Shown: piece after piece, positions 1-64,000 of the stretch
Layout of the letters: every line of letters begins with the position of its first letter
Numbering within the stretch: position 1 is the first letter of the stretch
Assembly: GCA_000165345.1 (NCBI GenBank)
Contig: CM000431.1
Coordinates: 960,001-1,024,000, forward strand
Direction of reading: 5' to 3'
DNA: 64,000 bases
Made by a program: the position numbers and the translations under genes
The notes under the pieces: model-generated
Seen by the model: only the letters and a program-made list of their open reading frames with translations
What the model was told of the DNA's origin: nothing
Database searches by the model: none

Positions 1-1
1 T

Positions 2-1399
2 CCATATGGTAATTCGCCTTTGAATAGAAATTTGGCAGATTATTTGAGTTATGGAATAATTAACCTTGATAAGCCAGCAAATCCATCATCCCATGAAGTG
101 GTTGCATGGATTAAGAAGATCTTAAGATGTGAAAAGACAGGTCATAGTGGTACATTGGATCCAAAAGTTACAGGCTGTTTATTGGTTTGTTTAAATAGAG
201 CAACAAGATTGGTAAAATCACAACAGAGTGCAGGTAAAGAATATGTCTGTATTGTAAGATTTCACTCAAGTGTTGGCGGTAAGTCAGCAGTGAGTAGATG
301 TCTTGAAACTTTGACAGGAGCCTTATTTCAGAGACCACCAGTAATTTCAGCTGTTAAACGTCAGCTTAGAGTACGTTCAATATATGATTCTAAGCTTTTG
401 GATTATGATGAAAAGAGGAACTTGGCTGTTTTTTGGGCAAAATGTGAGGCAGGGACATATATAAGAACAATGTGCGTTCATATGGGGTTGCTTTTAGGGG
501 TTGGGGCTCATATGCAAGAATTAAGAAGGGTAAGAAGTGGTTGTTTATCAGAAAATGACAACATGGTAACAATGCACGATATTTTGGACGCTCAGTATAT
601 GTTAGATAACTATAGAGATGAATCATATTTAAGACGTATTATTTCACCATTAGAATTACTTTTAACAGATTTACCAAGAATTGTAGTTAAGGATTCGTGC
701 GTTAATGCAATTTGTTATGGCGCAAAACTTATGATTCCTGGTGTATTGAGATTTGATAATGGAATAGATGTTGGTACCGAAGTTGTAATGATGACAACAA
801 AAGGTGAAGCTATAGCAATTGGTGTTGCTCAAATGACTACAGCTGTTATAGCTAGTGTAGATCATGGAGTAGTTGCTATAATAAAGAGAGTTATTATGGA
901 GAGAGATACATATGATATGAGATGGGGACATGGTCCTAGAGCTTCTGAAAAGAAGAAGCTTATTTTAGGTGGAAAGCTTGACAAGCATGGAAAGCCAAAT
1001 GAGCAAACACCTGAATCCTGGCTTAAATACGAGGGTTATATTCCAAAGCTTACGGGCGATCATGATGATCAAAACGATGAGGGGAAAGATATTACAGGAT
1101 CAGGATTGGAATCAGAATCTAACTCTAATATAGAATCCAGCTCATCAAAAAAGAGAAAAGAAAAGAAAGAAACAAATGATGAGGAATCATCTTCATCATT
1201 TTCTTCTAAGAACAAAAAAGAAAAGAATAAGAGAAAGAGTACTGAGCCATTAAGTGAAAATGGAAGCAGTAGTAGCAGTAGTGATAGTAGTAGTAGCAAC
1301 AGCAGTAGTGATGATGAAAAGAGTAAATCCAAAGGGAAAAAGTCATCCAAAGATAAATCAAAGAAAAAAAAGAAACACAGTCGTATCAGTGAAGACTAG
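2..1399 (+). CDS. CBF5: H/ACA snoRNP pseudouridine synthase Cbf5/dyskerin (TruB family); 5' end truncated by window edge
   Basis: Translation matches the Cbf5 core ([43 protein letters not shown]...[14 protein letters not shown] region) and has the typical Lys/Ser/Glu-rich C-terminal tail. The frame is open from position 2 ([14 protein letters not shown] aligns to about residue 85 of Cbf5), so the N-terminus lies upstream of the window. The ORF-track start at 20 is a TTG, not a real start. Confidence 0.88.
1261..1320 (+). repeat. AGT/AGC trinucleotide run encoding poly-Ser in the Cbf5 tail
   Basis: agcagtagtagcagtagtgatagtagtagtagcaacagcagtagtgat; imperfect (AGY)n coding microsatellite. Confidence 0.6.
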
Positions 1400-1909
1400 G
1401 GACTTTTACAAAGTTAGAATTCTTTTTCTATATCAAACAGGTGGATATACTATATTATGGCTATATTAATTTTCTAATTTACTCATGTCCACATTAATAT
1501 TCTTTACTTTTTCAAAAATAATTAAAATGTTCCCATTGAACATACTAATAGAACTTATTAGACTTTAAATATCATCTGAAATAGCTAATAAATCGCTTGC
1601 TAAGTTTTACAAGTACTATTTCTTTTAACTTTTTTGAGATTTATTTATTTTTTCTTTTTGAGATCGATTTGAGTTTGAATGGAGATAATTTTATTATTAT
1701 TATTGAATTGAGAAAAAATACTTTTAAAATAAATTAATATAGTGAAAAAAAAATTAAGTAAAAAAAATACGAGTTTCTAAATCTAGTATGTTCATAAATC
1801 TGTAGTATTTTTTAATGAAATTAAATTTTTCAAATGGCTTTAATAATAATGTAAAGTATTCTGGTACTCCATCATTTAGCATTAAATGACAATTAAAAAG
1901 CTTCCATGA

Positions 1910-1925
1910 TTCCCGCCGGCGGCAA
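1910..1925. promoter_or_regulatory. E2F-like GC box (TTCCCGCCGGCGGCAA) about 360 bp upstream of the Nuf2-like gene
   Basis: A GC-rich island in AT-rich intergenic DNA. It contains TTCCCGCC (reverse of GGCGGGAA) and GGCGGCAA back to back. Confidence 0.4.
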
Positions 1926-2288
1926 CATGCAAAAATGTGGGTTTTGTGGGTTAGTGAGGGGAGAATAATCATTAAGCTAAAATATCAACAGGGAGGAATA
2001 CAAAGATAGTGAGAATTGGATCTTTGGAATAATTTTGCCACATTTTCTTTCGCTTGGCACTGTATCATCTTAGTAGGCTTTATCACGGTTGAATTTCCAG
2101 GTCTTATTATTTGATTAAAAGACAGCTTTTCGATCGATTAATTTTGAATTAATACTTGAAGCTCAGTCAAAATCCAAATTCTAAGGGTCAAGACTTATTT
2201 TCAAATAAAGGAGAGGCTAAGGAAAACTTATAAAGAGGATTTGATTAAATAATGCACTTTAGCTTTAGAGAATAAAGTAAAGTTCAAA

Positions 2289-3734
2289 ATGAGGTTGCAA
2301 TCCAAACAAAAATATCAGTTTCCTGATTTGGAGATGGGAGAGCTGATGAATGAGTTGGACATGTTAGGATTTGAAGTTGGAAGTAACTTTTGGGAAAGTA
2401 TTAACCATGAAATAGCAGTAGAACTTTATATGAACTGCTTGTCAATAGCATTAGAGATAGATACAGAGGATATTCGACCGGAAGAGTTAATAGGACAACT
2501 TCCATCTTCAGCTGCTGGAATAATATCTGAAAATGGAAAGAGTCAAATTAAACCAATAGGAAATTTGAGATTTTTACGTTACTGTAAGATCCTTTGGGTA
2601 ATGATAGGAATCGATGATTTTAGTATGAATGACATTTATAGACCAACTCCAGATAGAATTTATTCGTTCTTATGTGGATTTGTGAATTTGATGCGTTTCA
2701 AAGAAGATCGTTGGATGACTTATAAGAATGAGTTTTATGAAATTGAGGAAATTTTGGACTCTGTAGACAAATCTAATGAACAGATTAAACAAAAAAAAGA
2801 AGATTTGAATAATATTAGAGTAAGATATAACGAACAAAGTGGTGAAATTGCAAATAGGAGAAGGGATAATCAGGAATACCAGGAAAAGATGAGATCTTTG
2901 CACGGAGAATTTTTGCAAAATCAACAAGAACTTAAGAGATTAACACAGTCAGAGCATGATTTAAAGGAGCAGCTTAAAGATGTTGAGTTTAGGATTACCA
3001 CTGGAAATCAAGATATACAAGATTTAAAGGATCAAGTTGTTCAGTCCCCAGAAAGACTCAGAAATACTCTGGAAGAATTGAATAAATCTTTAGAGAATGA
3101 AAGAAAACAAATTGATCAAATTAGTATCAAAAATAATGAACTAAAGGAAAGACAAAATCTATTGCAAAAGACTGAAAAGAGGCTTGGTAAGGCAAAGACA
3201 TTCCTTGAACAAACTATTAGCGGAATTAAAGATGCAAACAATATTAAGCAATCAATCAAAGAAATCGAGCATCATATTGAGAAGGATAAATGGACAATTG
3301 AGCAAACTACAGAAGAAGAAAGGTTGCTTTTGCAAACTGTGGAACAGATTTCACTAAGAATTCAAAATAATCAACAACACTATGAGAGTTTAATTGAGGA
3401 GGCACAGACTTTACTTAATCAAGAGAAACAAAAGTTTGAGCAAGGACAGGAATTCCTTGATGTTCAAAGCAGTGAAGCATTTTCATTTGAGCGACAAGCA
3501 GAATTAATGGAAAAAGAGATCCAGAATTTAAAAGTATCTCATGAAAAGGCAATTAATGCACTCAATATTCAGCATAGCCAACTACTAAATGTTCTTACCA
3601 ATTATAAGAAACACTTAATCAGCAAACTGAATGACATAAACTCGAAGTATAACTTAAAGCTATTAGATGAAACATCCAAGGAAAATTCAACAATAAACTC
3701 TATAGAAAACACTATTGTGATGCAGCACAACTAG
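2289..3734 (+). CDS. NUF2: Kinetochore protein Nuf2-like (NDC80 complex), CH-like N-terminus plus coiled coil
   Basis: Starts at an ATG. The N-terminus (YQFPDLEMGELMNELDMLGF...ELYMNCLSIAL; DDFSMNDIYRPTPDRIYSFLCGFVNLMRFKE) follows the Nuf2 pattern (FPxL..EIV...L; DFETADIL.P...R...FLSGIINFIHFRE). The rest is a long heptad-rich coiled coil including a SPERLRN motif like Nuf2 SPEKLKN, and the length (481 aa) matches. Confidence 0.55.
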   Translation: MRLQSKQKYQFPDLEMGELMNELDMLGFEVGSNFWESINHEIAVELYMNCLSIALEIDTEDIRPEELIGQLPSSAAGIISENGKSQIKPIGNLRFLRYCKILWVMIGIDDFSMNDIYRPTPDRIYSFLCGFVNLMRFKEDRWMTYKNEFYEIEEILDSVDKSNEQIKQKKEDLNNIRVRYNEQSGEIANRRRDNQEYQEKMRSLHGEFLQNQQELKRLTQSEHDLKEQLKDVEFRITTGNQDIQDLKDQVVQSPERLRNTLEELNKSLENERKQIDQISIKNNELKERQNLLQKTEKRLGKAKTFLEQTISGIKDANNIKQSIKEIEHHIEKDKWTIEQTTEEERLLLQTVEQISLRIQNNQQHYESLIEEAQTLLNQEKQKFEQGQEFLDVQSSEAFSFERQAELMEKEIQNLKVSHEKAINALNIQHSQLLNVLTNYKKHLISKLNDINSKYNLKLLDETSKENSTINSIENTIVMQHN

Positions 3735-3945
3735 TAATTAAATTAAAAAATATATTCCAACCACTTATTTCAAATTTTATTATATTAAATCGATAAATTT
3801 AAATATAATTATAACTGTCTAAATCAATTTTTGTAATTAACTTATCCACCACTTTTCATACATTCATTCATGTTCTATTCTAACTTCCGTCAATGTTTAC
3901 CTAAATTCAGCTTTACAAGAAATGACTAAGGGGTAAAACCAATAA

Positions 3946-3983
3946 GGCGCCATTATTTGGCGGTAGACGTGGCGGCAAATTCC
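3946..3983. promoter_or_regulatory. Cluster of E2F-like boxes (GGCGCC, TTTGGCGG, GGCGGCAAATTCC) upstream of the gene at 4316
   Basis: Three GC boxes lie within 40 bp in AT-rich intergenic DNA. Confidence 0.4.
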
Positions 3984-4315
3984 TTTTAAAAAATTATGGA
4001 CAAGATTGGGGAAAAAAAATAAACTGAAACTGTTGCTGAAGAGATTTATGCAATTTGAGAAGGTGATTAAACCGTTAATTCTCAGTGCATTTTCATGATA
4101 CTCTATTGGTTGAATATAGCGTAATATTTATACAAGATCTATGATTTTCTTTGATTAAGTGTGGAAACAATAATTGGCAATTTTAAGAATAAAGTGTTTA
4201 AAGATAAAAAAAAAAAAAAACTTTCTAATTATTCTGGAAGATAATATATACTGCTTTCATATAAGAACTGCCGACTTTCTCATTTCAAAAAAAATAGAGT
4301 GATTGTTTCGTAAAT

Positions 4316-4906
4316 ATGTTTCGTTGTAGAATCTGTACTGAGCCACCTTTTAGCCATTTTTTTAATTTGAGAATTTTTAATGGATATTTTTCTGATGAAA
4401 GGTCTAAAAAAACCCCTTACCAACTGAGTGAAGGAGATTCTGTCTATGATACTCAATCATATGGAAGCTCACTTTTAGCTACTCCATCCAACTTAAATTC
4501 ATTTGAGCCAAGAAGCTCTGAGGAAATTAATTCTATCTGTCTCAAATGGGAAAAATGTGTACATGAGAGAGGTAGGGAATTTTGGAGGACTTCAGAGTGT
4601 TTGATGGAGGTGCTTTCAGCAATAGCCCGGGGTGTTAACAATAACGATGACCCGATTTTGGGTGATCCCCAGAGATGTATTATGTGGTATGGACAGGTTT
4701 CGGCAATTGATGGATGTCCAGTCATAAGGATGAAGAGACCAGATGAGGTTGTTGAAACTCATACATATGTAAACAGAGCGTTAGTATTCTTGTATGCTAG
4801 CGATGAATCCTTTGAGGAGTTACAATTGAAGCCAAGAGTGGCATTCAATATGGCTTGTGGGAACCGTAGATGTGTTCATTTGCGTCATATATCTCTGGAC
4901 GACTAA
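4316..4906 (+). CDS. Hypothetical Cys/His-containing protein (196 aa) of unknown function
   Basis: Clean ATG-initiated ORF. It contains CRIC near the N-terminus, CIMWYG...H..V.RAL and a C-terminal CGNRRCVHLRH. I recognise no confident homolog (see finding on possible degenerate HNH-like fold). Confidence 0.4.
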   Translation: MFRCRICTEPPFSHFFNLRIFNGYFSDERSKKTPYQLSEGDSVYDTQSYGSSLLATPSNLNSFEPRSSEEINSICLKWEKCVHERGREFWRTSECLMEVLSAIARGVNNNDDPILGDPQRCIMWYGQVSAIDGCPVIRMKRPDEVVETHTYVNRALVFLYASDESFEELQLKPRVAFNMACGNRRCVHLRHISLDD

Positions 4907-5587
4907 CAGTATGGTTAATATGGAGTATTCATCATACGTAATAACAAATAGTAGTGATGATAGAAAGCTGTATATATTATATGCATGCTCTCCACTCGCT
5001 ACCGTATTTCATTTAAGAGCCAAGAAAAAAAAAATAATCAGAGTATTTCTTTTTTTTTTTTTTTTTAATTAACAATCTAAACAATCGAGTCTGAACTTCG
5101 ATATAAGCGTTGTTGAGGTGCTACTTAGCCATGAAGTATAATTACGCATGCATTAAACATTTTTATTTAATGCTTGATTTATCCAGTTCATTCAATTTAC
5201 AATGGGGAAATGTGAAGTCACAATCTAATCTTTCGAGGCTCTACTATTCAAATTTATTGATACTTAGACAGAAATCAGGCCTCCAATTAGAGCCAATAAG
5301 GTTTTGTATTCGGGTTTCTTATATGTTTGCGCGAAGTATTTATTAGAGTTCTTTTTGGTAACTTCTTTATTTACTCTTTTTTTTTGGTGTAATTAATTTA
5401 GCTCCTCTCCACACACACATGTATATCTTTTTAAATATTTCTCTCTATTCTTATCGTGTCTATTTATCTATGTTTAAAAGACTCTTAAAGCTTGTATTCA
5501 ATATCTTCTCATTCCCTTTCTCTACAAATGGTCTCTCTCTTGAACTCTCTTTAAAGTCATTTCAGACATTAAATTTTGGTCATCTCT

Positions 5588-5618
5588 GGCGCCAAACAAA
5601 GCCACATTGGCGCCAAAA
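5588..5618. promoter_or_regulatory. Two E2F-like sites (GGCGCCAAA and TTGGCGCCAAAA) about 180-200 bp upstream of the Snu114 ATG
   Basis: ctGGCGCCAAAcaaagccacaTTGGCGCCAAAAtt. These are palindromic E2F-type boxes, preceded by a long CT-rich tract (5400-5580). Confidence 0.5.
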
Positions 5619-5792
5619 TTAAACGAGTCAAGAATGATAATAAAGAACGTGCCTAAAGGAAACAAAAAATTTCTATATATATACAAATATATATATTTCT
5701 ATATATGTAGAAATATATGTAGAAATAAAGTAGAGTAATAATAATTAAGGCAAGAGTAATATTTAATAGCTCTGGGGGTTAATCATCTAAAG

Positions 5793-8700
5793 ATGGACTT
5801 GAATGATGTGTATGATGAATTTGGTAATTATATTGTGAAAGATGATAACGACTCAGAAGGAAGCGCAGATTGGGTGGGATCCGAAGAAACTTCAGATCCA
5901 GAAGATAGCCACAACAATAAAGATGGTGAAATTTTTGATCATGCCCAAAAAGAAGAGTCTGAAGATTCAGGAAGTGATATTTTTTCTGAAAATGAGTGGC
6001 AAAAGCATAAAGGACAAGTCAAAATACTTAATAAACAAAGCATAAAAGACGAGGATCATGAAATGACTCAGGAAACTGATGATGATAATAAGATTGTGCA
6101 ATTTGAAGATAAAGAGTATTATCCAGACCCATCTGATGTATATGGTGATGACGTTGAAATATTGGTACAAGAGGAAGACCACCAACATATAGATGAACCT
6201 CTCATTTCTCCCTTAAAAGAAAACAAATTTGACTTAATTGAAAAGAACCTTAAGGAAATGGAAACAACATTTTCTTATGAATTCTTGAGAGATTTAATGG
6301 ATAATTTGGAATTTGTTAGAAATATCTGTTTTATTGGTGAAATTCATTCTGGAAAAACCACATTCTTAGATATGTTGATTAAAAATACTCATTCTTACAA
6401 AGGAGATAAGAAAAATATTCCTTTACCGGAGAGATATTGTGATTCAAGAAAAGATGAACAGGATAGAGGAATTAGTATTAAAGCTTCTCCAATATCTTTG
6501 GTACTACCAAACTCTATGGATAAATCTTTCTTATTCAATATTTTAGATACCCCTGGTCATGTTAACTTTGTGGATGAAGCATGCATTTCAGTAAGAATTT
6601 CAGAAGGAGTTATACTTTTCTTGGACTGTGTTATTGGTTTAACTAAACAATTAGAAAGATTGCTTCATTATTGCTTATCAGAAGGGAAGAAGGTTGTTCT
6701 AGTAATTAATCAAATTGACAGACTTGTCTTAGAGTGTAGACTACCTCCATATGATGCTTATTTTAAACTTAAGCATTTAATCTCTGCAGTTAATAACTCT
6801 ATTTTGGAATTTGCATCTATTCATGGATTTAATACTGATGAAACTAGAAATTTATTATTTGGTCCAGAAAGAGGTAATGTTGGATTTGCATCTGGTAGAT
6901 ATAACTTTTTCTTCACTTTAAATTCATTTGCTAGAAAGTATTTAAAACATAATGGTATTACCAATAACTGTATTCTGATTGAAAAATCTCAACAATTATC
7001 TTTCAGATTATGGGGAGATTATTATTTTAATAAAGAAAATAATTCATTTGAAACAGACTCAAATGTTTCTCAAGATAGATCTTTTGTAGAATTTATCTTA
7101 AATCCAATATATAAGTTACTTGGATATACGGTATCGGAAGAAGATGATAAATTATCAAGCTTTTTGAAGACGGTTGGAATATATCTGACAAAGAAAGAAC
7201 TTAAATTAAATGTTAAGGAACGTCTTGAAATTGTATGTAAACGTTTCTTTGGAAATTCTGCCTCATTTACTGACTTTATCACAAAAAATATCCCAAATCC
7301 TATTCAAAGTGCTAGTGATAATGTTGAGAGAATATATACTGGGCCAATTAATGATAGAATATCATCATTTATGAGAAAATATGAAAGAAATAATTGTCCT
7401 TTAGTTGTTTTTATTATAAAACAATTCCACTCTGAAGATATGGAATCATTTTACTCATTTGGAAAGATATTTTGTGGGACTTTATCAAAAGGTGATCGTG
7501 TTAAAGTTCTAGGTGAATCTTTTTCCAAAGATGATCCTGAGGATTTTACTACGAGATATATTGATAATCTTTGGATCTTACAAAGTAGGTATAAAGTAGA
7601 AGTTACAAGTGTACCTGCAGGAAATTGGGTACTAATTTCAGGTCTTGGAAGCTCTGTAACAAAACCATGTACATTAATTGGACATAATTCATTTATTAAG
7701 GATGATGAAATATATCCTTTACGTAATATTAGGCTTTTGAATAAGAGTGTAATAAAGTTAGCTCTTGAACCACATAATCCAGCAGATTTACCAAAAATGC
7801 TTGAAGGGTTAAAAAGTATTTCAAAAGCTTACACATGTTCAGTGACAAAAGTAGAGGAGAATGGAGAACATGTTATGTTTGGTACAGGAGAATTACAGAT
7901 GGATTGTATGATGCATGATTTAAGATGTTTATATGGAAATTTGGATGTAAAAGTTTCAGATCCAATGGTACATTTTTGTGAGACTGTTTTAGAGAAATCA
8001 GTAGTGAAATGTTTTGGAGATTCAACTAATGGATTGAATAGACTTTATATTACATCAGAACCTTTAGATCGAGGTATTTCAGATGAATTGGAGAATGGTA
8101 TAATGAAAGTTTCAATTTCAGATACTAAAGATCCAAAATATTATGGTAATTTATTAGCAGAGAAATATGGTTGGGATAAGCTTGCAGTAAAGTCATTATG
8201 GGCATTTGGACCAGATCCTAGCATAGGAAGTAATGTTTTATTGGATGATACTTCTTCTATAACAGTTGATAAAAAACTTTTATATGATGTTAAGGATGAT
8301 ATAATTCAAGGATTTAACTGGGCAGTTAAAGAAGGTCCTTTACTTGAAGAGCCAATAAGAAATGTAAAATTTAAGATACTTGATGTAAACTTATCTTCTG
8401 ATAAAGTTAGTAGGGGGACAGGGCAAATAGTTCCAGCATCTAGAAGAGCTTGTTACACATCGATGTTTTTAGCATCTCCAAAGATTTTGGAACCAATTAG
8501 TCTAGTAGAGATAATATGCCCATCAGGTTTGGATGAATTTATTAATAATATAGTATCAAAAAGAAGAGGCCATGCAGGCAAGGAAATTCCAATTCCTGCT
8601 TCACCATTAGTTACAATACTAGCATTTGTTCCAGCAATAGAAACCTTTGGATTTGAAACAGATTTAAGAATTCATACAAGCGGACAAGCATTTTGTACAA

Positions 8701-8900
8701 GTTGTTTCGACCACTGGGCAATAGTTCCAGGTAATCCATTGGATAGGAATATTTCATTAAGACTTTTAGAGAAAGCTCCTATTCCACATTTAGCTAGAGA
8801 TTTTCTTCTTAAAACAAGAAGAAGAAAAGGTCTAAGTGATGATGTTAATATTCAAAACTTTATCACTTGTCCAGAACTTATTAAAGCTTTGAATTATTAA
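5793..8900 (+). CDS. SNU114: U5 snRNP 116 kDa GTPase Snu114/EFTUD2 (EF-2-like)
   Basis: The N-terminal YDEFGNYI motif and acidic domain are characteristic of Snu114. The G domain has GKTTFLDML, DTPGHVNFVDE and INQIDRL. EF-2 domains II-V are conserved throughout (LWGDYYFN, SFVEFILNPIYK, PAGNWVLI, KLALEPHNPADLPKMLEGLK, GEHVMFGTGELQMDCMMHDLR, AFGPD, GQIVPASRR, FLLKTRRRKGLSDDV). Confidence 0.88.
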   Translation: MDLNDVYDEFGNYIVKDDNDSEGSADWVGSEETSDPEDSHNNKDGEIFDHAQKEESEDSGSDIFSENEWQKHKGQVKILNKQSIKDEDHEMTQETDDDNKIVQFEDKEYYPDPSDVYGDDVEILVQEEDHQHIDEPLISPLKENKFDLIEKNLKEMETTFSYEFLRDLMDNLEFVRNICFIGEIHSGKTTFLDMLIKNTHSYKGDKKNIPLPERYCDSRKDEQDRGISIKASPISLVLPNSMDKSFLFNILDTPGHVNFVDEACISVRISEGVILFLDCVIGLTKQLERLLHYCLSEGKKVVLVINQIDRLVLECRLPPYDAYFKLKHLISAVNNSILEFASIHGFNTDETRNLLFGPERGNVGFASGRYNFFFTLNSFARKYLKHNGITNNCILIEKSQQLSFRLWGDYYFNKENNSFETDSNVSQDRSFVEFILNPIYKLLGYTVSEEDDKLSSFLKTVGIYLTKKELKLNVKERLEIVCKRFFGNSASFTDFITKNIPNPIQSASDNVERIYTGPINDRISSFMRKYERNNCPLVVFIIKQFHSEDMESFYSFGKIFCGTLSKGDRVKVLGESFSKDDPEDFTTRYIDNLWILQSRYKVEVTSVPAGNWVLISGLGSSVTKPCTLIGHNSFIKDDEIYPLRNIRLLNKSVIKLALEPHNPADLPKMLEGLKSISKAYTCSVTKVEENGEHVMFGTGELQMDCMMHDLRCLYGNLDVKVSDPMVHFCETVLEKSVVKCFGDSTNGLNRLYITSEPLDRGISDELENGIMKVSISDTKDPKYYGNLLAEKYGWDKLAVKSLWAFGPDPSIGSNVLLDDTSSITVDKKLLYDVKDDIIQGFNWAVKEGPLLEEPIRNVKFKILDVNLSSDKVSRGTGQIVPASRRACYTSMFLASPKILEPISLVEIICPSGLDEFINNIVSKRRGHAGKEIPIPASPLVTILAFVPAIETFGFETDLRIHTSGQAFCTSCFDHWAIVPGNPLDRNISLRLLEKAPIPHLARDFLLKTRRRKGLSDDVNIQNFITCPELIKALNY

Positions 8901-9247
8901 TTAGTTAATATTACTTAAATAGACTTAGAATATAACAACTGATATAATAAAAATAGTAAAGACTCGTGTATTTAAGAACAACAAATCTCAATTAAATAAT
9001 AATTAAAAAAAAATGATATTATTTTTACTGATAATATAACAAATAGTCTGTAAATTCTACCATTAGTCCTAATAATATGAGTTTGGATTACGTGGTGTAA
9101 TTCCAATGTGGATAATTATTAAAGCAGTATCAGACAAATTACGTCAGATAAAAGAATAAATATCCGCAATCTCAATAATAAGAATAAAATTCTATGATGA
9201 AATAACCTTTAGATTAAGGTAATTAGATAGTGATTGGACTGATAAAT

Positions 9248-9577
9248 TTACTCGTATGATCTTATGATATCAGAATCACCTGGGTCTGTAACAGTCATGC
9301 AGCTAACACGATATAGTTTACCACAAGAGGTACCTAAATCATTGTTACCACCTTGGAAATGGTGAACACCAATCTTGGAGAGCATTGCATAGTATTCAAT
9401 TTCGGATCTTCTTAGAGGAGGGCAGTTGTTTGAGATTATAACCAAACGAGCAGTACCATTTCTGATAGATTTAACAGTTGAACGGTATCCAAGACAGACC
9501 TTACCACTCTTCATGACAAGTTGTAAGCGACTGGTCATACCTTCAGATTTACCCTTAGATGAACCCTTCTTGGCCAT
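9248..9577 (-). CDS. RPL30: 60S ribosomal protein eL30 (L30e)
   Basis: 109 aa. [77 protein letters not shown] is near-identical to the eL30 consensus. The ATG is at 9577. Confidence 0.9.
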
Positions 9578-9943
9578 TTTTATTTATTCCTCTTCACAAA
9601 CTAAGATCTGAGTCTTGAAATTATTTTAACTTTTTTCTTTTAGATAACTTATTTCAATTTCTTGAAACTCGTCTTGTTTAAGAATAATTAGTTATTTCCC
9701 AATAATTTGTCTAATTGGACTCGCGCCATAAACAAAAAAATATAAATTCTTTTTTCTTTTAAAATTATTATTTAATTAAATGTATAATATATGATGTATA
9801 TATATTTTATATATAAATATATATAAAATATATATTATAAATTTGTACCTGAATTTTTTTTTGTGTATTATAATCTCTATAGACTATTACTATTTATTTA
9901 TTCTTCGCGTCTCATTTCTTTTATAATAATTAAAAACAAAATA

Positions 9944-9977
9944 CCGCCAAAACTAGACACGTGTATTGGCGGGTTTT
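9944..9977. promoter_or_regulatory. E2F-like sites (CCGCCAAAA; TTGGCGGGTTTT) flanking an ACACGTGT palindrome in the eL30/repeat-protein divergent promoter
   Basis: ataCCGCCAAAActagACACGTGTaTTGGCGGGTTTTatttgg. Confidence 0.4.
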
Positions 9978-10360
9978 ATTTGGAAATTACTTAAAAATAT
10001 TGCTAGTGGCGATAATATTTTACATGTAAAAAAAAAACAGAGCACACTAAAATACTTGTAAAGGGGGGAAATAGAAAATAAAAAAATTATAAATAATTTT
10101 TTAAAAATAAGAAAAGTGGTGCATTTGATTGAAAAAAAGAACTTTATTCCGAGATTATGATGTTGTTGGTGTTCTTGACTAATTCAGAATAAGAAGAAAG
10201 TGTTAATTTAGGAAGAAACCTACAGAAAGGGTCGAATTAAATATAATAAATAAGTAATTAATTATTATTGGAAGGATAATTGTGCGAAGTTTATGAAATT
10301 AGAGGTCAATACGAATTAATTTTGAGTTTTTATCATTATCATTGAATTAAAGTAATAGTC

Positions 10361-13300
10361 ATGAATTTAACCAATGAGAATATTTCAAACCAGGGCCAGG
10401 AGATTTCAAGGAATGGGAATTTTGAGATAATTGATAATGGGAAATCCGAAGATAATAGTAAGGAAATAATTCTTGAGAAATGTAGGGTAAAAGTTTCTTC
10501 AGATGGAGTTTATGAATCATTGCCAGTTGAAAGAAAAAGTATCGATGCTAAATCCAGTGAGAAGGCAAGCGATAAAATTCAAGGGGATACTGTTTTTGAA
10601 GTTTTACCTAGATCAGAGTCTAATGCAGATGCAAGTTATAATAAAGCTGGTGACTTTGTTAATGATATCGGGATTTTTGAGTCATTACCAAAATCAACTT
10701 CTGATGCTGATTATAAGTATAATGAAAGGGTGGATATTACACAAGATAGGATTGTTTTTGAAGTATTACCACGCTCTGATAATATTGTTCACTATGATAA
10801 TGACACCAGTAATGAATCTTCTATTAAAGTAAATGAAATGATTAAAAAGAAGGAGTCAGAATTGAATAATATTTTAAAAGAGCAGAAAATTGATGGAGAT
10901 ATTACTAGTAGAAATGGGAATATAGAAAATGATCCTACTTTAGGTTTAAGTATTTATAACGAAGAATCAGTTTCTCCTCCATCTGAAACTTCGATGACCA
11001 TTTTTGAGAATTTACCAATTAAGAAAGAAAATATCGATATCGATAACGAGTTTCAATCAAATTCTATTTTATCAGACAATAATATAATTGAGAATCATCA
11101 ATCAATTTTTGAAACTGCAAACTTGTCCAGATCAAATAGTTCTTCTCATATTTCTAGCTTAAAGGATGGTGAGGAAGCTGAAAGACTAACGAGTAATGAA
11201 GTGAGTGAGCATAGTGAAATTAGTAATGATGAATGCGAAAAAGATCTAAAAAGTAATTTTGAGCTTAATAATCAATTAATTACTGATTTTAATCAAGATG
11301 TAAAAACTCAAGATAAAAAAGAGCTTTCACCACAAGTTGAGAGCAAAGCAAATCTTAATATTGTTGTAAATAGTGAGAAGTCGGTCTTTGAGGTAGTTCC
11401 ATCTGAACAATCAAGAGCTGATATTGGGTATAATTCCAAAATACCACTAAGTTTTGATGAAAGGACGGTTTTTGAATCAAAGCCTGTAGCGAATTCAAAT
11501 GCAGATGTTAGCTATAATTCAAAGGTTGGTATCACAAAAGCAGAAGAAAGGTCAGTATTTGAGTCATGTCCAATTACTGATTCGAAGGCAGATGTTAGTT
11601 ATAATTCAAAATTTCAGCCAAGAAAAGACGAAAAAATTATATTTGAATCGAATCCAATTGCTAACTCGAATGCAGATGTTGGATACAATACAAAAATTGG
11701 CTTAGAAAGACAGGAAAAGTCAACTTACGAATCAATCCCTACTATCGGGGTAGTAGCAGATGTTAGCTACAAATCCAAAGCACAAACTAATTCTGGAAAT
11801 GAAAAGTCTATTTTTGAATCTGTTCCAATTTCCAATTCAATAGCTGATGTCAGTTATAATTCTAAATCACAGCCTATTAAAGAAGAAAAGGTTGTATTTG
11901 AATCAATTCCATCAGAAAATTGTAAGATAGATGTGAGTTATAATTCCAAGTTGGATTTGAAAGGACAGGAAAAGTCAGTATTTGAATCCAATCCTATGAT
12001 GACTTCCAATGCTGATGTAGGTTACAATTCAAAGCCAGAAATAAATTTGAATGAGAAATCCGTCTTTGAGTCGGTTCCATCCAATATTTCAAAAGCCGAT
12101 GTGAGTTATAACTCGAAAATAACTAATACTTCTGAGAAGTCAATCTTTGAATCGGAGCCAATAAAAAATGTTAATATAGACGTGAGTTATAATTCCAAGT
12201 TGGATTTGAAAGGACAGGAAAAGTCAGTATTTGAATCCAATCCTATGATGACTTCCAATGCTGATGTAGGTTACAATTCAAAGCCAGAAATAAATTTGAA
12301 TGAGAAATCCGTCTTTGAGTCGGTTCCAACCAATATTTCAAAAGCTGATGTGAGCTACAACTCTGTAGTAGCCAATACTTCTGAGAAGACCATTTTTGAG
12401 TCAGAACCAAGAAGGAACTCAGTGGCGGATGTAAGCTATAACTCCAGTTTGATTCCTATTTCTAAGGATGAAAAGACTGTATTTGAATCCAATCCAAATG
12501 TTGATTCAAAGGCAGATGTTAGTTATAATTCTAAAATAGAATTAAAAAAAGACGAAAAGTTTGTATTTGAGTCAAATCCTAATGTTGATTCTAATGCAGA
12601 TGTTAGTTATAATTCAAAGCTTCAGCCAAGAAAAGACGAAAAATTCATATTTGAATCTAATACGACAGTTAACTCTAAGGCAGATGTTAGTTATAATTCA
12701 AAATCTGAACCTAAAATGAACGAGAAGTCCGTATTTGAGTCCAGTCCAATTCTTAGCTCAGTTGCAGATGTTGGGTACAACACCAAAGGAGTTGGTATGA
12801 CTCAAGAAAAATCTGTCTACGAATCAGTTCCAATTAGTAAATCTAAAATAGATGCTGGCTATGATACAAAGTTGGACTTTACTCATGAAAATAATAAAAC
12901 TATATTTGAATCAAACCCATCTTGTGAATCTATTGCGGATGTTGGATATAATTCAAAGATTGAAACAAGAACAGAAGAAAAATCAGTTTATGAGTCAAAT
13001 TACGATAAAGTTTCTAAGGCTGATGCTAGATATAATTCAGATTCAAGCCAAATCTATCCTCCAGAGAAGATGGTATATGAATCAACTCCTGTTGTTGGAT
13101 TAGCTGTGGATGCAAGGTTTGCAGATCAAAACAATACAAACGAAGAGAAGCAAACAGTTTTTGTATCTCTTCCAAGGTCTGAGTCAGTTTTTGATGCAAG
13201 CTACTCGTTAAATAATGAATATAGGCAGGAAAAGACAATATTTGAGTCAGTACCCAATACAAAAGGGATCAGAATAGATGCAAGATCCAGTGATACCTCT

Positions 13301-13384
13301 GAAATAATGAATTTTCAGTCTAAGACAGTTTTTGAATCAGTACCCAAACAGTCTTATGCTGATGCAAAAAGCGGGAATATATAG
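10361..13384 (+). CDS. Large tandem-repeat protein with ~28 copies of a 27-28-aa VFESxPxxxSxADVSYNSK unit; no signal peptide
   Basis: ATG at 10361. The first ~330 aa are acidic/Asn-rich with a few degenerate repeats. From about aa 335 there are contiguous repeats with consensus EKSVFESxPxxxSxADVSYNSKxxxxx, degenerating toward the C-terminus. I recognise no homolog. Confidence 0.6.
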   Translation: MNLTNENISNQGQEISRNGNFEIIDNGKSEDNSKEIILEKCRVKVSSDGVYESLPVERKSIDAKSSEKASDKIQGDTVFEVLPRSESNADASYNKAGDFVNDIGIFESLPKSTSDADYKYNERVDITQDRIVFEVLPRSDNIVHYDNDTSNESSIKVNEMIKKKESELNNILKEQKIDGDITSRNGNIENDPTLGLSIYNEESVSPPSETSMTIFENLPIKKENIDIDNEFQSNSILSDNNIIENHQSIFETANLSRSNSSSHISSLKDGEEAERLTSNEVSEHSEISNDECEKDLKSNFELNNQLITDFNQDVKTQDKKELSPQVESKANLNIVVNSEKSVFEVVPSEQSRADIGYNSKIPLSFDERTVFESKPVANSNADVSYNSKVGITKAEERSVFESCPITDSKADVSYNSKFQPRKDEKIIFESNPIANSNADVGYNTKIGLERQEKSTYESIPTIGVVADVSYKSKAQTNSGNEKSIFESVPISNSIADVSYNSKSQPIKEEKVVFESIPSENCKIDVSYNSKLDLKGQEKSVFESNPMMTSNADVGYNSKPEINLNEKSVFESVPSNISKADVSYNSKITNTSEKSIFESEPIKNVNIDVSYNSKLDLKGQEKSVFESNPMMTSNADVGYNSKPEINLNEKSVFESVPTNISKADVSYNSVVANTSEKTIFESEPRRNSVADVSYNSSLIPISKDEKTVFESNPNVDSKADVSYNSKIELKKDEKFVFESNPNVDSNADVSYNSKLQPRKDEKFIFESNTTVNSKADVSYNSKSEPKMNEKSVFESSPILSSVADVGYNTKGVGMTQEKSVYESVPISKSKIDAGYDTKLDFTHENNKTIFESNPSCESIADVGYNSKIETRTEEKSVYESNYDKVSKADARYNSDSSQIYPPEKMVYESTPVVGLAVDARFADQNNTNEEKQTVFVSLPRSESVFDASYSLNNEYRQEKTIFESVPNTKGIRIDARSSDTSEIMNFQSKTVFESVPKQSYADAKSGNI
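11370..13380 (+). repeat. Coding tandem repeat array (unit ~81-84 bp) of the VFES-repeat gene, including a near-perfect duplication 11933-12079 vs 12182-12328
   Basis: A 147-bp stretch (gtgagttataattccaagttggatttgaaaggacaggaaaagtcagtatttgaatccaatcctatgatgacttccaatgctgatgtaggttacaattcaaagccagaaataaatttgaatgagaaatccgtctttgagtcggttcca) occurs twice, exactly identical and 249 bp apart. Flanking similarity extends further. Confidence 0.8.
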
Positions 13385-13451
13385 ATTTTCAATTTGAGTT
13401 AAAATTTAGATTCAAATAATACAATTATAAAAATGTTCTTTCTAATGAGAT

Positions 13452-15605
13452 CTATTCCTCAGTTTTTTTGTCTTGGGGTGTGGGGTAAGTAACTTGTGTA
13501 ATAACCTTTGGACTATCATCAGTTTTGAGATTCTCCGATTGAATTACTTGTTGCATAGCTTGGGAAGCTTCAAAACCGAGTCTAACTGGTTCCTTATTTA
13601 CATGAAGGTAGAGTAGATAGGATGAGGGGGTAGATTCTGGATGTTCTTTTGATTCTTCTGTTTGATTTTCATCTTTGCAATCTTCCACAGTAGCTTGAGT
13701 AATTTTGTTTACAGCATGTACTGTTGTATAGTCTAATTTACCTTGAGAATCAATATTTGGCCAAACAACTGCGAAACCTTTCTTAGGTTTTATTTTGATT
13801 CCAGCATAAGGGAAGTCTAATTCTCCTCCATTTTCAACATCAGAAAGGAAAACTGAAATTGTATGAGTTCTATTATCTCCATCATGGTGTTCTTTAATGT
13901 AATCATTGACGGAATATTTGTGTACCAGGATTGGCTCCATATAAAGATTGCTAGAGTCTACAAGAATTCCAAGCCTATTTTCAATCTGTCTAATAAGAGG
14001 AGTTTCTTCTGGTTGAATACAGGCAGTTGAAGATCTACAAAAATCCTCATCTTCATCTTGTTCATTTTTATAATCTTGATCATCTGTTTTTTCATCTTTA
14101 ATTTCATCAGTTTCGGATTTCTTGCTTTCTTTTTTGGCTATTGATATCTTTGAATCCTCTAGTCTATCTTGGACAAGGGAAATAATCTCATCACATTCAT
14201 CTTGGTTTAGAGCATTTGGGATAATAAATATCTTAGGATTAACCTTACTGGCAACTATTCTCTGTAAAAGAGCAGGTTTCTTGTTTTTACTAATATCAAT
14301 TTCGGAATTGTTATTTAATGGCTCGGTACCGATTGTCGCTTGAATACCATGTTGTCTTAATAATTGAGCTGCAGCATTTAGTTGACTAGCGATAAATTGT
14401 TGTTGCTGTTGTTTGATCATTGCCTCAATCTTTGACATGTCAGTGGTTGGCTGCATAATATTTGGTTGAATAGACTCTGGAATAACGGCATTTCCCATAT
14501 TTGGAACAGCTCCAGCTCCAAGATTCACTCCTGGAATATTCATTCCTGAGATATTCAACCCTGCAGCAGTGCCAATTCCTGGAATACCACCAAGAGATCC
14601 AAGAGCTGCACTTGAAATCTGATTTGCAGTCTGTGAAGACGAACCTACATCTTTTGTTGGAATTAAATTGGGGTTTCCCAAGAATGCAGCAAGCTGAGGA
14701 GTTAGCTGAGATTGTGTAGCTGAAGCAGCTCCAACTGGTAAGTTAGCGCTTCCAGGCATTACACCAGTTACTCCTGTTGGAGCCCCTAAATTCCCTGGGA
14801 TTCCTGAAATTCCTGGAATTCCAGCAAGAGAACCCAAGGAATGCCCGGCATTGGTAGCCTGGCCCAAGTTTTGTGGAGCAACAGAAGCAGAAGCAGAGGA
14901 TGGGGATTGCTTGCTCTCAGCTGAATTAGTATTGGAAGCGGTCTGAGTATTATTTTGAAGTTCGGATAGAGCCAAAGCAATCTTTTGTTTCTGCATCCAA
15001 GTAGCCAAGTTCAAATCTTGTCCTTGAATACCACACAAATTAGGTACTCCTGCCTGCATATTTGGAAATTGAATTGGCTGTAAAGTTGGTTTCTGAACAT
15101 TTAAGCCCAAAGAAGCAAGGACATTGGGGTCTAACGCTCCAACTGGTGGAATGTTATAACTTGTGGTTGTAGAGCTTGGAATCATATTATTCAAATTTAA
15201 GGTTGCTCCCAAGGTCTGAGCTGGAATTCCAGAACTAAGACCAAGTCCAAGACTTGGAGTATTCGCTATACCGGGAGGTATCTGGTCTTTTGAAGCATTA
15301 ATTTGCATTCTCATCATAAATTGTTGTAATTGTTCCATATTCATTGCAGACATTGGGAATTGAGATGTGGGGATGTTTGTTGCTGTAACTCCACTTCCTG
15401 GCTTTCCTACTTGAGTATTATCAGCTGTAATTCCTGTTCCACTAGTTTGCCCTTGTAATAAATTATTAGTTTCTAATTTTGAAGTATCTGATTCTGAAAT
15501 AGGTACCATATTAATATAGGTACCTAATAACTTAGGTTCTGGCGGTGTGACTCCTCTAATAACATTCTTTGTTTCTTCATTAACGCTTGAATTATTTTCA
15601 GACAT
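13452..15605 (-). CDS. Prolyl 4-hydroxylase / 2OG-Fe(II) oxygenase domain protein with long G/P/Q/S/N-rich low-complexity N-terminal region
   Basis: The C-terminal ~200 aa carry P4Hc-type motifs: HHDGD (HxD), VFLSDVENGGELDFP, KKGFAVVWPN and a distal His in TTVHAVNKIT. The N-terminal ~450 aa are low complexity (GIPGISGIPGNLGAP...). There is no signal peptide. The ATG is at 15605. Confidence 0.6.
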   Translation of the reverse strand: MSENNSSVNEETKNVIRGVTPPEPKLLGTYINMVPISESDTSKLETNNLLQGQTSGTGITADNTQVGKPGSGVTATNIPTSQFPMSAMNMEQLQQFMMRMQINASKDQIPPGIANTPSLGLGLSSGIPAQTLGATLNLNNMIPSSTTTSYNIPPVGALDPNVLASLGLNVQKPTLQPIQFPNMQAGVPNLCGIQGQDLNLATWMQKQKIALALSELQNNTQTASNTNSAESKQSPSSASASVAPQNLGQATNAGHSLGSLAGIPGISGIPGNLGAPTGVTGVMPGSANLPVGAASATQSQLTPQLAAFLGNPNLIPTKDVGSSSQTANQISSAALGSLGGIPGIGTAAGLNISGMNIPGVNLGAGAVPNMGNAVIPESIQPNIMQPTTDMSKIEAMIKQQQQQFIASQLNAAAQLLRQHGIQATIGTEPLNNNSEIDISKNKKPALLQRIVASKVNPKIFIIPNALNQDECDEIISLVQDRLEDSKISIAKKESKKSETDEIKDEKTDDQDYKNEQDEDEDFCRSSTACIQPEETPLIRQIENRLGILVDSSNLYMEPILVHKYSVNDYIKEHHDGDNRTHTISVFLSDVENGGELDFPYAGIKIKPKKGFAVVWPNIDSQGKLDYTTVHAVNKITQATVEDCKDENQTEESKEHPESTPSSYLLYLHVNKEPVRLGFEASQAMQQVIQSENLKTDDSPKVITQVTYPTPQDKKTEE

Positions 15606-15852
15606 ATTTAAAAGTCTTATTATTTCAGCTTAGCAGTTTTGTTCAACTTTAATTTCCTTAAATTAATATAAAATAATGAAAATAGCAATATCTATAACGT
15701 ATTAAAGCAAATTTTAATGTCTTTAGTACTTAAAAGCTCAAAACCTAAATCAACAGTAATTTTATCTTTTTATTCAGGCCTTTAATTTAACCAAAAAACT
15801 GAAATATCTTTTTAAATATATTAACATGGGGCCCCCTCAAAAATCTAAAAAG

Positions 15853-15864
15853 TTGGCGCCTTTT
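15853..15864. promoter_or_regulatory. E2F-like site TTGGCGCCTTTT about 250 bp upstream of the P4H-domain gene
   Basis: GC box within AT-rich DNA immediately 5' of the minus-strand gene start. Confidence 0.4.
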
Positions 15865-16033
15865 CGGTTCTAATGTTATAAAACCTGCAACCCTGGAAAA
15901 AATAAAATAATTTTTTGAATGTAACAAAAGTGTGATGAAAAAAATATATACGAATTGAATAAATAGAGAATAGTGTGCTTACTAATATAAGTTTAGGTAA
16001 AAACTAGGAATTATATATTTTGAATTTTGTAAA

Positions 16034-17593
16034 TTATCTAACAAATTGTCTATTGTCATTTTTATCTCTAACACCATATGGATTAGAAGCAGAAAATTTA
16101 TGGCCGGATTTAAAATATGGATTGCTACTTTTATTCTTAGATTTGTTACCTGCATTTCTAGAAGCTTTTCCACCCGATTTTAAATTTAAGTCAACTTTAG
16201 GAGGCGTACTGAACCCAAAACTGAATGCAATTTGCTGTAAATCAAGAGAATATACATTAAATGCATCTTTGAGTGCATGAGAAGCATAAGAATGTAAATA
16301 TGCTCTGTAGGCATCTCTAGCTGAACAGTGGAGATGATAGTTCTTTTCAATAAGCCTTTCGAGCTGATTTTGAACATTAGCAACTTTATTTTTTCCAAAA
16401 ACATATTCATTTAATGGAATATTCATCTTTTTAAGATATTGAAGGAAGGCAATTTCTTCAGGAAGAAGGAATAATAAGGCTTTTCCAGTACCACCAGCTC
16501 CTCTTGCGGTTCTTCCAACTCTATGAATATATTCTCTAGGATCATCAGGAGGGTCATATTGAACAATCCAATCAACATTTGGAATATCTAAACCCCTTGC
16601 AGCAACATCAGTACATAATAATAAACCTTTATCAGCTGAACAAAAATCATAATAAGTTTGCATTCTAGAAGTTTGTTTCTTCTTTCCATGTATTGATGAG
16701 CAAGTTAAATCTACATAATTAAATAATTCTTCATGAAATTTGGTTGACATACAGCTACTAAAGAAGACCATAACTTTTTTATCTCTATTCTTCTTAAGAA
16801 ATGTATATAATAGCAAGAATCTTTGATTAGCTTGAGCTATAACATATCCTTGCTCAAGTCCTGAAACTGTTGCAATAGAAGAAGTATTTTTAGATTCAAC
16901 AAGAACTGGATTTTTAAGTGAAAGTCTAACAAGATCAGCAACTTTAGTTGTCTGAGTAGCAGAAAAAAGAGAAGTTTGTCTTTCTTTTGGAAGTAATTTA
17001 ATAATTTGATTCATTTCTTCTTCAAAACCAATTTCTAGAATTCGATCAGCTTCATCTATAACTAGATTCAATAAATTTTTAAATAAGAATTGTTTTGTAT
17101 TCTGTAAGTGATCTAAAAGTCTTCCAGGAGTAGCCACTAATATATTAACACCTTTAGAAAGCTTTTCTGCTTCAGTTCTCCTATTTGCTCCTCCCATAAC
17201 CAAACCATGAGTTTGTGGTAAATATTTACAAAGCTCTCTGCATACTTCATAAATTTGGAGACTTAATTCTCTAGTTGGTGAAATGACAATAACACCAGTT
17301 CCATTTCTAGGTAAGAATTCTACATTATATAGTAGATTTGCCGCAGGAATTAAGAACGCTAAAGTCTTACCTGAACCAGTCTTTGCAGCTCCTAAAACAT
17401 CCTTACCATTTAAAATTCGAGGAATTGCTTTTGCTTGAATTTCTGTCATAGTTTCCATCCCCATTTCTTTAAGGGCTTTTTTTAGTTGGTCACAAATATT
17501 TGATGATTCAAATTTCACATCACTAAAATATTCTGATGACTTTTCATTTTCATTTGTATTGTTTTCGTTCTTTTTTTGTTCCTCCCCAGACAT
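16034..17593 (-). CDS. HAS1: ATP-dependent DEAD-box RNA helicase, Has1/DDX18 subfamily
   Basis: Has the Q motif (F..L.L......[14 protein letters not shown]), motif [40 protein letters not shown], and [34 protein letters not shown]. The C-terminal basic tail is typical of Has1. Confidence 0.88.
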
Positions 17594-17742
17594 CTTGACA
17601 ATTTTAAGTAATTTAAAATATTTCTTCTTTTCTTATTATTTTTCCCAAGAAAAAATGAATCCTAGATTATCTTTTTTTTTCAATTGTCAAAATCTGACGA
17701 TCTTTTACTTAATTATTATTATTTGGAAATATTTGTTCTCCA

Positions 17743-17753
17743 TTGGCGCCAAT
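17743..17753. promoter_or_regulatory. Palindromic E2F-like site TTGGCGCCAAT about 150 bp upstream of the Has1 helicase start
   Basis: ccaTTGGCGCCAATatt. Confidence 0.45.
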
Positions 17754-18138
17754 ATTAAAATCTTAGAGAGGAAATATTTACTTCTAAAGAAAGAAAGAGA
17801 GAAAAGAAAAGGAATTTTTTTCTTAGATAACTTCAGTGCGGAATCTAGGTAATCTTGACATATTATAGAATTTAACATAAAAATAAACACATAAACATTT
17901 AGATATACTAAATTGTTTCATATAGTGTGAAATAAGAAATTTAATTTTTTTTTTTCAGACATTTAGTTTCTAATTAAACAAGAAAGATCACACTATTTTC
18001 TGTAGGAGAATTTTTAACTGTTTAATATAAAACTTTAAGTAAATGGGAATTAATTTTAAACATATTATTATTATCTTTTCTTTTAATTGCACTTTTACAT
18101 GAAAATTGCAAACAAAAAAAAATTAATGGTCAGATTTA

Positions 18139-18156
18139 CCCGCCTAGGCGCCAATT
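18139..18156. promoter_or_regulatory. E2F-like sites CCCGCC / TAGGCGCCAATT upstream of L27a
   Basis: tttaCCCGCCtaGGCGCCAATTcc, about 340 bp 5' of the L27a ATG. Confidence 0.45.
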
Positions 18157-18170
18157 CCAATTTGAAGTAA

Positions 18171-18192
18171 TTTTGAGACAGCTGTCTCAAAA
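18171..18192. promoter_or_regulatory. Perfect 22-bp palindrome TTTTGAGACAGCTGTCTCAAAA (E-box CAGCTG core) in the Has1/L27a divergent promoter
   Basis: The sequence is its own reverse complement across all 22 bp and lies immediately 3' of the E2F-like site. Confidence 0.5.
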
Positions 18193-18493
18193 ATTTTCTA
18201 ATATTTAAGTTACTCCATGATTAGAGTAATAAATTATTTGTTAAGTGTGATTTTGCGGCACTAACTAAATATTATAAGAATTGATAGTCCAATTTGTATA
18301 TTTATAAAGTATGTGTCTCAGTATGATTAATATTAGTTAAAGTAAATTTATTAGGTTTGTTATATAAAAATAAGCTAAATTTAACTAGGGTAATTTATTT
18401 CTCAGACGTTATTTTCAAGAGGAAAAAAAAAATAAAATTTGGTTGACCCGAAGTTAATCATAAAGAATTGTTTTTCAAGAGATTCTTTAAGAA

Positions 18494-18504
18494 ATGACAA
18501 CAAG
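18494..18504 (+). CDS. RPL27A: 60S ribosomal protein uL15 (L27a), exon 1 (ATGACAACAAG, Met-Thr-Thr-Arg codon split)
   Basis: ATG followed by a GTAAGT donor at 18505. After splicing to 18676 the protein reads [33 protein letters not shown], matching the L27a N-terminus. Confidence 0.7.
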
Positions 18505-18675
18505 GTAAGTAATATAAAAATTTAAGCAGATTAACAATAGGATGCTTTGTTTAAAGGATCAAGATTATGATCCTCTACAAGACTCTTTAGTCTATTACGT
18601 AACAATCTCCAATTGTTGATCTGTTTTATACATTAATTAAACATTTCTAACTAATATTTATCTTTATAATTCTAG
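18505..18675 (+). other. RPL27A: Intron of RPL27A (171 nt, GTAAGT...TTCTAG)
   Basis: Canonical donor GTAAGT and a pyrimidine-rich acceptor ...aattctAG. The downstream frame is open and homologous to L27a. Confidence 0.7.
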
Positions 18676-19114
18676 ATTCAAGAAGAACAGAAAGAAGAGA
18701 GGACACGTATCAGCCGGTCATGGTCGTGTAGGTAAACACAGAAAGCATCCTGGTGGTCGTGGTGCTTGTGGTGGTTTAACACATAAGAGAAACTGGTTTG
18801 ACAAGTACCATCCAGGCTACTTTGGTAAAGTTGGTATGAGATATTTCCACAAAAGGCTAAACAAGATGTACTGTCCTACTGTCAATGTTGAAAAGTTATG
18901 GACTTTGGTGTCAAAGAACACTCTTGAACACTACAAGTACAATAACAAGACTGACAAGGCTCCAATTATTGACTGTACTAAGTCTGGTATCTTTAAGGTC
19001 TTAGGTGGAGGTAATCTACCCAATCTTCCAGTTGTTGTCAGAGCTAGACACTTCTCTAAGAAGGCTGAGAAGAAAATTAAGGAGGCCGGTGGTATCTGCG
19101 TATTAAGTGGATAA
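18676..19114 (+). CDS. RPL27A: 60S ribosomal protein uL15 (L27a), exon 2
   Basis: [44 protein letters not shown]......CPTVNV..LW.LV is strongly conserved. The spliced product is 149 aa (human is 148). Confidence 0.8.
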
Positions 19115-20282
19115 ACATATAGGCTAGAATATGTAAAGGGTGGTTTATCAATAATCATCTTTGAATAACTTGTATTTAATCCAGAGTTCAAACATCTAGA
19201 AGCTTTAGTGTATAATTACTATAGCCTAACAAGTTATAGTAATATATTCATTCAGCTTGAAATATTTTTTTTTAACCACCCTTTTATTTTGGGAGATTAC
19301 TATATTTAGTCTTCTCCTTTATTTTAAAGGAGAGATGCACTTTACTATGGACAATACAAGTCTTTGAACATTATAACTAGTAGTGGTGCTGCTTTTATTT
19401 TCTACTATGAACTTAAAATCTAGTACATTATTTCTATATGTTTTTTACTCCTATCTTTTCTTCCCTTTCTTCAAACTAACTAGTACTCTTGTCTAAGTTA
19501 TTGTCCATGAATTTAAAGAGGAATTAATTTTGCCGCCCATACATTCAATCAGGTGTGCATATTATTTAATATAATTATTATTTGAATTATATACATGCAT
19601 TATTTTAGAGTTCTTTTTTCAAAAAAAGTGTCATTTTAATCTTTTATTAACATTCTAATTAATACAAACCTTTGTTATCTTAATAATATACATGTAATAA
19701 TTCTTACTTGTCAATTTTACGAACATATTTAAACTCCTTGCATGATTTTTAGTGGCTTAGATCTATTATTAAGGTATCTAGCGCCAACCTCTAATCCGAG
19801 AAGAGGACTTTAGGCGGACAAAAATAATTATGTTTTTTTGAATAAGTTAAATTGTTGGCAAAAAAAAAAAAAAAAAAGGTTAAATCAGTATTGACTTTTG
19901 GTTATTATAAAATAACTTTTTTTTTGAAATTCAGGTTCATATATCAAGTATTCAACAAAAGTTTATATGGACAGTCTTTGTGAGTATTATTTCAAAACTT
20001 ACAAGTAATTAATAAGTTTCGAAGGAATTAAAAGTTTGCATTACATTTGTACATAATTAGAAAAACAATTCTATAAACTATAAGGTATTCTTTATAAATA
20101 TCTTAATAGAGGGATACAATATATATATTAATAAAGAGATTCAAAGAAATAGGTGGATAACCTGAACGCAAATCTCATTTTGACGAGATTTTTCCAACGT
20201 TAATTATTTTTTCCATTATTTACTCGAATTTTTTTTTGCCGTCCATTTCATTATAGAATAAAATTTAAAAAAAGAAAGAAAA

Positions 20283-21602
20283 ATGCAAGGTGTTAATGTA
20301 AATGTTTATAATAGACAAAAGTCCTATGGAACTACATCAGCCGGACATGCTTATGGTATGACATCAGGACTTTCCATGCAAACAGTGCAAGATATGGCAG
20401 GTGTTTCTGGAAGTTATATGAATACTGATACATTTTCAACTAAAGATTATGCTGATCCAATCATATTTGACAATAAGAAATCGTTCTTTAATAGCATTAA
20501 ATTTAAAAGATTTAAAAAAAGATATGCAGGAGTTTTAGGGTTTGCTATTTTAATTTGTTTCTTGATTGGTTTTTACTTGATTTTATTTTCAGCAAAACAT
20601 CCAACTTCTAAGATATCTAAAAATAAATCTGTTTTTGAAGATGAACATATACAATTTACTCATGATGATTTTCTTGGACATAGTGGTGCTAGACATGGAT
20701 TAAATTCAAATGAAAAAGATTCTCATAGTAATGATTGGTCAGATTTTGAAGATGATTGGATTGATGAACATGATTTCTTAGAGGAAGAGATTGATGATGT
20801 TGAAGATTCTGAACATGGACATTCTCATTACGCTAAAATGATTAATGAAATGGATAGTCATCATCATGATAATGGTTCTCCTATAGAAACTTCATTTGAT
20901 GCATCGCCAAAACCACTCAAAAGTACAGATGATTTGGATACTCATAAAAATAATGAGCAAGTCATACAAACTACTGATAAACTTCCAAATGAAGTTCATG
21001 GTACAGTTCCACCAAAACCATTAACTGAGATACCTTCTCATGAAGAAAGTATTGTTTACTTCCCAAAAACAATTCATTTACTTGGAAGAATTGGTGATGA
21101 CTCAGCAGTTAATGGTAAATACAATGTAATGATGCATCCTTATCATGAAGAAAGTCCTTGGATTCATGGTGGAAGACTAATTTGGTATAAGACAGGAAAG
21201 AACTCTTCTAATAATTATTATATATTTTACGAAAAGAAGTTACATAATTGGGTTTTGACAGATAAATTTGATCTTGATAATCCAAATCCTATAGCCTTTT
21301 TACCAGATCATGGAGTAATGCCAGTTAAAGGAGTTGGTAAACATGGATGCAAAGCTCAACATTACTGGTATTTCAGAGAAAAAACTTCAGATAATTCTCA
21401 TAAACTTGTAATGGATAGATCAGTTTTAGTTACTGACAATGGAATTTTACTTGATTCACTTCCAGATCACGAACATAGAAAAGGACCATCTACAAATCAA
21501 GAAGTGATAGGACTCAAATTGCACAAGAACCAAATACATATAGATCACAAGTACTATAGTGACAAGTATTCTGGTAGACACCAAATTGATAATCCCTACT
21601 AA
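20283..21602 (+). CDS. Hypothetical type-II membrane protein (single TM helix about aa 82-104, His/Asp-rich region, Trp/Tyr/His-rich C-terminal domain)
   Basis: ATG ORF of 439 aa with hydrophobic segment AGVLGFAILICFLIGFYLILF and acidic His-rich stretch (DSEHGHSHY, DSHHHDNG). I recognise no homolog. Confidence 0.5.
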   Translation: MQGVNVNVYNRQKSYGTTSAGHAYGMTSGLSMQTVQDMAGVSGSYMNTDTFSTKDYADPIIFDNKKSFFNSIKFKRFKKRYAGVLGFAILICFLIGFYLILFSAKHPTSKISKNKSVFEDEHIQFTHDDFLGHSGARHGLNSNEKDSHSNDWSDFEDDWIDEHDFLEEEIDDVEDSEHGHSHYAKMINEMDSHHHDNGSPIETSFDASPKPLKSTDDLDTHKNNEQVIQTTDKLPNEVHGTVPPKPLTEIPSHEESIVYFPKTIHLLGRIGDDSAVNGKYNVMMHPYHEESPWIHGGRLIWYKTGKNSSNNYYIFYEKKLHNWVLTDKFDLDNPNPIAFLPDHGVMPVKGVGKHGCKAQHYWYFREKTSDNSHKLVMDRSVLVTDNGILLDSLPDHEHRKGPSTNQEVIGLKLHKNQIHIDHKYYSDKYSGRHQIDNPY

Positions 21603-21925
21603 TTATATTGCAAAAGCAGTCGTTACTTATATACAAAACTATTACTAATCTATAAATAATGGTTAATAACATTAAGAAGATAACATTTTATCTCCTCTAT
21701 ACTTGATCTTACTGAATTAATAAATCCTTTCTTAATGATATAATTAGATTTCTTTCACTAATTGAAATTTTTATATAGAAATATGTTTTTTGTTTCATTA
21801 AATGGTAATTTTGACAAATATTTTCCATCTTTCTTCATCTCATATTCTCCTTTTTGACTTTGGTATTTGTTTATTAAGTGAATTTTAATCCAATTCTAAA
21901 ACGATTTTTCATTAGTTTTATTAAA

Positions 21926-22825
21926 CTAATTCTGAGTCAGTAAAGTTAGGAATTTAATAGCTTGACTACATACAAATGTATCAGGTATTTTTTCTGGTGG
22001 TATAACTAAAAATTCTTCATTATTATCTTTAACAAAACCACATGCCATTAAAATCTCTATTGATCCTTGGTATTTGAGTACTTTTGACTCAAAAGTTGGG
22101 TTCTTTAAACGAATTCTCTTATACTTTTCTTCATAAGGATGACTATGAACATTGTTAATATATGTTTTAAGTAGATTAAAGCATGTCATTATACCCTGTA
22201 AATCTTTTGATCTATATTCTTTATTCATTCGATTACAATAATATGCAACCTTTTCTTTATTTCCTTTTGGAACTTCGTTTGTTTTTTCTTCAGGATAAGG
22301 ACATCCAAATCTTTCTTCCCATTCTTCCTTAAGTAAGCTTAATTGACGTTGTCTTTCAACTTCATGAGCATTCTTTTCTTTAGCTGCTTTTTCAATATTT
22401 CGAATCCTTTCTGCTTCTTCAAGCTTTCTTTGAGCTTCTAATAATTGCTTTGTAGAAGCTATTCTACGTTTTTCTTTCTCAATTTCTTCTTCTTTTTCTC
22501 TTTGTATACGTAATTCTCTAGCTCTTCTTTGCAATTCTTTTGCTTTTTCAAGAGCTTCTTCATCTGTTAATTTGGGTGCCCCTGGAATGCTATCAGAACC
22601 AGAAATTTCAATTATAGGTTCCTTAATAGAATCATCCTTAGAATTCTCTTCAAGCCAAGTTACTGCATTTTCTAGTCCTTTATTTCTAGTAAAGAAAATG
22701 GCTTTTTCTGATTCTACTTGGCCAAAACCCATTTCCATTAAAGAGTTAAGTAGGTTTTTATCAACGTAATTTTTTATATCATCACAATTATCACTAATAT
22801 TTGTTGGTTTTTCAGTATCTGTCAT
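21926..22825 (-). CDS. UBA-domain and PUB-domain protein with central Glu/Arg/Lys coiled coil (p97/Cdc48-adaptor-like)
   Basis: The N-terminus has a UBA-like fold (LLNSLMEMGFGQVESEKAIFFTRNKGLENAVTWL). The C-terminus matches the PUB signature NP.EEKY.RIRLKNPTFESKVL...GSIEILMACGF. Confidence 0.5.
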   Translation of the reverse strand: MTDTEKPTNISDNCDDIKNYVDKNLLNSLMEMGFGQVESEKAIFFTRNKGLENAVTWLEENSKDDSIKEPIIEISGSDSIPGAPKLTDEEALEKAKELQRRARELRIQREKEEEIEKEKRRIASTKQLLEAQRKLEEAERIRNIEKAAKEKNAHEVERQRQLSLLKEEWEERFGCPYPEEKTNEVPKGNKEKVAYYCNRMNKEYRSKDLQGIMTCFNLLKTYINNVHSHPYEEKYKRIRLKNPTFESKVLKYQGSIEILMACGFVKDNNEEFLVIPPEKIPDTFVCSQAIKFLTLLTQN

Positions 22826-23466
22826 TTTTGACTCTAATACTATTCTTTATATTATTAATAATTTTAAAAATCTTGTATAATTTTGTTTGTTGATTGTAAA
22901 CAATTAATTCAAGATTATACCTTTTTTTTTAACAAGCCTAATAAACAAAATTACAAGCTTTTATTATGAATTCTTGAACTTTATCTCTATTTATATGAAA
23001 TTTAAATAAATATTATTTATAATATAAATTTAAATAATATTTATATTTTTTTATTAGATCGAGTTTATGACGTAATTATTATTATTTTTTTTTTTAAATA
23101 ATTTATTGCCATTACGTGTCCCGTTTTACCGGCATGTAAATCTTAAACTGGTTTTCCCCCCACTTGCAAGGGAAAAAATTAATAACATTACACGTAATAA
23201 AAATATTAATAGTTTTGTGGGAAAAAAAAAATTGGAAATTATAATATAGACTAAGACTAATTAAATTCAAGAACTATCTATGATGTACTGAGTTTTTCTT
23301 TTTTACCAAGAAAAATTTCTGTTTGAAGTTTGAATTAAGTAATTCTTTTCAATAGTGCATTTTGGAGGGATTTACTTACCTACCTTAAATATATATTAAT
23401 CAATTAATGTATAACAGTCTATTACTAAGATTTATTAACAATTAGATATTGAAATTTCAAAGGTAA

Positions 23467-23523
23467 ATGGCAAGATTATCACTACATCCAAGAATATTTG
23501 AATCCGAGTATTCGGCAGAAACA
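23467..23523 (+). CDS. BRN1: Condensin complex subunit H/Barren (kleisin-gamma), exon 1
   Basis: ATG GCA AGA ... ACA is followed by GTAAGT. This exon is needed because the long ORF's annotated start (23675) is TTG, and the conserved Barren N-terminal motifs lie before the first in-frame ATG of that ORF. Confidence 0.45.
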
Positions 23524-23644
23524 GTAAGTTCAAAAGGAAGTTTTGATCATTAGATTTTTTTTTTTTCTATTGGTCTATCTTCTATATACCTATTTTTTCT
23601 TTTTTTTTGAACCAAATTACTCTCATATAAAATTATTGAAATAG
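23524..23644 (+). other. BRN1: Intron 1 of condensin H gene (121 nt, GTAAGT...long T-tract...AAATAG)
   Basis: Donor GTAAGT, a long polypyrimidine tract and acceptor AG at 23643-23644. The in-frame codon ending at the acceptor is TAG, so the downstream ORF opens exactly at the splice site. Confidence 0.45.
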
Positions 23645-26089
23645 GATAATTATTTAGAAGAAAATGTATCAAATTTGAATAAAAATGGCTGGTCTGGAAG
23701 GAAGATACAAAAATCAGTTTTACCAAATAAAAGAAGATCTATTTCTATTGGACAAAGTAGAAATGATGACTCTGAAACTACTAGACTTTCAAGAACATCT
23801 ATCAATTTGAAGGGACAAATAGATCAAAATAAATCATTTTTTTCAAAAAGCTCGTCAGATCAACTACCAAATGAAGAACTTGATAAGCTTTGTAATCAAT
23901 GCTTAAATCTACTTAGACAAAATAAAATATCTTCAAAGAATGCATTTGATATCCTTCTAATTGATCACTTAAATGATATTGTAAATGTACAAGATTCTCA
24001 AAATGAAGAAGAAAAATCAAATATAATTAAAAAAGAAAACAAAGAGAATGTTTCTAAAATTAACAATAATTCAAAAGAAAAGAATATTGAAATAGATAAA
24101 TCAAAGATGAATAAAGGAGAATTTCATAATGAGATGATAAGCTCAGAAACAACCTCTCAGGATACTAATTTTCAAAAATTCCAAAGAGCTGCAGTAACAT
24201 TGGAAGCATCAGCTAGAATATATGGATATAGAGTAGATTCGACATTTGATAATGCTTATAGGATTTTATCTAACATAAAAAGTGGACAAATTTTAGCTAG
24301 AAATGATTCAGATTGTGAAGAAGATGAAAAAGATCAGCAAGAAGATGATTCTTCTGGTAATAGATTAGAAGAGTCAAGTAAGAAGAAAAAATATAAAAGA
24401 AACTTGATTTTTTCTGGAGAAAATAATACTATAGTGAGCAATCCAGAATCTATTACATTAAAGGAGTTTGAAAAAACTAAAGAAATGAGTGAGAAGCCAT
24501 TTTTTGTTAATTTTTTGAATGATAAGGTTAAAATAGATAATATTAGATTTGGATTAGACTATAATAATATTGGTTCAATTTCATCAATGCTAATGAATAA
24601 CTTGGAATTGAAAGATTCATTATATAATAGAGACAAATCAGCTTCACTTACATTTAATATATCAGGAAGGAATAATTTGATAAATAGTAATAACTTTTCA
24701 TGTTCAACAATTTGTAAAGATGAATTATTCAAAGTAAATAAGAAAACATTGGATTTACTTCTTCCAAATCCAAATGAAAATTTTGGCAAGGATATTAGTA
24801 ATATTGTTTGCCCAAATTTATCAAGGATTTTTGATTCAATTCAAGAAATTACAGAGAATTATGGTGATATTAAACAAGTTAAAGATTCAACTTCTATTGA
24901 GGAATATCAACTAAATGAACAAGTAATTAGGAGATTTTTTGAATTTACTGATCCATCATTTGAGAATGATTCATTAGAATCTGAGAATAACTTTTTGAAG
25001 AAACATAGTCAGAGCATGGATGATATTGAATATGTGAATGAAAATCAAGATCTTGAATTTTTGAATAATTTTGAAGAGGAGGAGAAGGTGGAGCTTAATA
25101 TGGGATTACAAGATTTTCAAATGCATGTTGAGAGAGTTATTAAAGATTTGAATAAGACTGAATCTTCTGAACATATTTTAGAGGATTTAGATCAAAACAA
25201 AGATATTGAGATTGAAAAAAAGTCTGGTGAATTTAAGTTCAGTAAGATTGGCGATGTTCTTGATTTTCTAGCTAAAAAATCAACCAAAAGTTTAGAATTT
25301 TTCAACGAAAGAAAAAAAGGGGAAAAAAGTAATAGTGTATTTGGACAAAAGTTAAGATCAAAATCAGAAAATACGAATTTTGAAATTCCCTCTCCATTAT
25401 TAACCAATAATATATTTAATGGTATTGAATGGATGAATAATTTACCAAAGATTAAACAAACTCAAATAAACTCAAGTAGATCAAAAACTAAAAACTTATC
25501 AAGTAACAAGTTATTTGTTGGAAAGAATAGTACTACTTCAATATTTAACTATAACTTGAACCACTTATTTTGTCTGGCAAATCTTACTGGAGTTAAAATA
25601 AACTTAAGATCAATACATAAAGCTGAGAATTCAGAAGAAACTGCTGGTCAAAATTACATTACAAATGATATACTAATAAAGACAAACAACTCACAACATA
25701 TTAATAAGAATATCTTAAATAATTCTATGAGTGAACAAACAGATCTTATGGTAAATCATTGCGAAATTGAAGATCTTATGCAAGTTGAAAGTTATCTCCA
25801 ACCATTAAGCCAAGAGGAATTCTCTATAGATAATGGCAAAGATATTCTTATTCAAAGTAAATTATTATTACCATTTGATGAAGATAAGATTTCCGATACA
25901 GATATCCTTCTTGAAAAAAGTTCAAAGTCTCTTCATGTTAGAGATGAATACAACAGCTCATTAAAATTCTCCAAGTCATCAAATCATGTTGATATCGATT
26001 TAATCAAGAATGTTTTGAAGAATTCGATTCAGATTCTACAATCAGACGATTCCAATTCTTTGACATTATTTAATATTATAAATCAATCA
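23645..26089 (+). CDS. BRN1: Condensin complex subunit H/Barren, exon 2
   Basis: Contains kleisin N-terminal motifs: CNQCLNLLRQNKISSKNAFDILLIDHL (compare human [26 protein letters not shown]) and FQKFQRAAVTLEASARIYGYRVDSTFDNAYRILSNI (compare [34 protein letters not shown]). The rest is Asn-rich low complexity. Confidence 0.6.
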
Positions 26090-26194
26090 GTAAGTTTTTT
26101 AAATAGTAATTTGTGGAATATACTTTCTGTATTTATTTCGCAAATTGTTATTATATATTAATTCAAACTTGACCACTTTCATTCTTTTTTATAG
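26090..26194 (+). other. BRN1: Intron 2 of condensin H gene (105 nt, GTAAGT...TTTTTTATAG)
   Basis: Phase-0 GTAAGT donor at 26090 and acceptor AG at 26193-26194. Only the spliced product carries the conserved kleisin C-terminal winged-helix motif. Confidence 0.55.
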
Positions 26195-26398
26195 AGAAAA
26201 TTATTACAACAAGATGGTTTAAACTCCGTTTCAACTGGAATATTTTTTATTTGTATTTTACATATTTGTAATGAAAATAATTATTCTCTAAACTTATCAG
26301 ATCAAAACGCAAATTCTGACTCACCTATTGAATTAAATTCAGAAAATTATGTTCATATAATGCTTAATTTAAATTCATCCGTGGATTTACAGAAATAA
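26195..26398 (+). CDS. BRN1: Condensin complex subunit H/Barren, exon 3 (C-terminal SMC-binding winged helix)
   Basis: Encodes RKLLQQDGLNSVSTGIFFICILHICNENNYSLNLSD...; GIFFICILHICNENNYSL matches the Barren C-terminal consensus (VSFAFIALLHLANEKNLKL). Stop TAA at 26396-26398. Confidence 0.55.
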   Translation, partial: RKLLQQDGLNSVSTGIFFICILHICNENNYSLNLSDQNANSDSPIELNSENYVHIMLNLNSSVDLQK

Positions 26399-27326
26399 GT
26401 TAATCATCCTCTTTTTCAACATTTCTATAAATAAATATTATACATATGATAATATATTAAACAATGTTCAAATAAATATAAACAAATCATTATAGAATTT
26501 ATTACTCTGAATTATATCAATTAAACTAATGCTTGATATTTATATTTTATTTTATTTTTCTTCTGCCTATAAATTCCACGTGTATAAATATTGTAATTTA
26601 ATAGATATATAATGCTTAAATTTGTTTCATAATTCTTCCTTCTATTTGCTATTATTAAAACTGTAATCGAAATAAAAAAAAAAAATCACTTATTTTTTTT
26701 TCTAATAATACCAATGGACATAGAGAATTAACAATTAAAGAAAAAAAGGTGTTTATAATATATTATTTCATGTTAAATTAGCATTTGCTGTAAGAAAGAA
26801 AAAAAAATTGCATGAATAGGCGGTAACATACATGTAATTTTTTTTTCCTATAAATATATTTTAATTTAAATTTTTTATTTGATCATCTTTATTAGCTATT
26901 AATGTAAATTAAAAAAGATACGTTTATGCTTTAATAGTTATAGTTCATTGTTAATATATTACTTAACTCATCAATAGTTTTAAAAGAGTCATAATATTAT
27001 AAATCTCAACAAATCACTTTCTTCATTCCCCTCCCCATTTTCCTTTTATATTTAACATAAATAAAATAATGTAAATGAGGTTATTTGGCGGTAAAATTTT
27101 AAAATATGTAATATTTTAATATAGACGTAAATAAATAGTAATAAAGCAAGTTCAAGGGAAAATTCTGAAAATATTTGGATAATCTAGAAAGTAATTTTGG
27201 AATAAAGTGTTAAAACTGTGCTTTGAAGAATTGTAAATATATTTATATAAATACATATATATATTTTCTTTTTTCTTTTTTTGTAGGTTAAGAGTGGTTT
27301 AATGAGTAAAGTAGGGAATTTTTAAA

Positions 27327-27866
27327 ATGCTTAAGAAATTTTCAACTGAAAATATATCATCTCAGAATCAGGTAAAATCATCTGTACAAAGATCAATTAA
27401 AGCTAATATTCTTGCTTTATATCCTTTATTGGAGCAAGTTATTGATGATATTTTACCAAAAAAAGAAAATATTATTTTATCTAAATGTTCTGGACATTTT
27501 CAATTTATTGTTTTAGATTCTATTCCATTATTCTTTCAACAAAGAGATGGTCCGTGGTTTCCAACTTTACGTCTTCTTCATAAATATCCCGATATGATGC
27601 CTACTATGCAAGTTGATAAAGGTGCAATTAAACATGTATTAAAAGGGTCTAATATAATGTGTCCAGGTTTAACTTCACCAGGAGGAAGAATGGAACAAGT
27701 TGAACAAAAACAAGTTGTTAAAATTGTTGGAGAAGGATGCCAAAATGCATGTGCTATTGGCATAACAACTATGAGTACTGATGAGATTAGACAAATAAAT
27801 AAAGGAGTATGTATTGAAAATGTTCATTATTTAAATGATGGACTTTGGAATGTTCATAAATTTTAG
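27327..27866 (+). CDS. MCTS1: MCT-1/Tma20 (MCTS1) PUA-domain translation re-initiation factor
   Basis: 179 aa, collinear with human MCTS1: FQQRDGPWFPTLRLLHKYPDMMPTMQVDKGAIKHVLKGSNIMCPGLTSPGG...VKIVGEGCQNACAIGITTMSTDEIRQINKGVCIENVHYLNDGLW. Confidence 0.88.
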   Translation: MLKKFSTENISSQNQVKSSVQRSIKANILALYPLLEQVIDDILPKKENIILSKCSGHFQFIVLDSIPLFFQQRDGPWFPTLRLLHKYPDMMPTMQVDKGAIKHVLKGSNIMCPGLTSPGGRMEQVEQKQVVKIVGEGCQNACAIGITTMSTDEIRQINKGVCIENVHYLNDGLWNVHKF

Positions 27867-28192
27867 TTCACTATTATAGTCTCCTACTTATTTTTGCTCC
27901 AAGATATATTTGATTTCATACTATTTAATTTATATAAATTTATTATTTCTAATTACACCTTTTAAATTTGAATTAAATATTTAAATTATTATTATTTTTA
28001 TTTTCTGAATTTGTGGGGTTTAAATTTTAATTTATTTAAAATTAAAAAAAAAAATTCGTGTAATTAAATAAATACGTATTGAGGGGGCTCAAAATAGCAC
28101 CAAAATATTAATAAACTGTTAACTAAAATTCTATAAAGAAAAAATGGATCTTCAATAACTGAAATTAGAATTTCTAAATCAAATTAACGAAA

Positions 28193-30592
<2,400 letters not shown>

Positions 30593-30604
30593 ATTCTAAA
30601 AATA

Positions 30605-32134
30605 ATGAATAACTATGGGATTTTTGAGTTAAATGAACATGCTGATAGGGTTGTAGTTTATCTTTATCTGGATAAAGATTTATTTATACAATTTGGCTCT
30701 TATATGGATTCTTTTAATACACTTGATTCTAAAGATAAATGTTTAGAAACAAGTATAATATTTAATAATGGCAAATTATGGTTAGAGGTAAAGGGAACTT
30801 TAGATAAACAAAATTCGAATTCTAAGTTTAGTGGATCTATGGAAGACATAATAATTTTAAATAATAATCAGTTTAATTTAGAGAAGCAATTATCATTTTC
30901 AAATTTTAAAATTTTTTTAAAACTTCCAAATCGTCTTCAAGTACAGGATGTTTTATCTGTTAGTTATTACCATGATAATATTCCAAGCAAAATTTCCACT
31001 GGATCTGAAATTAAAACTCAAGAGGCTACTCCCATCTTATTTTCAAGAATTGTTTTAAGTTTGAAAAATAAACTTTCTCTACTTACCTTATCTACTTTAG
31101 TTACTGATCAAAGCTGGGACCAGCCAAATGAATTAACTTTTATTGAAAAAGATGAGTCTGTTTGTCTGGATCTCGAAACATCACTGTTAAATCATTTACT
31201 AATCAAAAAACCTGATGATCATGAAGATTTAACAAATAAATTAAATATAAACTGTAAAAAATGTGGTTTTTTGCTTTCAGAATACTATGAAAATTGGGTA
31301 ACTGCTCCACTTCCAAGTGAAATGTTTATTCATGGTTCAGAAATGCTTACATGTGATAACTGTCATCCTGTACTTTCATCAAATTCTTCAACTTATTGCC
31401 ATCATGATTTTGGAGCAAGACCAAATTGGATATGCTTAGGAAACTATCATATTTCTATTCATACAAATAACGCTTCACTTGATCATCTACTTTTTCAGAA
31501 AGAGAGTGATTCAATTCTAGACCAAACTATAGAGACTTTTTTCATTAATGATATCAACAATATTTACTATTCTGGAAAAAAAGTTCTGTATTCATTATTT
31601 TGTCAAAACTGTGGTGATAAACTCGGTTGGAAAAATTATCAAGATAATCACATCAATTTTTGGAAATCAAAAGTTCTACTTAATCTTATCTCTAATCAAA
31701 AAGTTGTCTCAACTCTTTTTGCAAACTATTCCATTGCTTCTCTAGCTATACATTATATTGAAAAGTACTTAAAACAATACTCAAAGTTATATATTATAAA
31801 TTCAAACGAAATGGGGGATATCAAAAATAAAGACGCCATTTCTATATATATTATTAAAAAGAATGTTATTAAACTAAAGACTCAGCTCTTTATTGGCTGT
31901 TTATTTGAACATATTGAGTCGCAAGCTCAACTATATAATAAAAGATCTATTATATATAATTCTATCAAAATCTCCTATAATTTAGATACTGGTGACGTCA
32001 TTAAGTCTAATGAACACCAAATTAAACTTGAAAAAGAACAATTCTGTCAAATTGTGAGAAGTATTCAAGAAAATACTTTATTTAACAAGAATTCATATCT
32101 TAGTATTCCTATTTTATCCAGTGATTTAGTATGA
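30605..32134 (+). CDS. Hypothetical protein with paired CxxC motifs (possible Yippee/Mis18-like zinc-binding fold)
   Basis: 509 aa. Contains CKKCGFLL...(30 aa)...CDNCHPVL and later CQNCGDKLGWKNY (C..C...LGW is the Yippee-like signature). Otherwise unrecognised. Confidence 0.45.
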   Translation: MNNYGIFELNEHADRVVVYLYLDKDLFIQFGSYMDSFNTLDSKDKCLETSIIFNNGKLWLEVKGTLDKQNSNSKFSGSMEDIIILNNNQFNLEKQLSFSNFKIFLKLPNRLQVQDVLSVSYYHDNIPSKISTGSEIKTQEATPILFSRIVLSLKNKLSLLTLSTLVTDQSWDQPNELTFIEKDESVCLDLETSLLNHLLIKKPDDHEDLTNKLNINCKKCGFLLSEYYENWVTAPLPSEMFIHGSEMLTCDNCHPVLSSNSSTYCHHDFGARPNWICLGNYHISIHTNNASLDHLLFQKESDSILDQTIETFFINDINNIYYSGKKVLYSLFCQNCGDKLGWKNYQDNHINFWKSKVLLNLISNQKVVSTLFANYSIASLAIHYIEKYLKQYSKLYIINSNEMGDIKNKDAISIYIIKKNVIKLKTQLFIGCLFEHIESQAQLYNKRSIIYNSIKISYNLDTGDVIKSNEHQIKLEKEQFCQIVRSIQENTLFNKNSYLSIPILSSDLV

Positions 32135-32373
32135 ATCTCATTTTATACTAATATTAACATCTATATATGTTTTTAATTTTCCATGTAAATCTTTAATTAA
32201 TTCCTGTTATTTGTCTCTAAGTTGATACTGGTCCCGTTATGTCTCCATTTTAATTAATTTTGGGGGAGGGAGAAATTACACACAAAAATGCAGATCTGAA
32301 AATACCCAGGATAAATAATAACAAGAGGTTGACCAGCCTTTCATGCATTTTTTTGTTGTAAAAGAAACAACAA

Positions 32374-32736
32374 ATGAAAGAAAAAGAAGATTCAAACATT
32401 TCAGAAAAAGAGAAAATTAATAGTTGGCTTGAGAAACAAATTCTAATTTGGAATGGGATTCCAATAAATAAGTTATCAGGAAAAAATAAAGTTTCTCAAC
32501 TCAGCTCAAATATTAAAGTTAAGAATGAGGACAATTTAATTACTGACAAATGTAAAGAAACAAAAAAGCTTGATTTGGATGAGAAAAAGAAAGAAAATAT
32601 AAGGCAAGAAATTTCATGTAGCAATACAAATAAAATAGAAAAGAATGAGAAGAATCAAAATGGTGATATGAGACTAAGATTCAAGGACTGGTCAGATTTA
32701 CATAATTACTTACTAGTATCAATGAAACAAGGATAG
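32374..32736 (+). CDS. Small Lys-rich hypothetical protein (120 aa); may be non-coding
   Basis: ATG ORF between two annotated genes, low complexity, no recognisable motif. Confidence 0.25.
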   Translation: MKEKEDSNISEKEKINSWLEKQILIWNGIPINKLSGKNKVSQLSSNIKVKNEDNLITDKCKETKKLDLDEKKKENIRQEISCSNTNKIEKNEKNQNGDMRLRFKDWSDLHNYLLVSMKQG

Positions 32737-32934
32737 AAATTAAAGTAATATTATGATTAATATATAAATGTAAAATTGTAGTTTTAGTGGTTGTAATGAA
32801 ATGATCAAGTTATCAATTCATAAAGATGTTCTCACTAAGTAACTAATGTGAGTGATTAGTAGTAATAATAACAAAATTTGAATTTGAATAACTTTGATAA
32901 ATGTTTGAATTGATAAAATTAATTAGACTTGTAA

Positions 32935-33672
32935 TTAAGGCATTTTCAAATTCTTACTCTGTGCTTCAGTCCAAGCCTTAGCAATAGTTCTCTTCATCTC
33001 ATCATCTCCTTCTTCATACATTTTTTTCATAAGGTCTTGGATTCCGGCCATAGGATCTTTCATTCCAGCTCCACCCATATCACCAAAGTTACCCATGCCT
33101 GAACTTGGATCAGAGGTAGCAGAAGTTTTCTTGAGAGGGCTATCCTTATAAGATAGTCTTGGCCATTTACTTGAATTATTAGCTTTTTTAAGAGTGATAA
33201 CAATCATATCTTTTTTAACTTTGTGAGAACACTCTTCGGGAGAAATAGTATCATGCAATTTGACAGTAAAAGAGTAGAATTTGTTATCCAAATTTTTGAC
33301 ATACATTTCAACATTGTCTTTTCCAAATTTTATCTCGATGCAATCAGGTTTGTCCTGAACTCCAACTAAATCAATATATATTTTAACACTTTTATCAGAT
33401 TGATCCCAGCTATATTTTGTTATAGAAGTATAAGCTTCTAGTGGAAGGTTTTCATTTTGTTTCTTTGAAATGCTTTCAGGTACGTTATTAACATTCAATT
33501 GATTATATTCCAAATTCTTTCTTCCTGCATCAGAAATACACATATTTCTTTGCTTCTCCTCTAACAATCTGATCTGATTACTTAAAATCATTTTAACTCC
33601 ATCTCTTTTGCATTGTGTTTTCAATGCTTTCAATTCATTTAAGTCGCCTTGTATTATACTTAGATTGCTCAT
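32935..33672 (-). CDS. CACYBP: Calcyclin-binding protein / Siah-interacting protein (CacyBP/SIP) homolog: N-terminal coiled coil, CS domain, SGS domain
   Basis: The C-terminus (DLMKKMYEEGDDEMKRTIAKAWTEAQSK) matches the CacyBP SGS tail ([30 protein letters not shown]). The central CS-like beta-sandwich is YSWDQSDKSVKIYIDL...; length is 245 aa. Confidence 0.7.
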   Translation of the reverse strand: MSNLSIIQGDLNELKALKTQCKRDGVKMILSNQIRLLEEKQRNMCISDAGRKNLEYNQLNVNNVPESISKKQNENLPLEAYTSITKYSWDQSDKSVKIYIDLVGVQDKPDCIEIKFGKDNVEMYVKNLDNKFYSFTVKLHDTISPEECSHKVKKDMIVITLKKANNSSKWPRLSYKDSPLKKTSATSDPSSGMGNFGDMGGAGMKDPMAGIQDLMKKMYEEGDDEMKRTIAKAWTEAQSKNLKMP

Positions 33673-33806
33673 CCCTTGAATTTACACTTTTTTAAGAAAT
33701 TTACTCTTTTGAGAATATCAACACGAGCTTTTTATTAGAAGTTGACTATTTTTTAATTACTTGTTTTTCTTTTGACTTGTAATAACATTTACATATTTTC
33801 GTGAGA

Positions 33807-33819
33807 CGTAAACTGTTTT
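33807..33819. promoter_or_regulatory. Palindromic E2F-like site TTTTGGCGCCAATT about 140 bp upstream of CacyBP
   Basis: ctgTTTTGGCGCCAATTcat. Confidence 0.45.
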
Positions 33820-34165
33820 GGCGCCAATTCATATTTGAGTAAAAAATTTTTAAAAAATCATGCAAGGAGTGAATATATAATGTGAGAAAATATTATTTGA
33901 TCAAATATTGATTAAATGGTTTGTGATAAATGCGAAATAAACATAGTAAAACAAACAGAATGTGTAATTTGCTATCACTTAGAGACTTTAGGCAAGAATA
34001 TCGAAAATACTTATATAGTAAACTGCGAACAAAATCGTAAAAATAAGATTTAATAATTAAAGAAAGGATTTAAAGTTTCTGAATAATGAAACTAATTTTA
34101 AAGCCAAAAGTGATAATATAAAGCAAAATTGACTATAATAATTGCAAAATTCTCTAATGAATTAA

Positions 34166-34855
34166 TTAGTTATTGCTAAGTAAATTCAAATAATTTTTGA
34201 AAATTACTTCATTGCATCCCAATGATTTGTTTTTATTTGCATTAGAGTCAACATTTTCAATTGGGTTTTCTGGTAATGGGATTCTAATAATTTCACAAGC
34301 ACTATCCAAAATCCACTTATTCTTTTCAATGATATTTTTAAGCTCAGTAGAATCTTTGGGGAAATCAAGTAACTCGCTTAAAACAGCAGTGCTAATGCAA
34401 CTGTGAGAACAATTAACTGAATAGATAATAATGTCACGAATAGAATCGTAAAATCCTTGTATCTTCTCAACCTTGCTTCTGAGTTGATCATTTGTTTTTA
34501 ATAAGTTCCACATATTTGCATATCTACAACTAGTTAATAAATCATTAAGTTGTATAATTTGCTTTATATTTGGGTCATTTTGAACTGACAATGGAATTTG
34601 ATAAGTGCATGATAGAAAGTCAGATGATAATGGACCTCTTATTATTGAGAGCAATAAAATATCCTGTACAATTTCTAGATTGGTTCTTTTAGGGTAAATT
34701 GAATATTGTAGTAAAACAACTAAATTATTTAAAATACTATATTGACCTTTAATAATCTGGTCTCTCACGCAATTCTCGAATATATCCAAATTTGAGACAT
34801 CATATCTAGATGCTGAGTTAAGTAAACTCGTAATTTTCTGATCAACTTGTGCCAT
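34166..34855 (-). CDS. EIF3K: Eukaryotic translation initiation factor 3 subunit K (eIF3k)
   Basis: MAQVDQKITSLLNSASRYDVSNLDIFENCV...YSILNNLVVLLQYSIYP, LLTSCRYANMWNLL, IQGFYDSIRDIIIYSV and IEKNKWILDS are collinear with human eIF3k (RYNPENL, YDLEANLAVLKLYQFNP, LETCHFQAFW, GFEDSVRKFICHV, KYGW). The true ATG is at 34855; the longer ORF-track start at 34939 is TTG. Confidence 0.7.
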   Translation of the reverse strand: MAQVDQKITSLLNSASRYDVSNLDIFENCVRDQIIKGQYSILNNLVVLLQYSIYPKRTNLEIVQDILLLSIIRGPLSSDFLSCTYQIPLSVQNDPNIKQIIQLNDLLTSCRYANMWNLLKTNDQLRSKVEKIQGFYDSIRDIIIYSVNCSHSCISTAVLSELLDFPKDSTELKNIIEKNKWILDSACEIIRIPLPENPIENVDSNANKNKSLGCNEVIFKNYLNLLSNN

Positions 34856-36026
34856 TTTGAGTAAAAATAGATTTAAGATCAGCTCCTCGTCTTGATCAAT
34901 AACTGACTTTTTATAAATTTGTATTATTCCCAGGTTCAAACAAAAACCGAAATTTTATACCTGAGTATCTTCTCCAACTAGTCCTTTAAAAAATATAAAT
35001 TTGGACAGATTATAAAAATTTGACAAATTTCTATTTTTTAAAAAGTGAATTTTATCCTTGGAAGTAATTATCAATTTCTTTAAATAATTATTTATATTAC
35101 TTTTTAATACTATAACTATCAAACATTTCAGAAATTGTTAGCAAGTTGCAATAAGACCTATTTAATACGCCTAATTTGACTTTAAATAATTAATTGTAAT
35201 TATTAATCTCTTTTTATTAATTAATAATTTATTTGTCAATTTATATTGTGTTTATGTGGGCGCCAATAAATTATTAGAAATTTGAATTAATAGAACATGA
35301 AAATTATTAAAAAGACAAGATTTATCAACAAGTAATAATTAAACACTTGTTCTTATAATAGTTTGTATAAGGAATATTACAGTTTTTTGTTTATTAGTAT
35401 ACATTCTTATTTTTTTAACTTCTAAATTAATTTTGAATGTGCTGATTGCCAATTAGTAACGCACACTTAGTTGCTTTTTATTGCTACCCTATAAAAACAT
35501 TATTTTCTCTTTAACTAAAAATCTGAGAAGGTATTTAATCATGCTTTTTAGTTTAACAGAAATGTATGAACCATTCTGCTCCATAAAAAAATAAGGAAGG
35601 TTTTTTAAAAAAAAAAGAAACAACACCGATTATTAATTAGATATTATGATGGGTAGTATGCAAGTAACACTACTGGACTTCGTATAAAATATTTCAAGAT
35701 ATAGTTTTAGAGAACCTAGTTGAAAAAAGCTAGAAGGTTAATATAATGAATCTGAAATTTTTTCTAAATCATATTCATCTAATAAAATAATTAATATAGT
35801 ATAAGAAAATTGTTGCCTTTTTTCTAAAAGAAATAAAAAAAACTCTATCCATAATTAAATACTTGTATATTAAATAGATATTTTAAACTATAAGCTATAT
35901 TAGCTTGATAACAGTATTCTCCAACTTAATTAGACTAGCGCTAGCTAAGTTATTAATATTAATACAAAATAATATATATTGTGTGCGTGTGTTTTTTTTA
36001 AATAAACTTATCCTAAATGGCTAATA

Positions 36027-36079
36027 TTTCCCGCCTATATGAAATAATTAGAGGCTACATAAAGTTGGCGGGCAGGCGG
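36027..36079. promoter_or_regulatory. E2F-like sites (TTTCCCGCC; TTGGCGGGCAGGCGG) in the eIF3k/TMBIM divergent promoter
   Basis: GC boxes about 250-290 bp upstream of the TMBIM ATG. An additional GGGCGCCAAT lies at 35258-35267. Confidence 0.4.
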
Positions 36080-36169
36080 TAGATATTATGAAAGTTAGTC
36101 AAATATACAAGATTAAATATTACAATTTACCCCAAATTACCAGATAAAAAAAAAATATAAATATATATA

Positions 36170-36205
<36 letters not shown>

Positions 36206-36321
36206 TATATTGTTCATAATTATAAATCATTTACGAAGTACATATTTTCCAAGTAATATATACTACTGAATTACTATTTACAGCTGGAAATTTGCTTACA
36301 GGTTAATTACAAAGATCCGCA

Positions 36322-37071
36322 ATGGCTTCAACTAATATACATAGCCGTCGCAATGAGGACATAGATTTGGAAAGCCAAGAGTTTGAGTCCTTTTCTAAAA
36401 GTGTAAGACATGGCTTCATTCGTCGTGTGTACATGCTTGTAGCTCTACAAGTTTTGTTTGATTTGGCTTTATCATTAATGGTCATAAATGTTCCATCGTT
36501 GAAATTATTCATGCTTAGAAACTTATCAGTTATTAAAATGACTGCTTTTGCATTTGCATTAATTTCATCTTTGTTGTTCTTCTTCTTGTATAACTATTCA
36601 AACTTATTGCAAAATCATTCAAGTAAGATGGCATTTTTCTGTATAATGACAATTTCAGAAGGAGTACTTCTCTCACTATTAGCACTACTTGTTAATACAA
36701 AATATTTGCTAATGGCGCTTGCTTTTACTTCAATCATTGTTATCTCATTAACGATTTTCTCGTTCCAAACAAAGTATGACTTTACATCATATCAAGCATT
36801 CATATTTTATGGAACTATTGCATTTGCAGTATTCTCCACCATTTATATGTTCTTCCCAACTGTCAGAATTATCGAGTTAATTATATCACCGATCGCAATA
36901 TTTTTCTTTTCATTTGCACTTGTGCAAACAACACAAAGCATTATTGGTAATGGAAAGCAAATGATTTACGAGGATGATTATGTTCTGGGAGCCTTATTGA
37001 TTCACTCTTATATTATTGACATTTTCATATATATTTTGAGGTTTATTCTAGCAGTCTTCGAAAGAAACTAA
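36322..37071 (+). CDS. TMBIM / Bax-inhibitor-1 / Lifeguard family multi-pass membrane protein (7 TM)
   Basis: The family motif R.GFIRRVY.LVALQ follows a short polar N-terminus. There are seven predicted hydrophobic helices. Length is 249 aa. Confidence 0.7.
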   Translation: MASTNIHSRRNEDIDLESQEFESFSKSVRHGFIRRVYMLVALQVLFDLALSLMVINVPSLKLFMLRNLSVIKMTAFAFALISSLLFFFLYNYSNLLQNHSSKMAFFCIMTISEGVLLSLLALLVNTKYLLMALAFTSIIVISLTIFSFQTKYDFTSYQAFIFYGTIAFAVFSTIYMFFPTVRIIELIISPIAIFFFSFALVQTTQSIIGNGKQMIYEDDYVLGALLIHSYIIDIFIYILRFILAVFERN

Positions 37072-37250
37072 ATTTCTAAAATTTTTAGATTATTATTGTG
37101 GGAATATATGTAACAAGCTACCTGTAATTTTATTGGGATTGAACTTATTTAACTACTAATTATTTTTTATTTTTATTTTTTTTTTGTTATATTTGTTTGC
37201 TTTCTTCGATACTTTAAACCTGAACTATGAATTCAAAACAAAATCGTTCG

Positions 37251-37287
37251 GGCGCGCCAAAATTTACGTTGTGTGTTCCCGCCAATT
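37251..37287. promoter_or_regulatory. E2F-like sites GGCGCGCCAAAATTT (with 8-bp GGCGCGCC palindrome) and TTCCCGCCAATTT upstream of the Pro-rich gene
   Basis: tcgttcgGGCGCGCCAAAAtttacgttgtgtgTTCCCGCCAATTTgc, about 230 bp upstream of the ATG at 37510. Confidence 0.45.
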
Positions 37288-37509
37288 TGCTTATTTTTGT
37301 TTTTTTTATTGTCCTTATGGGATTATTATAATTACTTCAATATCATCATTAAGAAGTTATTAATAAAAAAACAGTTTTCTAGGAAATTATTGGTGACTTT
37401 CAGAGGACCCAAATCAAGCAAGAAAATTTTGTTTTGTATTTGAGTATTGCTACTTTTAATTTTAAGTAGCTAATTAATATTTTTGTTGTTTATAGAAATA
37501 AAATGATAA

Positions 37510-37584
37510 ATGGCTGATTCTGATATGAATAATGATCTTCCCACTCTCAGTGGTGCAGATACAGAAACAAACTTTGTTGAAACT
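37510..37584 (+). CDS. Proline-rich single-pass membrane protein, exon 1
   Basis: ATG...GTTGAAACT (MADSDMNNDLPTLSGADTETNFVET) is followed by a phase-0 GTAAGT donor. Confidence 0.45.
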
Positions 37585-37741
37585 GTAAGTTTTACCTCTT
37601 TTCATTAAAATGAGTTACATTATGGGGGGAATATTTGTTTCCATTGAGATCTTGTCTTAAAGATCATTAATGTAACTAATGTTTAATGCAAATTAACAAT
37701 TGCCTTTATTATTAAAAATTATTAACTTATTTTTAATGTAG
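37585..37741 (+). other. Intron (157 nt, GTAAGT...TTTTTAATGTAG)
   Basis: Splicing joins exon 1 in frame to the ORF that opens exactly at the acceptor. The hydrophobic TM helix (LWAIITISVLSCMLVCIVIAFLIIYF) is completed only by the spliced model, because the ORF-track Met lies inside the helix. Confidence 0.45.
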
Positions 37742-38449
37742 AACAACGAAATACCGTTATGGGCAATCATTACTATATCCGTCTTATCATGTATGCTAGT
37801 TTGTATTGTAATTGCATTTCTAATTATATACTTCAGAGAAAGGGAAAGAACTAAAACCCGAGAAAGAATTGAAAGACAATTCAGAATGGCAGAGACGAAG
37901 AAGCTGACCAGGTATTTGCAAACTTTAAGAGAAAGGATGATGTTTAGGAACCAAAATGCTCAAATTAACCGTCAGCCAAATTCCAATTTTCAGAATGGAT
38001 TTCCAGTTAATGTTGGACCCCCAAGGGGACAAATGCAGTTTAACCATCCTCCGCCTGTCGGACCACCTCCGCCTGTTGGCCCACCTCCACCTGTTGGTCC
38101 ACCTCCACCTGTTGGTCCACCTCCACCTGTTGGACCACCTCCACCTCAAATGTTTAATCAAATGGGTCATCCTGTCAACTATCCACCTCAAATCCAACAG
38201 CCAGTTTTTACCAATGCTCCTCCATTTGCCCCCCCAGTAATCCCACCACAAAACTTCGCACCTAATTGCTCTGCTCAGCCAATTAATATACCACCGCCAA
38301 ATTGTCCTCCAAACAACTCAAATATTACCCAAGGAACAATTTCTTTAACTGTTCATGACCCATCATTAATACCAGAAGGACCGCCTCCGACTCCACCTCC
38401 TGGATATGTGACTGTTCCGATTGTCTTGCAAAACGAAAACCACCAATAG
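37742..38449 (+). CDS. Proline-rich single-pass membrane protein, exon 2 (TM helix, basic juxtamembrane, (PPPVGP)5 and further Pro-rich tail)
   Basis: Open frame from 37742 through the ORF-track ORF 37793-38449. FH1/WH2-like polyproline tract PPPVGPPPPVGPPPPVGPPPPVGPPPPVGPPPPQ. Confidence 0.5.
   Translation, partial: NNEIPLWAIITISVLSCMLVCIVIAFLIIYFRERERTKTRERIERQFRMAETKKLTRYLQTLRERMMFRNQNAQINRQPNSNFQNGFPVNVGPPRGQMQFNHPPPVGPPPPVGPPPPVGPPPPVGPPPPVGPPPPQMFNQMGHPVNYPPQIQQPVFTNAPPFAPPVIPPQNFAPNCSAQPINIPPPNCPPNNSNITQGTISLTVHDPSLIPEGPPPTPPPGYVTVPIVLQNENHQ
38048..38146 (+). repeat. 18-bp coding minisatellite (CCTCCACCTGTTGGTCCA)x5 encoding PPPVGP repeats
   Basis: Five consecutive 18-bp units differ only at synonymous positions. 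Confidence 0.8.
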
Positions 38450-38967
38450 AGAGAAACTGTTATTTAAAGTTAAGAAAGGTTTTTTAATTCAAATTTTAAT
38501 TTAAGTTATAAAATAAATCCAGTAAAAAAAAATATTTTAATTTATCCTAAATTTTATACTTTTTTTCATTTATCTTTCTTTTTACTAATTTCTTAATTAA
38601 TTTTGTCACTATTATTTTTTTGCATGTGGACAAATTACTAATCATAATTACCATACCGGTTTTGTAATATATTACTAATACCGTGCATAATTCATGCGGC
38701 AAAATTATGATATTAAAAATAATAATAAAAAATTTGCATGTCATAGATTAAAGAGCAAGTGGATGAATTTATTTGGAATTAATGGTGGAATTTTAAGGAG
38801 AATTGGTTTGAGATTTGGTGTGAGATATTGTTTTTTGTATAATTAAAGAAAGTGTTCAAATACTAGAATTTTGTAAAAAATATAAAACAAAATAAAAATA
38901 AATTCTGTAAAAATTAGTGGAAATACATTGGAAAAAGTGAAATAAGAAAAAATCTTTATTATTTACT

Positions 38968-39975
38968 ATGGTAAAAAGGAGTGCAAAAGAAGTAACCAGT
39001 AATTACAATGAATCATATGAGAATGGAATATATTATAAACAATTAAATAAACAAGATACTAGAAATTCGGACTTCGTAAATGAATTTGAAATAAAGAATG
39101 TAACTACACTTCAAGAGGAAAAGAATAATTATAATAAAAAGTTGATTGAGAATGGGCTGAACAACATTTGCAGAGTAATTGTACTGGATTGGCTTATAGG
39201 GGTACATAGAAAGTTTCAATTCAGGCCTGCAACTATCCATATTGGGATAACTTTATTTGATAGATTTATCAGACTAAACAATAAACACGGATTGATAAAC
39301 TGTGACAATCTTCAATTAGTTGGAGCAACCTGTCTTCACATTGCATCCAAGTACGAAGATATGAACCCAGCGGTTCTATTAGATTACTGTATAATGAGTA
39401 ATTCAGAATTCAATCCTAAAGACATGATAAATATGGAAGTTGAAATACTAAATACTTTGCATTTCAAAATAGCAGATAATACTACACTTATTGACTATTT
39501 GGATTCATTTTTTGAATATGGAATTTTGAAAGGAGTAAATAAAAAAAAGCTACCAAAATATTTCTATTCAAGTGCTTTGTATATATCAGAATTATCTTTA
39601 CTTCACCAAGCAATGATATTTTACCGTCCAAAAGTACTTTCAACATCAATTTTACTACTTCTATGTCTGCTATTTGAAAAAGATGAGTCAGAAAGAAACA
39701 ATTTGTCCATATTAAAAGATTTAAAGTATTCATTAAAAAGATTTTCAAAAATTAATAATATCACAAAGGAAATTCGAATATGTATTAAAAGCTTATTAGG
39801 TATAATTAAAGAACAATTCTTTCTAGAGGTAAAAATTAAAGAAGGATTTGAAAATTCTATTATTGGGGTTAATCCAGAAGAAGAAATACCATTTATATAC
39901 TTGAAAGATTTAACAAGTAAGTGGAGAAATGCATATACAAACTTATATAAGAAAATTTCAAGTTTAAGAACTTGA
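38968..39975 (+). CDS. Cyclin (cyclin N-terminal box plus C-terminal fold)
   Basis: R.IVLDWLIGVH.KFQF...T.HIGITLFDRFI....K....LQLVGATCLHIASKYEDM.P is the cyclin-box signature. Length is 335 aa. Confidence 0.75.
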   Translation: MVKRSAKEVTSNYNESYENGIYYKQLNKQDTRNSDFVNEFEIKNVTTLQEEKNNYNKKLIENGLNNICRVIVLDWLIGVHRKFQFRPATIHIGITLFDRFIRLNNKHGLINCDNLQLVGATCLHIASKYEDMNPAVLLDYCIMSNSEFNPKDMINMEVEILNTLHFKIADNTTLIDYLDSFFEYGILKGVNKKKLPKYFYSSALYISELSLLHQAMIFYRPKVLSTSILLLLCLLFEKDESERNNLSILKDLKYSLKRFSKINNITKEIRICIKSLLGIIKEQFFLEVKIKEGFENSIIGVNPEEEIPFIYLKDLTSKWRNAYTNLYKKISSLRT

Positions 39976-40095
39976 ATATTGCTAAAAGTTAATGTAAAGA
40001 AATGTGTTAAATTGCTTTGATTATTATCCTCATTTATCTTAATTACTATATTCGCATAAACTGGTAACTATAAAAAGTGGCAAACATCTAAAATG

Positions 40096-40105
40096 TTGGC
40101 GGAAA
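40096..40105. promoter_or_regulatory. E2F-like site TTGGCGGAAA about 130 bp upstream of the HIRA-like gene
   Basis: aaatgTTGGCGGAAActatg. Confidence 0.4.
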
Positions 40106-40230
40106 CTATGTAATTTTAATTTATTCAAATTAATAAAAATAATTAAATTTAATTAATAAAAATAATAATAATGAAGTATCAAATCCACATTAACAAGAAT
40201 CTCTAAAGTTTTGATTTTGAGTGTATATAG

Positions 40231-43200
40231 ATGAAAGTAGAAAAAATTAAAGAAATTAAAGCACCAGGAGATGGAATACTTTCAGTATCTTTCCAACCCC
40301 ATCCAATCACTGAAAGATGGGATAAAGAAAGAGTTGCTATTTGTGGAGAAAAGGGGGTTCATATTTGGTCATTTGAATATAATGGTAACCACAAAAAACT
40401 AGCATTTATTGAAAGTTCAACATGCGCTTTAATTAAGATGTGCAGATGGAGTCAAGATGGTAAGTATCTTGCAATTGTGGATATGGAACAAATCGCAATA
40501 TATTATAAAGAAGCTGGAACCTGTTCAGGAACTCCGAAAAATTTGAATTCTGTTGGATTTGGAGTTGAGGAAAAAGATACAGATTCAAATGAAGTATTTG
40601 AGAATTGGACAGTATATACGACATTTTCAAGTAGTGATGTGAATGAATGTGCAGATATCTGTTGGCTTAAAGGGTCAAAGGTATTAGTAAATGGAACCAT
40701 TTCTGGACATTTAATTGTTTATAATATGGAAGAAAGATGCCAGTCATGCAATTTATTTATTAGAGATATTGTTGAAACAAGTACACGTAATAAAAATATT
40801 CCAAATAGTCATACAGAAATTGGGCATGTAAGTGGGCTTTGTTCAGATACCCGAGGATTCTTTTTGGCATCCCAAATGAGTAGCCGTCGATTACTCGTTT
40901 TTAATGTAGAATATAATAAAGAATATGGGAAAGATACTTTATCAAAACGTAATTGTATTTCGTTATCATTTTTACTAGAAGAAGAACGATTAATAATTAA
41001 TTCCCCTTGTATATTAACATTCATTAGAAGACCTGTTTTTGATCCATTAACATGTTTGGTTGGTTGTCCATATGGAGAAGTTGGAACATCATATTTTTCT
41101 TGTCTCTATCCGTTTAGAGATATTTCAGATATCAAGCCATTCGGTTGGGAAGAGCTTTGTAAACTTGTAAATTATCAAGCAGAGAAGCAAATGGACGATA
41201 TTAAATCTGATATTTGGAATTTACATAATGAAGGAAAAACAAGTATTAAAGGTAAGCTCGAGCTTCCAGATGCATATAGATTACGGGGTCACCAAAGAAG
41301 AGTAAGATTATTTCAATTTTCTCAAACTGTTATTAAAGAAAAGGATGAGATATTTTCCTTATGTGCTCAAAGTTCTCAGGATGGCTCTTTAAGCTTTTGG
41401 AAGGTTATATATGACTTAAATTCTAAGTCTAAAATTAAGTCCATTGAATGTTTTTTGGTTTTAACTAATTTTATGGATGAGCAGGCCAGTGTTACAGATA
41501 TTTCATTCAATAATTTAAATAATACAGTTTTGATTGGATCAGATGACAACAAATTAACTCTAGTATCTTTTGAATTAGAAGAATTTTCACTTGCAAAAAA
41601 TTCTTCAAAAAACTCTCATGAGTTTTACTATTCAAGTTGGAACTATTGGAACTTTGAATTTACACCTGAAAAGCCTATTTTACAAAAAATGGATATAGAA
41701 TCATCGACAGAAGAACCCAGCTTATTCTCAAAACATGTTTCTTTACCTGTAATCACAGCAAATGAAATAAGAGAGCATCAAGAACGAACACAAGAAGCAG
41801 TTATAAGTAGTAAAGGTACAAAGATTAGGAGAATACAACCTTTGAACCTTACAGAAATGTATAGTAATAAATCTGACAGTAAGAATGAAACTAGCATGAA
41901 TGGAGTAAACTCTAGCATTAGTTCTAATATGCAAGAAGAAAAAAATCTGAATAAAACTTCTAATCAAAGTCTTGAATATACAACTAAGAAATCTTCAAAA
42001 AGAAGTCAGGAAACTAAGGAAAATAATTCAAATGAAATTAAAGAAACTTTAAAAGATCAAACTAGAAGTGATGAAAACAAATCTATAAGGAAATTATCTC
42101 AAAATGAAGAATTTGAAAGGAATTGTGAACAAGAAAATGCTAAAAATTCTATTAAAGGAGGAAATCAAGTTCAAATTAATCAAAATATTTCTGATTATCA
42201 AAATAATCAATTCATTAAAGAATGGATGGATAGTATTATTATTCCACCTAGATTAGCAATTGAAGCAAATATTTTAATTCATCAAAAAAAGTATAAAATG
42301 GTCATTTTTGCTGATAACAGACAAATTATTGAAAATATTAATAGAAATAGGTCTTCTTCAACTGAAATCATTTGTATGAGACAGGAAACTTTACAAGAAA
42401 ATCAAATCTCAAATATTTCAAAGGAAATGTTATGGTATAAACCTATAAGTATTAATCATGTAGTAACTCATATGATTCGTATTAAAGATGTTTTATTGAT
42501 CATATATTCCGATATTTTAGAGAAGAAAAATTCCATTCCAAGCTCTAATTTGGATTTTTTAAATTTTAATACTGGATCTATTTTAATTGGAGGAATCTCT
42601 TTACCTTTTGTATTAAAAGTTGTATTGAGTGAATCCCTTGATATGATTCTACTGGTTACAATTAATGGTAATATCAAAATTTTCCAAATCCATGGCTCAT
42701 TAAATGATTATGAATCATTTATACCTAAAGCATCAACTAATCATTTATCTTCTGGTTTTAGTATTAATTGGGTCTTAGATGCAGACTGGTCATTTTTAAA
42801 TAATCATAAACTTGTTAGAGTTGATTTATATTCAAACCATAAGTCTTATCCATGCAAGGATAATGCTGATTTCCCCATTATAATTCTTTATTTTGATGAT
42901 GGAAAGGTTTTTTCTTATTCGTTCAATATCTCAAGCTTTGTTAGAATTGATGATTTAGACCATTGTAGATCAGATTTTTGGTCTTTGGTTTTTCCAAAAA
43001 CCTATATGCAAATTTTAAAGAAGAGCAATCATCACTTCACTAAAGCTAAATTACTTGAACAAGTTTCTGAGGCTATATCTGCTGAACATCAGGAATCTGA
43101 GATAGAACTTAGTAGTGTTTGTTTGGATCCAAGGGGATGGCTTGATACTGATTCTAACCTTCAGACTCAAAAATGTTTTTTTTTAAGAGAAATCCAACAG

Positions 43201-44184
43201 AATTCTCGTCAAATACTGCTTAATCATCAGTATTCGAGAAAATCGGATAATCTTATTCAACAGAAAATGCAATGTATATTTGAAAGCATTCTAAGTACTT
43301 CTTTGTTTGATGATTACAATGACGAAGAAGAGGAAAAAAAGGATAATGATATTGTCGATGAAAAAAAGAAACTGGAACCAGAGTTAGACTTAGAACAAGC
43401 AAGTTTAAATGAAGATAAGATGAATGATTCCAATGATTTACAGAAACTCCAATTTCAAAGTGAAACTAAATCCGATCAAAATCACTCTTCTAATAAAAAA
43501 ACAGCCAAGATTAAAACAATTAAACAAGATTTAAATGGAAATATTCATCACACAAAAATGCATATTGAACACCAAATAGTATCTAGTATTATACTTAAAT
43601 CCAAGTCAGAATTTAGGTATTGGTTCAAAATTTATATCAAATTCTCTCTTGATTCTTTGGATTTGGAATGTATTAAAGAAATCACAAATAAAGTCTTATC
43701 TCTAGTAAGAGAAAGCATTCTAACTAATAAGAATCATATTCAAACACAGAAACAAGAACAAAGTCAAGGTTACAGTTATTATGCGCATACTCATACTCAA
43801 AACCAGTCAAATAGACAAGTTATTGCTCCTGTATGGTATAGTCTATCAATGTTGGAATCCATTGATGTTGATCCAGTACAAATTCTTATTGATGATATTG
43901 TTCCTGGAATAAATGATTTCATAAACCTTATGCAAAACCCACAAGGCATTCTGAAAATCAGCTTCGCAAAAGGGGGAGGTAAAGTTCAACCAAACATTGA
44001 AGAATTTCTAAACCAACTAAAAAAAATTAAGGAAAGAATAGAAAGTCAAGTAAAATCTATACAGGAAGAGTTTGAGACATATAAGAACGCTATGCTAAAT
44101 AATTCTCAATGTTTACATTCCTCTCAGAATTCAGACACAAACCATTCATTACGTCTTGACTTTCTCGATTCCATATTTTCTTAA
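40231..44184 (+). CDS. HIRA: HIRA-like histone chaperone (N-terminal WD40 beta-propeller, long low-complexity middle, conserved C-terminal region)
   Basis: The N-terminus (MKVEKIKEIKAPGDGILSVSF.P.....VAICGEKGVHIW......KMCRWSQDGKYLAIVD) parallels the HIRA start (MKLLKP....GKPIFSVDIHPDG.KFATGG..GKVVIW...CVRWSNSGMYLASGGDD). The C-terminus (EFRYWFKIYIKFSL....LECIKEITNKVL) parallels HIRA (EYRHWLLVYARYLVNEGFEYRLREICKDLL). Confidence 0.5.
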   Translation: MKVEKIKEIKAPGDGILSVSFQPHPITERWDKERVAICGEKGVHIWSFEYNGNHKKLAFIESSTCALIKMCRWSQDGKYLAIVDMEQIAIYYKEAGTCSGTPKNLNSVGFGVEEKDTDSNEVFENWTVYTTFSSSDVNECADICWLKGSKVLVNGTISGHLIVYNMEERCQSCNLFIRDIVETSTRNKNIPNSHTEIGHVSGLCSDTRGFFLASQMSSRRLLVFNVEYNKEYGKDTLSKRNCISLSFLLEEERLIINSPCILTFIRRPVFDPLTCLVGCPYGEVGTSYFSCLYPFRDISDIKPFGWEELCKLVNYQAEKQMDDIKSDIWNLHNEGKTSIKGKLELPDAYRLRGHQRRVRLFQFSQTVIKEKDEIFSLCAQSSQDGSLSFWKVIYDLNSKSKIKSIECFLVLTNFMDEQASVTDISFNNLNNTVLIGSDDNKLTLVSFELEEFSLAKNSSKNSHEFYYSSWNYWNFEFTPEKPILQKMDIESSTEEPSLFSKHVSLPVITANEIREHQERTQEAVISSKGTKIRRIQPLNLTEMYSNKSDSKNETSMNGVNSSISSNMQEEKNLNKTSNQSLEYTTKKSSKRSQETKENNSNEIKETLKDQTRSDENKSIRKLSQNEEFERNCEQENAKNSIKGGNQVQINQNISDYQNNQFIKEWMDSIIIPPRLAIEANILIHQKKYKMVIFADNRQIIENINRNRSSSTEIICMRQETLQENQISNISKEMLWYKPISINHVVTHMIRIKDVLLIIYSDILEKKNSIPSSNLDFLNFNTGSILIGGISLPFVLKVVLSESLDMILLVTINGNIKIFQIHGSLNDYESFIPKASTNHLSSGFSINWVLDADWSFLNNHKLVRVDLYSNHKSYPCKDNADFPIIILYFDDGKVFSYSFNISSFVRIDDLDHCRSDFWSLVFPKTYMQILKKSNHHFTKAKLLEQVSEAISAEHQESEIELSSVCLDPRGWLDTDSNLQTQKCFFLREIQQNSRQILLNHQYSRKSDNLIQQKMQCIFESILSTSLFDDYNDEEEEKKDNDIVDEKKKLEPELDLEQASLNEDKMNDSNDLQKLQFQSETKSDQNHSSNKKTAKIKTIKQDLNGNIHHTKMHIEHQIVSSIILKSKSEFRYWFKIYIKFSLDSLDLECIKEITNKVLSLVRESILTNKNHIQTQKQEQSQGYSYYAHTHTQNQSNRQVIAPVWYSLSMLESIDVDPVQILIDDIVPGINDFINLMQNPQGILKISFAKGGGKVQPNIEEFLNQLKKIKERIESQVKSIQEEFETYKNAMLNNSQCLHSSQNSDTNHSLRLDFLDSIFS

Positions 44185-44305
44185 ATTTGAATTAAATTAT
44201 CACAGTGTCTATAAAATGAATAAATTAGTAAATAAAAATACGTTTATATACCCCATATAATTAATTTTTATAATCAATTTTACTTAAACTATTTTAATTT
44301 AGACA

Positions 44306-44317
44306 GCGGGAAATTCC
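44306..44317. promoter_or_regulatory. E2F-like site GCGGGAAATTCC about 200 bp upstream of the MFS transporter gene
   Basis: agacaGCGGGAAATTCCaat. Confidence 0.4.
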
Positions 44318-44518
44318 AATTTTTCTATTTAATATAAAAAAAAGGTAGAAAAAGTACCAGATTCTTAATAGTATCTCGGCAGGTGATAATATTCGTTTTT
44401 CGAATATTTATTATCTTTTTATAAAGAACTTTAATATCTTAATTTCATTTGATTATTAAAATAATAATCAGAAATATACTCAAAGATATAATATATTGGT
44501 TCTATATATACAGCAGAA

Positions 44519-45958
44519 ATGGCAAACTATAGTTTAAATTGCTGTTTAATAGCTTTAAGCGTTTCTTTGTTATTTGGGATAAACTTGTCCATATTAAACT
44601 TCACAGGTCCCTATGTGCTTTTGGATTATGAATTATGTGGGAAAGAAGGAACTCTCTTGGAGAGATCAAACTGTGAAAATGGATCTTATGCAATGTATAA
44701 GATGACTTTGGCATTCTTTACAGCATCTTTATTGAGTTGTTTTGCTGTTAAATATGTTGTAGGAAGAAGTCGTACTTTTGGACTTAAAGTGGCTTTAATT
44801 CCTTTTGCTGTTGGTGGAATTTTATCCAGTTTTGCCCCTAATTTCAAAATCTTTTGTATTGGAAGATTTATAAGTGGAGCCTCTTTAGGACTTTCAGCTG
44901 CTTCAGTTACATATATTTCCGAGATTTCACCAAAACATAGAAGAGGTTTGTATACAACTCTTTTTGGTCTATTTATCCCTGCAGGGCAAACAATTTCATA
45001 TATTTTGGGAGTATTTCTACCAATTATAAAGTATTTGGATGAATCTGATCTAGAATTTTATATTCTCTACTGTAGATTCCTTTTCTTAATTCCCACAATA
45101 ATCTCATTAATAATGATTATTGCAGTCCGCTTCTATTGTAAAGATGAAACTCCTTGTTTCTTATTATCAAAGGGAAGATTTTCAGAGGCTGAAGAGCTTC
45201 TTTATAAGATTTATCAAGATACTTCAGTTGTTTCAAGTGAAATGGAATCCTTATTAACAAGTAATAGGAGAAGCATTGAAGAGGATAAGATAAGTCAAAA
45301 TGTATCTTATTCAATGCTATTCAGCAGAAAGTACATTCTTCCAACATTTGTAACTCTTGTTATAACTGTTGGAGTAAGTGGAAGTGGAATTGGTATTTTC
45401 GCTCAAAAGATGAATTCATTAATTGAATCAGCCTCTGGTCTTCCTCAAGAAAAAGTTATTTATATTGTAATATTTACTTCAGCATTTGAGACAGTTTCTT
45501 GTTTCTTTGGAGGACATTTAATTGAGAAATTTGGAAGAAGAAATGTTGCAATTATTGGTTCTGCAACTAACTCACTATCTCTACTTCTTCTTGGATTATT
45601 TACAATTTTTAAGAACTACATTTCCAGCGTTGTTATTCCAGTTGTTTCAATTATTGTATTTTCTACCTTCCTTGCTTCATTCCAGCTAGCTCTTTCACCA
45701 GTATTATGGGCATATGTTCCAGAAGCACTTCCAACAGAAATCCGATCTACAGGAATGGGTCTATCGTCAATCTTAAATTGGTTGGTCAGTTTGATTTACA
45801 TACCTCTATCTTACATTATTTCGGATTTGAGTGTGTATGCTTTATCATCCATTTGTTGTGGTATTCTTTCCATTATTTGCTTCTTCTTTATGAAAGAAAC
45901 TAAGGGATGCTCAGTATCACCATATGAAGAAGATTCAGTTAAGAATCCAGATCTCTGA
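44519..45958 (+). CDS. Major facilitator superfamily sugar (hexose) transporter-like protein, 12 TM
   Basis: Sugar-porter signatures GRFISGASLGLSAASVTYISEISPKHRRG and PE.LPTEIRSTGMGLSS, with about 12 hydrophobic segments. Length is 479 aa. Confidence 0.75.
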   Translation: MANYSLNCCLIALSVSLLFGINLSILNFTGPYVLLDYELCGKEGTLLERSNCENGSYAMYKMTLAFFTASLLSCFAVKYVVGRSRTFGLKVALIPFAVGGILSSFAPNFKIFCIGRFISGASLGLSAASVTYISEISPKHRRGLYTTLFGLFIPAGQTISYILGVFLPIIKYLDESDLEFYILYCRFLFLIPTIISLIMIIAVRFYCKDETPCFLLSKGRFSEAEELLYKIYQDTSVVSSEMESLLTSNRRSIEEDKISQNVSYSMLFSRKYILPTFVTLVITVGVSGSGIGIFAQKMNSLIESASGLPQEKVIYIVIFTSAFETVSCFFGGHLIEKFGRRNVAIIGSATNSLSLLLLGLFTIFKNYISSVVIPVVSIIVFSTFLASFQLALSPVLWAYVPEALPTEIRSTGMGLSSILNWLVSLIYIPLSYIISDLSVYALSSICCGILSIICFFFMKETKGCSVSPYEEDSVKNPDL

Positions 45959-46513
45959 GATGATCTGTTAGAACTTAATTTTTTCCTAAGGCCAACTTTG
46001 TAGAATAAGGAAGGGACTTAAAAGGAAGAAGAAGGGAGAAGTATTTATTCAGAGTGAATTGATTAGATTCCAACTTTTAATAAAATCCGTTAACACTTTG
46101 ATGTTGTGCCAAAGAAGTTCAATTCAGGATGAGGGGTAATGAATTTTTAGCCTTGGTTTCTACAGAGCTCACTTTTTCTTTAATATCAAGAAAATTGGAA
46201 AGTTTTCAGATTGTGTGTTGTGTTTTTTTTTAAATTTGAATAGGAGGGATTTTTTCTAAGAATTAACGACGATCCAAATATGATTTGGACTTATAAATTT
46301 TGAGTTATTACTCTACACAGTTCGTTGTGTTTGTTCATTCTTTTTAATTAGGAATACTACTACTTTTACTATTGCTAGAACATTATTGCTACTATTAGTT
46401 ATATTACTTATTCTCAGTAGTTATAGAATCCATATATTTTTTTGTTGTGGTGGCTCTTTTTTTTTTTCTTCGTTTTGTAATATTTTCTATTTTTGAGAGT
46501 TTTCTCGATTTCA

Positions 46514-47506
46514 CTATTTTTTCTCAGAATTTTTCCTTCTCATCCTTTCCATATGAAGCATTGCTAATTCAGAATTAATTGTTGGAACCTGTACTTGAGT
46601 ATTTGACTGAGATTGAAGTGAATCTTGACTTGAAAGAGTATCTTGAGGGGCTTGCGTAGTGCTAATACTGGTATTAGTAATAAAAGAATCGGAAGTTTGG
46701 TTAGAAACATTTGGAAGAATAGAATTAGTAGCTTCATGACTTGTACTGTTTGAATTGGTTGACATTCTATTAAAAGCTCTAAGTGTATTCTCAGACTCGA
46801 GAAATTCAATAATTTCGGAAGAAGCTGAAATAGAGTCTGAAAAAGATTTAGCAACATCCCAAACTTTGAGTTGTCTGCCTGTTCTAGGATCGACAACAGA
46901 AACATGTGGGAGCTTGGATATGTTATATAAATTCAACCATTCATTTCCTTCAGGAGTATTTGAACTTCTCTGCCAGAAAATGAAATGCTCTTGAATAAAT
47001 TCAATGATCAAAGAATCATTCCATATATCCCTGTTTAAAATCATGGAGGAGAACTCATTTGGGCTCTGAATATTAACTAAAATTAACTTTTTCTGAGACT
47101 TGGCCTTTTCTTTGGCAATTTCAAAAGGTTCACAAAACATAATAATTTGAGGTGGAGAAAACATTTGAGTAGAGAAATCATCAACTGGAGGAAGAAGATC
47201 ATCAGTGTGAACAACTCTTCCATTTTGCATGAATTGAGAAGAATTTAAGGCATTGTGGTCGTCAGGAATAAGTTGGTCATTAAAGGATGGTATTGGGGTT
47301 CTAACATCTTCTTCATCATGAAATAAATTATTTCCAGGATTGCTGTTATTTATATTGCTTGTGGTTTCATTACCTAAGTTCGAAAAATACTCATTAATTG
47401 CACTATTCATGTCTCCTGGATACATTTCCAAATACATCTTTGCAATTTGAGAGTCAGTGCAACCCGAAATATTAATAAAATTTTCAATTTCTTCGTTTGA
47501 AACCAT
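46514..47506 (-). CDS. UAS (thioredoxin-like) domain protein with N-terminal UBA-like region, FAF/UBX-family-like but without recognisable UBX domain
   Basis: UAS-type motif AKEKAKSQKKLILVNIQSPNEFSSMILNRDIWNDSLIIEFIQEHFIFWQ. The true ATG is at 47506 (MVSNEEIENF...); the ORF-track start at 47521 is TTG. The C-terminus is an S/T/Q-rich tail. Confidence 0.5.
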   Translation of the reverse strand: MVSNEEIENFINISGCTDSQIAKMYLEMYPGDMNSAINEYFSNLGNETTSNINNSNPGNNLFHDEEDVRTPIPSFNDQLIPDDHNALNSSQFMQNGRVVHTDDLLPPVDDFSTQMFSPPQIIMFCEPFEIAKEKAKSQKKLILVNIQSPNEFSSMILNRDIWNDSLIIEFIQEHFIFWQRSSNTPEGNEWLNLYNISKLPHVSVVDPRTGRQLKVWDVAKSFSDSISASSEIIEFLESENTLRAFNRMSTNSNSTSHEATNSILPNVSNQTSDSFITNTSISTTQAPQDTLSSQDSLQSQSNTQVQVPTINSELAMLHMERMRRKNSEKK

Positions 47507-47866
47507 ATTTATATTGTCCAATAAGATTAAATAATGATGAAATTATTGATCCAAATTAAGAATTACGTTGGAAATCAATTGTGTGTACTTTCTTTTTGAT
47601 TTTAAAGATGTAATTTAAATTTCATAATTAATTAACGAATTTTTTTTTCTTTTCTTAATACACCCAATTTTAAGCTAAAAAAAAATTTCCAGGTTGAAAA
47701 CTCTCAGGGTCGGAAAAATTTATTGTTTTGCTTATAAAGCGAGAGGGGGGAAATTGTAATAAATTAATCTAAAAATAATTAAACCAAAAATATTAAAGAA
47801 TAATATAATACAGTTTTTTTAAAAAAATTATACATTAAAATATTTATATATTTAAACTAGAATTTA

Positions 47867-50800
47867 TTAGTTTATTGATTGAAATTCAAAAGGTTGAAAT
47901 GAACGCCAATTTAAATTTGTATTTCTTCTGATATTAATTTTTTGAATAATATTCTGCAATTTAGTCCAACGGTAAGGACACAAAATCATAGGTTTTCCTC
48001 TAATCAAATGCTTATCCTCTTCTCCATATTCGTCCACATAAAGAGTAGAAAATTCACATGCCCTTGCACCATACAAAAATTGTTTATCCAATTCAATCCA
48101 ATTAAATAAATTGTTATTGGTTTCATTCTTTGTTGAAGTAATATCAATTCTAAATGATAGTATAATTGATGAAGAAACATGTAAGAAAAAAGATAATCCT
48201 TTTCCACATTTTGCAATATGATCTCTAATTGGTATTGACCTTAAAGATATATTTAAACCTGAACCAAATGGAATGGAGTATGATAATATATTTTTATTCC
48301 CAGTTTTTTCTGTTTCTCTTGAATAACAGTAGAAATAAGAATCCAAAATTGAAGATGACAAATTTGTACTAGTTTCAGTCTCATTACAACAACTATATTC
48401 CGTACATAATATACTTCCACATGAAATACAAATTAGTAAGTTATTAATATTATTAGAATATCTTCTACTCCAATGCTTTATTGGATTTGATAAAAGCTTG
48501 TTATAAAGATTGTGAAACATTTTAGGGGGTATTATTGTTGATTGATTAAAACCATTATATATAATAATATTTTGGCCACTTTCATTGATATTCAAAAACT
48601 TCTTTCCCAAACCTAGAAATGAACTCTTAAATATTTCAAACTCTTCAATGCTCAGACTTTTATAAAATGAATTAATATTACTATTAAATAGTGGTCTCTT
48701 TGAATTAACCATAATGTCATTAACAACTGTTACTTCCAAACAAGTTAAAGGAATTATTGCCTTCTTCTTTGAAATCAACTTTATGAAAAGGTTCTTTTCT
48801 AGCATTATAGTTAATAAAGAGTTCATCATTCCACTACTTTGGTTTATAAAGTTTTTATGTTTATCAATATCAGTATCATTATCAGTATTAATATTAAACT
48901 CTGTTAAAATTATCCAAGCAATCTCTAGTATATTTGTATTCATACAAAATCTACTAGAAATACATTGTAATAGTATAGAGATTTGTTCATCTAAGCTATT
49001 ATCCTCTTCATTTCCATTTATTCTTGTATTATTATTAACTGAATTTTCTATTTTCTTGTTTTTTTCTTTCATATAAATATTTTGAAATCTAACTATCAAC
49101 TTTAGCCAAACTATTATTCCAAGATTTACAATATCTTTAAGTTTTTTAATATCTCCAAGTTTAAATTCATCCATATTACACTCATCTTCTTGATTTTGTT
49201 TATACTTTTTAAATTTGTTCTTAGTATTTAAATAACTTGAATTTGTATTTAATATAAAATTCGGATATTTACTCAAATAAAATTCTCTCTTACTTTCATT
49301 TGATAATTTATTTATAGAATTCTTAACTTTGAAAGAATATATAATATCGCATTTATTCTTTTTCTCAGAAACTGAGATATCGCTATTTACTGGATTAATT
49401 TGGATTGGTAAAGTTCCAAAAATATTAACATTAATTCTTGAATCTGATATATTATTTATCTTCTGAGCTTTATACTCAATCTCTTCAGAACTTAAATCTA
49501 ATTTCTTATATAAGTGAAATCCATTTCCATAAATCAATTCCTGGAAAAAAGACATTGCCTCATTTTCATTTGATTGGTCTTCTTTCTGGTTATCATTTTC
49601 CTCATCAATATGAGATTTTCTGCATTTATTCAAATTTAATATAGCTTGGATTATTGGATTTCTTATTTTAGATACTTGTTCATCTTCATCCCATTCGGGG
49701 TTCCAAAATGTCCAAACAATTGAAAACACTTCCAAAACAAACATCATCAATAAAATATACATAACTCTCAAATCCCCTTGTTCTAAAGTCTCATAACCTT
49801 GACTTTCTCTTACAGAACTATCTCTAATACTATTATTTGAGTTATTATATTTATTGTTTGTTTTACTATAAAAATTATCAAAATGAGTGTCATTTTCTTT
49901 GACTTTTTGCTCCTTTAATGTTCTTGTACTATCAATCAGAATTATTAAATTTATAAGAATCTGAAATCTAGCTGAAGGCGATTGAAGCGAAATATAGTTC
50001 CAAATATCAATCTTATTTTCATCTCTAAGTATCTGAATTAAGTTAAAAATCATTGAAGTAGCCATGCACGGAAAATTATTAATAATACTTTTCAAAGATT
50101 TAATAACAATTTCATACATTAAATTTCTCGAAGAAGAAAATAAATTGGTTGAAGCAAATACACTCATATCATTTTCATAACATGAAATTGTATCAACTAT
50201 AATATTGTCACTTATAATCTTAGTTAAGAAACCTATTGGATTAATACTAGGAATTCCATTTATAGACAAATTAATGCTTGGAATATTGAAAGGAAGTAAA
50301 TTCTCAAATAAAGTCAATATTGAAAGAATTTGTTCAAGTATTGGAATACTTTCAACATCAATTTCTAAATTACCATTACAACTTCCTTCATAATAATCAC
50401 CAATCATATCACTTATTTCGTATTTTGTTTGGAGATCCAATAATAAATCCAAAATATCTATCAATTGATCATCTTTACAAGATTCAAAGTTATTTTGTAC
50501 TTCGTGACAAATATCCATCATTAATTCCTCATTCTTGAAGTACTTGAATGGAAGTATAATGTTGGAGAATGTATTGCAGTATGGGCATGTTAAGTTAGTT
50601 AAATGATAAATTTCTTTATTAATGTCGTATTTTCTAACTCTACCAGTAAATTTTGATCCAGTATTATCGGGTATAGAAGATAATATATGAACTGAGTTAT
50701 TAGAATTAGGCAAATTAAGCTCTTTAAAAGTCTCACCATTTTCTCTAATATTCATTTGTCTTACACTAACTCCTACTTTGTTTTTGTGGTAAGTTAATGG

Positions 50801-53800
50801 AAACCCTACGTATTGAATTTCAGATTTTTTCTCAAAATTACATTCTTCTGTCTGGATTTGTCTGGTTTCCTGGTCTGATCTCAAATTGGTATAATTTGAA
50901 CTTGAAGAATTTTGATTATTAAATAATTTATAATATTGTCCAACACATTTATAATGTATTAAATGTCCACATATTGTTAAATAGAAAGAAGTATATCCAA
51001 AATTTGGTTGGAATCCATCTAAACTTGTATCACTTTGAATATTTCTTTTTGAATCCAAACTAGAATTTTGTAAGTCTAAATAACCAAAAGTTGCAATATA
51101 ATTTTCATCCTTTTCACGATCTTGCTCAATATGAATTGGCTCATGGCAAAATACACAGAAATCAGAATGTTCTTCACCACCTACAATTTGGTTACTAACA
51201 TAAGGCTTGTCTGACATAACATCAATCTTGTCTTCATCAGAATTGATTTCTTCATCATTTAAAATCATAGACTTTTTAAGAATGTTCATAAAGTTTTTTT
51301 GCCTGTTCATATATTCCTGGAGAATGTTTTTTTGTTTCTCTTGTATCTTATCTTTGAGATTGGTTGGATTCAATTTTGCAGCTTTTTCTTGCAATAAAAG
51401 CCTTCTCTCATTATATAACTCTTCCAAATAGTTATTAAAATAAGATTCAATATCTGGACTTGTTTGGTTGGCAATAGATAGTCCCCATTCCAGAAATAAT
51501 GAAGATTCCATGGGAATTATCTTTAAAACTTCTTTGCTAACAAATTTGAACTTACTTGAATTTTTTCCTAAATGAATATCATTATCATTGATTCTCAAAG
51601 AATATAGTAATTCTACCAATATATCCATCAAACAAAATGGCTGTTCATATGTTAAGTTATTATCAAATCTTAAAATCAACGGAACCATTAATAGTTCAAA
51701 TACAGTTTCTACGTTGCCTCTTCTAAGTAAATCACAAATATTAGTCATATATAAATCCTTTAACTCAATTGGAGATCTATTCTGAATTAATTTCTCTCCT
51801 TGTTTCTTTCTCAACTCTTTCTTAATTTGATTACATAGACTTGGTTTAACTGCAAAGTACTGGTAATCATCATTCTCGCAATCCTGGTTTAAACAGTAAA
51901 ATGAAATATTTAATGAACCATCAGAATCTGATTCATTATATGTTTTTGAATTTACATTTCTAATTTCTGTAGAAGGTATAGAAAAGAATTCAAAATTTAA
52001 ATCATTTTCCAATGTTTCAGTACTGAGAGAAACTCTATTAAATGAAATCTTAAACTGGGATTCACCTTTCATATTAGCTTTGAATGCATTATAAACATAT
52101 TCCATGATTTCTATATTAATTAAGTTAAAGAGAAGAATGAAAGAATGTTGCATTATTCTTACATCATCCATTAGAGTTTGGCCCATAGTAACTTCAAATA
52201 ATTGAGGTAGAACCAAATGGAGTATATTTGAGAGAAGAATAGACTTTATATACATATTTTGGCTTGAATTGAAGTGTATTATAGAAGAGAAATGCTCATT
52301 TAATGGTATATGGCATAACTTAGTGGGAAATTTAACAAACTTATCACTTATAAACTTTTTCTCTGAATTTTCTGGAATTTCTTCTGATATATTTTTATTC
52401 ATAATACCATTTTGTTGCTCTTTATTTGTCTCTAAATTGTTACTCTCGCCTATTCGTCTCTTCTTTGGAGTGTTGTCTTCAGTACTTACCTTATTTCCAT
52501 CTATTCCATTGCCTATAATTAGACTATTATCCCAGCAATTAAAGTGTGAACAAATGGATTCATAGTTGGTTTCATCTTCGCTCCCAAAGAATTTAATAGG
52601 TAATAGAGGATCATATAACATCCAACCAATGGGTTGCTTAATTTTATATAGAATTGGCTTATTATCAGAAGCTGGGATCTTCTCGCAAAATGAGTCCAAG
52701 ATCTCATCAATTATATTATTAAGATTTGAAGATTTTATAGATTGAATGAAATTTCCATAATATAAAGACGAAGATGATGATATTGGAAGCCCATCCTGAA
52801 TTTCTGATCTAGATCTGTTTTTCCTTATTAGGTATTGAACAAGTAGATATCTATATATAGACTTATTAAAAGAGAGAGAATTAGGAAGGTCAAGAGATGT
52901 AACTTTGGTAAATATATCCATAATTAATAGTACAGCACAATTAACCTTCTTATCTATTGCTTTTCTTGAATGAATGACATTAAAACAAGAGTTTCTAGTT
53001 TCTTGTATATCCTTTAAATCACCTTTATCCTCTGTATTTGAATTTGATTGAATGCTATCCATTATATCAGCTTTTTGTTTAGAATGATTATCATTATTTT
53101 CACAGTTAGCTTCATCTTTTAATAAGTTGAAGTGGGATAATATTGAAGATATCATAAACAACAAGCTTTCTTCTTTCTTAAGAAGATTTAAAATCAATCT
53201 AATTGAGAATATATCTGGAAGTATATACATTGTTGACCAATGTGATTTCTTGTAGAATTGAGCTTCATTTATTGGACTTAATCCATTCCTAAGCCAAGAA
53301 CCATCGTTCAAATTAAATGCTTGATGAACAAAACAATATGATCTTAATGGATGTTCTAATAATGTTATTTTTAACACGTCATTTAAAATCCCAAGATTCT
53401 CCAGTAAATCGAAAATATTATTCAAATCTAAGTAACCTTTTGTTCTTGAAATATAATCCAGATAAATGTAAATTAGTTGAAGAGAAGTTCTATTTAGTGG
53501 AATATGTATAGAAGCTTGGCTTTCTAAAATACTATGATTATGTAAAATATAGTATTCTCCGTATTTACTTGAATCATGTTCAAAAGTAATAAAGTATTTA
53601 CAAAAATCCTGTTCTATATTGAAAGAATTGTTGTCCACATAGTCATATATAATGTTCCAGGATTCATTTATACTGGTAATGCGAATCCATTGAATTAATG
53701 ACTGAACAGTATTTAGTACAAGACGAAAAATACAGAAAGTAGTTAAATCTTGATTCTTATTTTCCAAAGATATGGAAACCAAGTTTGAATCGTCAGAAGT

Positions 53801-56503
53801 TCTGGTCAGAACAAAGATAATTTGAAGTAATATATCCACAGTAGATTGAATATCACAACAAAGAAGAAGACTTGAATGCCATTTCAAGTCTTCATATGGT
53901 TCAATAGCCTTACTTTTATGAGGATTCATACACTGTACTAACTTAAGCAAAGCTAACCATCCATTATACCATAATTCCATGTACAACTTTTTAATCAAGC
54001 ACCTTGCTTCTTCAAATGTTATTTTTCTACATGATAGTTCTTCCTGTATCATTTCAGTGCATTTATTGAGAAAAATAAAGTAAATCAAATCAATACATTG
54101 AAGTAAATACTTAGAATCGTGCATTGAATATGTATATTTTCTATTGATAACGGCACTGCTTTGAGAACTTAGGGTTGGGATTGAAATCTTAGATATTAAG
54201 TTGTCATTAACACTATTTTCATGATCAGTTTTCTGATATATAACAGAACTTTCAAGGATTTGAAAAGTTGTAAAAAATATATTTTGAATTAAATTGTTAT
54301 CAAGAGCCATAGAAACCAACATTCTATCAATTGTGAAAAGCTGTACAGCAATTCTAGTTAGAACTTTATCTTGTCTTTTCACTAATTCATTATAGTTTCT
54401 CATAAAAATATCAGGGAAAATCTCTTCTTTAAATACAGAATCAAACATCATAACAAGTAGAAGGTCAGTTAGATCATTTTGTTTATAAATCTTTGAAATT
54501 AAAGCCTGGTGAATCAAGGAATCATTTGTTTCATTAAGCTGTCTAGACCATTTCATCCAGAAAATATCCAAATATGTAAGGTCTTCAATTTTAAAATCTG
54601 TTTGCTCTGAAATGGATTCACTATTTTTTTCAAGATCTAACATGTAATTCTTGGAATTATTGCTGATATTCATTTTATTTTGAGATTCCATGGTGGTATC
54701 CTTTACCGAGGTAAATTGAAATTCAGAATGAATTGTTCTAAGAAGGTCCTTAACTTTATGAACTGTTAAAGAGTGGATTTTTTTGTTAATATAGTCATCA
54801 ATTAAAGGCTTAAGTAATTTACATGCAAATTTGTTTCTATATTTAATATCACTGCTCATATTCGACTTATTAGAAATTCCAAACATCAATAGCTTATGTA
54901 TTGGCGATCCAAAAATCTCACCCATTAAGGGTAAGAAGATTGATTGGTAGTTTTCACATAAACTAATAAACCATTGAAAGAAGTATGAGTCCATTTGGAA
55001 ATTCTTTTCCTGTTTAAATAAAAGCAATATAGGAATAGTACCATCACTTAAGTTTTGTCCCCTAATAGTTTGAAATTGAAGAATTGGCACTTCTTCAAAA
55101 GTATGGTTTCCTTGTGGAGGAGCAATTAATCTGTTGAATATACTAGGATTTTCTGAATTTGATTGTTGATCACTAATTTCAGTTTCATTTTCAATAGAAC
55201 TATCTTCCACATTGTTATCTACTGAATTCTCCATTCTAATGTCTTCAGAATTTAAATAGTCAGAGAACATATTAATTTCAGAATCATCTGAAAGATCTTC
55301 TTCTTGCATATAGAAGTCCAAAACATTAAAACTATCTTCTGATCTTTCTTCATTTCTTTTTTGTTCAACAATCTTTGATAATAACTTTGAATGAAATGGT
55401 AGGTATATCTCTTTTGTATTAGGAGCAGTACAATATAGCCTAGATAAGCAAACAACATGGCAAAGCACTCCATGAAAGAGTCCTTTCAAGTTAGATTTAA
55501 GTGTATTCCAATTAGAATTTACACTTGTATAAGTACTGTTCGTATCCGAAATAGTATGTTTTCTGCAAAATCCATCCCTGTTCCAGGCCTGCTCATCCCC
55601 ACAATCACAACAACCACCGTAGTCTGACTTATATATATAGTATTCATGATTTTCATGATTTCCGTTTTGGAAACAATCTACACAAATACACGACGAGGTT
55701 GAGGTTCCGCAAGTGATACATCTATAAGCAATATGCTGGCCACTCCAAATCTGAGAGCATCTACTTAATGTCCCCATTTCTTTTGGAAGCCTTAATCTTG
55801 AGAAGAATGTGGAATCAAGCTCACAATTCTTAAAGACACTGGTAAAATCATCAAATTCAGGACTCATCAAGAGTTCTAGAATAGAAATAATAACAAAATC
55901 TAGGGTTTCATTAGTAGGGTTCAAGGAGCTACAACTTGCAGATGAATATATTTCTGAATCAAGTTTTAATGCTTTTGCTTGATTTACCCATTTTTGTTTA
56001 CTTGATTTTGGCAGCTTAAATTCAATATTCTTGTTAGTTTCACATATAGCAGCATACCAATATACTTTTTCATCATCCAGAGAGTATGCAGTAGAGAATA
56101 ATTCAATAGCTAAAAGTGTGACCCAATCACTAGTGGGATTGTATTTATCATTAACTAACTCACAAATTAAAAAAATGATTTCTCCAAGCAATTCGCTTTG
56201 AAATTCATTTTCTTTATCATCAATAAATAATAAAATGTATTCATTATAAGATAAGTTCAAGTTAAAAGTAGAACCATTGTAAATGTTTTTCGGTAACACT
56301 GGACCACATTTAATTAAGTGAGCCCTTAAACATAAAAGCCTAAATTTCAAAGCTTGAAGAGATGAATAGCATGCCTTATTGATTGAAAACCATTGTTTCA
56401 TAATCGAATCTTTAAGCGCTATTTTAGGAACTTTAGTGAAATCAATAAAGTCATCATTTATCATTTGGGTACCATCTGTGTGCATTTCTGGAATTTTCAT
56501 CAT
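47867..56503 (-). CDS. UBR-box E3 ubiquitin ligase (N-recognin, UBR1/2/3-like), 2878 aa
   Basis: UBR-box zinc finger near aa 250-316 (CSQIWSGQHIAYRCITCGTSTSSCICVDCFQNGNHENHEYYIYKSDYGGCCDCGDEQAWNRDGFCRKH). RING-H2-like element (CVFCHE...LTICGHLIHYKC). A C-terminal Cys cluster (LICISCGSILC) resembles the UBR autoinhibitory region. One uninterrupted ORF starting ATG ATG at 56503. Confidence 0.8.
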   Translation of the reverse strand: MMKIPEMHTDGTQMINDDFIDFTKVPKIALKDSIMKQWFSINKACYSSLQALKFRLLCLRAHLIKCGPVLPKNIYNGSTFNLNLSYNEYILLFIDDKENEFQSELLGEIIFLICELVNDKYNPTSDWVTLLAIELFSTAYSLDDEKVYWYAAICETNKNIEFKLPKSSKQKWVNQAKALKLDSEIYSSASCSSLNPTNETLDFVIISILELLMSPEFDDFTSVFKNCELDSTFFSRLRLPKEMGTLSRCSQIWSGQHIAYRCITCGTSTSSCICVDCFQNGNHENHEYYIYKSDYGGCCDCGDEQAWNRDGFCRKHTISDTNSTYTSVNSNWNTLKSNLKGLFHGVLCHVVCLSRLYCTAPNTKEIYLPFHSKLLSKIVEQKRNEERSEDSFNVLDFYMQEEDLSDDSEINMFSDYLNSEDIRMENSVDNNVEDSSIENETEISDQQSNSENPSIFNRLIAPPQGNHTFEEVPILQFQTIRGQNLSDGTIPILLLFKQEKNFQMDSYFFQWFISLCENYQSIFLPLMGEIFGSPIHKLLMFGISNKSNMSSDIKYRNKFACKLLKPLIDDYINKKIHSLTVHKVKDLLRTIHSEFQFTSVKDTTMESQNKMNISNNSKNYMLDLEKNSESISEQTDFKIEDLTYLDIFWMKWSRQLNETNDSLIHQALISKIYKQNDLTDLLLVMMFDSVFKEEIFPDIFMRNYNELVKRQDKVLTRIAVQLFTIDRMLVSMALDNNLIQNIFFTTFQILESSVIYQKTDHENSVNDNLISKISIPTLSSQSSAVINRKYTYSMHDSKYLLQCIDLIYFIFLNKCTEMIQEELSCRKITFEEARCLIKKLYMELWYNGWLALLKLVQCMNPHKSKAIEPYEDLKWHSSLLLCCDIQSTVDILLQIIFVLTRTSDDSNLVSISLENKNQDLTTFCIFRLVLNTVQSLIQWIRITSINESWNIIYDYVDNNSFNIEQDFCKYFITFEHDSSKYGEYYILHNHSILESQASIHIPLNRTSLQLIYIYLDYISRTKGYLDLNNIFDLLENLGILNDVLKITLLEHPLRSYCFVHQAFNLNDGSWLRNGLSPINEAQFYKKSHWSTMYILPDIFSIRLILNLLKKEESLLFMISSILSHFNLLKDEANCENNDNHSKQKADIMDSIQSNSNTEDKGDLKDIQETRNSCFNVIHSRKAIDKKVNCAVLLIMDIFTKVTSLDLPNSLSFNKSIYRYLLVQYLIRKNRSRSEIQDGLPISSSSSLYYGNFIQSIKSSNLNNIIDEILDSFCEKIPASDNKPILYKIKQPIGWMLYDPLLPIKFFGSEDETNYESICSHFNCWDNSLIIGNGIDGNKVSTEDNTPKKRRIGESNNLETNKEQQNGIMNKNISEEIPENSEKKFISDKFVKFPTKLCHIPLNEHFSSIIHFNSSQNMYIKSILLSNILHLVLPQLFEVTMGQTLMDDVRIMQHSFILLFNLINIEIMEYVYNAFKANMKGESQFKISFNRVSLSTETLENDLNFEFFSIPSTEIRNVNSKTYNESDSDGSLNISFYCLNQDCENDDYQYFAVKPSLCNQIKKELRKKQGEKLIQNRSPIELKDLYMTNICDLLRRGNVETVFELLMVPLILRFDNNLTYEQPFCLMDILVELLYSLRINDNDIHLGKNSSKFKFVSKEVLKIIPMESSLFLEWGLSIANQTSPDIESYFNNYLEELYNERRLLLQEKAAKLNPTNLKDKIQEKQKNILQEYMNRQKNFMNILKKSMILNDEEINSDEDKIDVMSDKPYVSNQIVGGEEHSDFCVFCHEPIHIEQDREKDENYIATFGYLDLQNSSLDSKRNIQSDTSLDGFQPNFGYTSFYLTICGHLIHYKCVGQYYKLFNNQNSSSSNYTNLRSDQETRQIQTEECNFEKKSEIQYVGFPLTYHKNKVGVSVRQMNIRENGETFKELNLPNSNNSVHILSSIPDNTGSKFTGRVRKYDINKEIYHLTNLTCPYCNTFSNIILPFKYFKNEELMMDICHEVQNNFESCKDDQLIDILDLLLDLQTKYEISDMIGDYYEGSCNGNLEIDVESIPILEQILSILTLFENLLPFNIPSINLSINGIPSINPIGFLTKIISDNIIVDTISCYENDMSVFASTNLFSSSRNLMYEIVIKSLKSIINNFPCMATSMIFNLIQILRDENKIDIWNYISLQSPSARFQILINLIILIDSTRTLKEQKVKENDTHFDNFYSKTNNKYNNSNNSIRDSSVRESQGYETLEQGDLRVMYILLMMFVLEVFSIVWTFWNPEWDEDEQVSKIRNPIIQAILNLNKCRKSHIDEENDNQKEDQSNENEAMSFFQELIYGNGFHLYKKLDLSSEEIEYKAQKINNISDSRINVNIFGTLPIQINPVNSDISVSEKKNKCDIIYSFKVKNSINKLSNESKREFYLSKYPNFILNTNSSYLNTKNKFKKYKQNQEDECNMDEFKLGDIKKLKDIVNLGIIVWLKLIVRFQNIYMKEKNKKIENSVNNNTRINGNEEDNSLDEQISILLQCISSRFCMNTNILEIAWIILTEFNINTDNDTDIDKHKNFINQSSGMMNSLLTIMLEKNLFIKLISKKKAIIPLTCLEVTVVNDIMVNSKRPLFNSNINSFYKSLSIEEFEIFKSSFLGLGKKFLNINESGQNIIIYNGFNQSTIIPPKMFHNLYNKLLSNPIKHWSRRYSNNINNLLICISCGSILCTEYSCCNETETSTNLSSSILDSYFYCYSRETEKTGNKNILSYSIPFGSGLNISLRSIPIRDHIAKCGKGLSFFLHVSSSIILSFRIDITSTKNETNNNLFNWIELDKQFLYGARACEFSTLYVDEYGEEDKHLIRGKPMILCPYRWTKLQNIIQKINIRRNTNLNWRSFQPFEFQSIN

Positions 56504-56713
56504 TAATTCATAAGCTCCTTCTTATCAAAATATTTCATTCTTAAATAAAGCAAAAAAAAAGAAAGCTTCCTATTATTATTACACACAATTTACACTAGCT
56601 TTAATCAACCCCACTTATTCCCGAATAACTTTTTATTTATTATATTTTTTTGATCGTGATGCTCGGCTTTTAAAGACATTTTGCGGTATTTAATTAGGTA
56701 CCGAATAAATTTG

Positions 56714-56734
56714 AGGCGCCAAAAACTTTGGCGG
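56714..56734. promoter_or_regulatory. E2F-like sites GAGGCGCCAAAAACTTTGGCGG in the UBR/NSA2 divergent promoter
   Basis: Two GC boxes on opposite orientations within 21 bp, about 240 bp upstream of the NSA2 ATG and 210 bp upstream of the UBR ATG. Confidence 0.45.
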
Positions 56735-56970
56735 TCAGTGCACTTAGAGAGAAAATAAGTGGTGAAAATATATATATTTAATGGTTAATTAAATATTAGC
56801 GGAATAATAAAATCAAGATTGGACAGCAAAATTGATTGTTTGTAAAGAAAATAAGCAAAATTCTTTCTCATAGAATACAGAGAAAGTTTTGTATTAGAGG
56901 AAGGTGGAAAGACTTTTTCTTTTTTTTTTTTTTGTAATAAAAGATAGCATTGATACTTATTTGACCAAAT

Positions 56971-57753
56971 ATGCCTCAGAATGAATATATTGAATTACAC
57001 AGAAAACGCCACGGATATAGGTTTGATCACTTTGAAAAGAAAAGAAAGTTTGAATCACGAAAAGTCCACAAAGATTCTCAACATGCTCAAAAACTCAGAG
57101 GTATAAAGGCTAAGCTTTACAATAAGAAGAGATATGCTGAAAAGGCCACTTTGAGAAAGTTAGTCAAAGCTAACGAGGAGAAAGATGCAGTTGAAAAGGA
57201 CCCAGAAAATGTACAGAAAGGTGCAGTTCCATCATACTTGTTGGACCGTGAGGGAGTTAATCGAACAAAGATTCTAAGTAATATGATAAAGCAGAAAAGA
57301 AAGGAAAAATCTGCAAAGTGGCAAGTACCTATTCCAAAAATTAAGGCTTTGAATGAAGATGAAATGTTCAAAATCTTAAGAACTGGTAAGAGACAGAAGA
57401 AATCATGGAAGAGAGTTGTCAATAAAGTTTGTTTTGTCGGAAATGACTTTACTAGAAAACCACCAAAGCTCGAGAGATACATTAGGCCAACTGGGCTAAG
57501 ATTTAAAAAGGCTCATGTTACACATCCAGAACTTAAGACCACTTTTTACCTTGATATTGTTTCCATCAAGAAAAATCCACAAAGTCAACTATATACTACA
57601 TTAGGTGTAATTACTAAAGGTACTATAATTGAAGTAAATGTTAGTGAACTAGGTCTTGTTACACAAACCGGTAAAGTTGTATGGGCAAAGTATGCTCAGG
57701 TAACTAATAATCCAGAAATTGATGGTTGCATTAATGCTGTTTTATTAGTTTAA
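56971..57753 (+). CDS. NSA2: Ribosome biogenesis protein Nsa2 (TINP1; S8e-like)
   Basis: [26 protein letters not shown]..., [18 protein letters not shown] and the C-terminal S8e-like region are collinear with yeast and human Nsa2. Length is 260 aa. Confidence 0.88.
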
Positions 57754-58039
57754 TTCAATACTATGTAACAAGGTTTATTATTAGATGGCAATACTAAGGT
57801 AAATTCACAAAATATATGATTTAGTCATTTTAATTTATATTAATTCTCGGATTAATTTTTTTTTTAATTTTCATTTTTGACCGGTACCTTATAATTAATA
57901 AATTAAAAATACCGGCGAATTTAGCCCCACTAATAATCAGAAAATACTCCAAAAAAAAGACATTTTCTTTCTTTCAATCTAAATAGCTTTTACAATGAAA
58001 TAAAATTCAAAAATAAATCTTCTTCGTCAGTCAAAGAAC

Positions 58040-60139
58040 ATGAAACCTAGCTTAGAATGTAAGCTTCTTTTAAAAACGAACACATACTTACCAGAGATAC
58101 CTACTTACTGGCTGGACTCTACAAATTTTCCAACATTTGATAGTGATACGTACGAAATTAAATCCAAAGAGATTAATGCCATAGATGCAGTTATTGATTC
58201 TACACAGATAGGTAACGGGCCCTTCACTTCTGCATGCTATAGTGAAGATGGAGAAATTTTGGCAGTGTCCAATTTAGAAGGGATTTATATATTAGGGTCT
58301 TATACTAGAACCTGTTTTGCAGCAATTCCATTTGGTTTATTGAAAAAAGAGCTTAAAATTGAAGACTCTGTGCTTCTTATTTGCAATGACATTTATATCT
58401 TTGGAAGAAACTGCTTACTTGGAGCCTTATTTAGTGAACATATTGTTTTCTGGGATTTATTCTCAAAGAAATTCAATAACTACGAATGCTATCTCCCAAA
58501 TTTTATTGGATCATTTAGTAATAAAGATCTTTTTCTGCATATCAATCAAAAGCAACAACTCTATAATTACCTACCACCTCAATACTTTAATATGATTGAT
58601 CCTGGAGACTTTGAAAGAAATAAATTTGTTTCAATTCAAGGAATTAAAACAAATCATGAAAAGGATGCCACTAAAACTGAGAGCCAAAATACGATCATTA
58701 TTGAATTTGTGCTTGAACTCTTCAACTCTTTGCCACTACTTGTACAAACAAAAACCAAATATATTACTCAAAATGAATTAAAAAATGAACTTTTAGATAA
58801 ATCATCAATTCAACAAGAATTTGCAATCCATTCTGTATCTTCAATATTTCCAGATTATATGTTGAATAATACTTCAACAAAATATGTAGACTTTAAAAAC
58901 AACAATAAATTGGTTTCTTTGGCTGTTTTTGAGAAGGAAGGACGTAGGGTTTATTCAAGTTTCGTTATAATTGGTGAAACAAATATATTACTTGTTTTTG
59001 ATGAATTTAAAACCATTCTTTCGCTAAAAACAATTCCGAGCTATGGAAAAAGGCATAACAAGTATCTTTATAGCTGTAATTTACAGTTTAACAAAGATGG
59101 AGATATTTTAGTATTACAGTACTCTGATAGGTTTACTGTTTATTCATTGAAACAAATAGATGACTCGAAATCTAGAGATAATTTTAGAGCAGATTCTGAC
59201 TTAAAACAGGTAAATGATTTGACTGAAAGTGAAAACTATAACGATACTGATGATGAAAGTGATCAAGAATATTTAACAGTATTGGGAATTAAATCTGAAA
59301 AATATGTTCCAACTATTAAGATTAAGCTACTCTACTCATATTCTCAAGTCATTCAAAAGGAATGGATTACTTCTATTTCTATATATAATGAAAAAATGTA
59401 TGACTCTCATCAAATTTGCACTGACAAGCTTTATGGTCCAATTAGTCAACTATACCCATGCGGTGTTTTGGCTATAACTACAATATCTTCAAATGGCCAA
59501 TCTTTTTATTACTTAATGAAAACTTGCTCTAACTCGGATGATAGAAGTTACGTTTCAAATTCTTTAAATATCAAGTGCGATCATTATTGTAATGATAATA
59601 CAGGATCAAATATGATAATTTGGAAGTTGGAGCTGACAAAGCTTAACGGAGTTAGAAAAATAATCTGGCAACCAGGAGATTCTATTTGTTTAGCAATTCA
59701 ATTTTCTGAAAGGCTTAAGAATACTAAACTCATGTATGATGACTACTATGAAATGAACAGTAAAAATGCGAGTTTATTAACTCATATAGATAAAAATAAT
59801 ATCTTTGGAAAAATATTCTTTATAGATTCTAGGTGTTCAAATGATGATATGTTACTTTGGTCGAGGTTGATGGAGGACTTTATTGCAATTCATAAAAACA
59901 AAGAATATATAGAGAAAGAGGATGAATTTGACAAAGTGGATGAGAAACAAGACGATTCAGAACTTGATGAAATTAAAAAGACTTTTCTTGATGAGTATTA
60001 TAAAGTAGTTTCAAAGCAAGACACACACCAACAAGGTTATAATGAAATACAAATACAAAAATTCTCGGAAGACTTACATGAGTTTAATAAGAATTTGGAT
60101 AAGAAAGTCTATTGGTTTGATATAAACAGAAAGGTTTAA
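58040..60139 (+). CDS. Hypothetical protein (699 aa), possibly beta-propeller-containing; function unknown
   Basis: Clean ATG ORF with no recognisable catalytic motif. Moderate complexity with scattered WD-like hydrophobic patterns. Confidence 0.45.
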   Translation: MKPSLECKLLLKTNTYLPEIPTYWLDSTNFPTFDSDTYEIKSKEINAIDAVIDSTQIGNGPFTSACYSEDGEILAVSNLEGIYILGSYTRTCFAAIPFGLLKKELKIEDSVLLICNDIYIFGRNCLLGALFSEHIVFWDLFSKKFNNYECYLPNFIGSFSNKDLFLHINQKQQLYNYLPPQYFNMIDPGDFERNKFVSIQGIKTNHEKDATKTESQNTIIIEFVLELFNSLPLLVQTKTKYITQNELKNELLDKSSIQQEFAIHSVSSIFPDYMLNNTSTKYVDFKNNNKLVSLAVFEKEGRRVYSSFVIIGETNILLVFDEFKTILSLKTIPSYGKRHNKYLYSCNLQFNKDGDILVLQYSDRFTVYSLKQIDDSKSRDNFRADSDLKQVNDLTESENYNDTDDESDQEYLTVLGIKSEKYVPTIKIKLLYSYSQVIQKEWITSISIYNEKMYDSHQICTDKLYGPISQLYPCGVLAITTISSNGQSFYYLMKTCSNSDDRSYVSNSLNIKCDHYCNDNTGSNMIIWKLELTKLNGVRKIIWQPGDSICLAIQFSERLKNTKLMYDDYYEMNSKNASLLTHIDKNNIFGKIFFIDSRCSNDDMLLWSRLMEDFIAIHKNKEYIEKEDEFDKVDEKQDDSELDEIKKTFLDEYYKVVSKQDTHQQGYNEIQIQKFSEDLHEFNKNLDKKVYWFDINRKV

Positions 60140-60234
60140 AGCAATATAGTACCTAATTAGCTGTATATATATACATTTATACAGTCCTTAATAAATTATT
60201 ATTAATTATACAATTTACTATTTAATGTTGAAAT

Positions 60235-60570
60235 TTACTCTTTTAACAACTCCTTATATCTTTGATTTGGTATTAAGAATAAATTAAAATCATTATTGAC
60301 TGCACAACTTGGATTCTCCATTTTAATCATATTTCTCAAGTTTTCATCCCTAATAACAAATCTACCATCTTCTGTTGTCTCTATACTTTTCTTTAAACAT
60401 TCTTCGATAAATTTTTGTCCTAAAATTGAAACAATTGAAAACAAATTAGGGTCTGATGACTTTGCACCTTGCCTATTCATAATATACTCAACACACTCCT
60501 TTGGGAAGATTATGCTTTCTATCTTTGCCTCGTCTGATTCTGTATTTGCAGATTTTCCTGGTAGTGTCAT
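60235..60570 (-). CDS. TAF13: TAF13-like histone-fold protein (TFIID subunit 13 / SPT3-family fold)
   Basis: IFPKECVEYIMNRQG...DPNLFSIVSILGQKFIEECLKKSIE..EDGRFVIRDENLRNMIK parallels human TAF13 (LFSKELRCMMYGFGD...ESVDILEDLVIEFITEMTHKAM..GRQGRVQVEDIVFLIRKD). Confidence 0.5.
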   Translation of the reverse strand: MTLPGKSANTESDEAKIESIIFPKECVEYIMNRQGAKSSDPNLFSIVSILGQKFIEECLKKSIETTEDGRFVIRDENLRNMIKMENPSCAVNNDFNLFLIPNQRYKELLKE

Positions 60571-60716
60571 TCTTCCTTTCTATTAAATTTATTATTGGCT
60601 AAAAACAAAATAATGAATAAATTCAGTAAAGCAAGTCTGACTATATGCAACAGTACCCACTAATATTTACCCTAAACCGTCATAAGTTAATCCTGTGTTC
60701 CATTCCTTAATATAAA

Positions 60717-60857
60717 TTTCCCGCAATTAAAATAATTAGTTCTTAGAAAATATAAATTAATTTGTTCAACATTTCCCGCATTACTCATTTTTTTTAAATT
60801 ATTAGAATTGCAAAAAATGTCACAGAAAATTGAGAATGGTGGCGCCAATGGCGGCAA
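60717..60857. promoter_or_regulatory. Cluster of E2F-like sites (TTTCCCGCAA 60717-60726; TTTCCCGCA 60772-60780; GGCGCCAATGGCGGCAA 60841-60857) in the TAF13/APC4-like divergent promoter
   Basis: Three GC boxes lie within 140 bp of AT-rich intergenic DNA between two divergently transcribed genes. Confidence 0.45.
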
Positions 60858-61056
60858 CTTACTAATATGAGGGGTGTATACTAGCAAACAACTAGTATAG
60901 GCTGCAAATGGGAATTGAAGTATGGTGTGTGGAATAAGTATTAAAAAGATAATAGCTTGTGAATAATTTCATTAAAAATTAAATGACATTGACTAAATTA
61001 TCAAGAAAAGTCACTATTTAAGCCCAATTAGGACTTGAAGTAATGAAAATTATAAG

Positions 61057-63606
61057 ATGCCATGTATACATTATAGGAAAGAAAATGTAAGGTCAGGATT
61101 AATACATCCAAATGGCAAAATTGTCGCATTGTTGGTTTCTTCTAATATATATACAATCGAGTTGTACAGAATTGATGATCTTGATAAACCAATTAAACTG
61201 CTTTGGTCTTTCCAGATTAAAGATAAGCCAAGTTGTATGGATTGGTGTAATAATGCAAAAAGTATCTGTATCGGCGATACAAATGGTTCTGTTACTATCA
61301 TTGATATCAATGGTCAAGTAAATAGCTATAATAACCTTCATTCACAAAATAATGAGATCAAGGAAATGAGAAACTTTATGTTATCAGGAGAACTCTTAAA
61401 TTTAAGAAAGGAAGGAATATTTCCAAGAAAATTGCAAGAACTAATAGTAATTGAACCTTATTCTTTAAGTATTAGAAACTCAAATGGTTCAGAAAACATT
61501 GGATTAGATGAGCTATTGAATGAATTCGTTTTAGATCAAGAAGCGGATGATCATTTTGATGATTCTCAAATTGATGGCACTACAAATCAACTTGAAATAT
61601 CAAAAAGTAAAGTAGAAATACTTCCTGAAGATTCTCAAAATGCAAATAGAGGTAACTATAAGGAAGCACCAAAGTTACTCCCAGAATATTTGAACCTGGA
61701 GGAAGATGTATGCTTAATTTTGACTATTGACTCAAAAAATAATATGATTTGTTCTATTGGTGGCCACACGCCTGTTTGGGTTTATAATCTACATGATCTT
61801 GGTCAAGGTAAAGATAGAATATTGAAAGATATTAGCATTTGTAAAAATCATATATTTCTAACTTATTTCCCTGAAAGTGAAAAAAAGGAAGACTTATTTA
61901 TAGAAATGATTGATATGAAACAATTTATCGACTCTTTTACAATAATATTCAATACATTTGGATTCTTGCAATATATGAGGCAGTTACTTAATTATCTTAA
62001 AAATGTTTTTCAACAGATATTGTCTGTTTGGCTTACTGGGATTAAGCCATTTAGACAGTTTCTAAGTAATGATAAAACGGTTAAAAAAAGCAATTTTTCA
62101 ATATTTTTACTTTCAATCATTTCAGGAGCTCCAATAAATATGTTTCAACCCGGTAACTCTTCTACAACTGAACTATCTATTACAATTGATCAGTTAGTTA
62201 TGTTTGGTCAGAATATTAATGACTCTATGGTTTATATTGAAAATACTATTTCACAAACTGTGGAGCCTGTGATGCAACAGATTTTTATTATTTGGAGTAT
62301 TATTCAAAAAACAGAGATTATTGAAGATCAGGAAACTAACAAAGTTTCAGCGCAGATTCATCTTTTGAAAGAGTTTAGCAAAACCTTAAATTACGAGACT
62401 GAGCAAGTTAAACCAATTGTTCATACTTTTTTGCATCTATTAAGCATAGCTAAGACCTATAAAGATGATGTAAAGAAAACTTCAACCGATCATTTTTTAC
62501 CACCAAAAATTATTTCTTCTGTAAATTCCAATATTATCGCCTCTACTTTCAAAATTAGTTCAGATTCATACTTTGTATTAAAGGATTTTATCAAGAGAAA
62601 ACATCTTTTCACTGATGAAAATGTGAAGGAAATGGATGATGAATCTCAAATAAGCCACTTTTTGAATGAAATAGAATTCAGAAAAATTGATAAGCTTCTA
62701 AATGAAGATGCAGAAGGTTGTTCTTTATCTTGTATTTTTAATTTGAGCTCTGCCATTGAAGAACTTTATAGACTAGCTGTCAAGAAAGTCTCAAAGAATT
62801 TCATTTGTAGCTTTTCTTCCTTAAAGGTGAATTTAGATCCAGGATATTTTTCCAAACAAAAAATCTTCAACTGTACAAATGTATCAATGGATGATTTCCA
62901 AAATATAGTCGTTAAGTTAATTCATCCAATACAAACTGAAAACAATAAATATGTTATTTCTAAGATTTGTATTAAGAATGATGAATTTTCAAGCCCTATT
63001 TCTACATTTGGAAACAATCATACGCTCGAGTATCCAACAGATTTTTCAAACGGAAATATTCAAATTGAATATTGTTCCAAGGCATTTTCACCAAGTATTA
63101 ACAAAATATCAATTGAATATACAATTGTGTGCCTTCCAATTCATTTACAGAACTTTAAGATTTCTAGTGTAGTATGGACCCACACTAATGAGCTTTTAAT
63201 GCTTGTTGATGATGGCTTAAAATCATCTCTTCTTTTTGGATTTAATTTAGATCTGATCAAATTACATGCTTTAACTCCAAGAACAAATAATTTATTGGAC
63301 GATTCTTTACAAAATAATAATCTTGCTCAAAATTCACTCAGACTAATGTTCAGTATAATTAATTCCAAAGCTGGACAGGACATCACCAAGTCTTGTGCTA
63401 AATCTTGTCTAAATCTCACCAACTTGTCAAATATATTTCATTACTCTCAAGACATCTCTCGAATTCATAGGCCTCAGAAGTTTAGAAACTTGTCAATGAA
63501 CATTTCTGGAACCAATGAAAGTAACTCCTCTATTGAATTCAATGAATCTCAAAAGGAATTTTGTACAAGTACAATGATTCTCGACTTTCACTCAAAATTT
63601 AACCAA
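61057..63606 (+). CDS. APC4-like protein (anaphase-promoting complex subunit 4; N-terminal WD40 propeller), main exon
   Basis: N-terminal pattern (GLIHPNGKIVALLVSSNIYTIELYRI...KLLWSFQIKDKPSCMDWCNNAKSICIGDTNGSVTIID) resembles the APC4 N-terminus (LVWSPKRDLIALANTAGEVLLHRL...RVWSFPPNENTGKEVTCLAWRPDGKLLAFALADTKKIVLCD). The ORF-track end at 63648 may be superseded by a short 3' intron (donor GTAAGT at 63607). Confidence 0.4.
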
Positions 63607-63670
63607 GTAAGTTTAATCATCATTAACAAAATAACTTTTACTTTTTAATTTAATTAAAATTTCTTTTTAG

Positions 63671-63730
63671 AAATGTTTTGTTATTTCTGATCATAACGCT
63701 GGAAGGATTGCTGTAGGATATTTGGAATAG
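63671..63730 (+). CDS. Possible terminal exon of APC4-like gene (KCFVISDHNAGRIAVGYLE*)
   Basis: Phase-0 donor GTAAGT at 63607, pyrimidine tract and acceptor TTTTTAG ending 63670. The in-frame continuation of 19 codons runs to TAG at 63728-63730. Confidence 0.25.
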   Translation, partial: KCFVISDHNAGRIAVGYLE

Positions 63731-64000
63731 CTTCTATTTTGTTCAAATATCTCTCAAAACATTCTAGATTTAAATCTAATATCTATTAAAGCTGCCTAAA
63801 TCATCTATTAGTAACATTCTAATCAATAAAAAAAAAGATTTGAAATATTCAATGGTTAATTCAATATAACTTTTAGCCAAATTTTTCCCAAAACTAAATA
63901 GAAATTTCGACAAAAAAATTCAAAAATACCTTTATAATAACCTCGAAGCCATTTAAAATAATCTATAATTATTCCGTTGTTATCTTTTAAAACATTCTAA

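Follow-up and report, generated by a model that had tools for sequence, protein, structure and literature searches.

Conserved E2F-type promoter boxes in a 64-kb window of Cryptosporidium parvum chromosome 3

Genes and boxes of the window

The window, i.e., the whole 64-kb stretch of DNA analyzed here, is part of Cryptosporidium parvum chromosome 3 and covers about cgd3_3800 to cgd3_4100. The proteins it encodes match those of C. parvum Iowa II and IOWA-ATCC at 100% identity, and the matching C. parvum locus is found in GCA_015245375.1 (CP044420.1, chromosome 3, locus tag 3g3990). The original prediction, made from the sequence letters alone, had guessed a Cryptosporidium-type apicomplexan and was right. 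Intergenic DNA has a GC content of 25% and was classed into 22 promoter-bearing and 7 convergent regions. The window contains no E2F or DP gene, and Rfam and tRNA scans of the long box-bearing spacers gave no unannotated RNA genes. The short GC-rich boxes and the genes they precede are listed below, where all distances, as throughout the text, are measured from box to ATG and not to the transcription start site.

1910..1925: TTCCCGCCGGCGGCAA, two overlapping inverted E2F-type half-sites; the Nuf2 ATG (2289) lies 379 bp downstream
3946..3978: triple cluster GGCGCCA / TTGGCGG / GGCGGCAA, 345-370 bp upstream of a 196-aa gene (4316)
5329: weaker GCGCGAA, near the following pair
5587..5616: pair TGGCGCCAA and TTGGCGCCAA, 21 bp apart, 186-206 bp upstream of Snu114/EFTUD2 (5793)
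9944..9972: inverted pair CCGCCAA ... TTGGCGG in the divergent promoter of L7Ae and a 1007-aa gene
15853..15860: TTGGCGCC, ~250 bp upstream of a minus-strand 2OG-Fe(II) oxygenase gene (ATG 15605)
17743..17752: palindrome TTGGCGCCAA, ~155 bp upstream of a DEAD/SPB4 helicase (ATG 17593)
18140..18154: CCGCC and GGCGCCAA, ~350 bp upstream of RPL27A (18494)
19530..19817: TTGCCGCC (19530), GCGCCAA (19781) and GGCGG (19813), 470-753 bp upstream of a 439-aa gene (20283)
26819: bare GGCGG in the region of the PUA/MCT-1 gene
27085..27091: TTGGCGG, 242 bp upstream of the PUA/MCT-1 gene (27327)
30274..30281: GGCGCCAA inside the 3' end of a 799-aa CDS, 331 bp upstream of the next ATG (30605, cgd3_3990)
About 30557-30569: TTTGCGCGCGCAA, 45 bp upstream of the cgd3_3990 ATG (30605)
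33818..33827: palindrome TTGGCGCCAA, ~150 bp upstream of a minus-strand CS-domain gene (ATG 33672)
35259..35266: GGCGCCAA, ~410 bp upstream of a minus-strand CSN8/eIF3K-like gene (ATG 34855)
36028..36079: TTCCCGCC, TTGGCGG and GGCGG, 247-294 bp upstream of a Bax-inhibitor gene (36322)
37251..37285: GGCGCGCCAA and TTCCCGCCAA, 25 bp apart, 234-256 bp upstream of a 260-aa gene (corrected ATG 37510)
38696..38702: weak box GCGGCAA, 272 bp upstream of a cyclin gene (38968)
40096..40102: TTGGCGG, 135 bp upstream of a 1317-aa gene (40231)
44306..44312: GCGGGAA, 213 bp upstream of a sugar-transporter gene (44519)
56715..56734: GGCGCCAA and TTGGCGG, 15 bp apart, in the promoter between the divergent genes UBR and NSA2 (S8e-like), both ATGs being 219-256 bp away
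60718..60857: four boxes (TTCCCGC twice, TGGCGCCAA and GGCGGCAA) in the divergent promoter of TAF10 and an 869-aa gene

A box of the predicted kind was found at every position named beforehand, including the GGCGCGCC claimed at 37251, with two clerical corrections. The box given as 33807 truly starts at 33818-33820, and 3983 is merely the end of a range, 3946-3983, that contains GGCGCCA, TTGGCGG and GGCGGCAA. The GGCGCCAA at 30274..30281 is the sole GGCGCC in the coding DNA of the window; the 799-aa CDS that holds it is separated from cgd3_3990 by a gap of 12 bp. The inverted pair at 9944-9972 flanks an ACGTG element.

Excess over chance and placement in promoters

The boxes are far more frequent between genes than base composition predicts. 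Compared with 500 dinucleotide-preserving shuffles of the intergenic DNA of the window, the TTGGCGCCAA, TTGGCGG and TTCCCGC boxes occur at 30-90 times the predicted frequency. GGCGCC was observed 10 times (0.11 expected), TGGCGCC 15 times (0.10 expected), TTGGCGS 23 times (0.49 expected) and GCGGGAA 6 times (0.27 expected), and in each case the observed count was matched in 0/500 shuffles. An unbiased k-mer ranking placed poly-A first, followed by GGCGCCAA/TTGGCGCC as the top intergenic 8-mer, with 12 occurrences observed and 0.02 expected. TTSGCGS was found 24 times in intergenic and twice in coding DNA of the window, i.e., a density ratio of ~33-fold, while the control GC words GGCC, GGGCCC, GCGCGC and GGATCC showed no such bias. 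There was no avoidance of the boxes in coding sequence of the window (5 observed and 3.8 expected after codon permutation); therefore, the contrast reflects an intergenic excess only. The original prediction had proposed counting these k-mers in intergenic and coding DNA with a shuffled control; run on the window, this comparison gave a strong intergenic excess, an upstream enrichment over composition-matched background, and confirmed that the boxes exceed chance.

The excess is specific to promoters. Boxes were found in 16 of the 22 promoter-bearing regions, or 17 with the intragenic GGCGCCAA at 30274 included, compared with none of the seven convergent regions (Fisher p = 0.001). The prediction that boxes occur in nearly every promoter thus holds for most promoters, about three quarters, but not for nearly all. 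In five promoter regions without any box, every CpG was inspected for weak or degenerate versions and none was E2F-like. The promoter of the condensin subunit Cnd2 has no box. The boxes were also expected 100-400 bp upstream of the ATG, and 30/34 half-sites do lie there (null 52%), with a median distance to the served ATG of 234 bp (n = 34) and none of the 34 closer than 100 bp (null 21%, p = 5e-4). Asymmetric half-sites showed no bias in orientation relative to the gene (8 versus 12). At least two cores were present in 10 of the 16 box-bearing promoters, and 9 adjacent pairs were at most 40 bp apart where 3.8 were expected (p = 0.004). Together with the presence of boxes in 5/6 divergent promoters, this bears out the suggestion that many boxes are paired or sit in divergent promoters. 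The logo of the 34 intergenic half-sites reads wTTGGCGCCAAw, with TTGGCGG and TTCCCGC occurring as variants, and this SGCGCS core with T and A flanks agrees, as predicted, with the E2F/DP consensus as described by Oberstaller et al. (2013; PMC3734150).

Conservation across Cryptosporidium

The window was compared with its syntenic counterparts in C. canis, C. felis, C. ryanae and C. xiaoi. At these loci the boxes stand out as invariant islands amid diverged DNA. In two unanchored five-species alignments, 12/20 and 13/22 box columns were invariant (~60%), compared with 77/763 and 48/559 columns outside the boxes (~9%; p about 1e-7 and 1e-8). The longest invariant island in the five-species alignment is the inverted pair at 9944..9972, and the sequence TTGGCGGyAAGACrTGGCGG of the cluster at 3946..3978 is invariant across all five species. 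Single boxes are also retained: TTGGCGCC at 15853..15860 in all four other species, the boxes at 18140..18154 in C. canis, C. felis and C. ryanae, and the palindrome at 17743..17752 in C. canis and C. felis, with TGGCGCCA in C. ryanae. The 21-bp pair upstream of Snu114/EFTUD2 was also found in C. canis. These results show that the boxes are under purifying selection across five Cryptosporidium species.

The excess itself was found in all four other species, despite an intergenic GC content of 28-42%, and convergent regions of C. parvum and the four other species together carried boxes in 0/10 cases. At the orthologous Toxoplasma gondii locus, a single control locus with 15 kb of non-genic DNA, there was no motif excess (18 vs 15.6; TGGCGCC 0 vs 1.6). 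The motif excess therefore tracks the presence of E2F/DP, being found in five Cryptosporidium species and not at the one T. gondii locus. This is consistent with the view, given in the original prediction and in published accounts, that Cryptosporidium keeps E2F/DP and Plasmodium does not (PMC3734150; PMC4117751; PMC12246861).

The published motif, its candidate reader and known E2F systems

The boxes are real, conserved promoter elements and have already been published as the commonest upstream motif of C. parvum. The earliest report, on chromosome 6, is Bankier 2003 as cited by Oberstaller et al. (2013; PMC3734150). Mullapudi et al. (2007; PMC1779779) described the upstream cores CGCCAA and GGCG, and Oberstaller et al. 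(2013) gave the name E2F to 5'-TGGCGCCA-3', [C/G]GCGC[G/C] and GGCGGG (PMC3734150). TGGCGCCA is reported as the most overrepresented upstream motif, associated with 161/200 co-expression clusters (PMC3734150; PMC4117751), and the E2F1 motif as the most prominent in sporozoite ATAC-seq peaks (bioRxiv 10.1101/2025.01.17.633476, preprint). Like that E2F family, the window boxes are words overrepresented upstream of C. parvum genes, and as far as these published descriptions extend, organism, words, upstream location and proposed trans-factor are the same. As such, the finding, though correct, has been made before, and the window is one chromosome-3 sample of a genome-wide pattern from which it does not essentially differ. 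Relative to the descriptions cited here, the local detail added is that convergent spacers and the last 100 bp before the ATG are free of boxes, that close pairs are in excess, and that individual boxes and their pair spacing are conserved at base level in five Cryptosporidium species.

We consider it most likely, with a probability of roughly 0.8, that the boxes are cis-regulatory promoter elements of C. parvum, identical to the published E2F motif and bound by E2F/DP heterodimers. They have the SGCGCS (or CCCGCC) core with T-rich 5' and A-rich 3' flanks that marks E2F/DP sites, and lie in promoters in either orientation. Candidate binding proteins are encoded by the reported E2F genes cgd1_1560 and cgd6_1430 and the reported DP genes cgd7_3650 and cgd8_1850 (PMC12246861; bioRxiv 10.1101/2025.01.17.633476). 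We infer physical binding and an activating role of E2F/DP at the boxes. A winged-helix heterodimer would sit on the box, each of its subunits contacting one half of the SGCGCS core. Such binding would flag the promoter and open it some 150-400 bp ahead of the start codon, and would drive transcription to one side or to both. As a palindromic core without orientation bias has no fixed direction, one box or pair could serve a divergent gene pair.

E2F/DP may bind the boxes mainly as a constitutive, chromatin-opening and often bidirectional housekeeping code, with timing provided by AP2 sites, the G-box and similar elements, and this is a serious possibility, albeit not one we favor outright. 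It agrees with the ~75% of promoters served, the very diverse gene functions, the lack of orientation bias and the boxes in 5/6 divergent promoters. It also agrees with reports that the expression peak of clusters carrying E2F motifs can fall on any of the seven time points sampled (PMC3734150) and that ATAC peaks are dominated by the E2F motif (bioRxiv 10.1101/2025.01.17.633476). However, the same preprint reports an enrichment of E2F and DP transcripts during early asexual development, suggesting a degree of stage dependence.

It is rather unlikely that the conserved close pairs and triplets form a distinct composite architecture, in which two E2F/DP dimers or E2F/DP and a partner act cooperatively, or else that another factor reads the boxes. 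Such an architecture, if true, would be a promoter class undescribed for E2F elsewhere. Examples are TTGGCGG-N5-TGGCGG at 3957-3976, with invariant spacing in five species, the 21-bp Snu114 pair and the inverted pair at 9944-9972.

Taken alone, the idea that the boxes are real and selected but read by a different factor, such as an ApiAP2 domain other than those already assayed, a zinc-finger protein or some unknown protein, with a coincidental likeness to E2F sites, is slightly more doubtful still. The genes served are not a cell-cycle set, and Oberstaller et al. (2013; PMC3734150) caution that the presence of a motif does not prove binding of the factor. A 2025 review states that functional validation is lacking for most Cryptosporidium regulatory components (PMC12246861), and the literature searched gave no ChIP, CUT&RUN, EMSA or PBM, nor any other binding assay, joining Cryptosporidium E2F/DP to such sites. 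Against this, the boxes match the full symmetric 10-bp consensus and both classical half-site variants, TTTCCCGC and TTGGCGG, while PBMs of C. parvum AP2 domains are reported to have given TGCAT, CACACA and the G-box and not an E2F-type motif. The excess moreover tracks the sole apicomplexan genus reported to keep E2F/DP (PMC12246861), with none at the Toxoplasma locus.

A compositional or mutational by-product without sequence-specific function, e.g., residual CpG-rich islands or biased gene conversion, can be dismissed, for even though any GC-rich word is conspicuous in DNA of 25% GC, it is refuted by the shuffles, the unenriched control hexamers, the box-free convergent spacers of equal composition, and the exact words kept at orthologous positions across 25-42% intergenic GC with diverged flanks.

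Gene regulation is poorly understood in Cryptosporidium, which ranks among the major causes of childhood diarrhoea. Most promoters of the parasite appear to depend on a single ancient factor family, E2F/DP, lost from the other apicomplexans, and this makes E2F/DP plausible as a master regulator and possibly of use as a drug target. As this model is already published, our results add no new concept; their value lies in a clean local confirmation and in specific conserved sites, e.g., 3957-3976, 5587-5616 and 9944-9972, that are suited to binding and mutagenesis work.

Canonical E2F/DP sites of animals and plants are given as TTTSSCGC and the symmetric TTTSGCGCSAAA, and in Arabidopsis as TTTCCCGCC / TTTGGCGGG (PMC3734150). 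The C. parvum boxes resemble them in core, flanks, (half-)palindromic structure, orientation-independence, promoter-proximal location and frequent pairing. However, the animal and plant sites mark a cell-cycle and DNA-replication regulon under Rb-family pocket proteins, and apicomplexans reportedly lack Rb orthologues (PMC3734150). The window boxes are not concentrated at cell-cycle or DNA-replication genes, as those with boxes include Snu114, L7Ae, RPL27A, NSA2, the sugar transporter and the Bax inhibitor, and Cnd2 has none; their function therefore differs from that of the canonical E2F regulon. Collectively, a motif at ~3/4 of promoters and in all functional classes, including splicing, ribosome biogenesis, transport and the kinetochore, points to a general promoter element and not to a cell-cycle-only switch.

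Identity of the window and excess of the boxes over intergenic background

The window has a GC content of ~30% and carries dense long ORFs which are mostly intronless. The Snu114/EFTUD2 protein (5793-8900) matches 'Snu114p ... [Cryptosporidium parvum Iowa II]' at 100% identity, the Nuf2-like protein (2289-3734) has an identical coding copy on CP044420.1 of GCA_015245375.1, a C. parvum assembly according to the literature, and the gene at 30605-32134 has a cluster member with locus tag CPHLJ_3g3990. Protein identities and locus tags therefore place the window on C. parvum chromosome 3, ~75 kb from one chromosome end, and the taxonomic guess of a Cryptosporidium-type apicomplexan was exactly right. 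The 1007-aa protein (10361-13384) has no real domain match; Pfam RseA_C and SH3_YKFC_2nd were rejected, as no stretch passes alone and both look like low-complexity artefacts. Its orthologues vary between 835 and 1064 aa.

Intergenic DNA was delimited by ORFs and then by called gene models, which take in the intron-containing RPL27A, Cnd2, 260-aa and 869-aa genes. It makes up ~23-27% of the window and has a GC content of 25%. A box, i.e., a short GC-rich E2F-type word, was found at every position originally listed, with two clerical offsets only (the start of box '33807' should read 33818, and '3983' marks where a range ends). The k-mer comparison proposed with the original prediction was run on the window and bears it out: TTSGCGS has 24 intergenic copies and two coding ones (33-fold difference in density) and GGCGCC has 10 and one, respectively; GC-rich control hexamers showed no intergenic bias in the window. 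Dinucleotide-preserving shuffles of the intergenic segments (n=500) gave 0.11 GGCGCC (10 observed), 0.10 TGGCGCC (15), 0.49 TTGGCGS (23) and 0.27 GCGGGAA (6), and none of the 500 was as high as the observed count for any of these words. In an unbiased ranking of 6-, 7- and 8-mers, GGCGCCAA/TTGGCGCC and their sub-words rank immediately below poly-A. Since the coding count (5) equals the codon-permuted expectation (3.8), the contrast reflects intergenic excess and not coding avoidance.

Other words are also over-represented in the intergenic DNA of the window, strongly so for poly-A/T runs (AAAAAAAA, 135 observed and 13.5 expected) and likewise for G-rich words (GGGGGGAA, GAGGGG). The likely counterparts of these words are the poly-T motif of ATAC peaks and the published G-box.

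Promoter placement and anatomy

Real gene models define 29 intergenic regions. Boxes are found in 16 of the 22 promoter-bearing regions (tandem or divergent), including 5/6 divergent promoters, and in 0/7 convergent, terminator-only regions (Fisher p = 0.0011). Five promoter regions lack any E2F-like sequence (22826-23466, 27867-28192, 32135-32373, 47507-47866 and 57754-58039); thus, the claim of boxes in nearly every promoter holds for about three quarters of them. The proposed distance of 100-400 bp upstream of the ATG was found for 30/34 oriented half-sites, compared with 52% of random positions in the same regions. No half-site lies <100 bp from the served ATG (null 21%, p = 5e-4), and the median distance is 234 bp. 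Orientation preference was absent in tandem promoters (8 vs 12).

Site alignment gives wTTGGCGCCAAw, with the half-palindromic variants TTGGCGG and TTCCCGC. At least two cores occur in 10/16 box-bearing promoters, and nine adjacent pairs lie within 40 bp where a conservative null expects 3.8 (p = 0.004), in agreement with the description of many boxes as paired.

The sole coding GGCGCC, GGCGCCAA at 30274, precedes the next ATG by 331 bp. As this ATG is only 12 bp past the upstream stop, the box sits at the expected place of a promoter box. It belongs to a run of four same-strand genes at 27327-32736 (PUA/MCT-1, 799 aa, 509 aa and 120 aa), separated by 326, 12 and 239 bp, with E2F boxes in 0/3 gaps. 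The third gene is cgd3_3990, which in some annotations starts 33 codons later (476 aa). The only boxes of the run precede its first gene (27085) or fall within the 799-aa CDS, which has TTTGCGCGCGCAA at ~30557 in addition to the box at 30274. The run appears to be a candidate for polycistronic transcription or for a promoter located within a CDS. At 56971-60139, a 286-bp box-less spacer separates the NSA2 (S8e-like) gene from a downstream 699-aa gene, a TFIID subunit by C. hominis and C. tyzzeri annotation. These genes may be a second candidate pair, transcribed together from the divergent promoter at 56715-56734.

Conservation across Cryptosporidium

Syntenic loci were reached via Snu114 orthologues in C. 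canis, C. felis, C. ryanae and C. xiaoi (80%, 70%, 61% and 60% protein identity), with full synteny in all four. Boxes are present in orthologous promoters of all four species, and with C. parvum counted, 10/10 convergent spacers are empty. Each species shows an excess over dinucleotide shuffles, across intergenic GC contents of 25%-42%. The orthologous Toxoplasma gondii locus was taken as negative control because this species is reported to lack E2F/DP, and it showed no excess (TTSSCGS 18 vs 15.6 expected, TGGCGCC 0 vs 1.6).

Two whole orthologous spacers were aligned without anchoring on the boxes, giving mean column identities of 53% and 45%. The longest invariant islands of both are boxes. 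In the spacer between L7Ae and the 1007-aa gene they read CCCGCCAAAAC ... GGCGGGyTTyATTTGGAAA, and in front of the 196-aa gene TTGGCGGyAAGACrTGGCGG. Invariant columns number 12/20 and 13/22 within boxes and 77/763 and 48/559 elsewhere (p ~1e-7 and ~1e-8). The pair upstream of Snu114 keeps a 21-bp spacing in C. parvum and C. canis, and the pair in the Nuf2/196-aa spacer is 12-13 bp apart in 5/5 species.

The C. canis locus has 51% coding and 42% intergenic GC (C. parvum 34% and 25%), and its Nuf2/196-aa spacer contains long TA/TATAC microsatellite-like tracts, with E2F boxes and spacing still kept. The L7Ae/1007-aa divergent promoter also has a partly conserved ACGTG-containing element between its two boxes, and non-E2F islands.

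Non-E2F islands of the L7Ae/1007-aa promoter, invariant in 5/5 species
9706-9713, TTTGTCTA
9975-9986, TTyATTTGGAAA, adjoining the GGCGGG box on its 3' side

Proposed reader and comparison with known systems

The box pattern is already part of the published picture. Mullapudi et al. (2007; PMC1779779) describe motifs with CGCCAA and GGCG cores in front of genes for replication and glycolysis, and Oberstaller et al. (2013; PMC3734150) give E2F (5'-TGGCGCCA-3') as the most overrepresented upstream motif. The motif lies upstream of 161/200 co-expression clusters (Oberstaller et al., 2014; PMC4117751). In a 2025 preprint (10.1101/2025.01.17.633476), E2F1 is the most prominent motif of sporozoite ATAC-seq peaks, and likewise of the intergenic spacers within polycistrons. 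A 2025 review (PMC12246861) names E2F the most abundant transcription-factor site and stresses missing functional validation; no report of direct E2F/DP binding in Cryptosporidium was found in the literature searched. According to this review, Cryptosporidium is the only apicomplexan genus that kept E2F/DP, which agrees with the original statement that Plasmodium does not have them. Our results confirm the original observation with a minor overstatement, support its interpretation, and add base-level conserved boxes and pairs fit for binding and mutagenesis work.

Alongside the statistical, positional and evolutionary properties observed here, we infer E2F/DP binding and activation at the boxes. 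The E2F/DP-like reading is supported by the consensus match, i.e., a symmetric SGCGCS core flanked by T-rich and A-rich sequence (PMC3734150), and the boxes match the plant E2F forms TTTCCCGCC and TTTGGCGGG (summarised in PMC3734150). On the best explanation, E2F/DP heterodimers would bind the boxes and thereby define or open the promoter ~150-400 bp upstream of the ATG, and given palindromy and no orientation bias, a single site could serve a divergent gene pair. The boxes may act as a constitutive promoter-opening device or as a stage-specific switch. A non-E2F factor could possibly read the same word but is disfavoured, as the consensus match runs full length, AP2-domain microarrays do not yield the motif (Oberstaller et al., 2014; PMC4117751), and motif and E2F/DP co-occur phylogenetically. 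A purely compositional origin is excluded by the shuffles, control words, empty convergent spacers and cross-species conservation.

In the divergent UBA-PUB/Cnd2 promoter (22826-23466), a CpG cluster, TTACGTGTCCCGTTTTACCGGCATG at 23111-23135, may be an alternative element. This promoter has no E2F box, even though condensin Cnd2 is mitotic, and box-served genes are of every sort, with roles in splicing, ribosome biogenesis, the kinetochore and transport, or coding for a ribosomal protein or TFIID subunits. Therefore, while classical E2F controls a cell-cycle regulon, the box element behaves as a general promoter code.

Follow-up and report, generated by a model that had tools for sequence, protein, structure and literature searches.

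A tandem-repeat protein of Cryptosporidium parvum has the longest array yet seen in a motif family, so far without a name, that is shared with Toxoplasma, Plasmodium and dinoflagellates

The window studied here, a stretch of 64,000 nucleotides, contains a gene whose product is the Cryptosporidium member of an unnamed protein family, called VFES in what follows, and holds the largest array of the family's repeat unit that we have seen. We consider this product to be intrinsically disordered and located in the cytosol, with about 29 linear motifs in a multivalent array, a reading to which we give a probability of about 0.5; what we infer as most likely is that a partner is bound through the motif, with multivalency as the function. 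The presence of a conserved motif of 16–18 residues in up to 29 copies implies that a binding partner or a modifying enzyme is conserved as well. The family is recognisable in dinoflagellates as well as in Cryptosporidium, Toxoplasma and Plasmodium, has no Pfam model, and offers a handle on “hypothetical proteins” of important parasites. Since Toxoplasma can do without its family member in culture, we regard the finding as a lead and not as a discovery.

Gene and locus

The VFES gene is a complete single-exon open reading frame that begins with an ATG and is preceded, five codons upstream, by a stop codon (Table 1). Its product is an acidic protein of 112 kDa (pI 4.7) rich in S, E, N, K and D. 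The highest Kyte-Doolittle mean over 19 residues was 0.57, and because the protein is free of any hydrophobic stretch, no signal peptide or transmembrane helix is apparent as far as hydropathy can tell. The preliminary description had taken the protein to be probably intracellular on the same grounds, and its soluble character agrees with this.

The flanking genes are 100% identical to those of C. parvum L30 and a C. parvum prolyl-4-hydroxylase-like protein, CPATCC_001417 / EAK88983.1, and the VFES gene is placed between these two on the ~1.1-Mb chromosome. The gene order EFTUD2–L30–VFES gene–2OG oxygenase–DEAD helicase recurs in another Cryptosporidium species and in C. andersoni, and the syntenic orthologues of these two species have fewer units. 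Based on the identity of the neighbours and on these positional orthologues with matching flanks, the VFES gene is real and conserved. The C. andersoni orthologue model stops at a contig end. The exact C. parvum protein sequence was not found in a collection of 15 billion proteins, in which its neighbours were found. On reading the sequence of the presumed promoter, we noted a putative E2F-like GGCGG inverted pair around CACGTG at positions 9944–9973.

Table 1. Features of the VFES locus, in window coordinates.
Feature	Position	Strand	Basis
AT-rich intergenic region of 783 bp, divergent with the L30 gene; presumed promoter	9578..10360	.	Sequence reading
ORF of 1007 aa and a stop codon, complete in a single exon	10361..13384	+	Window translation; Cryptosporidium orthologues share the start Met
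Four contiguous degenerate N-terminal units, aa 47–160, e.g. GDTVFEVLPRSESNADASYN	10499..10840	+	Regular expression, HMM, orthologue comparison
Isolated degenerate unit, aa 211–233, SMTIFENLPIKKENID	10991..11059	+	Regular expression and HMM
Main array, 24 head-to-tail units, aa 339–1007, up to the last residue	11375..13381	+	Unit parsing
Block of three units (249 bp) duplicated recently, copies 91% identical	11916..12410	+	Within the array

Architecture of the repeat

A regular-expression anchor detected 30 instances of the motif in the C. parvum protein and the unit HMM 29, close to the roughly 28 copies of a 27–28-residue unit reported in the preliminary description; with an HMM from 150 family units, the 29 units scored 609.8 bits. 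The 24 contiguous units are 27–30 residues long (mode 28), follow one another at 27–30 residues in all 23 intervals, and together make up 66% of the protein, the C-terminal two-thirds of the earlier account. Each follows the consensus EKSVFESxPxxxSxADVSYNSK and ends in a variable linker. Counted over the 24 array units, the columns read E21 K21 x V16 F20 E23 S23 x P22 xxx S19 x A18 D24 V17 S13 Y21 N18 S17 K17, which upholds the conserved F/E/S/P, A-D-V and Y-N-S positions and variable linker described before.

The four degenerate N-terminal units are retained one to one in the orthologues and lie in the region with the highest similarity to C. andersoni. A second remnant, near aa 246–262 (QSIFETANLSRSNSS), was detected by the regular expression only. 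In the main array, ~7 units at the start and ~4 at the end have one-to-one orthologues in the other Cryptosporidium species, whereas the units between them have been expanded in C. parvum. Array units u8 and u11 are identical at the nucleotide level. Holding such identical units, the array disrupts or shortens assemblies, as seen in the C. andersoni model that stops at a contig end and in the missing exact C. parvum sequence, and its unit number may therefore differ between isolates.

We counted 26 occurrences of the pattern FE[SVN].P, whereas 2000 shuffles gave an expectation of 0.09 and a maximum of 2, so the repeat is not due to chance. The units are on average only 56% identical in nucleotide sequence, and their conserved residues are encoded by several codons, which argues against simple low complexity. 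Comparison between units gave a pN/pS of 0.24 for the conserved columns, 0.95 for the linkers and 1.07 for the variable inner columns, the last of these evolving neutrally. Between orthologues, identity is 69% in the core, 40% in the linkers and 44% in the non-repeat regions, and the dN/dS of the core is ~0.05. Selection is on the motif, not on the linker, and the shuffles, codon usage and pN/pS values show a genuine, selected repeat, in line with the earlier view that it is not simple low complexity. Unit length is off by 1–2 residues in 10 of the 24 units, approximately what neutral indels would give; the period may therefore be largely inherited, which weakens the idea of a strong constraint on it.

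A motif family across Myzozoa

The family was exposed by an exhaustive phmmer search against 1.84 billion representatives. Of 28 hits, 26 carry the VFES unit (the orthologues of two Cryptosporidium species, a short fragment from this genus and 23 further proteins), with E-values to family members from 5e-24 to 8e-4. Members include T. gondii TGME49_205320, P. fragile AK88_02458 and proteins of Rhytidocystis, Tripos, Pyrodinium and Noctiluca. That Toxoplasma, Plasmodium and dinoflagellates share the motif had escaped the preliminary description. Their common core is [ST]-V-F-E-S-x-P-x2-3-S-x-A-[D/E/H]-[V/A]-x-[Y/H/W/F], and the C. parvum protein shows the family's defining feature of at least three tandem [ST]VFESxPx2-3SxA[DEH] units. 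In the non-Cryptosporidium members, 85% of 139 neighbouring unit pairs are spaced by 26–31 residues. The residues F, E, S, P, S, A and D are near-invariant at fixed positions across the apicomplexan–dinoflagellate divergence, and the only positions that are hydrophobic family-wide are V4, F5, P9, A16 and V/A18 (~5 of 28 positions, ~18%). Dinoflagellate units are rich in A/S/T/Q/E. Because the core recurs at this spacing in Toxoplasma, Plasmodium, Rhytidocystis and dinoflagellates, the family is old in Myzozoa and, judged from these sequences, predates the split between apicomplexans and dinoflagellates.

Most non-Cryptosporidium members have a poly-Lys cluster directly N-terminal of the first unit. 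The C. parvum protein has no poly-Lys/Arg cluster at the array, its only such stretch being a distant IKKKESE at aa 163–169, and it ends in ADAKSGNI, without the acidic tail of the dinoflagellate members. Cluster and tail are regarded as accessory rather than defining traits. In one dinoflagellate-like member (P0024), known from a single Trinity transcript, a TTLL3-type N-domain (PDB 5VLQ, E 1.9e-12) is followed by a poly-Lys tract and 12 units.

A word-indexed homologue search returned two hits for the full protein and no homologues for its N-terminal 340 residues, and a two-unit profile search returned two short fragments only. Pfam scans of ten family members found no common domain; one of the ten contained a UDPGP C-terminal fragment, probably a fused model. 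Literature searches with VFES motif strings found no description of the motif, and those with gene identifiers and neighbour terms found nothing relevant. TGME49_205320 was named only in omics or screen papers among those found, at least two of which call it “hypothetical”.

Predicted structure of the array

For a five-unit fragment, AlphaFold2 with a 66-row alignment gave a pLDDT of 53.5, a pTM of 0.09 and no secondary structure; for the full-length protein the pLDDT was 33.5, with no residue reaching 70, the alignments being shallow or built of repeat windows. The full-length model places two β-strands in each unit over the array at pLDDT 30–53, and in view of these weak strands, folding upon assembly might still occur. 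On the charge-hydropathy plot every segment fell on the disordered side, and disorder-promoting residues make up 63%. A phmmer search of PDB sequences gave no match to the VFES protein, the family profile matched none of the PDB chain sequences (best E = 1, a phage portal), and Foldseek against the PDB returned nothing significant (best E 5.3), the nearest structures being β-helix proteins. The models thus suggest no confident autonomous fold for the array. The preliminary description had proposed a repeated structural module and had named disorder as the outcome that would speak against it; the two AlphaFold2 predictions lend that proposal no support.

Location and dispensability of the Toxoplasma relative

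TGME49_205320 is assigned by hyperLOPIT to the cytosol of tachyzoites (TAGM-MAP probability ~0.9999), with 0 TMD, a SignalP call of “OTHER” and an emPAI of ~3 (PMC7670262 supplement). These values describe a distant relative, the corresponding information for C. parvum being its freedom from hydrophobic segments. The suggestion of a cytoskeleton- or membrane-associated scaffold finds no backing here, since the hyperLOPIT class is cytosol and not IMC, cytoskeleton or membranes. The CRISPR score of TGME49_205320 is +0.85, which classes the gene as dispensable in tachyzoites, and its SNPs show a high nonsynonymous-to-synonymous ratio of 2.11 (PMC7670262 supplement). A cross-linking study of cytosolic extract also caught this protein, through the peptide TVFESQKSLTSTADFR, and reported a “homodimer” link K401–K401 within it (PMC12505969). 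Such a link may stem from repeated peptides. With the partner prefixes tried, we found no inter-protein cross-links of TGME49_205320 in these data (PMC12505969).

Possible function of the array

The mechanism that we favour starts from a real, expressed-type C. parvum gene whose product would be soluble, cytosolic and disordered, with ~29 evenly spaced short linear motifs separated by freely evolving hydrophilic linkers. Each conserved core would serve as a docking site that gains order, probably in the form of a short β-strand or extended segment, only when a partner that is folded or oligomeric is bound, and the array could then act in the cytosol as a multivalent high-avidity tether, a scaffold or the “sticker-and-spacer” chain of a condensate. 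To our knowledge, the core fits none of the FFAT, PAM2, 14-3-3 mode 2, LC8 TQT, PP1 RVxF, B56 LxxIxE, SPOP, USP7 PxxS and nebulin SDxxYK motifs. Typical multivalent proteins of this type, such as Eps15 and the FG nucleoporins, have irregular spacing. The regular VFES period, in contrast, would fit better with a lattice binder or a folded repeat.

Accordingly spaced units might each touch one subunit of a periodic polymer, such as tubulin at 4 or 8 nm or actin, so that the 24-unit array runs along a long stretch of filament and works as a molecular ruler in the manner of tau, the SAXO/SPM1 Mn repeats or nebulin. The regularity of the period within and across lineages, combined with free linker sequence, is consistent with this, as are the ~8 nm that an extended 28-residue unit could cover, the poly-Lys cluster of most non-Cryptosporidium members and the TTLL3-type fusion in P0024. 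However, this fusion is seen in one transcript, the linkers vary by 1–2 residues much as neutral indels would, and a pI of 4.7 is unlike that of most lattice-binding MAPs. The Toxoplasma member fractionates with the cytosol rather than in a class of the tubulin cytoskeleton or the IMC, Pfam models of STOP/SAXO and nebulin gave no hit at E<=10, and the family profile found no match among PDB chains, which we take to include apicomplexan cortical microtubules and axonemal MIPs solved by cryo-EM. We regard lattice binding as unlikely, if worth keeping in view.

A more specific and rather improbable form of the docking model would take the VFES unit for a docking module of old myzozoan origin, and its regular ~28-residue spacing for a match to a cytosolic partner that is periodic or oligomeric. 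Tubulin-related machinery is one candidate, as hinted by the TTLL3-N-domain fusion; another is an enzyme that modifies the invariant Glu, Ser or Pro, for instance a TTLL-type ligase or the conserved neighbouring 2OG-oxygenase/prolyl hydroxylase. If this were true, the 24-unit Cryptosporidium array would serve as a ruler, as a processive substrate or as the scaffold of a condensate, in a form undescribed in alveolates.

That the units form a folded β-hairpin or β-solenoid repeat, missed by AlphaFold2 through poor sampling of the family, seems doubtful indeed. The two strands per unit in the full-length model, the β-like alternation in S-V-F-E-S and A-D-V-S-Y-N, the regular period and the β-helix proteins nearest in Foldseek all point in this direction, but those strands are of low confidence throughout, the Foldseek neighbours are non-significant, and the fragment model, with its deeper alignment, has no secondary structure. 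The ~18% of positions that are hydrophobic family-wide would also be too few for a solenoid core, dinoflagellate units are A/S/T/Q/E-rich and the variable inner columns are neutral.

There is little likelihood that the protein acts without a partner, either as a LEA- or hydrophilin-like protectant or buffer, with a bulk role under crowding, osmotic stress or desiccation in alveolates that form oocysts or cysts, or as a fast-evolving repeat of little function. Its hydrophilic, acidic and disordered character would suit such a role, as would the variable unit number among species and the dispensability and SNP ratio of the Toxoplasma relative, but a bulk role explains neither the near-invariant residues at fixed positions nor the low core dN/dS.

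Homology to the C-terminal domain of RseA, a bacterial anti-sigma-E factor, is effectively refuted: PF03873 reaches 56.7 bits for the complete protein, where the cut-off is 23, and is precomputed for the orthologue P0001, but this score adds many weak “YN..S....E..VF..xP” matches to one short segment (profile positions 2–24 of 55 only, with one stretch passing alone), BLASTP against E. coli K-12 RseA gave 9/25 identities at E = 0.075, and the non-Cryptosporidium family members have no hit. In bacteria, RseA_C occurs in single copy, as a periplasmic segment of a membrane protein. The label is a false annotation that could propagate. This formal match, the sole Pfam hit, is an artefact, and the repeat, whose family the preliminary description did not recognise, fits no curated family.

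Comparison with known systems

The closest systems are the relatives themselves. TGME49_205320, AK88_02458 and the Rhytidocystis and dinoflagellate proteins share with the C. parvum protein the core [ST]VFESxPxxSxA[DEH], the 26–31-residue spacing, an acidic hydrophilic composition and the lack of a signal peptide or transmembrane helix. The C. parvum protein differs in its 24–29 units, against 4–14 in the non-Cryptosporidium relatives, in one additional residue between P and S, in the genus-specific “ADVSYNSK” half of the unit, in four additional N-terminal units, and in having neither poly-Lys directly before the array nor an acidic SE[YW]E[TS]D tail.

The formal hmmscan hit of RseA_C (PF03873), although above the gathering score, covers 23 of 55 profile positions and concerns unrelated biology. 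The nebulin repeat (PF00880, SDxxYK) gave no Pfam hit at E<=10, and the nebulin-like “ADxxYxxK” is confined to Cryptosporidium units and not kept family-wide. Alveolins resemble the VFES protein as an alveolate-specific repeat and, superficially, in “EK-x-V-x-E-x-P” compared with EKSVFESxP. However, their repeat has a period of ~12 residues, not 28, and they are insoluble and cortical, in contrast to the cytosolic VFES protein of Toxoplasma; the alveolin/IMC repeat gave no Pfam hit at E<=10 in the VFES protein.

The 31–32-residue repeats of tau/MAP2, the SAXO/MAP6 Mn modules and the 32-residue repeats of SPM1 have an aromatic/proline core and variable linkers and are disordered when unbound. 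The VFES array is like them in its tandem ~30-residue units with conserved core and variable linkers, but Pfam and PDB searches revealed no sequence relationship (for the SAXO/MAP6 (STOP) Mn modules, no Pfam hit at E<=10 and no match to a solved MIP chain), the VFES protein is acidic rather than basic, and its Toxoplasma relative is cytosolic.

The Eps15 DPF, FG-nucleoporin and LC8-binding TQT arrays combine many copies of aromatic-containing motifs with free hydrophilic spacers and have no autonomous fold. The VFES motif is unrelated to theirs, its core is longer (~16–18 residues) and its spacing is far more regular; by analogy, these arrays nevertheless suggest how the VFES array may work.

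Repeat architecture and selection

For the C. parvum VFES gene, the reading frame placed by the preliminary description proved exact. It begins with an ATG, an in-frame stop lies five codons upstream, and its start methionine is also that of the orthologues in other species. The tandem repeats reported there were confirmed as well; the unit was counted 30 times by motif anchor and 29 times by a unit HMM. The main array spans residues 339–1007 and consists of 24 head-to-tail units of 27–30 aa (mode 28) that run up to the C-terminus. In the N-terminal part, residues 47–160 hold four further units, contiguous but degenerate, and one or two isolated unit remnants lie near residues 215 and 250. The column counts over the 24 array units were E21 K21 x V16 F20 E23 S23 x P22 xxx S19 x A18 D24 V17 S13 Y21 N18 S17 K17, and the consensus K is followed in each unit by 5–7 variable residues. 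FE[SVN].P was observed 26 times, compared with 0.09 expected from the shuffled sequence. The protein is acidic (pI 4.7; S+E+N+K+D = 52%) and contains no hydrophobic segment (maximum KD19 = 0.57).

A recent DNA satellite is ruled out by the 56% mean nucleotide identity among units and by the several synonymous codons used at conserved residues. One three-unit duplication is recent (249 bp, 91% identical), and the 84-bp units u8 and u11 within it are identical. Between units, pN/pS was 0.24 at conserved columns, 0.95 in linkers and 1.07 at variable inner columns. Comparison with the syntenic Cryptosporidium orthologue gave 69% identity at core positions (dN/dS ~0.05, with dS near saturation), 40% in linkers and 44% in non-repeat regions. 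Selection maintains the VFES motif, not the spacer.

By hmmscan, the VFES protein scored 56.7 bits (cut-off 23) for the Pfam model RseA_C (PF03873), a match also precomputed for the Cryptosporidium orthologue P0001. We consider this match a false positive: it covers profile positions 2–24 of 55 only, a single stretch passes alone, the score is the sum of ~24 weak matches to one short segment, and other family members do not match the model. BLASTP of E. coli K-12 RseA against the VFES protein gave 9/25 identities (E = 0.075) over 'YN..S....PE.xVF.t.P'. Such a repeat-summed false positive could spread as annotation of Cryptosporidium proteins.

Gene neighbourhood and orthologues

Features of the VFES locus and its surroundings (window positions unless a locus is named)
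Feature	Position	Strand	Remark
ORF, 196 aa	4316-4906	+	no Pfam match at E<=0.001
Ribosomal protein L30	9248..9577	-	protein 100% identical to Cryptosporidium parvum L30
(AT)n-rich tract	~9790-9840		between L30 and VFES genes
CACGTG palindrome (ATACCGCCAAAACTAGACACGTGTATTGGCGGGTTTTA) between inverted E2F-like motifs CCGCCAAAA ... TTGGCGGG	9944-9973		intergenic
VFES gene, 1007 aa	10361..13384	+	
Recent three-unit duplication	11916-12410		within the VFES array
'Prolyl 4-hydroxylase alpha subunit', 717 aa	13452..15605	-	100% identical to C. parvum CPATCC_001417 / EAK88983.1
ORF, 439 aa	20283-21602	+	no Pfam match at E<=0.001
P0001, 764 aa	L002:6001-8295		Logan assembly of run SRR31860986

The window is AT-rich (G+C ~30%), and the other neighbours are unremarkable housekeeping genes (for dyskerin, Nuf2, EFTUD2/Snu114, a DEAD-box helicase, a PUB/UBA protein and condensin subunit 2). 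At the other two Cryptosporidium loci (L002, L003), frames of 196 and 204 aa stand in the position of the 196-aa frame. The E2F-like pair lies ~390–415 bp before the VFES ATG; relative to the L30 gene, which is transcribed divergently, it also lies upstream. It resembles GGCGG/E2F-type promoter elements known from Cryptosporidium.

The VFES and prolyl-4-hydroxylase genes are convergent, with stop codons 67 bp apart, and their adjacency is kept at L002, the locus that carries P0001. The hydroxylase protein has a low-complexity N-terminal region of ~450 aa rich in G/S/P/Q/N, and a weak 2OG-FeII_Oxy_3 domain confined to residues 561–637 (26.4 bits, just below the cut-off of 27). That this enzyme might act on the VFES units, each with its near-invariant proline, is pure speculation.

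The gene order around P0001 is that of C. parvum (EFTUD2, L30, the VFES orthologue, 2OG oxygenase, DEAD helicase). The C. andersoni orthologue cand_028250 (P0002) follows Nuf2, EFTUD2 and L30, and its model ends at the contig end. In alignment, one-to-one orthology holds for the four N-terminal units and for the first ~7 and last ~4 units of the array, and the mid-array is ~10 units longer in C. parvum (24 versus 14 array units). The exact C. parvum VFES protein was missing from a collection of 15 billion proteins while both neighbours were found there, consistent with trouble in assembly or copy number at this locus; assembly there is probably difficult, and isolates possibly differ in copy number.

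The wider VFES-repeat family

The family is almost invisible to word-indexed protein searches. Exhaustive phmmer over 1.84 billion representatives returned 28 matches, namely the two Cryptosporidium orthologues, one 84-aa Cryptosporidium fragment and 25 others, 23 of which carry 3–14 tandem units with the VFES core, [ST]VFESxPxxSxA[DEH]. In the remaining two (P0037 and P0045) the repeats are unrelated to the unit. The matches include nine strain copies of Toxoplasma gondii TGME49_205320, every one labelled 'hypothetical protein', Plasmodium fragile AK88_02458, the marosporidan Rhytidocystis pertsovi and the dinoflagellates Tripos fusus, Pyrodinium bahamense and Noctiluca scintillans. An origin before the apicomplexan/dinoflagellate divergence is best supported.

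Near-invariance across 150 units was seen at V/I4 (133), F/Y5 (150), E6 (146), S7 (127), P9 (137), S (120) and A (127); after the A come D/A/H, V/A and, in many units, an aromatic residue or histidine. Outside Cryptosporidium, 85% of 139 neighbouring pairs are spaced at 26–31 aa (mode 27). Most of these members carry a Lys/Arg cluster immediately before the first unit; P0025, P0026, P0029, P0033, P0044, P0046, P0041/P0043 and others share the order variable N-terminus, K/R cluster (6–10 residues), 4–14 VFES units. In the dinoflagellate members the C-terminus is a tail that is acidic and contains SE[YW]E[TS]D. The C. parvum protein has neither a Lys/Arg cluster before the array nor this tail. 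In P0025 (Tripos) the entire module is present twice, as expected for read-through of tandem dinoflagellate gene copies.

No Pfam model covers these proteins, and a literature text search returned no description of the motif; in the accessible text of the papers that mention it, TGME49_205320 figures only in omics and screen data, as 'hypothetical'. The C. parvum gene is presumably annotated likewise. Within the material searched, no description of the family, of its motif or of its phylogenetic range appears to exist.

Localisation and fitness of the Toxoplasma relative

TGME49_205320 is a protein of 655 aa (70.8 kDa, pI 5.31) with 0 TM domains and SignalP 'OTHER' (PMC7670262, Tables S3/S4). 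Toxoplasma hyperLOPIT assigned it to the cytosol (probability ~0.9999 by TAGM-MAP and 0.9987 by TAGM-MCMC), with emPAI ~1.7–3.1 and sequence coverage of ~39–50%; its CRISPR fitness score of +0.85 marks it as dispensable in tachyzoite culture, and its nonsynonymous-to-synonymous SNP ratio is 2.11 (PMC7670262). The cytoskeletal or membrane association first proposed for the C. parvum protein is unsupported by this sole available localisation. Cross-linking of cytosolic extract detected a self-link in peptide TVFESQKSLTSTADFR (PMC12505969); the repetition of this peptide leaves the 'homodimer' call ambiguous. The protein is also among the BKI-1708 affinity binders, beside several RNA-binding proteins (PMC13515763), a clue that we set aside as too indirect. 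The functional leads for the family are 'cytosolic' and 'dispensable in Toxoplasma tachyzoites' only.

Predicted disorder and interpretation

AlphaFold2 modelling of five units (residues 675–813; alignment of 66 rows of five-unit family windows) gave a mean pLDDT of 53.5, a pTM of 0.09 and zero secondary structure. With the full-length protein and three relatives, mean pLDDT was 33.5 and no residue reached 70; the full-length model contained two short low-confidence helices in the N-terminal third and two strands per unit along the array at pLDDT 30–53. Neither Foldseek against the PDB (best E = 5.3, beta-helix lyases) nor phmmer and family-profile searches of all PDB chain sequences found a match. 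In a charge-hydropathy analysis every segment lay beyond the boundary, among disordered proteins, and family-wide each unit has only ~5 hydrophobic positions. The autonomous fold implied by the earlier 'structural module' is not supported. These predictions favour an intrinsically disordered protein with some beta propensity, possibly realised on binding; as the alignments are shallow, they are not proof. Folding into beta structure on assembly is possible.

The regular unit period is the feature least well explained by a disordered array, and keeps alive a model in which the protein would bind a lattice as a 'ruler'. One transcript gives this model weak support: P0024 (eukprot Trinity, 873 aa) joins a TTLL3-type N-domain (residues ~290–400; PDB 5VLQ, E 1.9e-12) to poly-Lys and 12 VFES units. 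The tubulin glycylase catalytic core is apparently absent, and this single case may be a chimeric transcript. Against a ruler, lengths differ by 1–2 residues in 10 of the 24 C. parvum units, so much of the periodicity may be simple inheritance from unit duplication.

The evidence best supports a C. parvum VFES protein that is cytosolic and intrinsically disordered and that carries a conserved linear motif in a multivalent array. Each VFES core would dock a partner, and the array may supply avidity, scaffolding or condensate formation. VFES is a new motif family inside a known general kind, the disordered proteins built of tandem linear motifs.

What the first reader, a model, noticed from the sequence alone, without database searches (positions are those of the whole stretch)
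23467..26398. Condensin H/Barren gene requires two short introns; conserved N- and C-terminal kleisin motifs are otherwise lost
The long ORF (23675-26161) begins with TTG, and its first in-frame ATG lies downstream of the conserved Barren N-terminal helix (NKISSKNAFDILLIDHL). A 57-nt upstream exon (ATG at 23467) with a GTAAGT donor, T-rich tract and AG acceptor restores an ATG start in frame. At the 3' end, a phase-0 GTAAGT at 26090 and acceptor at 26193-26194 replace the non-conserved ORF tail with an exon encoding GIFFICILHICNENNYSL, the kleisin C-terminal winged-helix motif that binds the SMC head. This illustrates that genes in this otherwise intron-poor region can carry several introns, and that ORF-only annotation would mis-call both ends.
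Basis: partly seen in the sequence, partly recalled or inferred. Interest (0 to 1): 0.5.

Follow-up and report, generated by a model that had tools for sequence, protein, structure and literature searches.

The report
Cryptosporidium condensin kleisin gene, two introns

Summary
Every coordinate and sequence feature in the finding is right. Exons 23467-23523, 23645-26089 and 26195-26398, joined across GTAAGT...TAG introns of 121 and 105 nt (both phase 0), give a 901-aa protein. This protein is 100% identical over its full length to GenBank QOY42748.1 / WKS77146.1 / WRK31637.1, 'Condensin complex subunit 2 [Cryptosporidium parvum]'.

Both introns sit at the same codon positions in six other Cryptosporidium species. 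Their lengths vary (51-121 and 53-108 nt, mostly not multiples of 3). They diverge like intergenic DNA while the flanking exons stay conserved.

Only the spliced C-terminus matches the end of Pfam Cnd2 (positions 704-755 of 764); the unspliced ORF tail matches nothing. It folds as a winged helix whose five best PDB matches are all yeast or Chaetomium Brn1.

The 2004 Iowa II model is the bare stop-to-stop ORF (838 aa, 'partial'). A 2004 C. hominis model starts at the first internal ATG.

The paper behind the current annotation says all its introns are RNA-seq supported, but I could not see junction reads for this gene.

Verdict: observation confirmed, interpretation supported, already known, low interest.

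The parts
23467..23523 (+). Exon 1 (57 nt): ATG plus 18 codons, MARLSLHPRIFESEYSAET. An in-frame TAA lies directly upstream at 23464.
   Evidence: It is 57 nt with an ATG in 7 species, with synonymous third-position changes. Identity to C. ubiquitum is 88%, against 50% for intron 1.
23524..23644 (+). Intron 1: 121 nt, phase 0, GTAAGT...TAG, 21% GC, T-rich, two in-frame stops.
   Evidence: The homologous intron is 114/107/104/95/51/53 nt in the other species. It diverges like intergenic DNA.
23645..26089 (+). Exon 2 (2445 nt): the main body of the CAP-H/Brn1 kleisin.
   Evidence: Pfam Cnd2 PF05786. It equals the old 838-aa 'partial' model minus that model's read-through tail.
23921..23971 (+). 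N-terminal kleisin helix motif NKISSKNAFDILLIDHL (residues 112-128).
   Evidence: Near-invariant in 8 Cryptosporidium orthologues. It lies within Cnd2 profile positions 25-119 and aligns to yeast Brn1 NKINSRNSWNFALIDYF.
24107..24109 (+). First in-frame ATG inside exon 2 (residue 174). This is the false start used by the 2004 C. hominis model XP_666186.1.
26090..26194 (+). Intron 2: 105 nt, phase 0, GTAAGT...TAG, 21% GC, in-frame TAA and TAG.
   Evidence: It sits at the homologous position in all species, with lengths 108/85/85/88/53/59 nt and 204 nt in C. andersoni. It is present but unannotated in C. felis.
26195..26398 (+). Exon 3 (204 nt including the TAA stop): the C-terminal 67 residues.
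   Evidence: Cnd2 profile positions 704-755/764 match only when the product is spliced.
25994..26371 (+). C-terminal winged-helix domain (residues about 803-893), interrupted by intron 2 inside its second helix. It includes the motif GIFFICILHICNENNYSL at 26237-26290.
   Evidence: AlphaFold2 model with pLDDT 85-94 over the core and H-H-H-E-E topology. The top 5 Foldseek PDB matches are all Brn1. The profile hit to 6qj2_B has E=0.002 and is ungapped across the junction.

Best explanation
This is the Cryptosporidium parvum chromosome 3 gene for condensin complex subunit 2, the gamma-kleisin CAP-H/Brn1/Barren of condensin I. It is transcribed left to right and spliced at two short phase-0 GT-AG introns (121 and 105 nt) to give a 901-aa protein.

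Exon 1 supplies the start codon and a 19-residue extension conserved within the genus. Exon 2 encodes the N-terminal helical SMC2-neck-binding motif and the long, mostly disordered middle. Exon 3 completes the C-terminal winged-helix domain. In solved condensin structures that domain docks on the SMC4 ATPase head and closes the SMC2-kleisin-SMC4 ring.

Shown here: gene structure, orthology, intron conservation, and domain presence and fold. Inferred from the family: ring closure and SMC and HEAT-subunit binding.
For: - The spliced product is 100% identical, with 100% coverage, to P0001 = QOY42748.1 (CPATCC_001423), WKS77146.1 and WRK31637.1. KAL5369751.1 is a separate 901-aa member of the same 90% cluster.
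- Pfam Cnd2 scores 64.5 bits against a cutoff of 29.8.
- A unique GT-AG solution with both introns at identical alignment columns exists in 7 species. The 3' intron is also present in C. andersoni.
- Intron lengths are mostly not multiples of 3 and the introns carry in-frame stops. For C. parvum against C. ubiquitum, identity is 88% (exon 1) and 84% (exon 3), against 50-52% in the introns.
- Segment test: the spliced C-terminus hits the end of Cnd2; the unspliced tail hits nothing.
- A PDB profile search returns only Brn1 chains, with an ungapped alignment across junction 834|835.
- The C-terminal AlphaFold2 model is a winged helix whose top 5 PDB matches are Brn1.
- Intron size and GC match the species averages of 99 nt and 22% (Table 1 of PMC4637869).
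- Two further unnamed Cryptosporidium lineages from Logan assemblies (P0006, P0009) have ORF calls that run on as ...QS|VS..., the reading expected of a G-T-A-A-G-T-type donor at the same codon.
Against: - I could not see splice-junction reads for this gene. The RNA-seq support is a blanket statement in a paper, and its supplements are not held.
- The orthologous gene models are themselves annotations and may have been propagated by homology. The DNA-level conservation pattern is independent of them.
- Sequence matches to solved Brn1 structures are weak (E 0.002-0.3), and no Foldseek match reached E<=0.001.
- The full-length AlphaFold2 model is poor (pLDDT 34).
Confidence: 0.95

Rival explanations
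1. The gene is unspliced. The product is the single long ORF, begun at a non-ATG codon or at the internal ATG at 24107, and ends in ...VSFLNSNLWNILSVFISQIVIIY. This is how the 2004 and 2015 annotations modelled it.
For: The deposited models EAZ51458.1 (838 aa, partial), CUV05336.1 (840 aa, partial) and XP_666186.1 exist. Intron 2 is a multiple of 3 in C. parvum.
Against: - The stop-to-stop frame has no ATG before residue 174.
- The unspliced tail has no Pfam match, whereas the spliced C-terminus does.
- In most other species the introns are not multiples of 3, and they contain stops.
- The tail differs between C. parvum and C. hominis by an indel and several substitutions, while exon 3 is 64/67 identical.
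- A kleisin without its winged-helix domain could not close the ring. This last point is inference from the family.
Confidence: 0.02
2. The 3' intron is real, but the true 5' end differs: another upstream exon, or a different acceptor or donor for intron 1.
For: 5' ends are annotated inconsistently in the genus. C. felis (P0010), one C. canis assembly (P0008) and C. andersoni (P0013) have other N-termini.
Against: - Exon 1 is exactly 57 nt with an ATG and a conserved donor in 7 species, shows synonymous changes, and is far better conserved than its flanks.
- The same MARLSLHPRR start with a GTAAGT donor is present, unannotated, in C. felis DNA.
- An in-frame TAA lies directly upstream of the ATG in C. 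parvum.
Confidence: 0.03

Closest known systems
GenBank QOY42748.1 (CPATCC_001423), condensin complex subunit 2, C. parvum IOWA-ATCC; also WKS77146.1, WRK31637.1 and KAL5369751.1 (CPHLJ_3g3960)
   Same: The protein is identical at 901/901 residues, so the exon-intron structure is identical too.
   Different: Nothing. The finding re-derives this model.
Saccharomyces cerevisiae / Chaetomium thermophilum Brn1 (PDB 6qj2, 6qj4, 6yvd, 6yvu, 7q2x, 7q2y, 7qen, 6q6e) and human NCAPH
   Same: All share Pfam Cnd2, the N-terminal helix motif (NKIxxxN...LID), the FQ.A..TL.A...IY..RVDS block, and a C-terminal winged helix with the motif S...FIC.LH..NE.
   Different: Sequence similarity is low outside those blocks. 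The middle is long, AT-biased and low-complexity. The 19-aa exon 1 extension is specific to Cryptosporidium. Binding to SMC2, SMC4 and the HEAT subunits was not tested here.
Plasmodium CAP-H (PfCAP-H, PMC11078010; kleisin phylogeny in PMC7016506)
   Same: It is an apicomplexan condensin I kleisin. PMC7016506 already places a C. parvum kleisin in each of the condensin I and II clades.
   Different: I made no direct comparison here. Intron positions in Plasmodium were not examined.
Old ORF-only models EAZ51458.1/XP_001388130.1 (C. parvum Iowa II, 838 aa partial), CUV05336.1 (C. hominis UdeA01, 840 aa partial) and XP_666186.1 (C. hominis TU502)
   Same: Same locus, and the same exon 2 sequence.
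   Different: They lack exon 1 and exon 3 and read into intron 2. The TU502 model also starts at the internal ATG and so loses the N-terminal helix.

Membership tests
Condensin I gamma-kleisin (CAP-H/Brn1/Barren; Pfam Cnd2 PF05786) | Whole-protein match to Cnd2 above Pfam's gathering score | tested here: met
   64.5 bits against a cutoff of 29.8, E=1.1e-17, for the spliced product. The ORF alone scores 51.3 bits.
Condensin I gamma-kleisin (CAP-H/Brn1/Barren; Pfam Cnd2 PF05786) | N-terminal helical motif (the part that contacts the SMC2 neck in solved structures) | tested here: met
   Residues 65-139 match Cnd2 profile positions 25-119 (E=6e-5), and residues 196-306 match positions 118-224. The motif is near-invariant in 8 orthologues. 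It aligns to the Brn1 N-terminus, and the Brn1N-Smc2 fusion 6q6e_A is hit only weakly (E=0.31).
Condensin I gamma-kleisin (CAP-H/Brn1/Barren; Pfam Cnd2 PF05786) | C-terminal winged-helix domain (the part that contacts the SMC4 head) | tested here: met
   Cnd2 positions 704-755/764 match, E=2.2e-5. The profile hit to 6qj2_B (Brn1 C-terminus with the Smc4 head) has E=0.002. The AlphaFold2 model has pLDDT 85-94 and H-H-H-E-E topology. Foldseek's top 5 matches are all Brn1, with probability 0.66-1.00 but E only 0.008-0.27.
Condensin I gamma-kleisin (CAP-H/Brn1/Barren; Pfam Cnd2 PF05786) | Not the condensin II kleisin (CAP-H2) and not the cohesin kleisin (Rad21/Rec8) | tested here: met
   CNDH2_N scores only 19.2 bits, below its cutoff of 32.3, on the shared N-terminal region. 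There is no Rad21/Rec8 hit.
Condensin I gamma-kleisin (CAP-H/Brn1/Barren; Pfam Cnd2 PF05786) | Physical bridging of the SMC2 and SMC4 heads and recruitment of the CAP-D2 and CAP-G HEAT subunits | not testable with these tools
   This needs co-purification or complex structure prediction with the C. parvum partners.
Spliceosomal GT-AG introns of Cryptosporidium | GT...AG boundaries with a strong donor, joining the exons in frame | tested here: met
   Both introns have GTAAGT...TAG and are phase 0. There is a unique exact solution against the deposited protein.
Spliceosomal GT-AG introns of Cryptosporidium | Size and composition typical of the species | tested here: met
   121 and 105 nt, both 21% GC, against a published mean of 99 nt and 22% GC (PMC4637869 Table 1).
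Spliceosomal GT-AG introns of Cryptosporidium | Positional conservation in orthologues, with non-coding-like evolution | tested here: met
   Both introns fall in the same alignment columns in 7 species. The 3' intron is also present in C. andersoni and C. felis. Lengths are mostly not multiples of 3, and identity drops to intergenic levels.
Spliceosomal GT-AG introns of Cryptosporidium | Removal from the mature mRNA (junction reads) | not testable with these tools
   [quoted passage not shown] The per-gene data are not held.

The most novel reading that the evidence does not exclude
Intron 2 splits the second helix of the winged-helix domain. In C. parvum its length is a multiple of 3 and it carries stop codons. 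Regulated retention of this intron could yield a kleisin lacking the SMC4-binding domain. Such a product might act as a stage-specific, ring-incompetent or dominant-negative form during the parasite's unusual division cycles. Nothing here supports this reading; it is only not excluded.
Probability: 0.03. Interest if true: 0.4.

Novelty: already known. Interest (0 to 1): 0.08.

Why it matters
It matters little as a discovery, because public C. parvum, C. hominis, C. tyzzeri and C. meleagridis annotations already contain this exact gene model.

It has modest value as a quality check. Reading the sequence alone recovered a curated gene model. Older records for this locus (Iowa II 2004, TU502 2004, UdeA01 2015) and the current C. 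felis record still lack the SMC-binding ends. Anyone using those records for kleisin phylogeny, tagging or knock-out design would work from a protein without its C-terminal winged helix.

Tried and rejected
- Full-length AlphaFold2 on an 8-sequence alignment gave mean pLDDT 34. It was unusable except for residues 801-866, so I did not use it for fold search.
- Single-sequence phmmer against the PDB gave only E=0.19. I replaced it with a profile search.
- A full-text search for the term cgd3_3960 found no papers. That number is itself inferred from the CPHLJ_3g3960 and CHM_3g3960 locus tags. It occurs only in a dN/dS table in a supplement of PMC4637869.
- Supplements of PMC8744675 are not held, so per-gene RNA-seq support could not be checked.
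- GTAAGT enrichment in the window was absent, so the motif alone is not evidence.
- Rfam at gathering thresholds and tRNA scans of the window found nothing.
- The other TTG-start ORFs in the window (34166-34939 minus strand, 46514-47521 minus strand) have ATGs within 5-28 codons and need no intron.
- I tested the conserved upstream block for RNA structure and found no covariation.

Full report
**What is in the sequence**

The window is AT-rich (29% GC). Its proteins identify it as Cryptosporidium parvum chromosome 3.

- The long ORF listed as 23675-26161 starts with TTG. Its frame opens at 23645, directly after a TAG whose AG is the proposed acceptor.
- The first in-frame ATG of that frame is at 24107 (residue 174 of the spliced product). 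That is downstream of NKISSKNAFDILLIDHL at 23921-23971.
- The ATG at 23467 has an in-frame TAA immediately upstream. It opens a 57-nt exon that ends at a GTAAGT donor (23524).
- A second GTAAGT at 26090 is in phase 0. A TAG acceptor ends at 26194.
- The downstream exon (26195-26398) encodes ...VSTGIFFICILHICNENNYSL... and ends with TAA.
- The introns are 121 and 105 nt, both 21% GC, and each has two in-frame stops.

**Is it more than chance?**

GTAAGT is not enriched in the window (29 found, 25.6 expected). On motif density alone:

- a phase-0 GTAAGT in the 72-nt ORF tail has p of about 0.006;
- one within 200 nt upstream has p of about 0.05.

The hexamers are therefore only suggestive, and the decisive evidence is comparative.

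I fetched the orthologous loci of C. meleagridis, C. sp. chipmunk genotype I, C. ubiquitum, C. canis, C. bovis, C. ryanae, C. andersoni and C. felis. I then solved each deposited protein exactly against its DNA.

- In seven species, C. parvum included, exon 1 is exactly 57 nt and both introns are phase 0 at identical alignment columns.
- Intron 1 is 121/114/107/104/95/51/53 nt. Intron 2 is 105/108/85/85/88/53/59 nt. Most lengths are not multiples of 3, and most introns carry in-frame stops.
- For C. parvum against C. ubiquitum, identity is 88% in exon 1 and 84% in exon 3. It is 50% and 52% in the introns, similar to the 44-53% of the flanking intergenic DNA.
- Exon 1 shows synonymous third-position changes: CTA/CTG, CAT/CAC, TAT/TAC, AGA/AGG and CCA/CCG.
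- The 3' intron is also present at the same place in C. andersoni (204 nt).
- Both sites are present but unannotated in C. felis.
- Two unnamed Cryptosporidium lineages from Logan assemblies have ORF calls that run on as ...QS|VS... at that codon.

**What it is**

The spliced 901-aa product is 100% identical over 100% of its length to P0001. That entry is QOY42748.1 (CPATCC_001423), WKS77146.1 and WRK31637.1, 'Condensin complex subunit 2 [Cryptosporidium parvum]'. KAL5369751.1 (CPHLJ_3g3960) is a separate 901-aa member of the same cluster. Orthologues of 897-902 aa with the same ends are deposited for C. hominis, C. tyzzeri and C. meleagridis.

Pfam Cnd2 (PF05786) scores 64.5 bits against a cutoff of 29.8.

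A segment test isolates what splicing contributes:

| Segment tested | Cnd2 result |
|---|---|
| Spliced C-terminal 128 aa | profile positions 704-755 of 764, E=2.2e-5 |
| Unspliced ORF tail | no match |
| 173 residues upstream of the first internal ATG | positions 25-119 |
| Sequence from that ATG onward | starts at position 118 |

A profile of eight orthologues searched against the PDB returns only condensin Brn1 chains. The best is the Brn1 C-terminal domain crystallised with the Smc4 head (6qj2_B, E=0.002). That alignment runs ungapped across the exon 2/exon 3 junction, 834|835.

AlphaFold2 on the C-terminal 128 residues gives pLDDT 85-94 over an H-H-H-E-E winged helix. The junction falls in the middle of the second helix. 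The five best Foldseek PDB matches are all Brn1 chains, followed by generic winged helices such as ORC, PadR, Fur and MukF. The E-values are modest, 0.008-0.27.

CNDH2_N scores below its cutoff, and there is no Rad21/Rec8 hit. The protein is therefore the condensin I gamma-kleisin rather than CAP-H2 or a cohesin kleisin. This agrees with PMC7016506, which already reports a C. parvum kleisin in each condensin clade.

**How it works**

Shown here: a three-exon gene whose product carries the N-terminal helical motif and the C-terminal winged helix of CAP-H/Brn1.

Inferred from the solved yeast and Chaetomium complexes named:

- the N-terminus binds the SMC2 neck;
- the winged helix binds the SMC4 head;
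- together they close the tripartite ring that, with the HEAT subunits, compacts chromosomes.

Without intron 2 removal the protein would end 23 residues into the intron and lack about half of the winged helix. Exon 1 contributes the start codon and a 19-residue extension (M.RLS...) conserved within the genus. Exon 1 lies outside the Cnd2 profile match, which begins at residue 65.

**Transcript evidence**

I could not inspect RNA-seq. PMC8744675 describes the annotation that uses the CPATCC locus tags. [quoted passage not shown] Its supplements are not held.

The introns' size and GC match the species means of 99 nt and 22% (PMC4637869 Table 1).

**History of the locus**

- EAZ51458.1/XP_001388130.1 (Iowa II, 2004) is exactly the stop-to-stop ORF 23645-26158, 838 aa, flagged 'partial'.
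- CUV05336.1 (C. hominis UdeA01) is the equivalent 840-aa ORF.
- XP_666186.1 (C. hominis TU502) starts at MNKGEF, the first internal ATG.

**Verdict**

The finding is already known, because the identical model is public, and I score interest low.

The rivals are an unspliced product and a different 5' exon. Together they hold about 5%. Junction-spanning reads would eliminate them.

Noticed in passing
L008 (C. felis JABXOJ010000010.1) 1583-4250: The deposited C. felis model (P0010, 801 aa) ends ...NIIKHSVS, which reads into intron 2. The DNA has a GTAAGT donor at 3977 and an exon 4044-4250 encoding REILSEERENSVTTGIFFICMLHICNEEGY...EQQK. Its annotated N-terminus uses another frame. A conserved MARLSLHPRR start (ATG 1583, GTAAGT donor 1637, acceptor ending at 1702) joins in frame.
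   Followed up: partly
window 23110-23175 (intergenic, between the divergent UBA/PUB gene 21926-22825 on the minus strand and CAP-H): The non-coding block TTACGTGTCCCnTTTTACCGGCATGTAAA...CCCCAC is nearly invariant in 8 of 9 Cryptosporidium species, although the surrounding intergenic DNA is unalignable. ACCGGCATG occurs once in the window. There is no relevant Rfam match, since the only hit in the intergenic scan was a sub-threshold mir-308 match at 22875-22920. There is no covariation and only a weak consensus fold. The flanking inverted ACGTGT/ACACGT pair is not consistently conserved. It is probably a cis-regulatory site of the bidirectional promoter.
   Followed up: partly
whole window, e.g. 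5587-5615, 17744-17751, 33819-33826, 60840-60847: TGGCGC occurs 21 times against 1.4 expected, often as the palindrome TGGCGCCA. From memory, this resembles the E2F-like promoter motif described for Cryptosporidium. None lies in the 640-nt region upstream of the condensin gene.
   Followed up: no
L007 (C. andersoni) 1501-4458: The C. andersoni model has three introns (85, 74 and 204 nt) and an N-terminus unrelated to MARLSL... Only the 3' intron is clearly homologous to the C. parvum one. The 5' structure may truly differ in gastric species or may be mis-annotated.
   Followed up: no
P0007 against P0008 (two C. canis assemblies): One C. canis record starts MARLSLHPKRFESEYYVEE|HQGRHG (conserved exon 1). 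The other starts MWKRYVEYRHQGRHG. The two annotations of the same gene's 5' end are inconsistent.
   Followed up: no
window 20-1399 (+): This ORF has no ATG until codon 150 and begins with a dyskerin/Cbf5-like sequence (...[21 protein letters not shown]...). It is probably cut by the window edge rather than being intron-containing.
   Followed up: no
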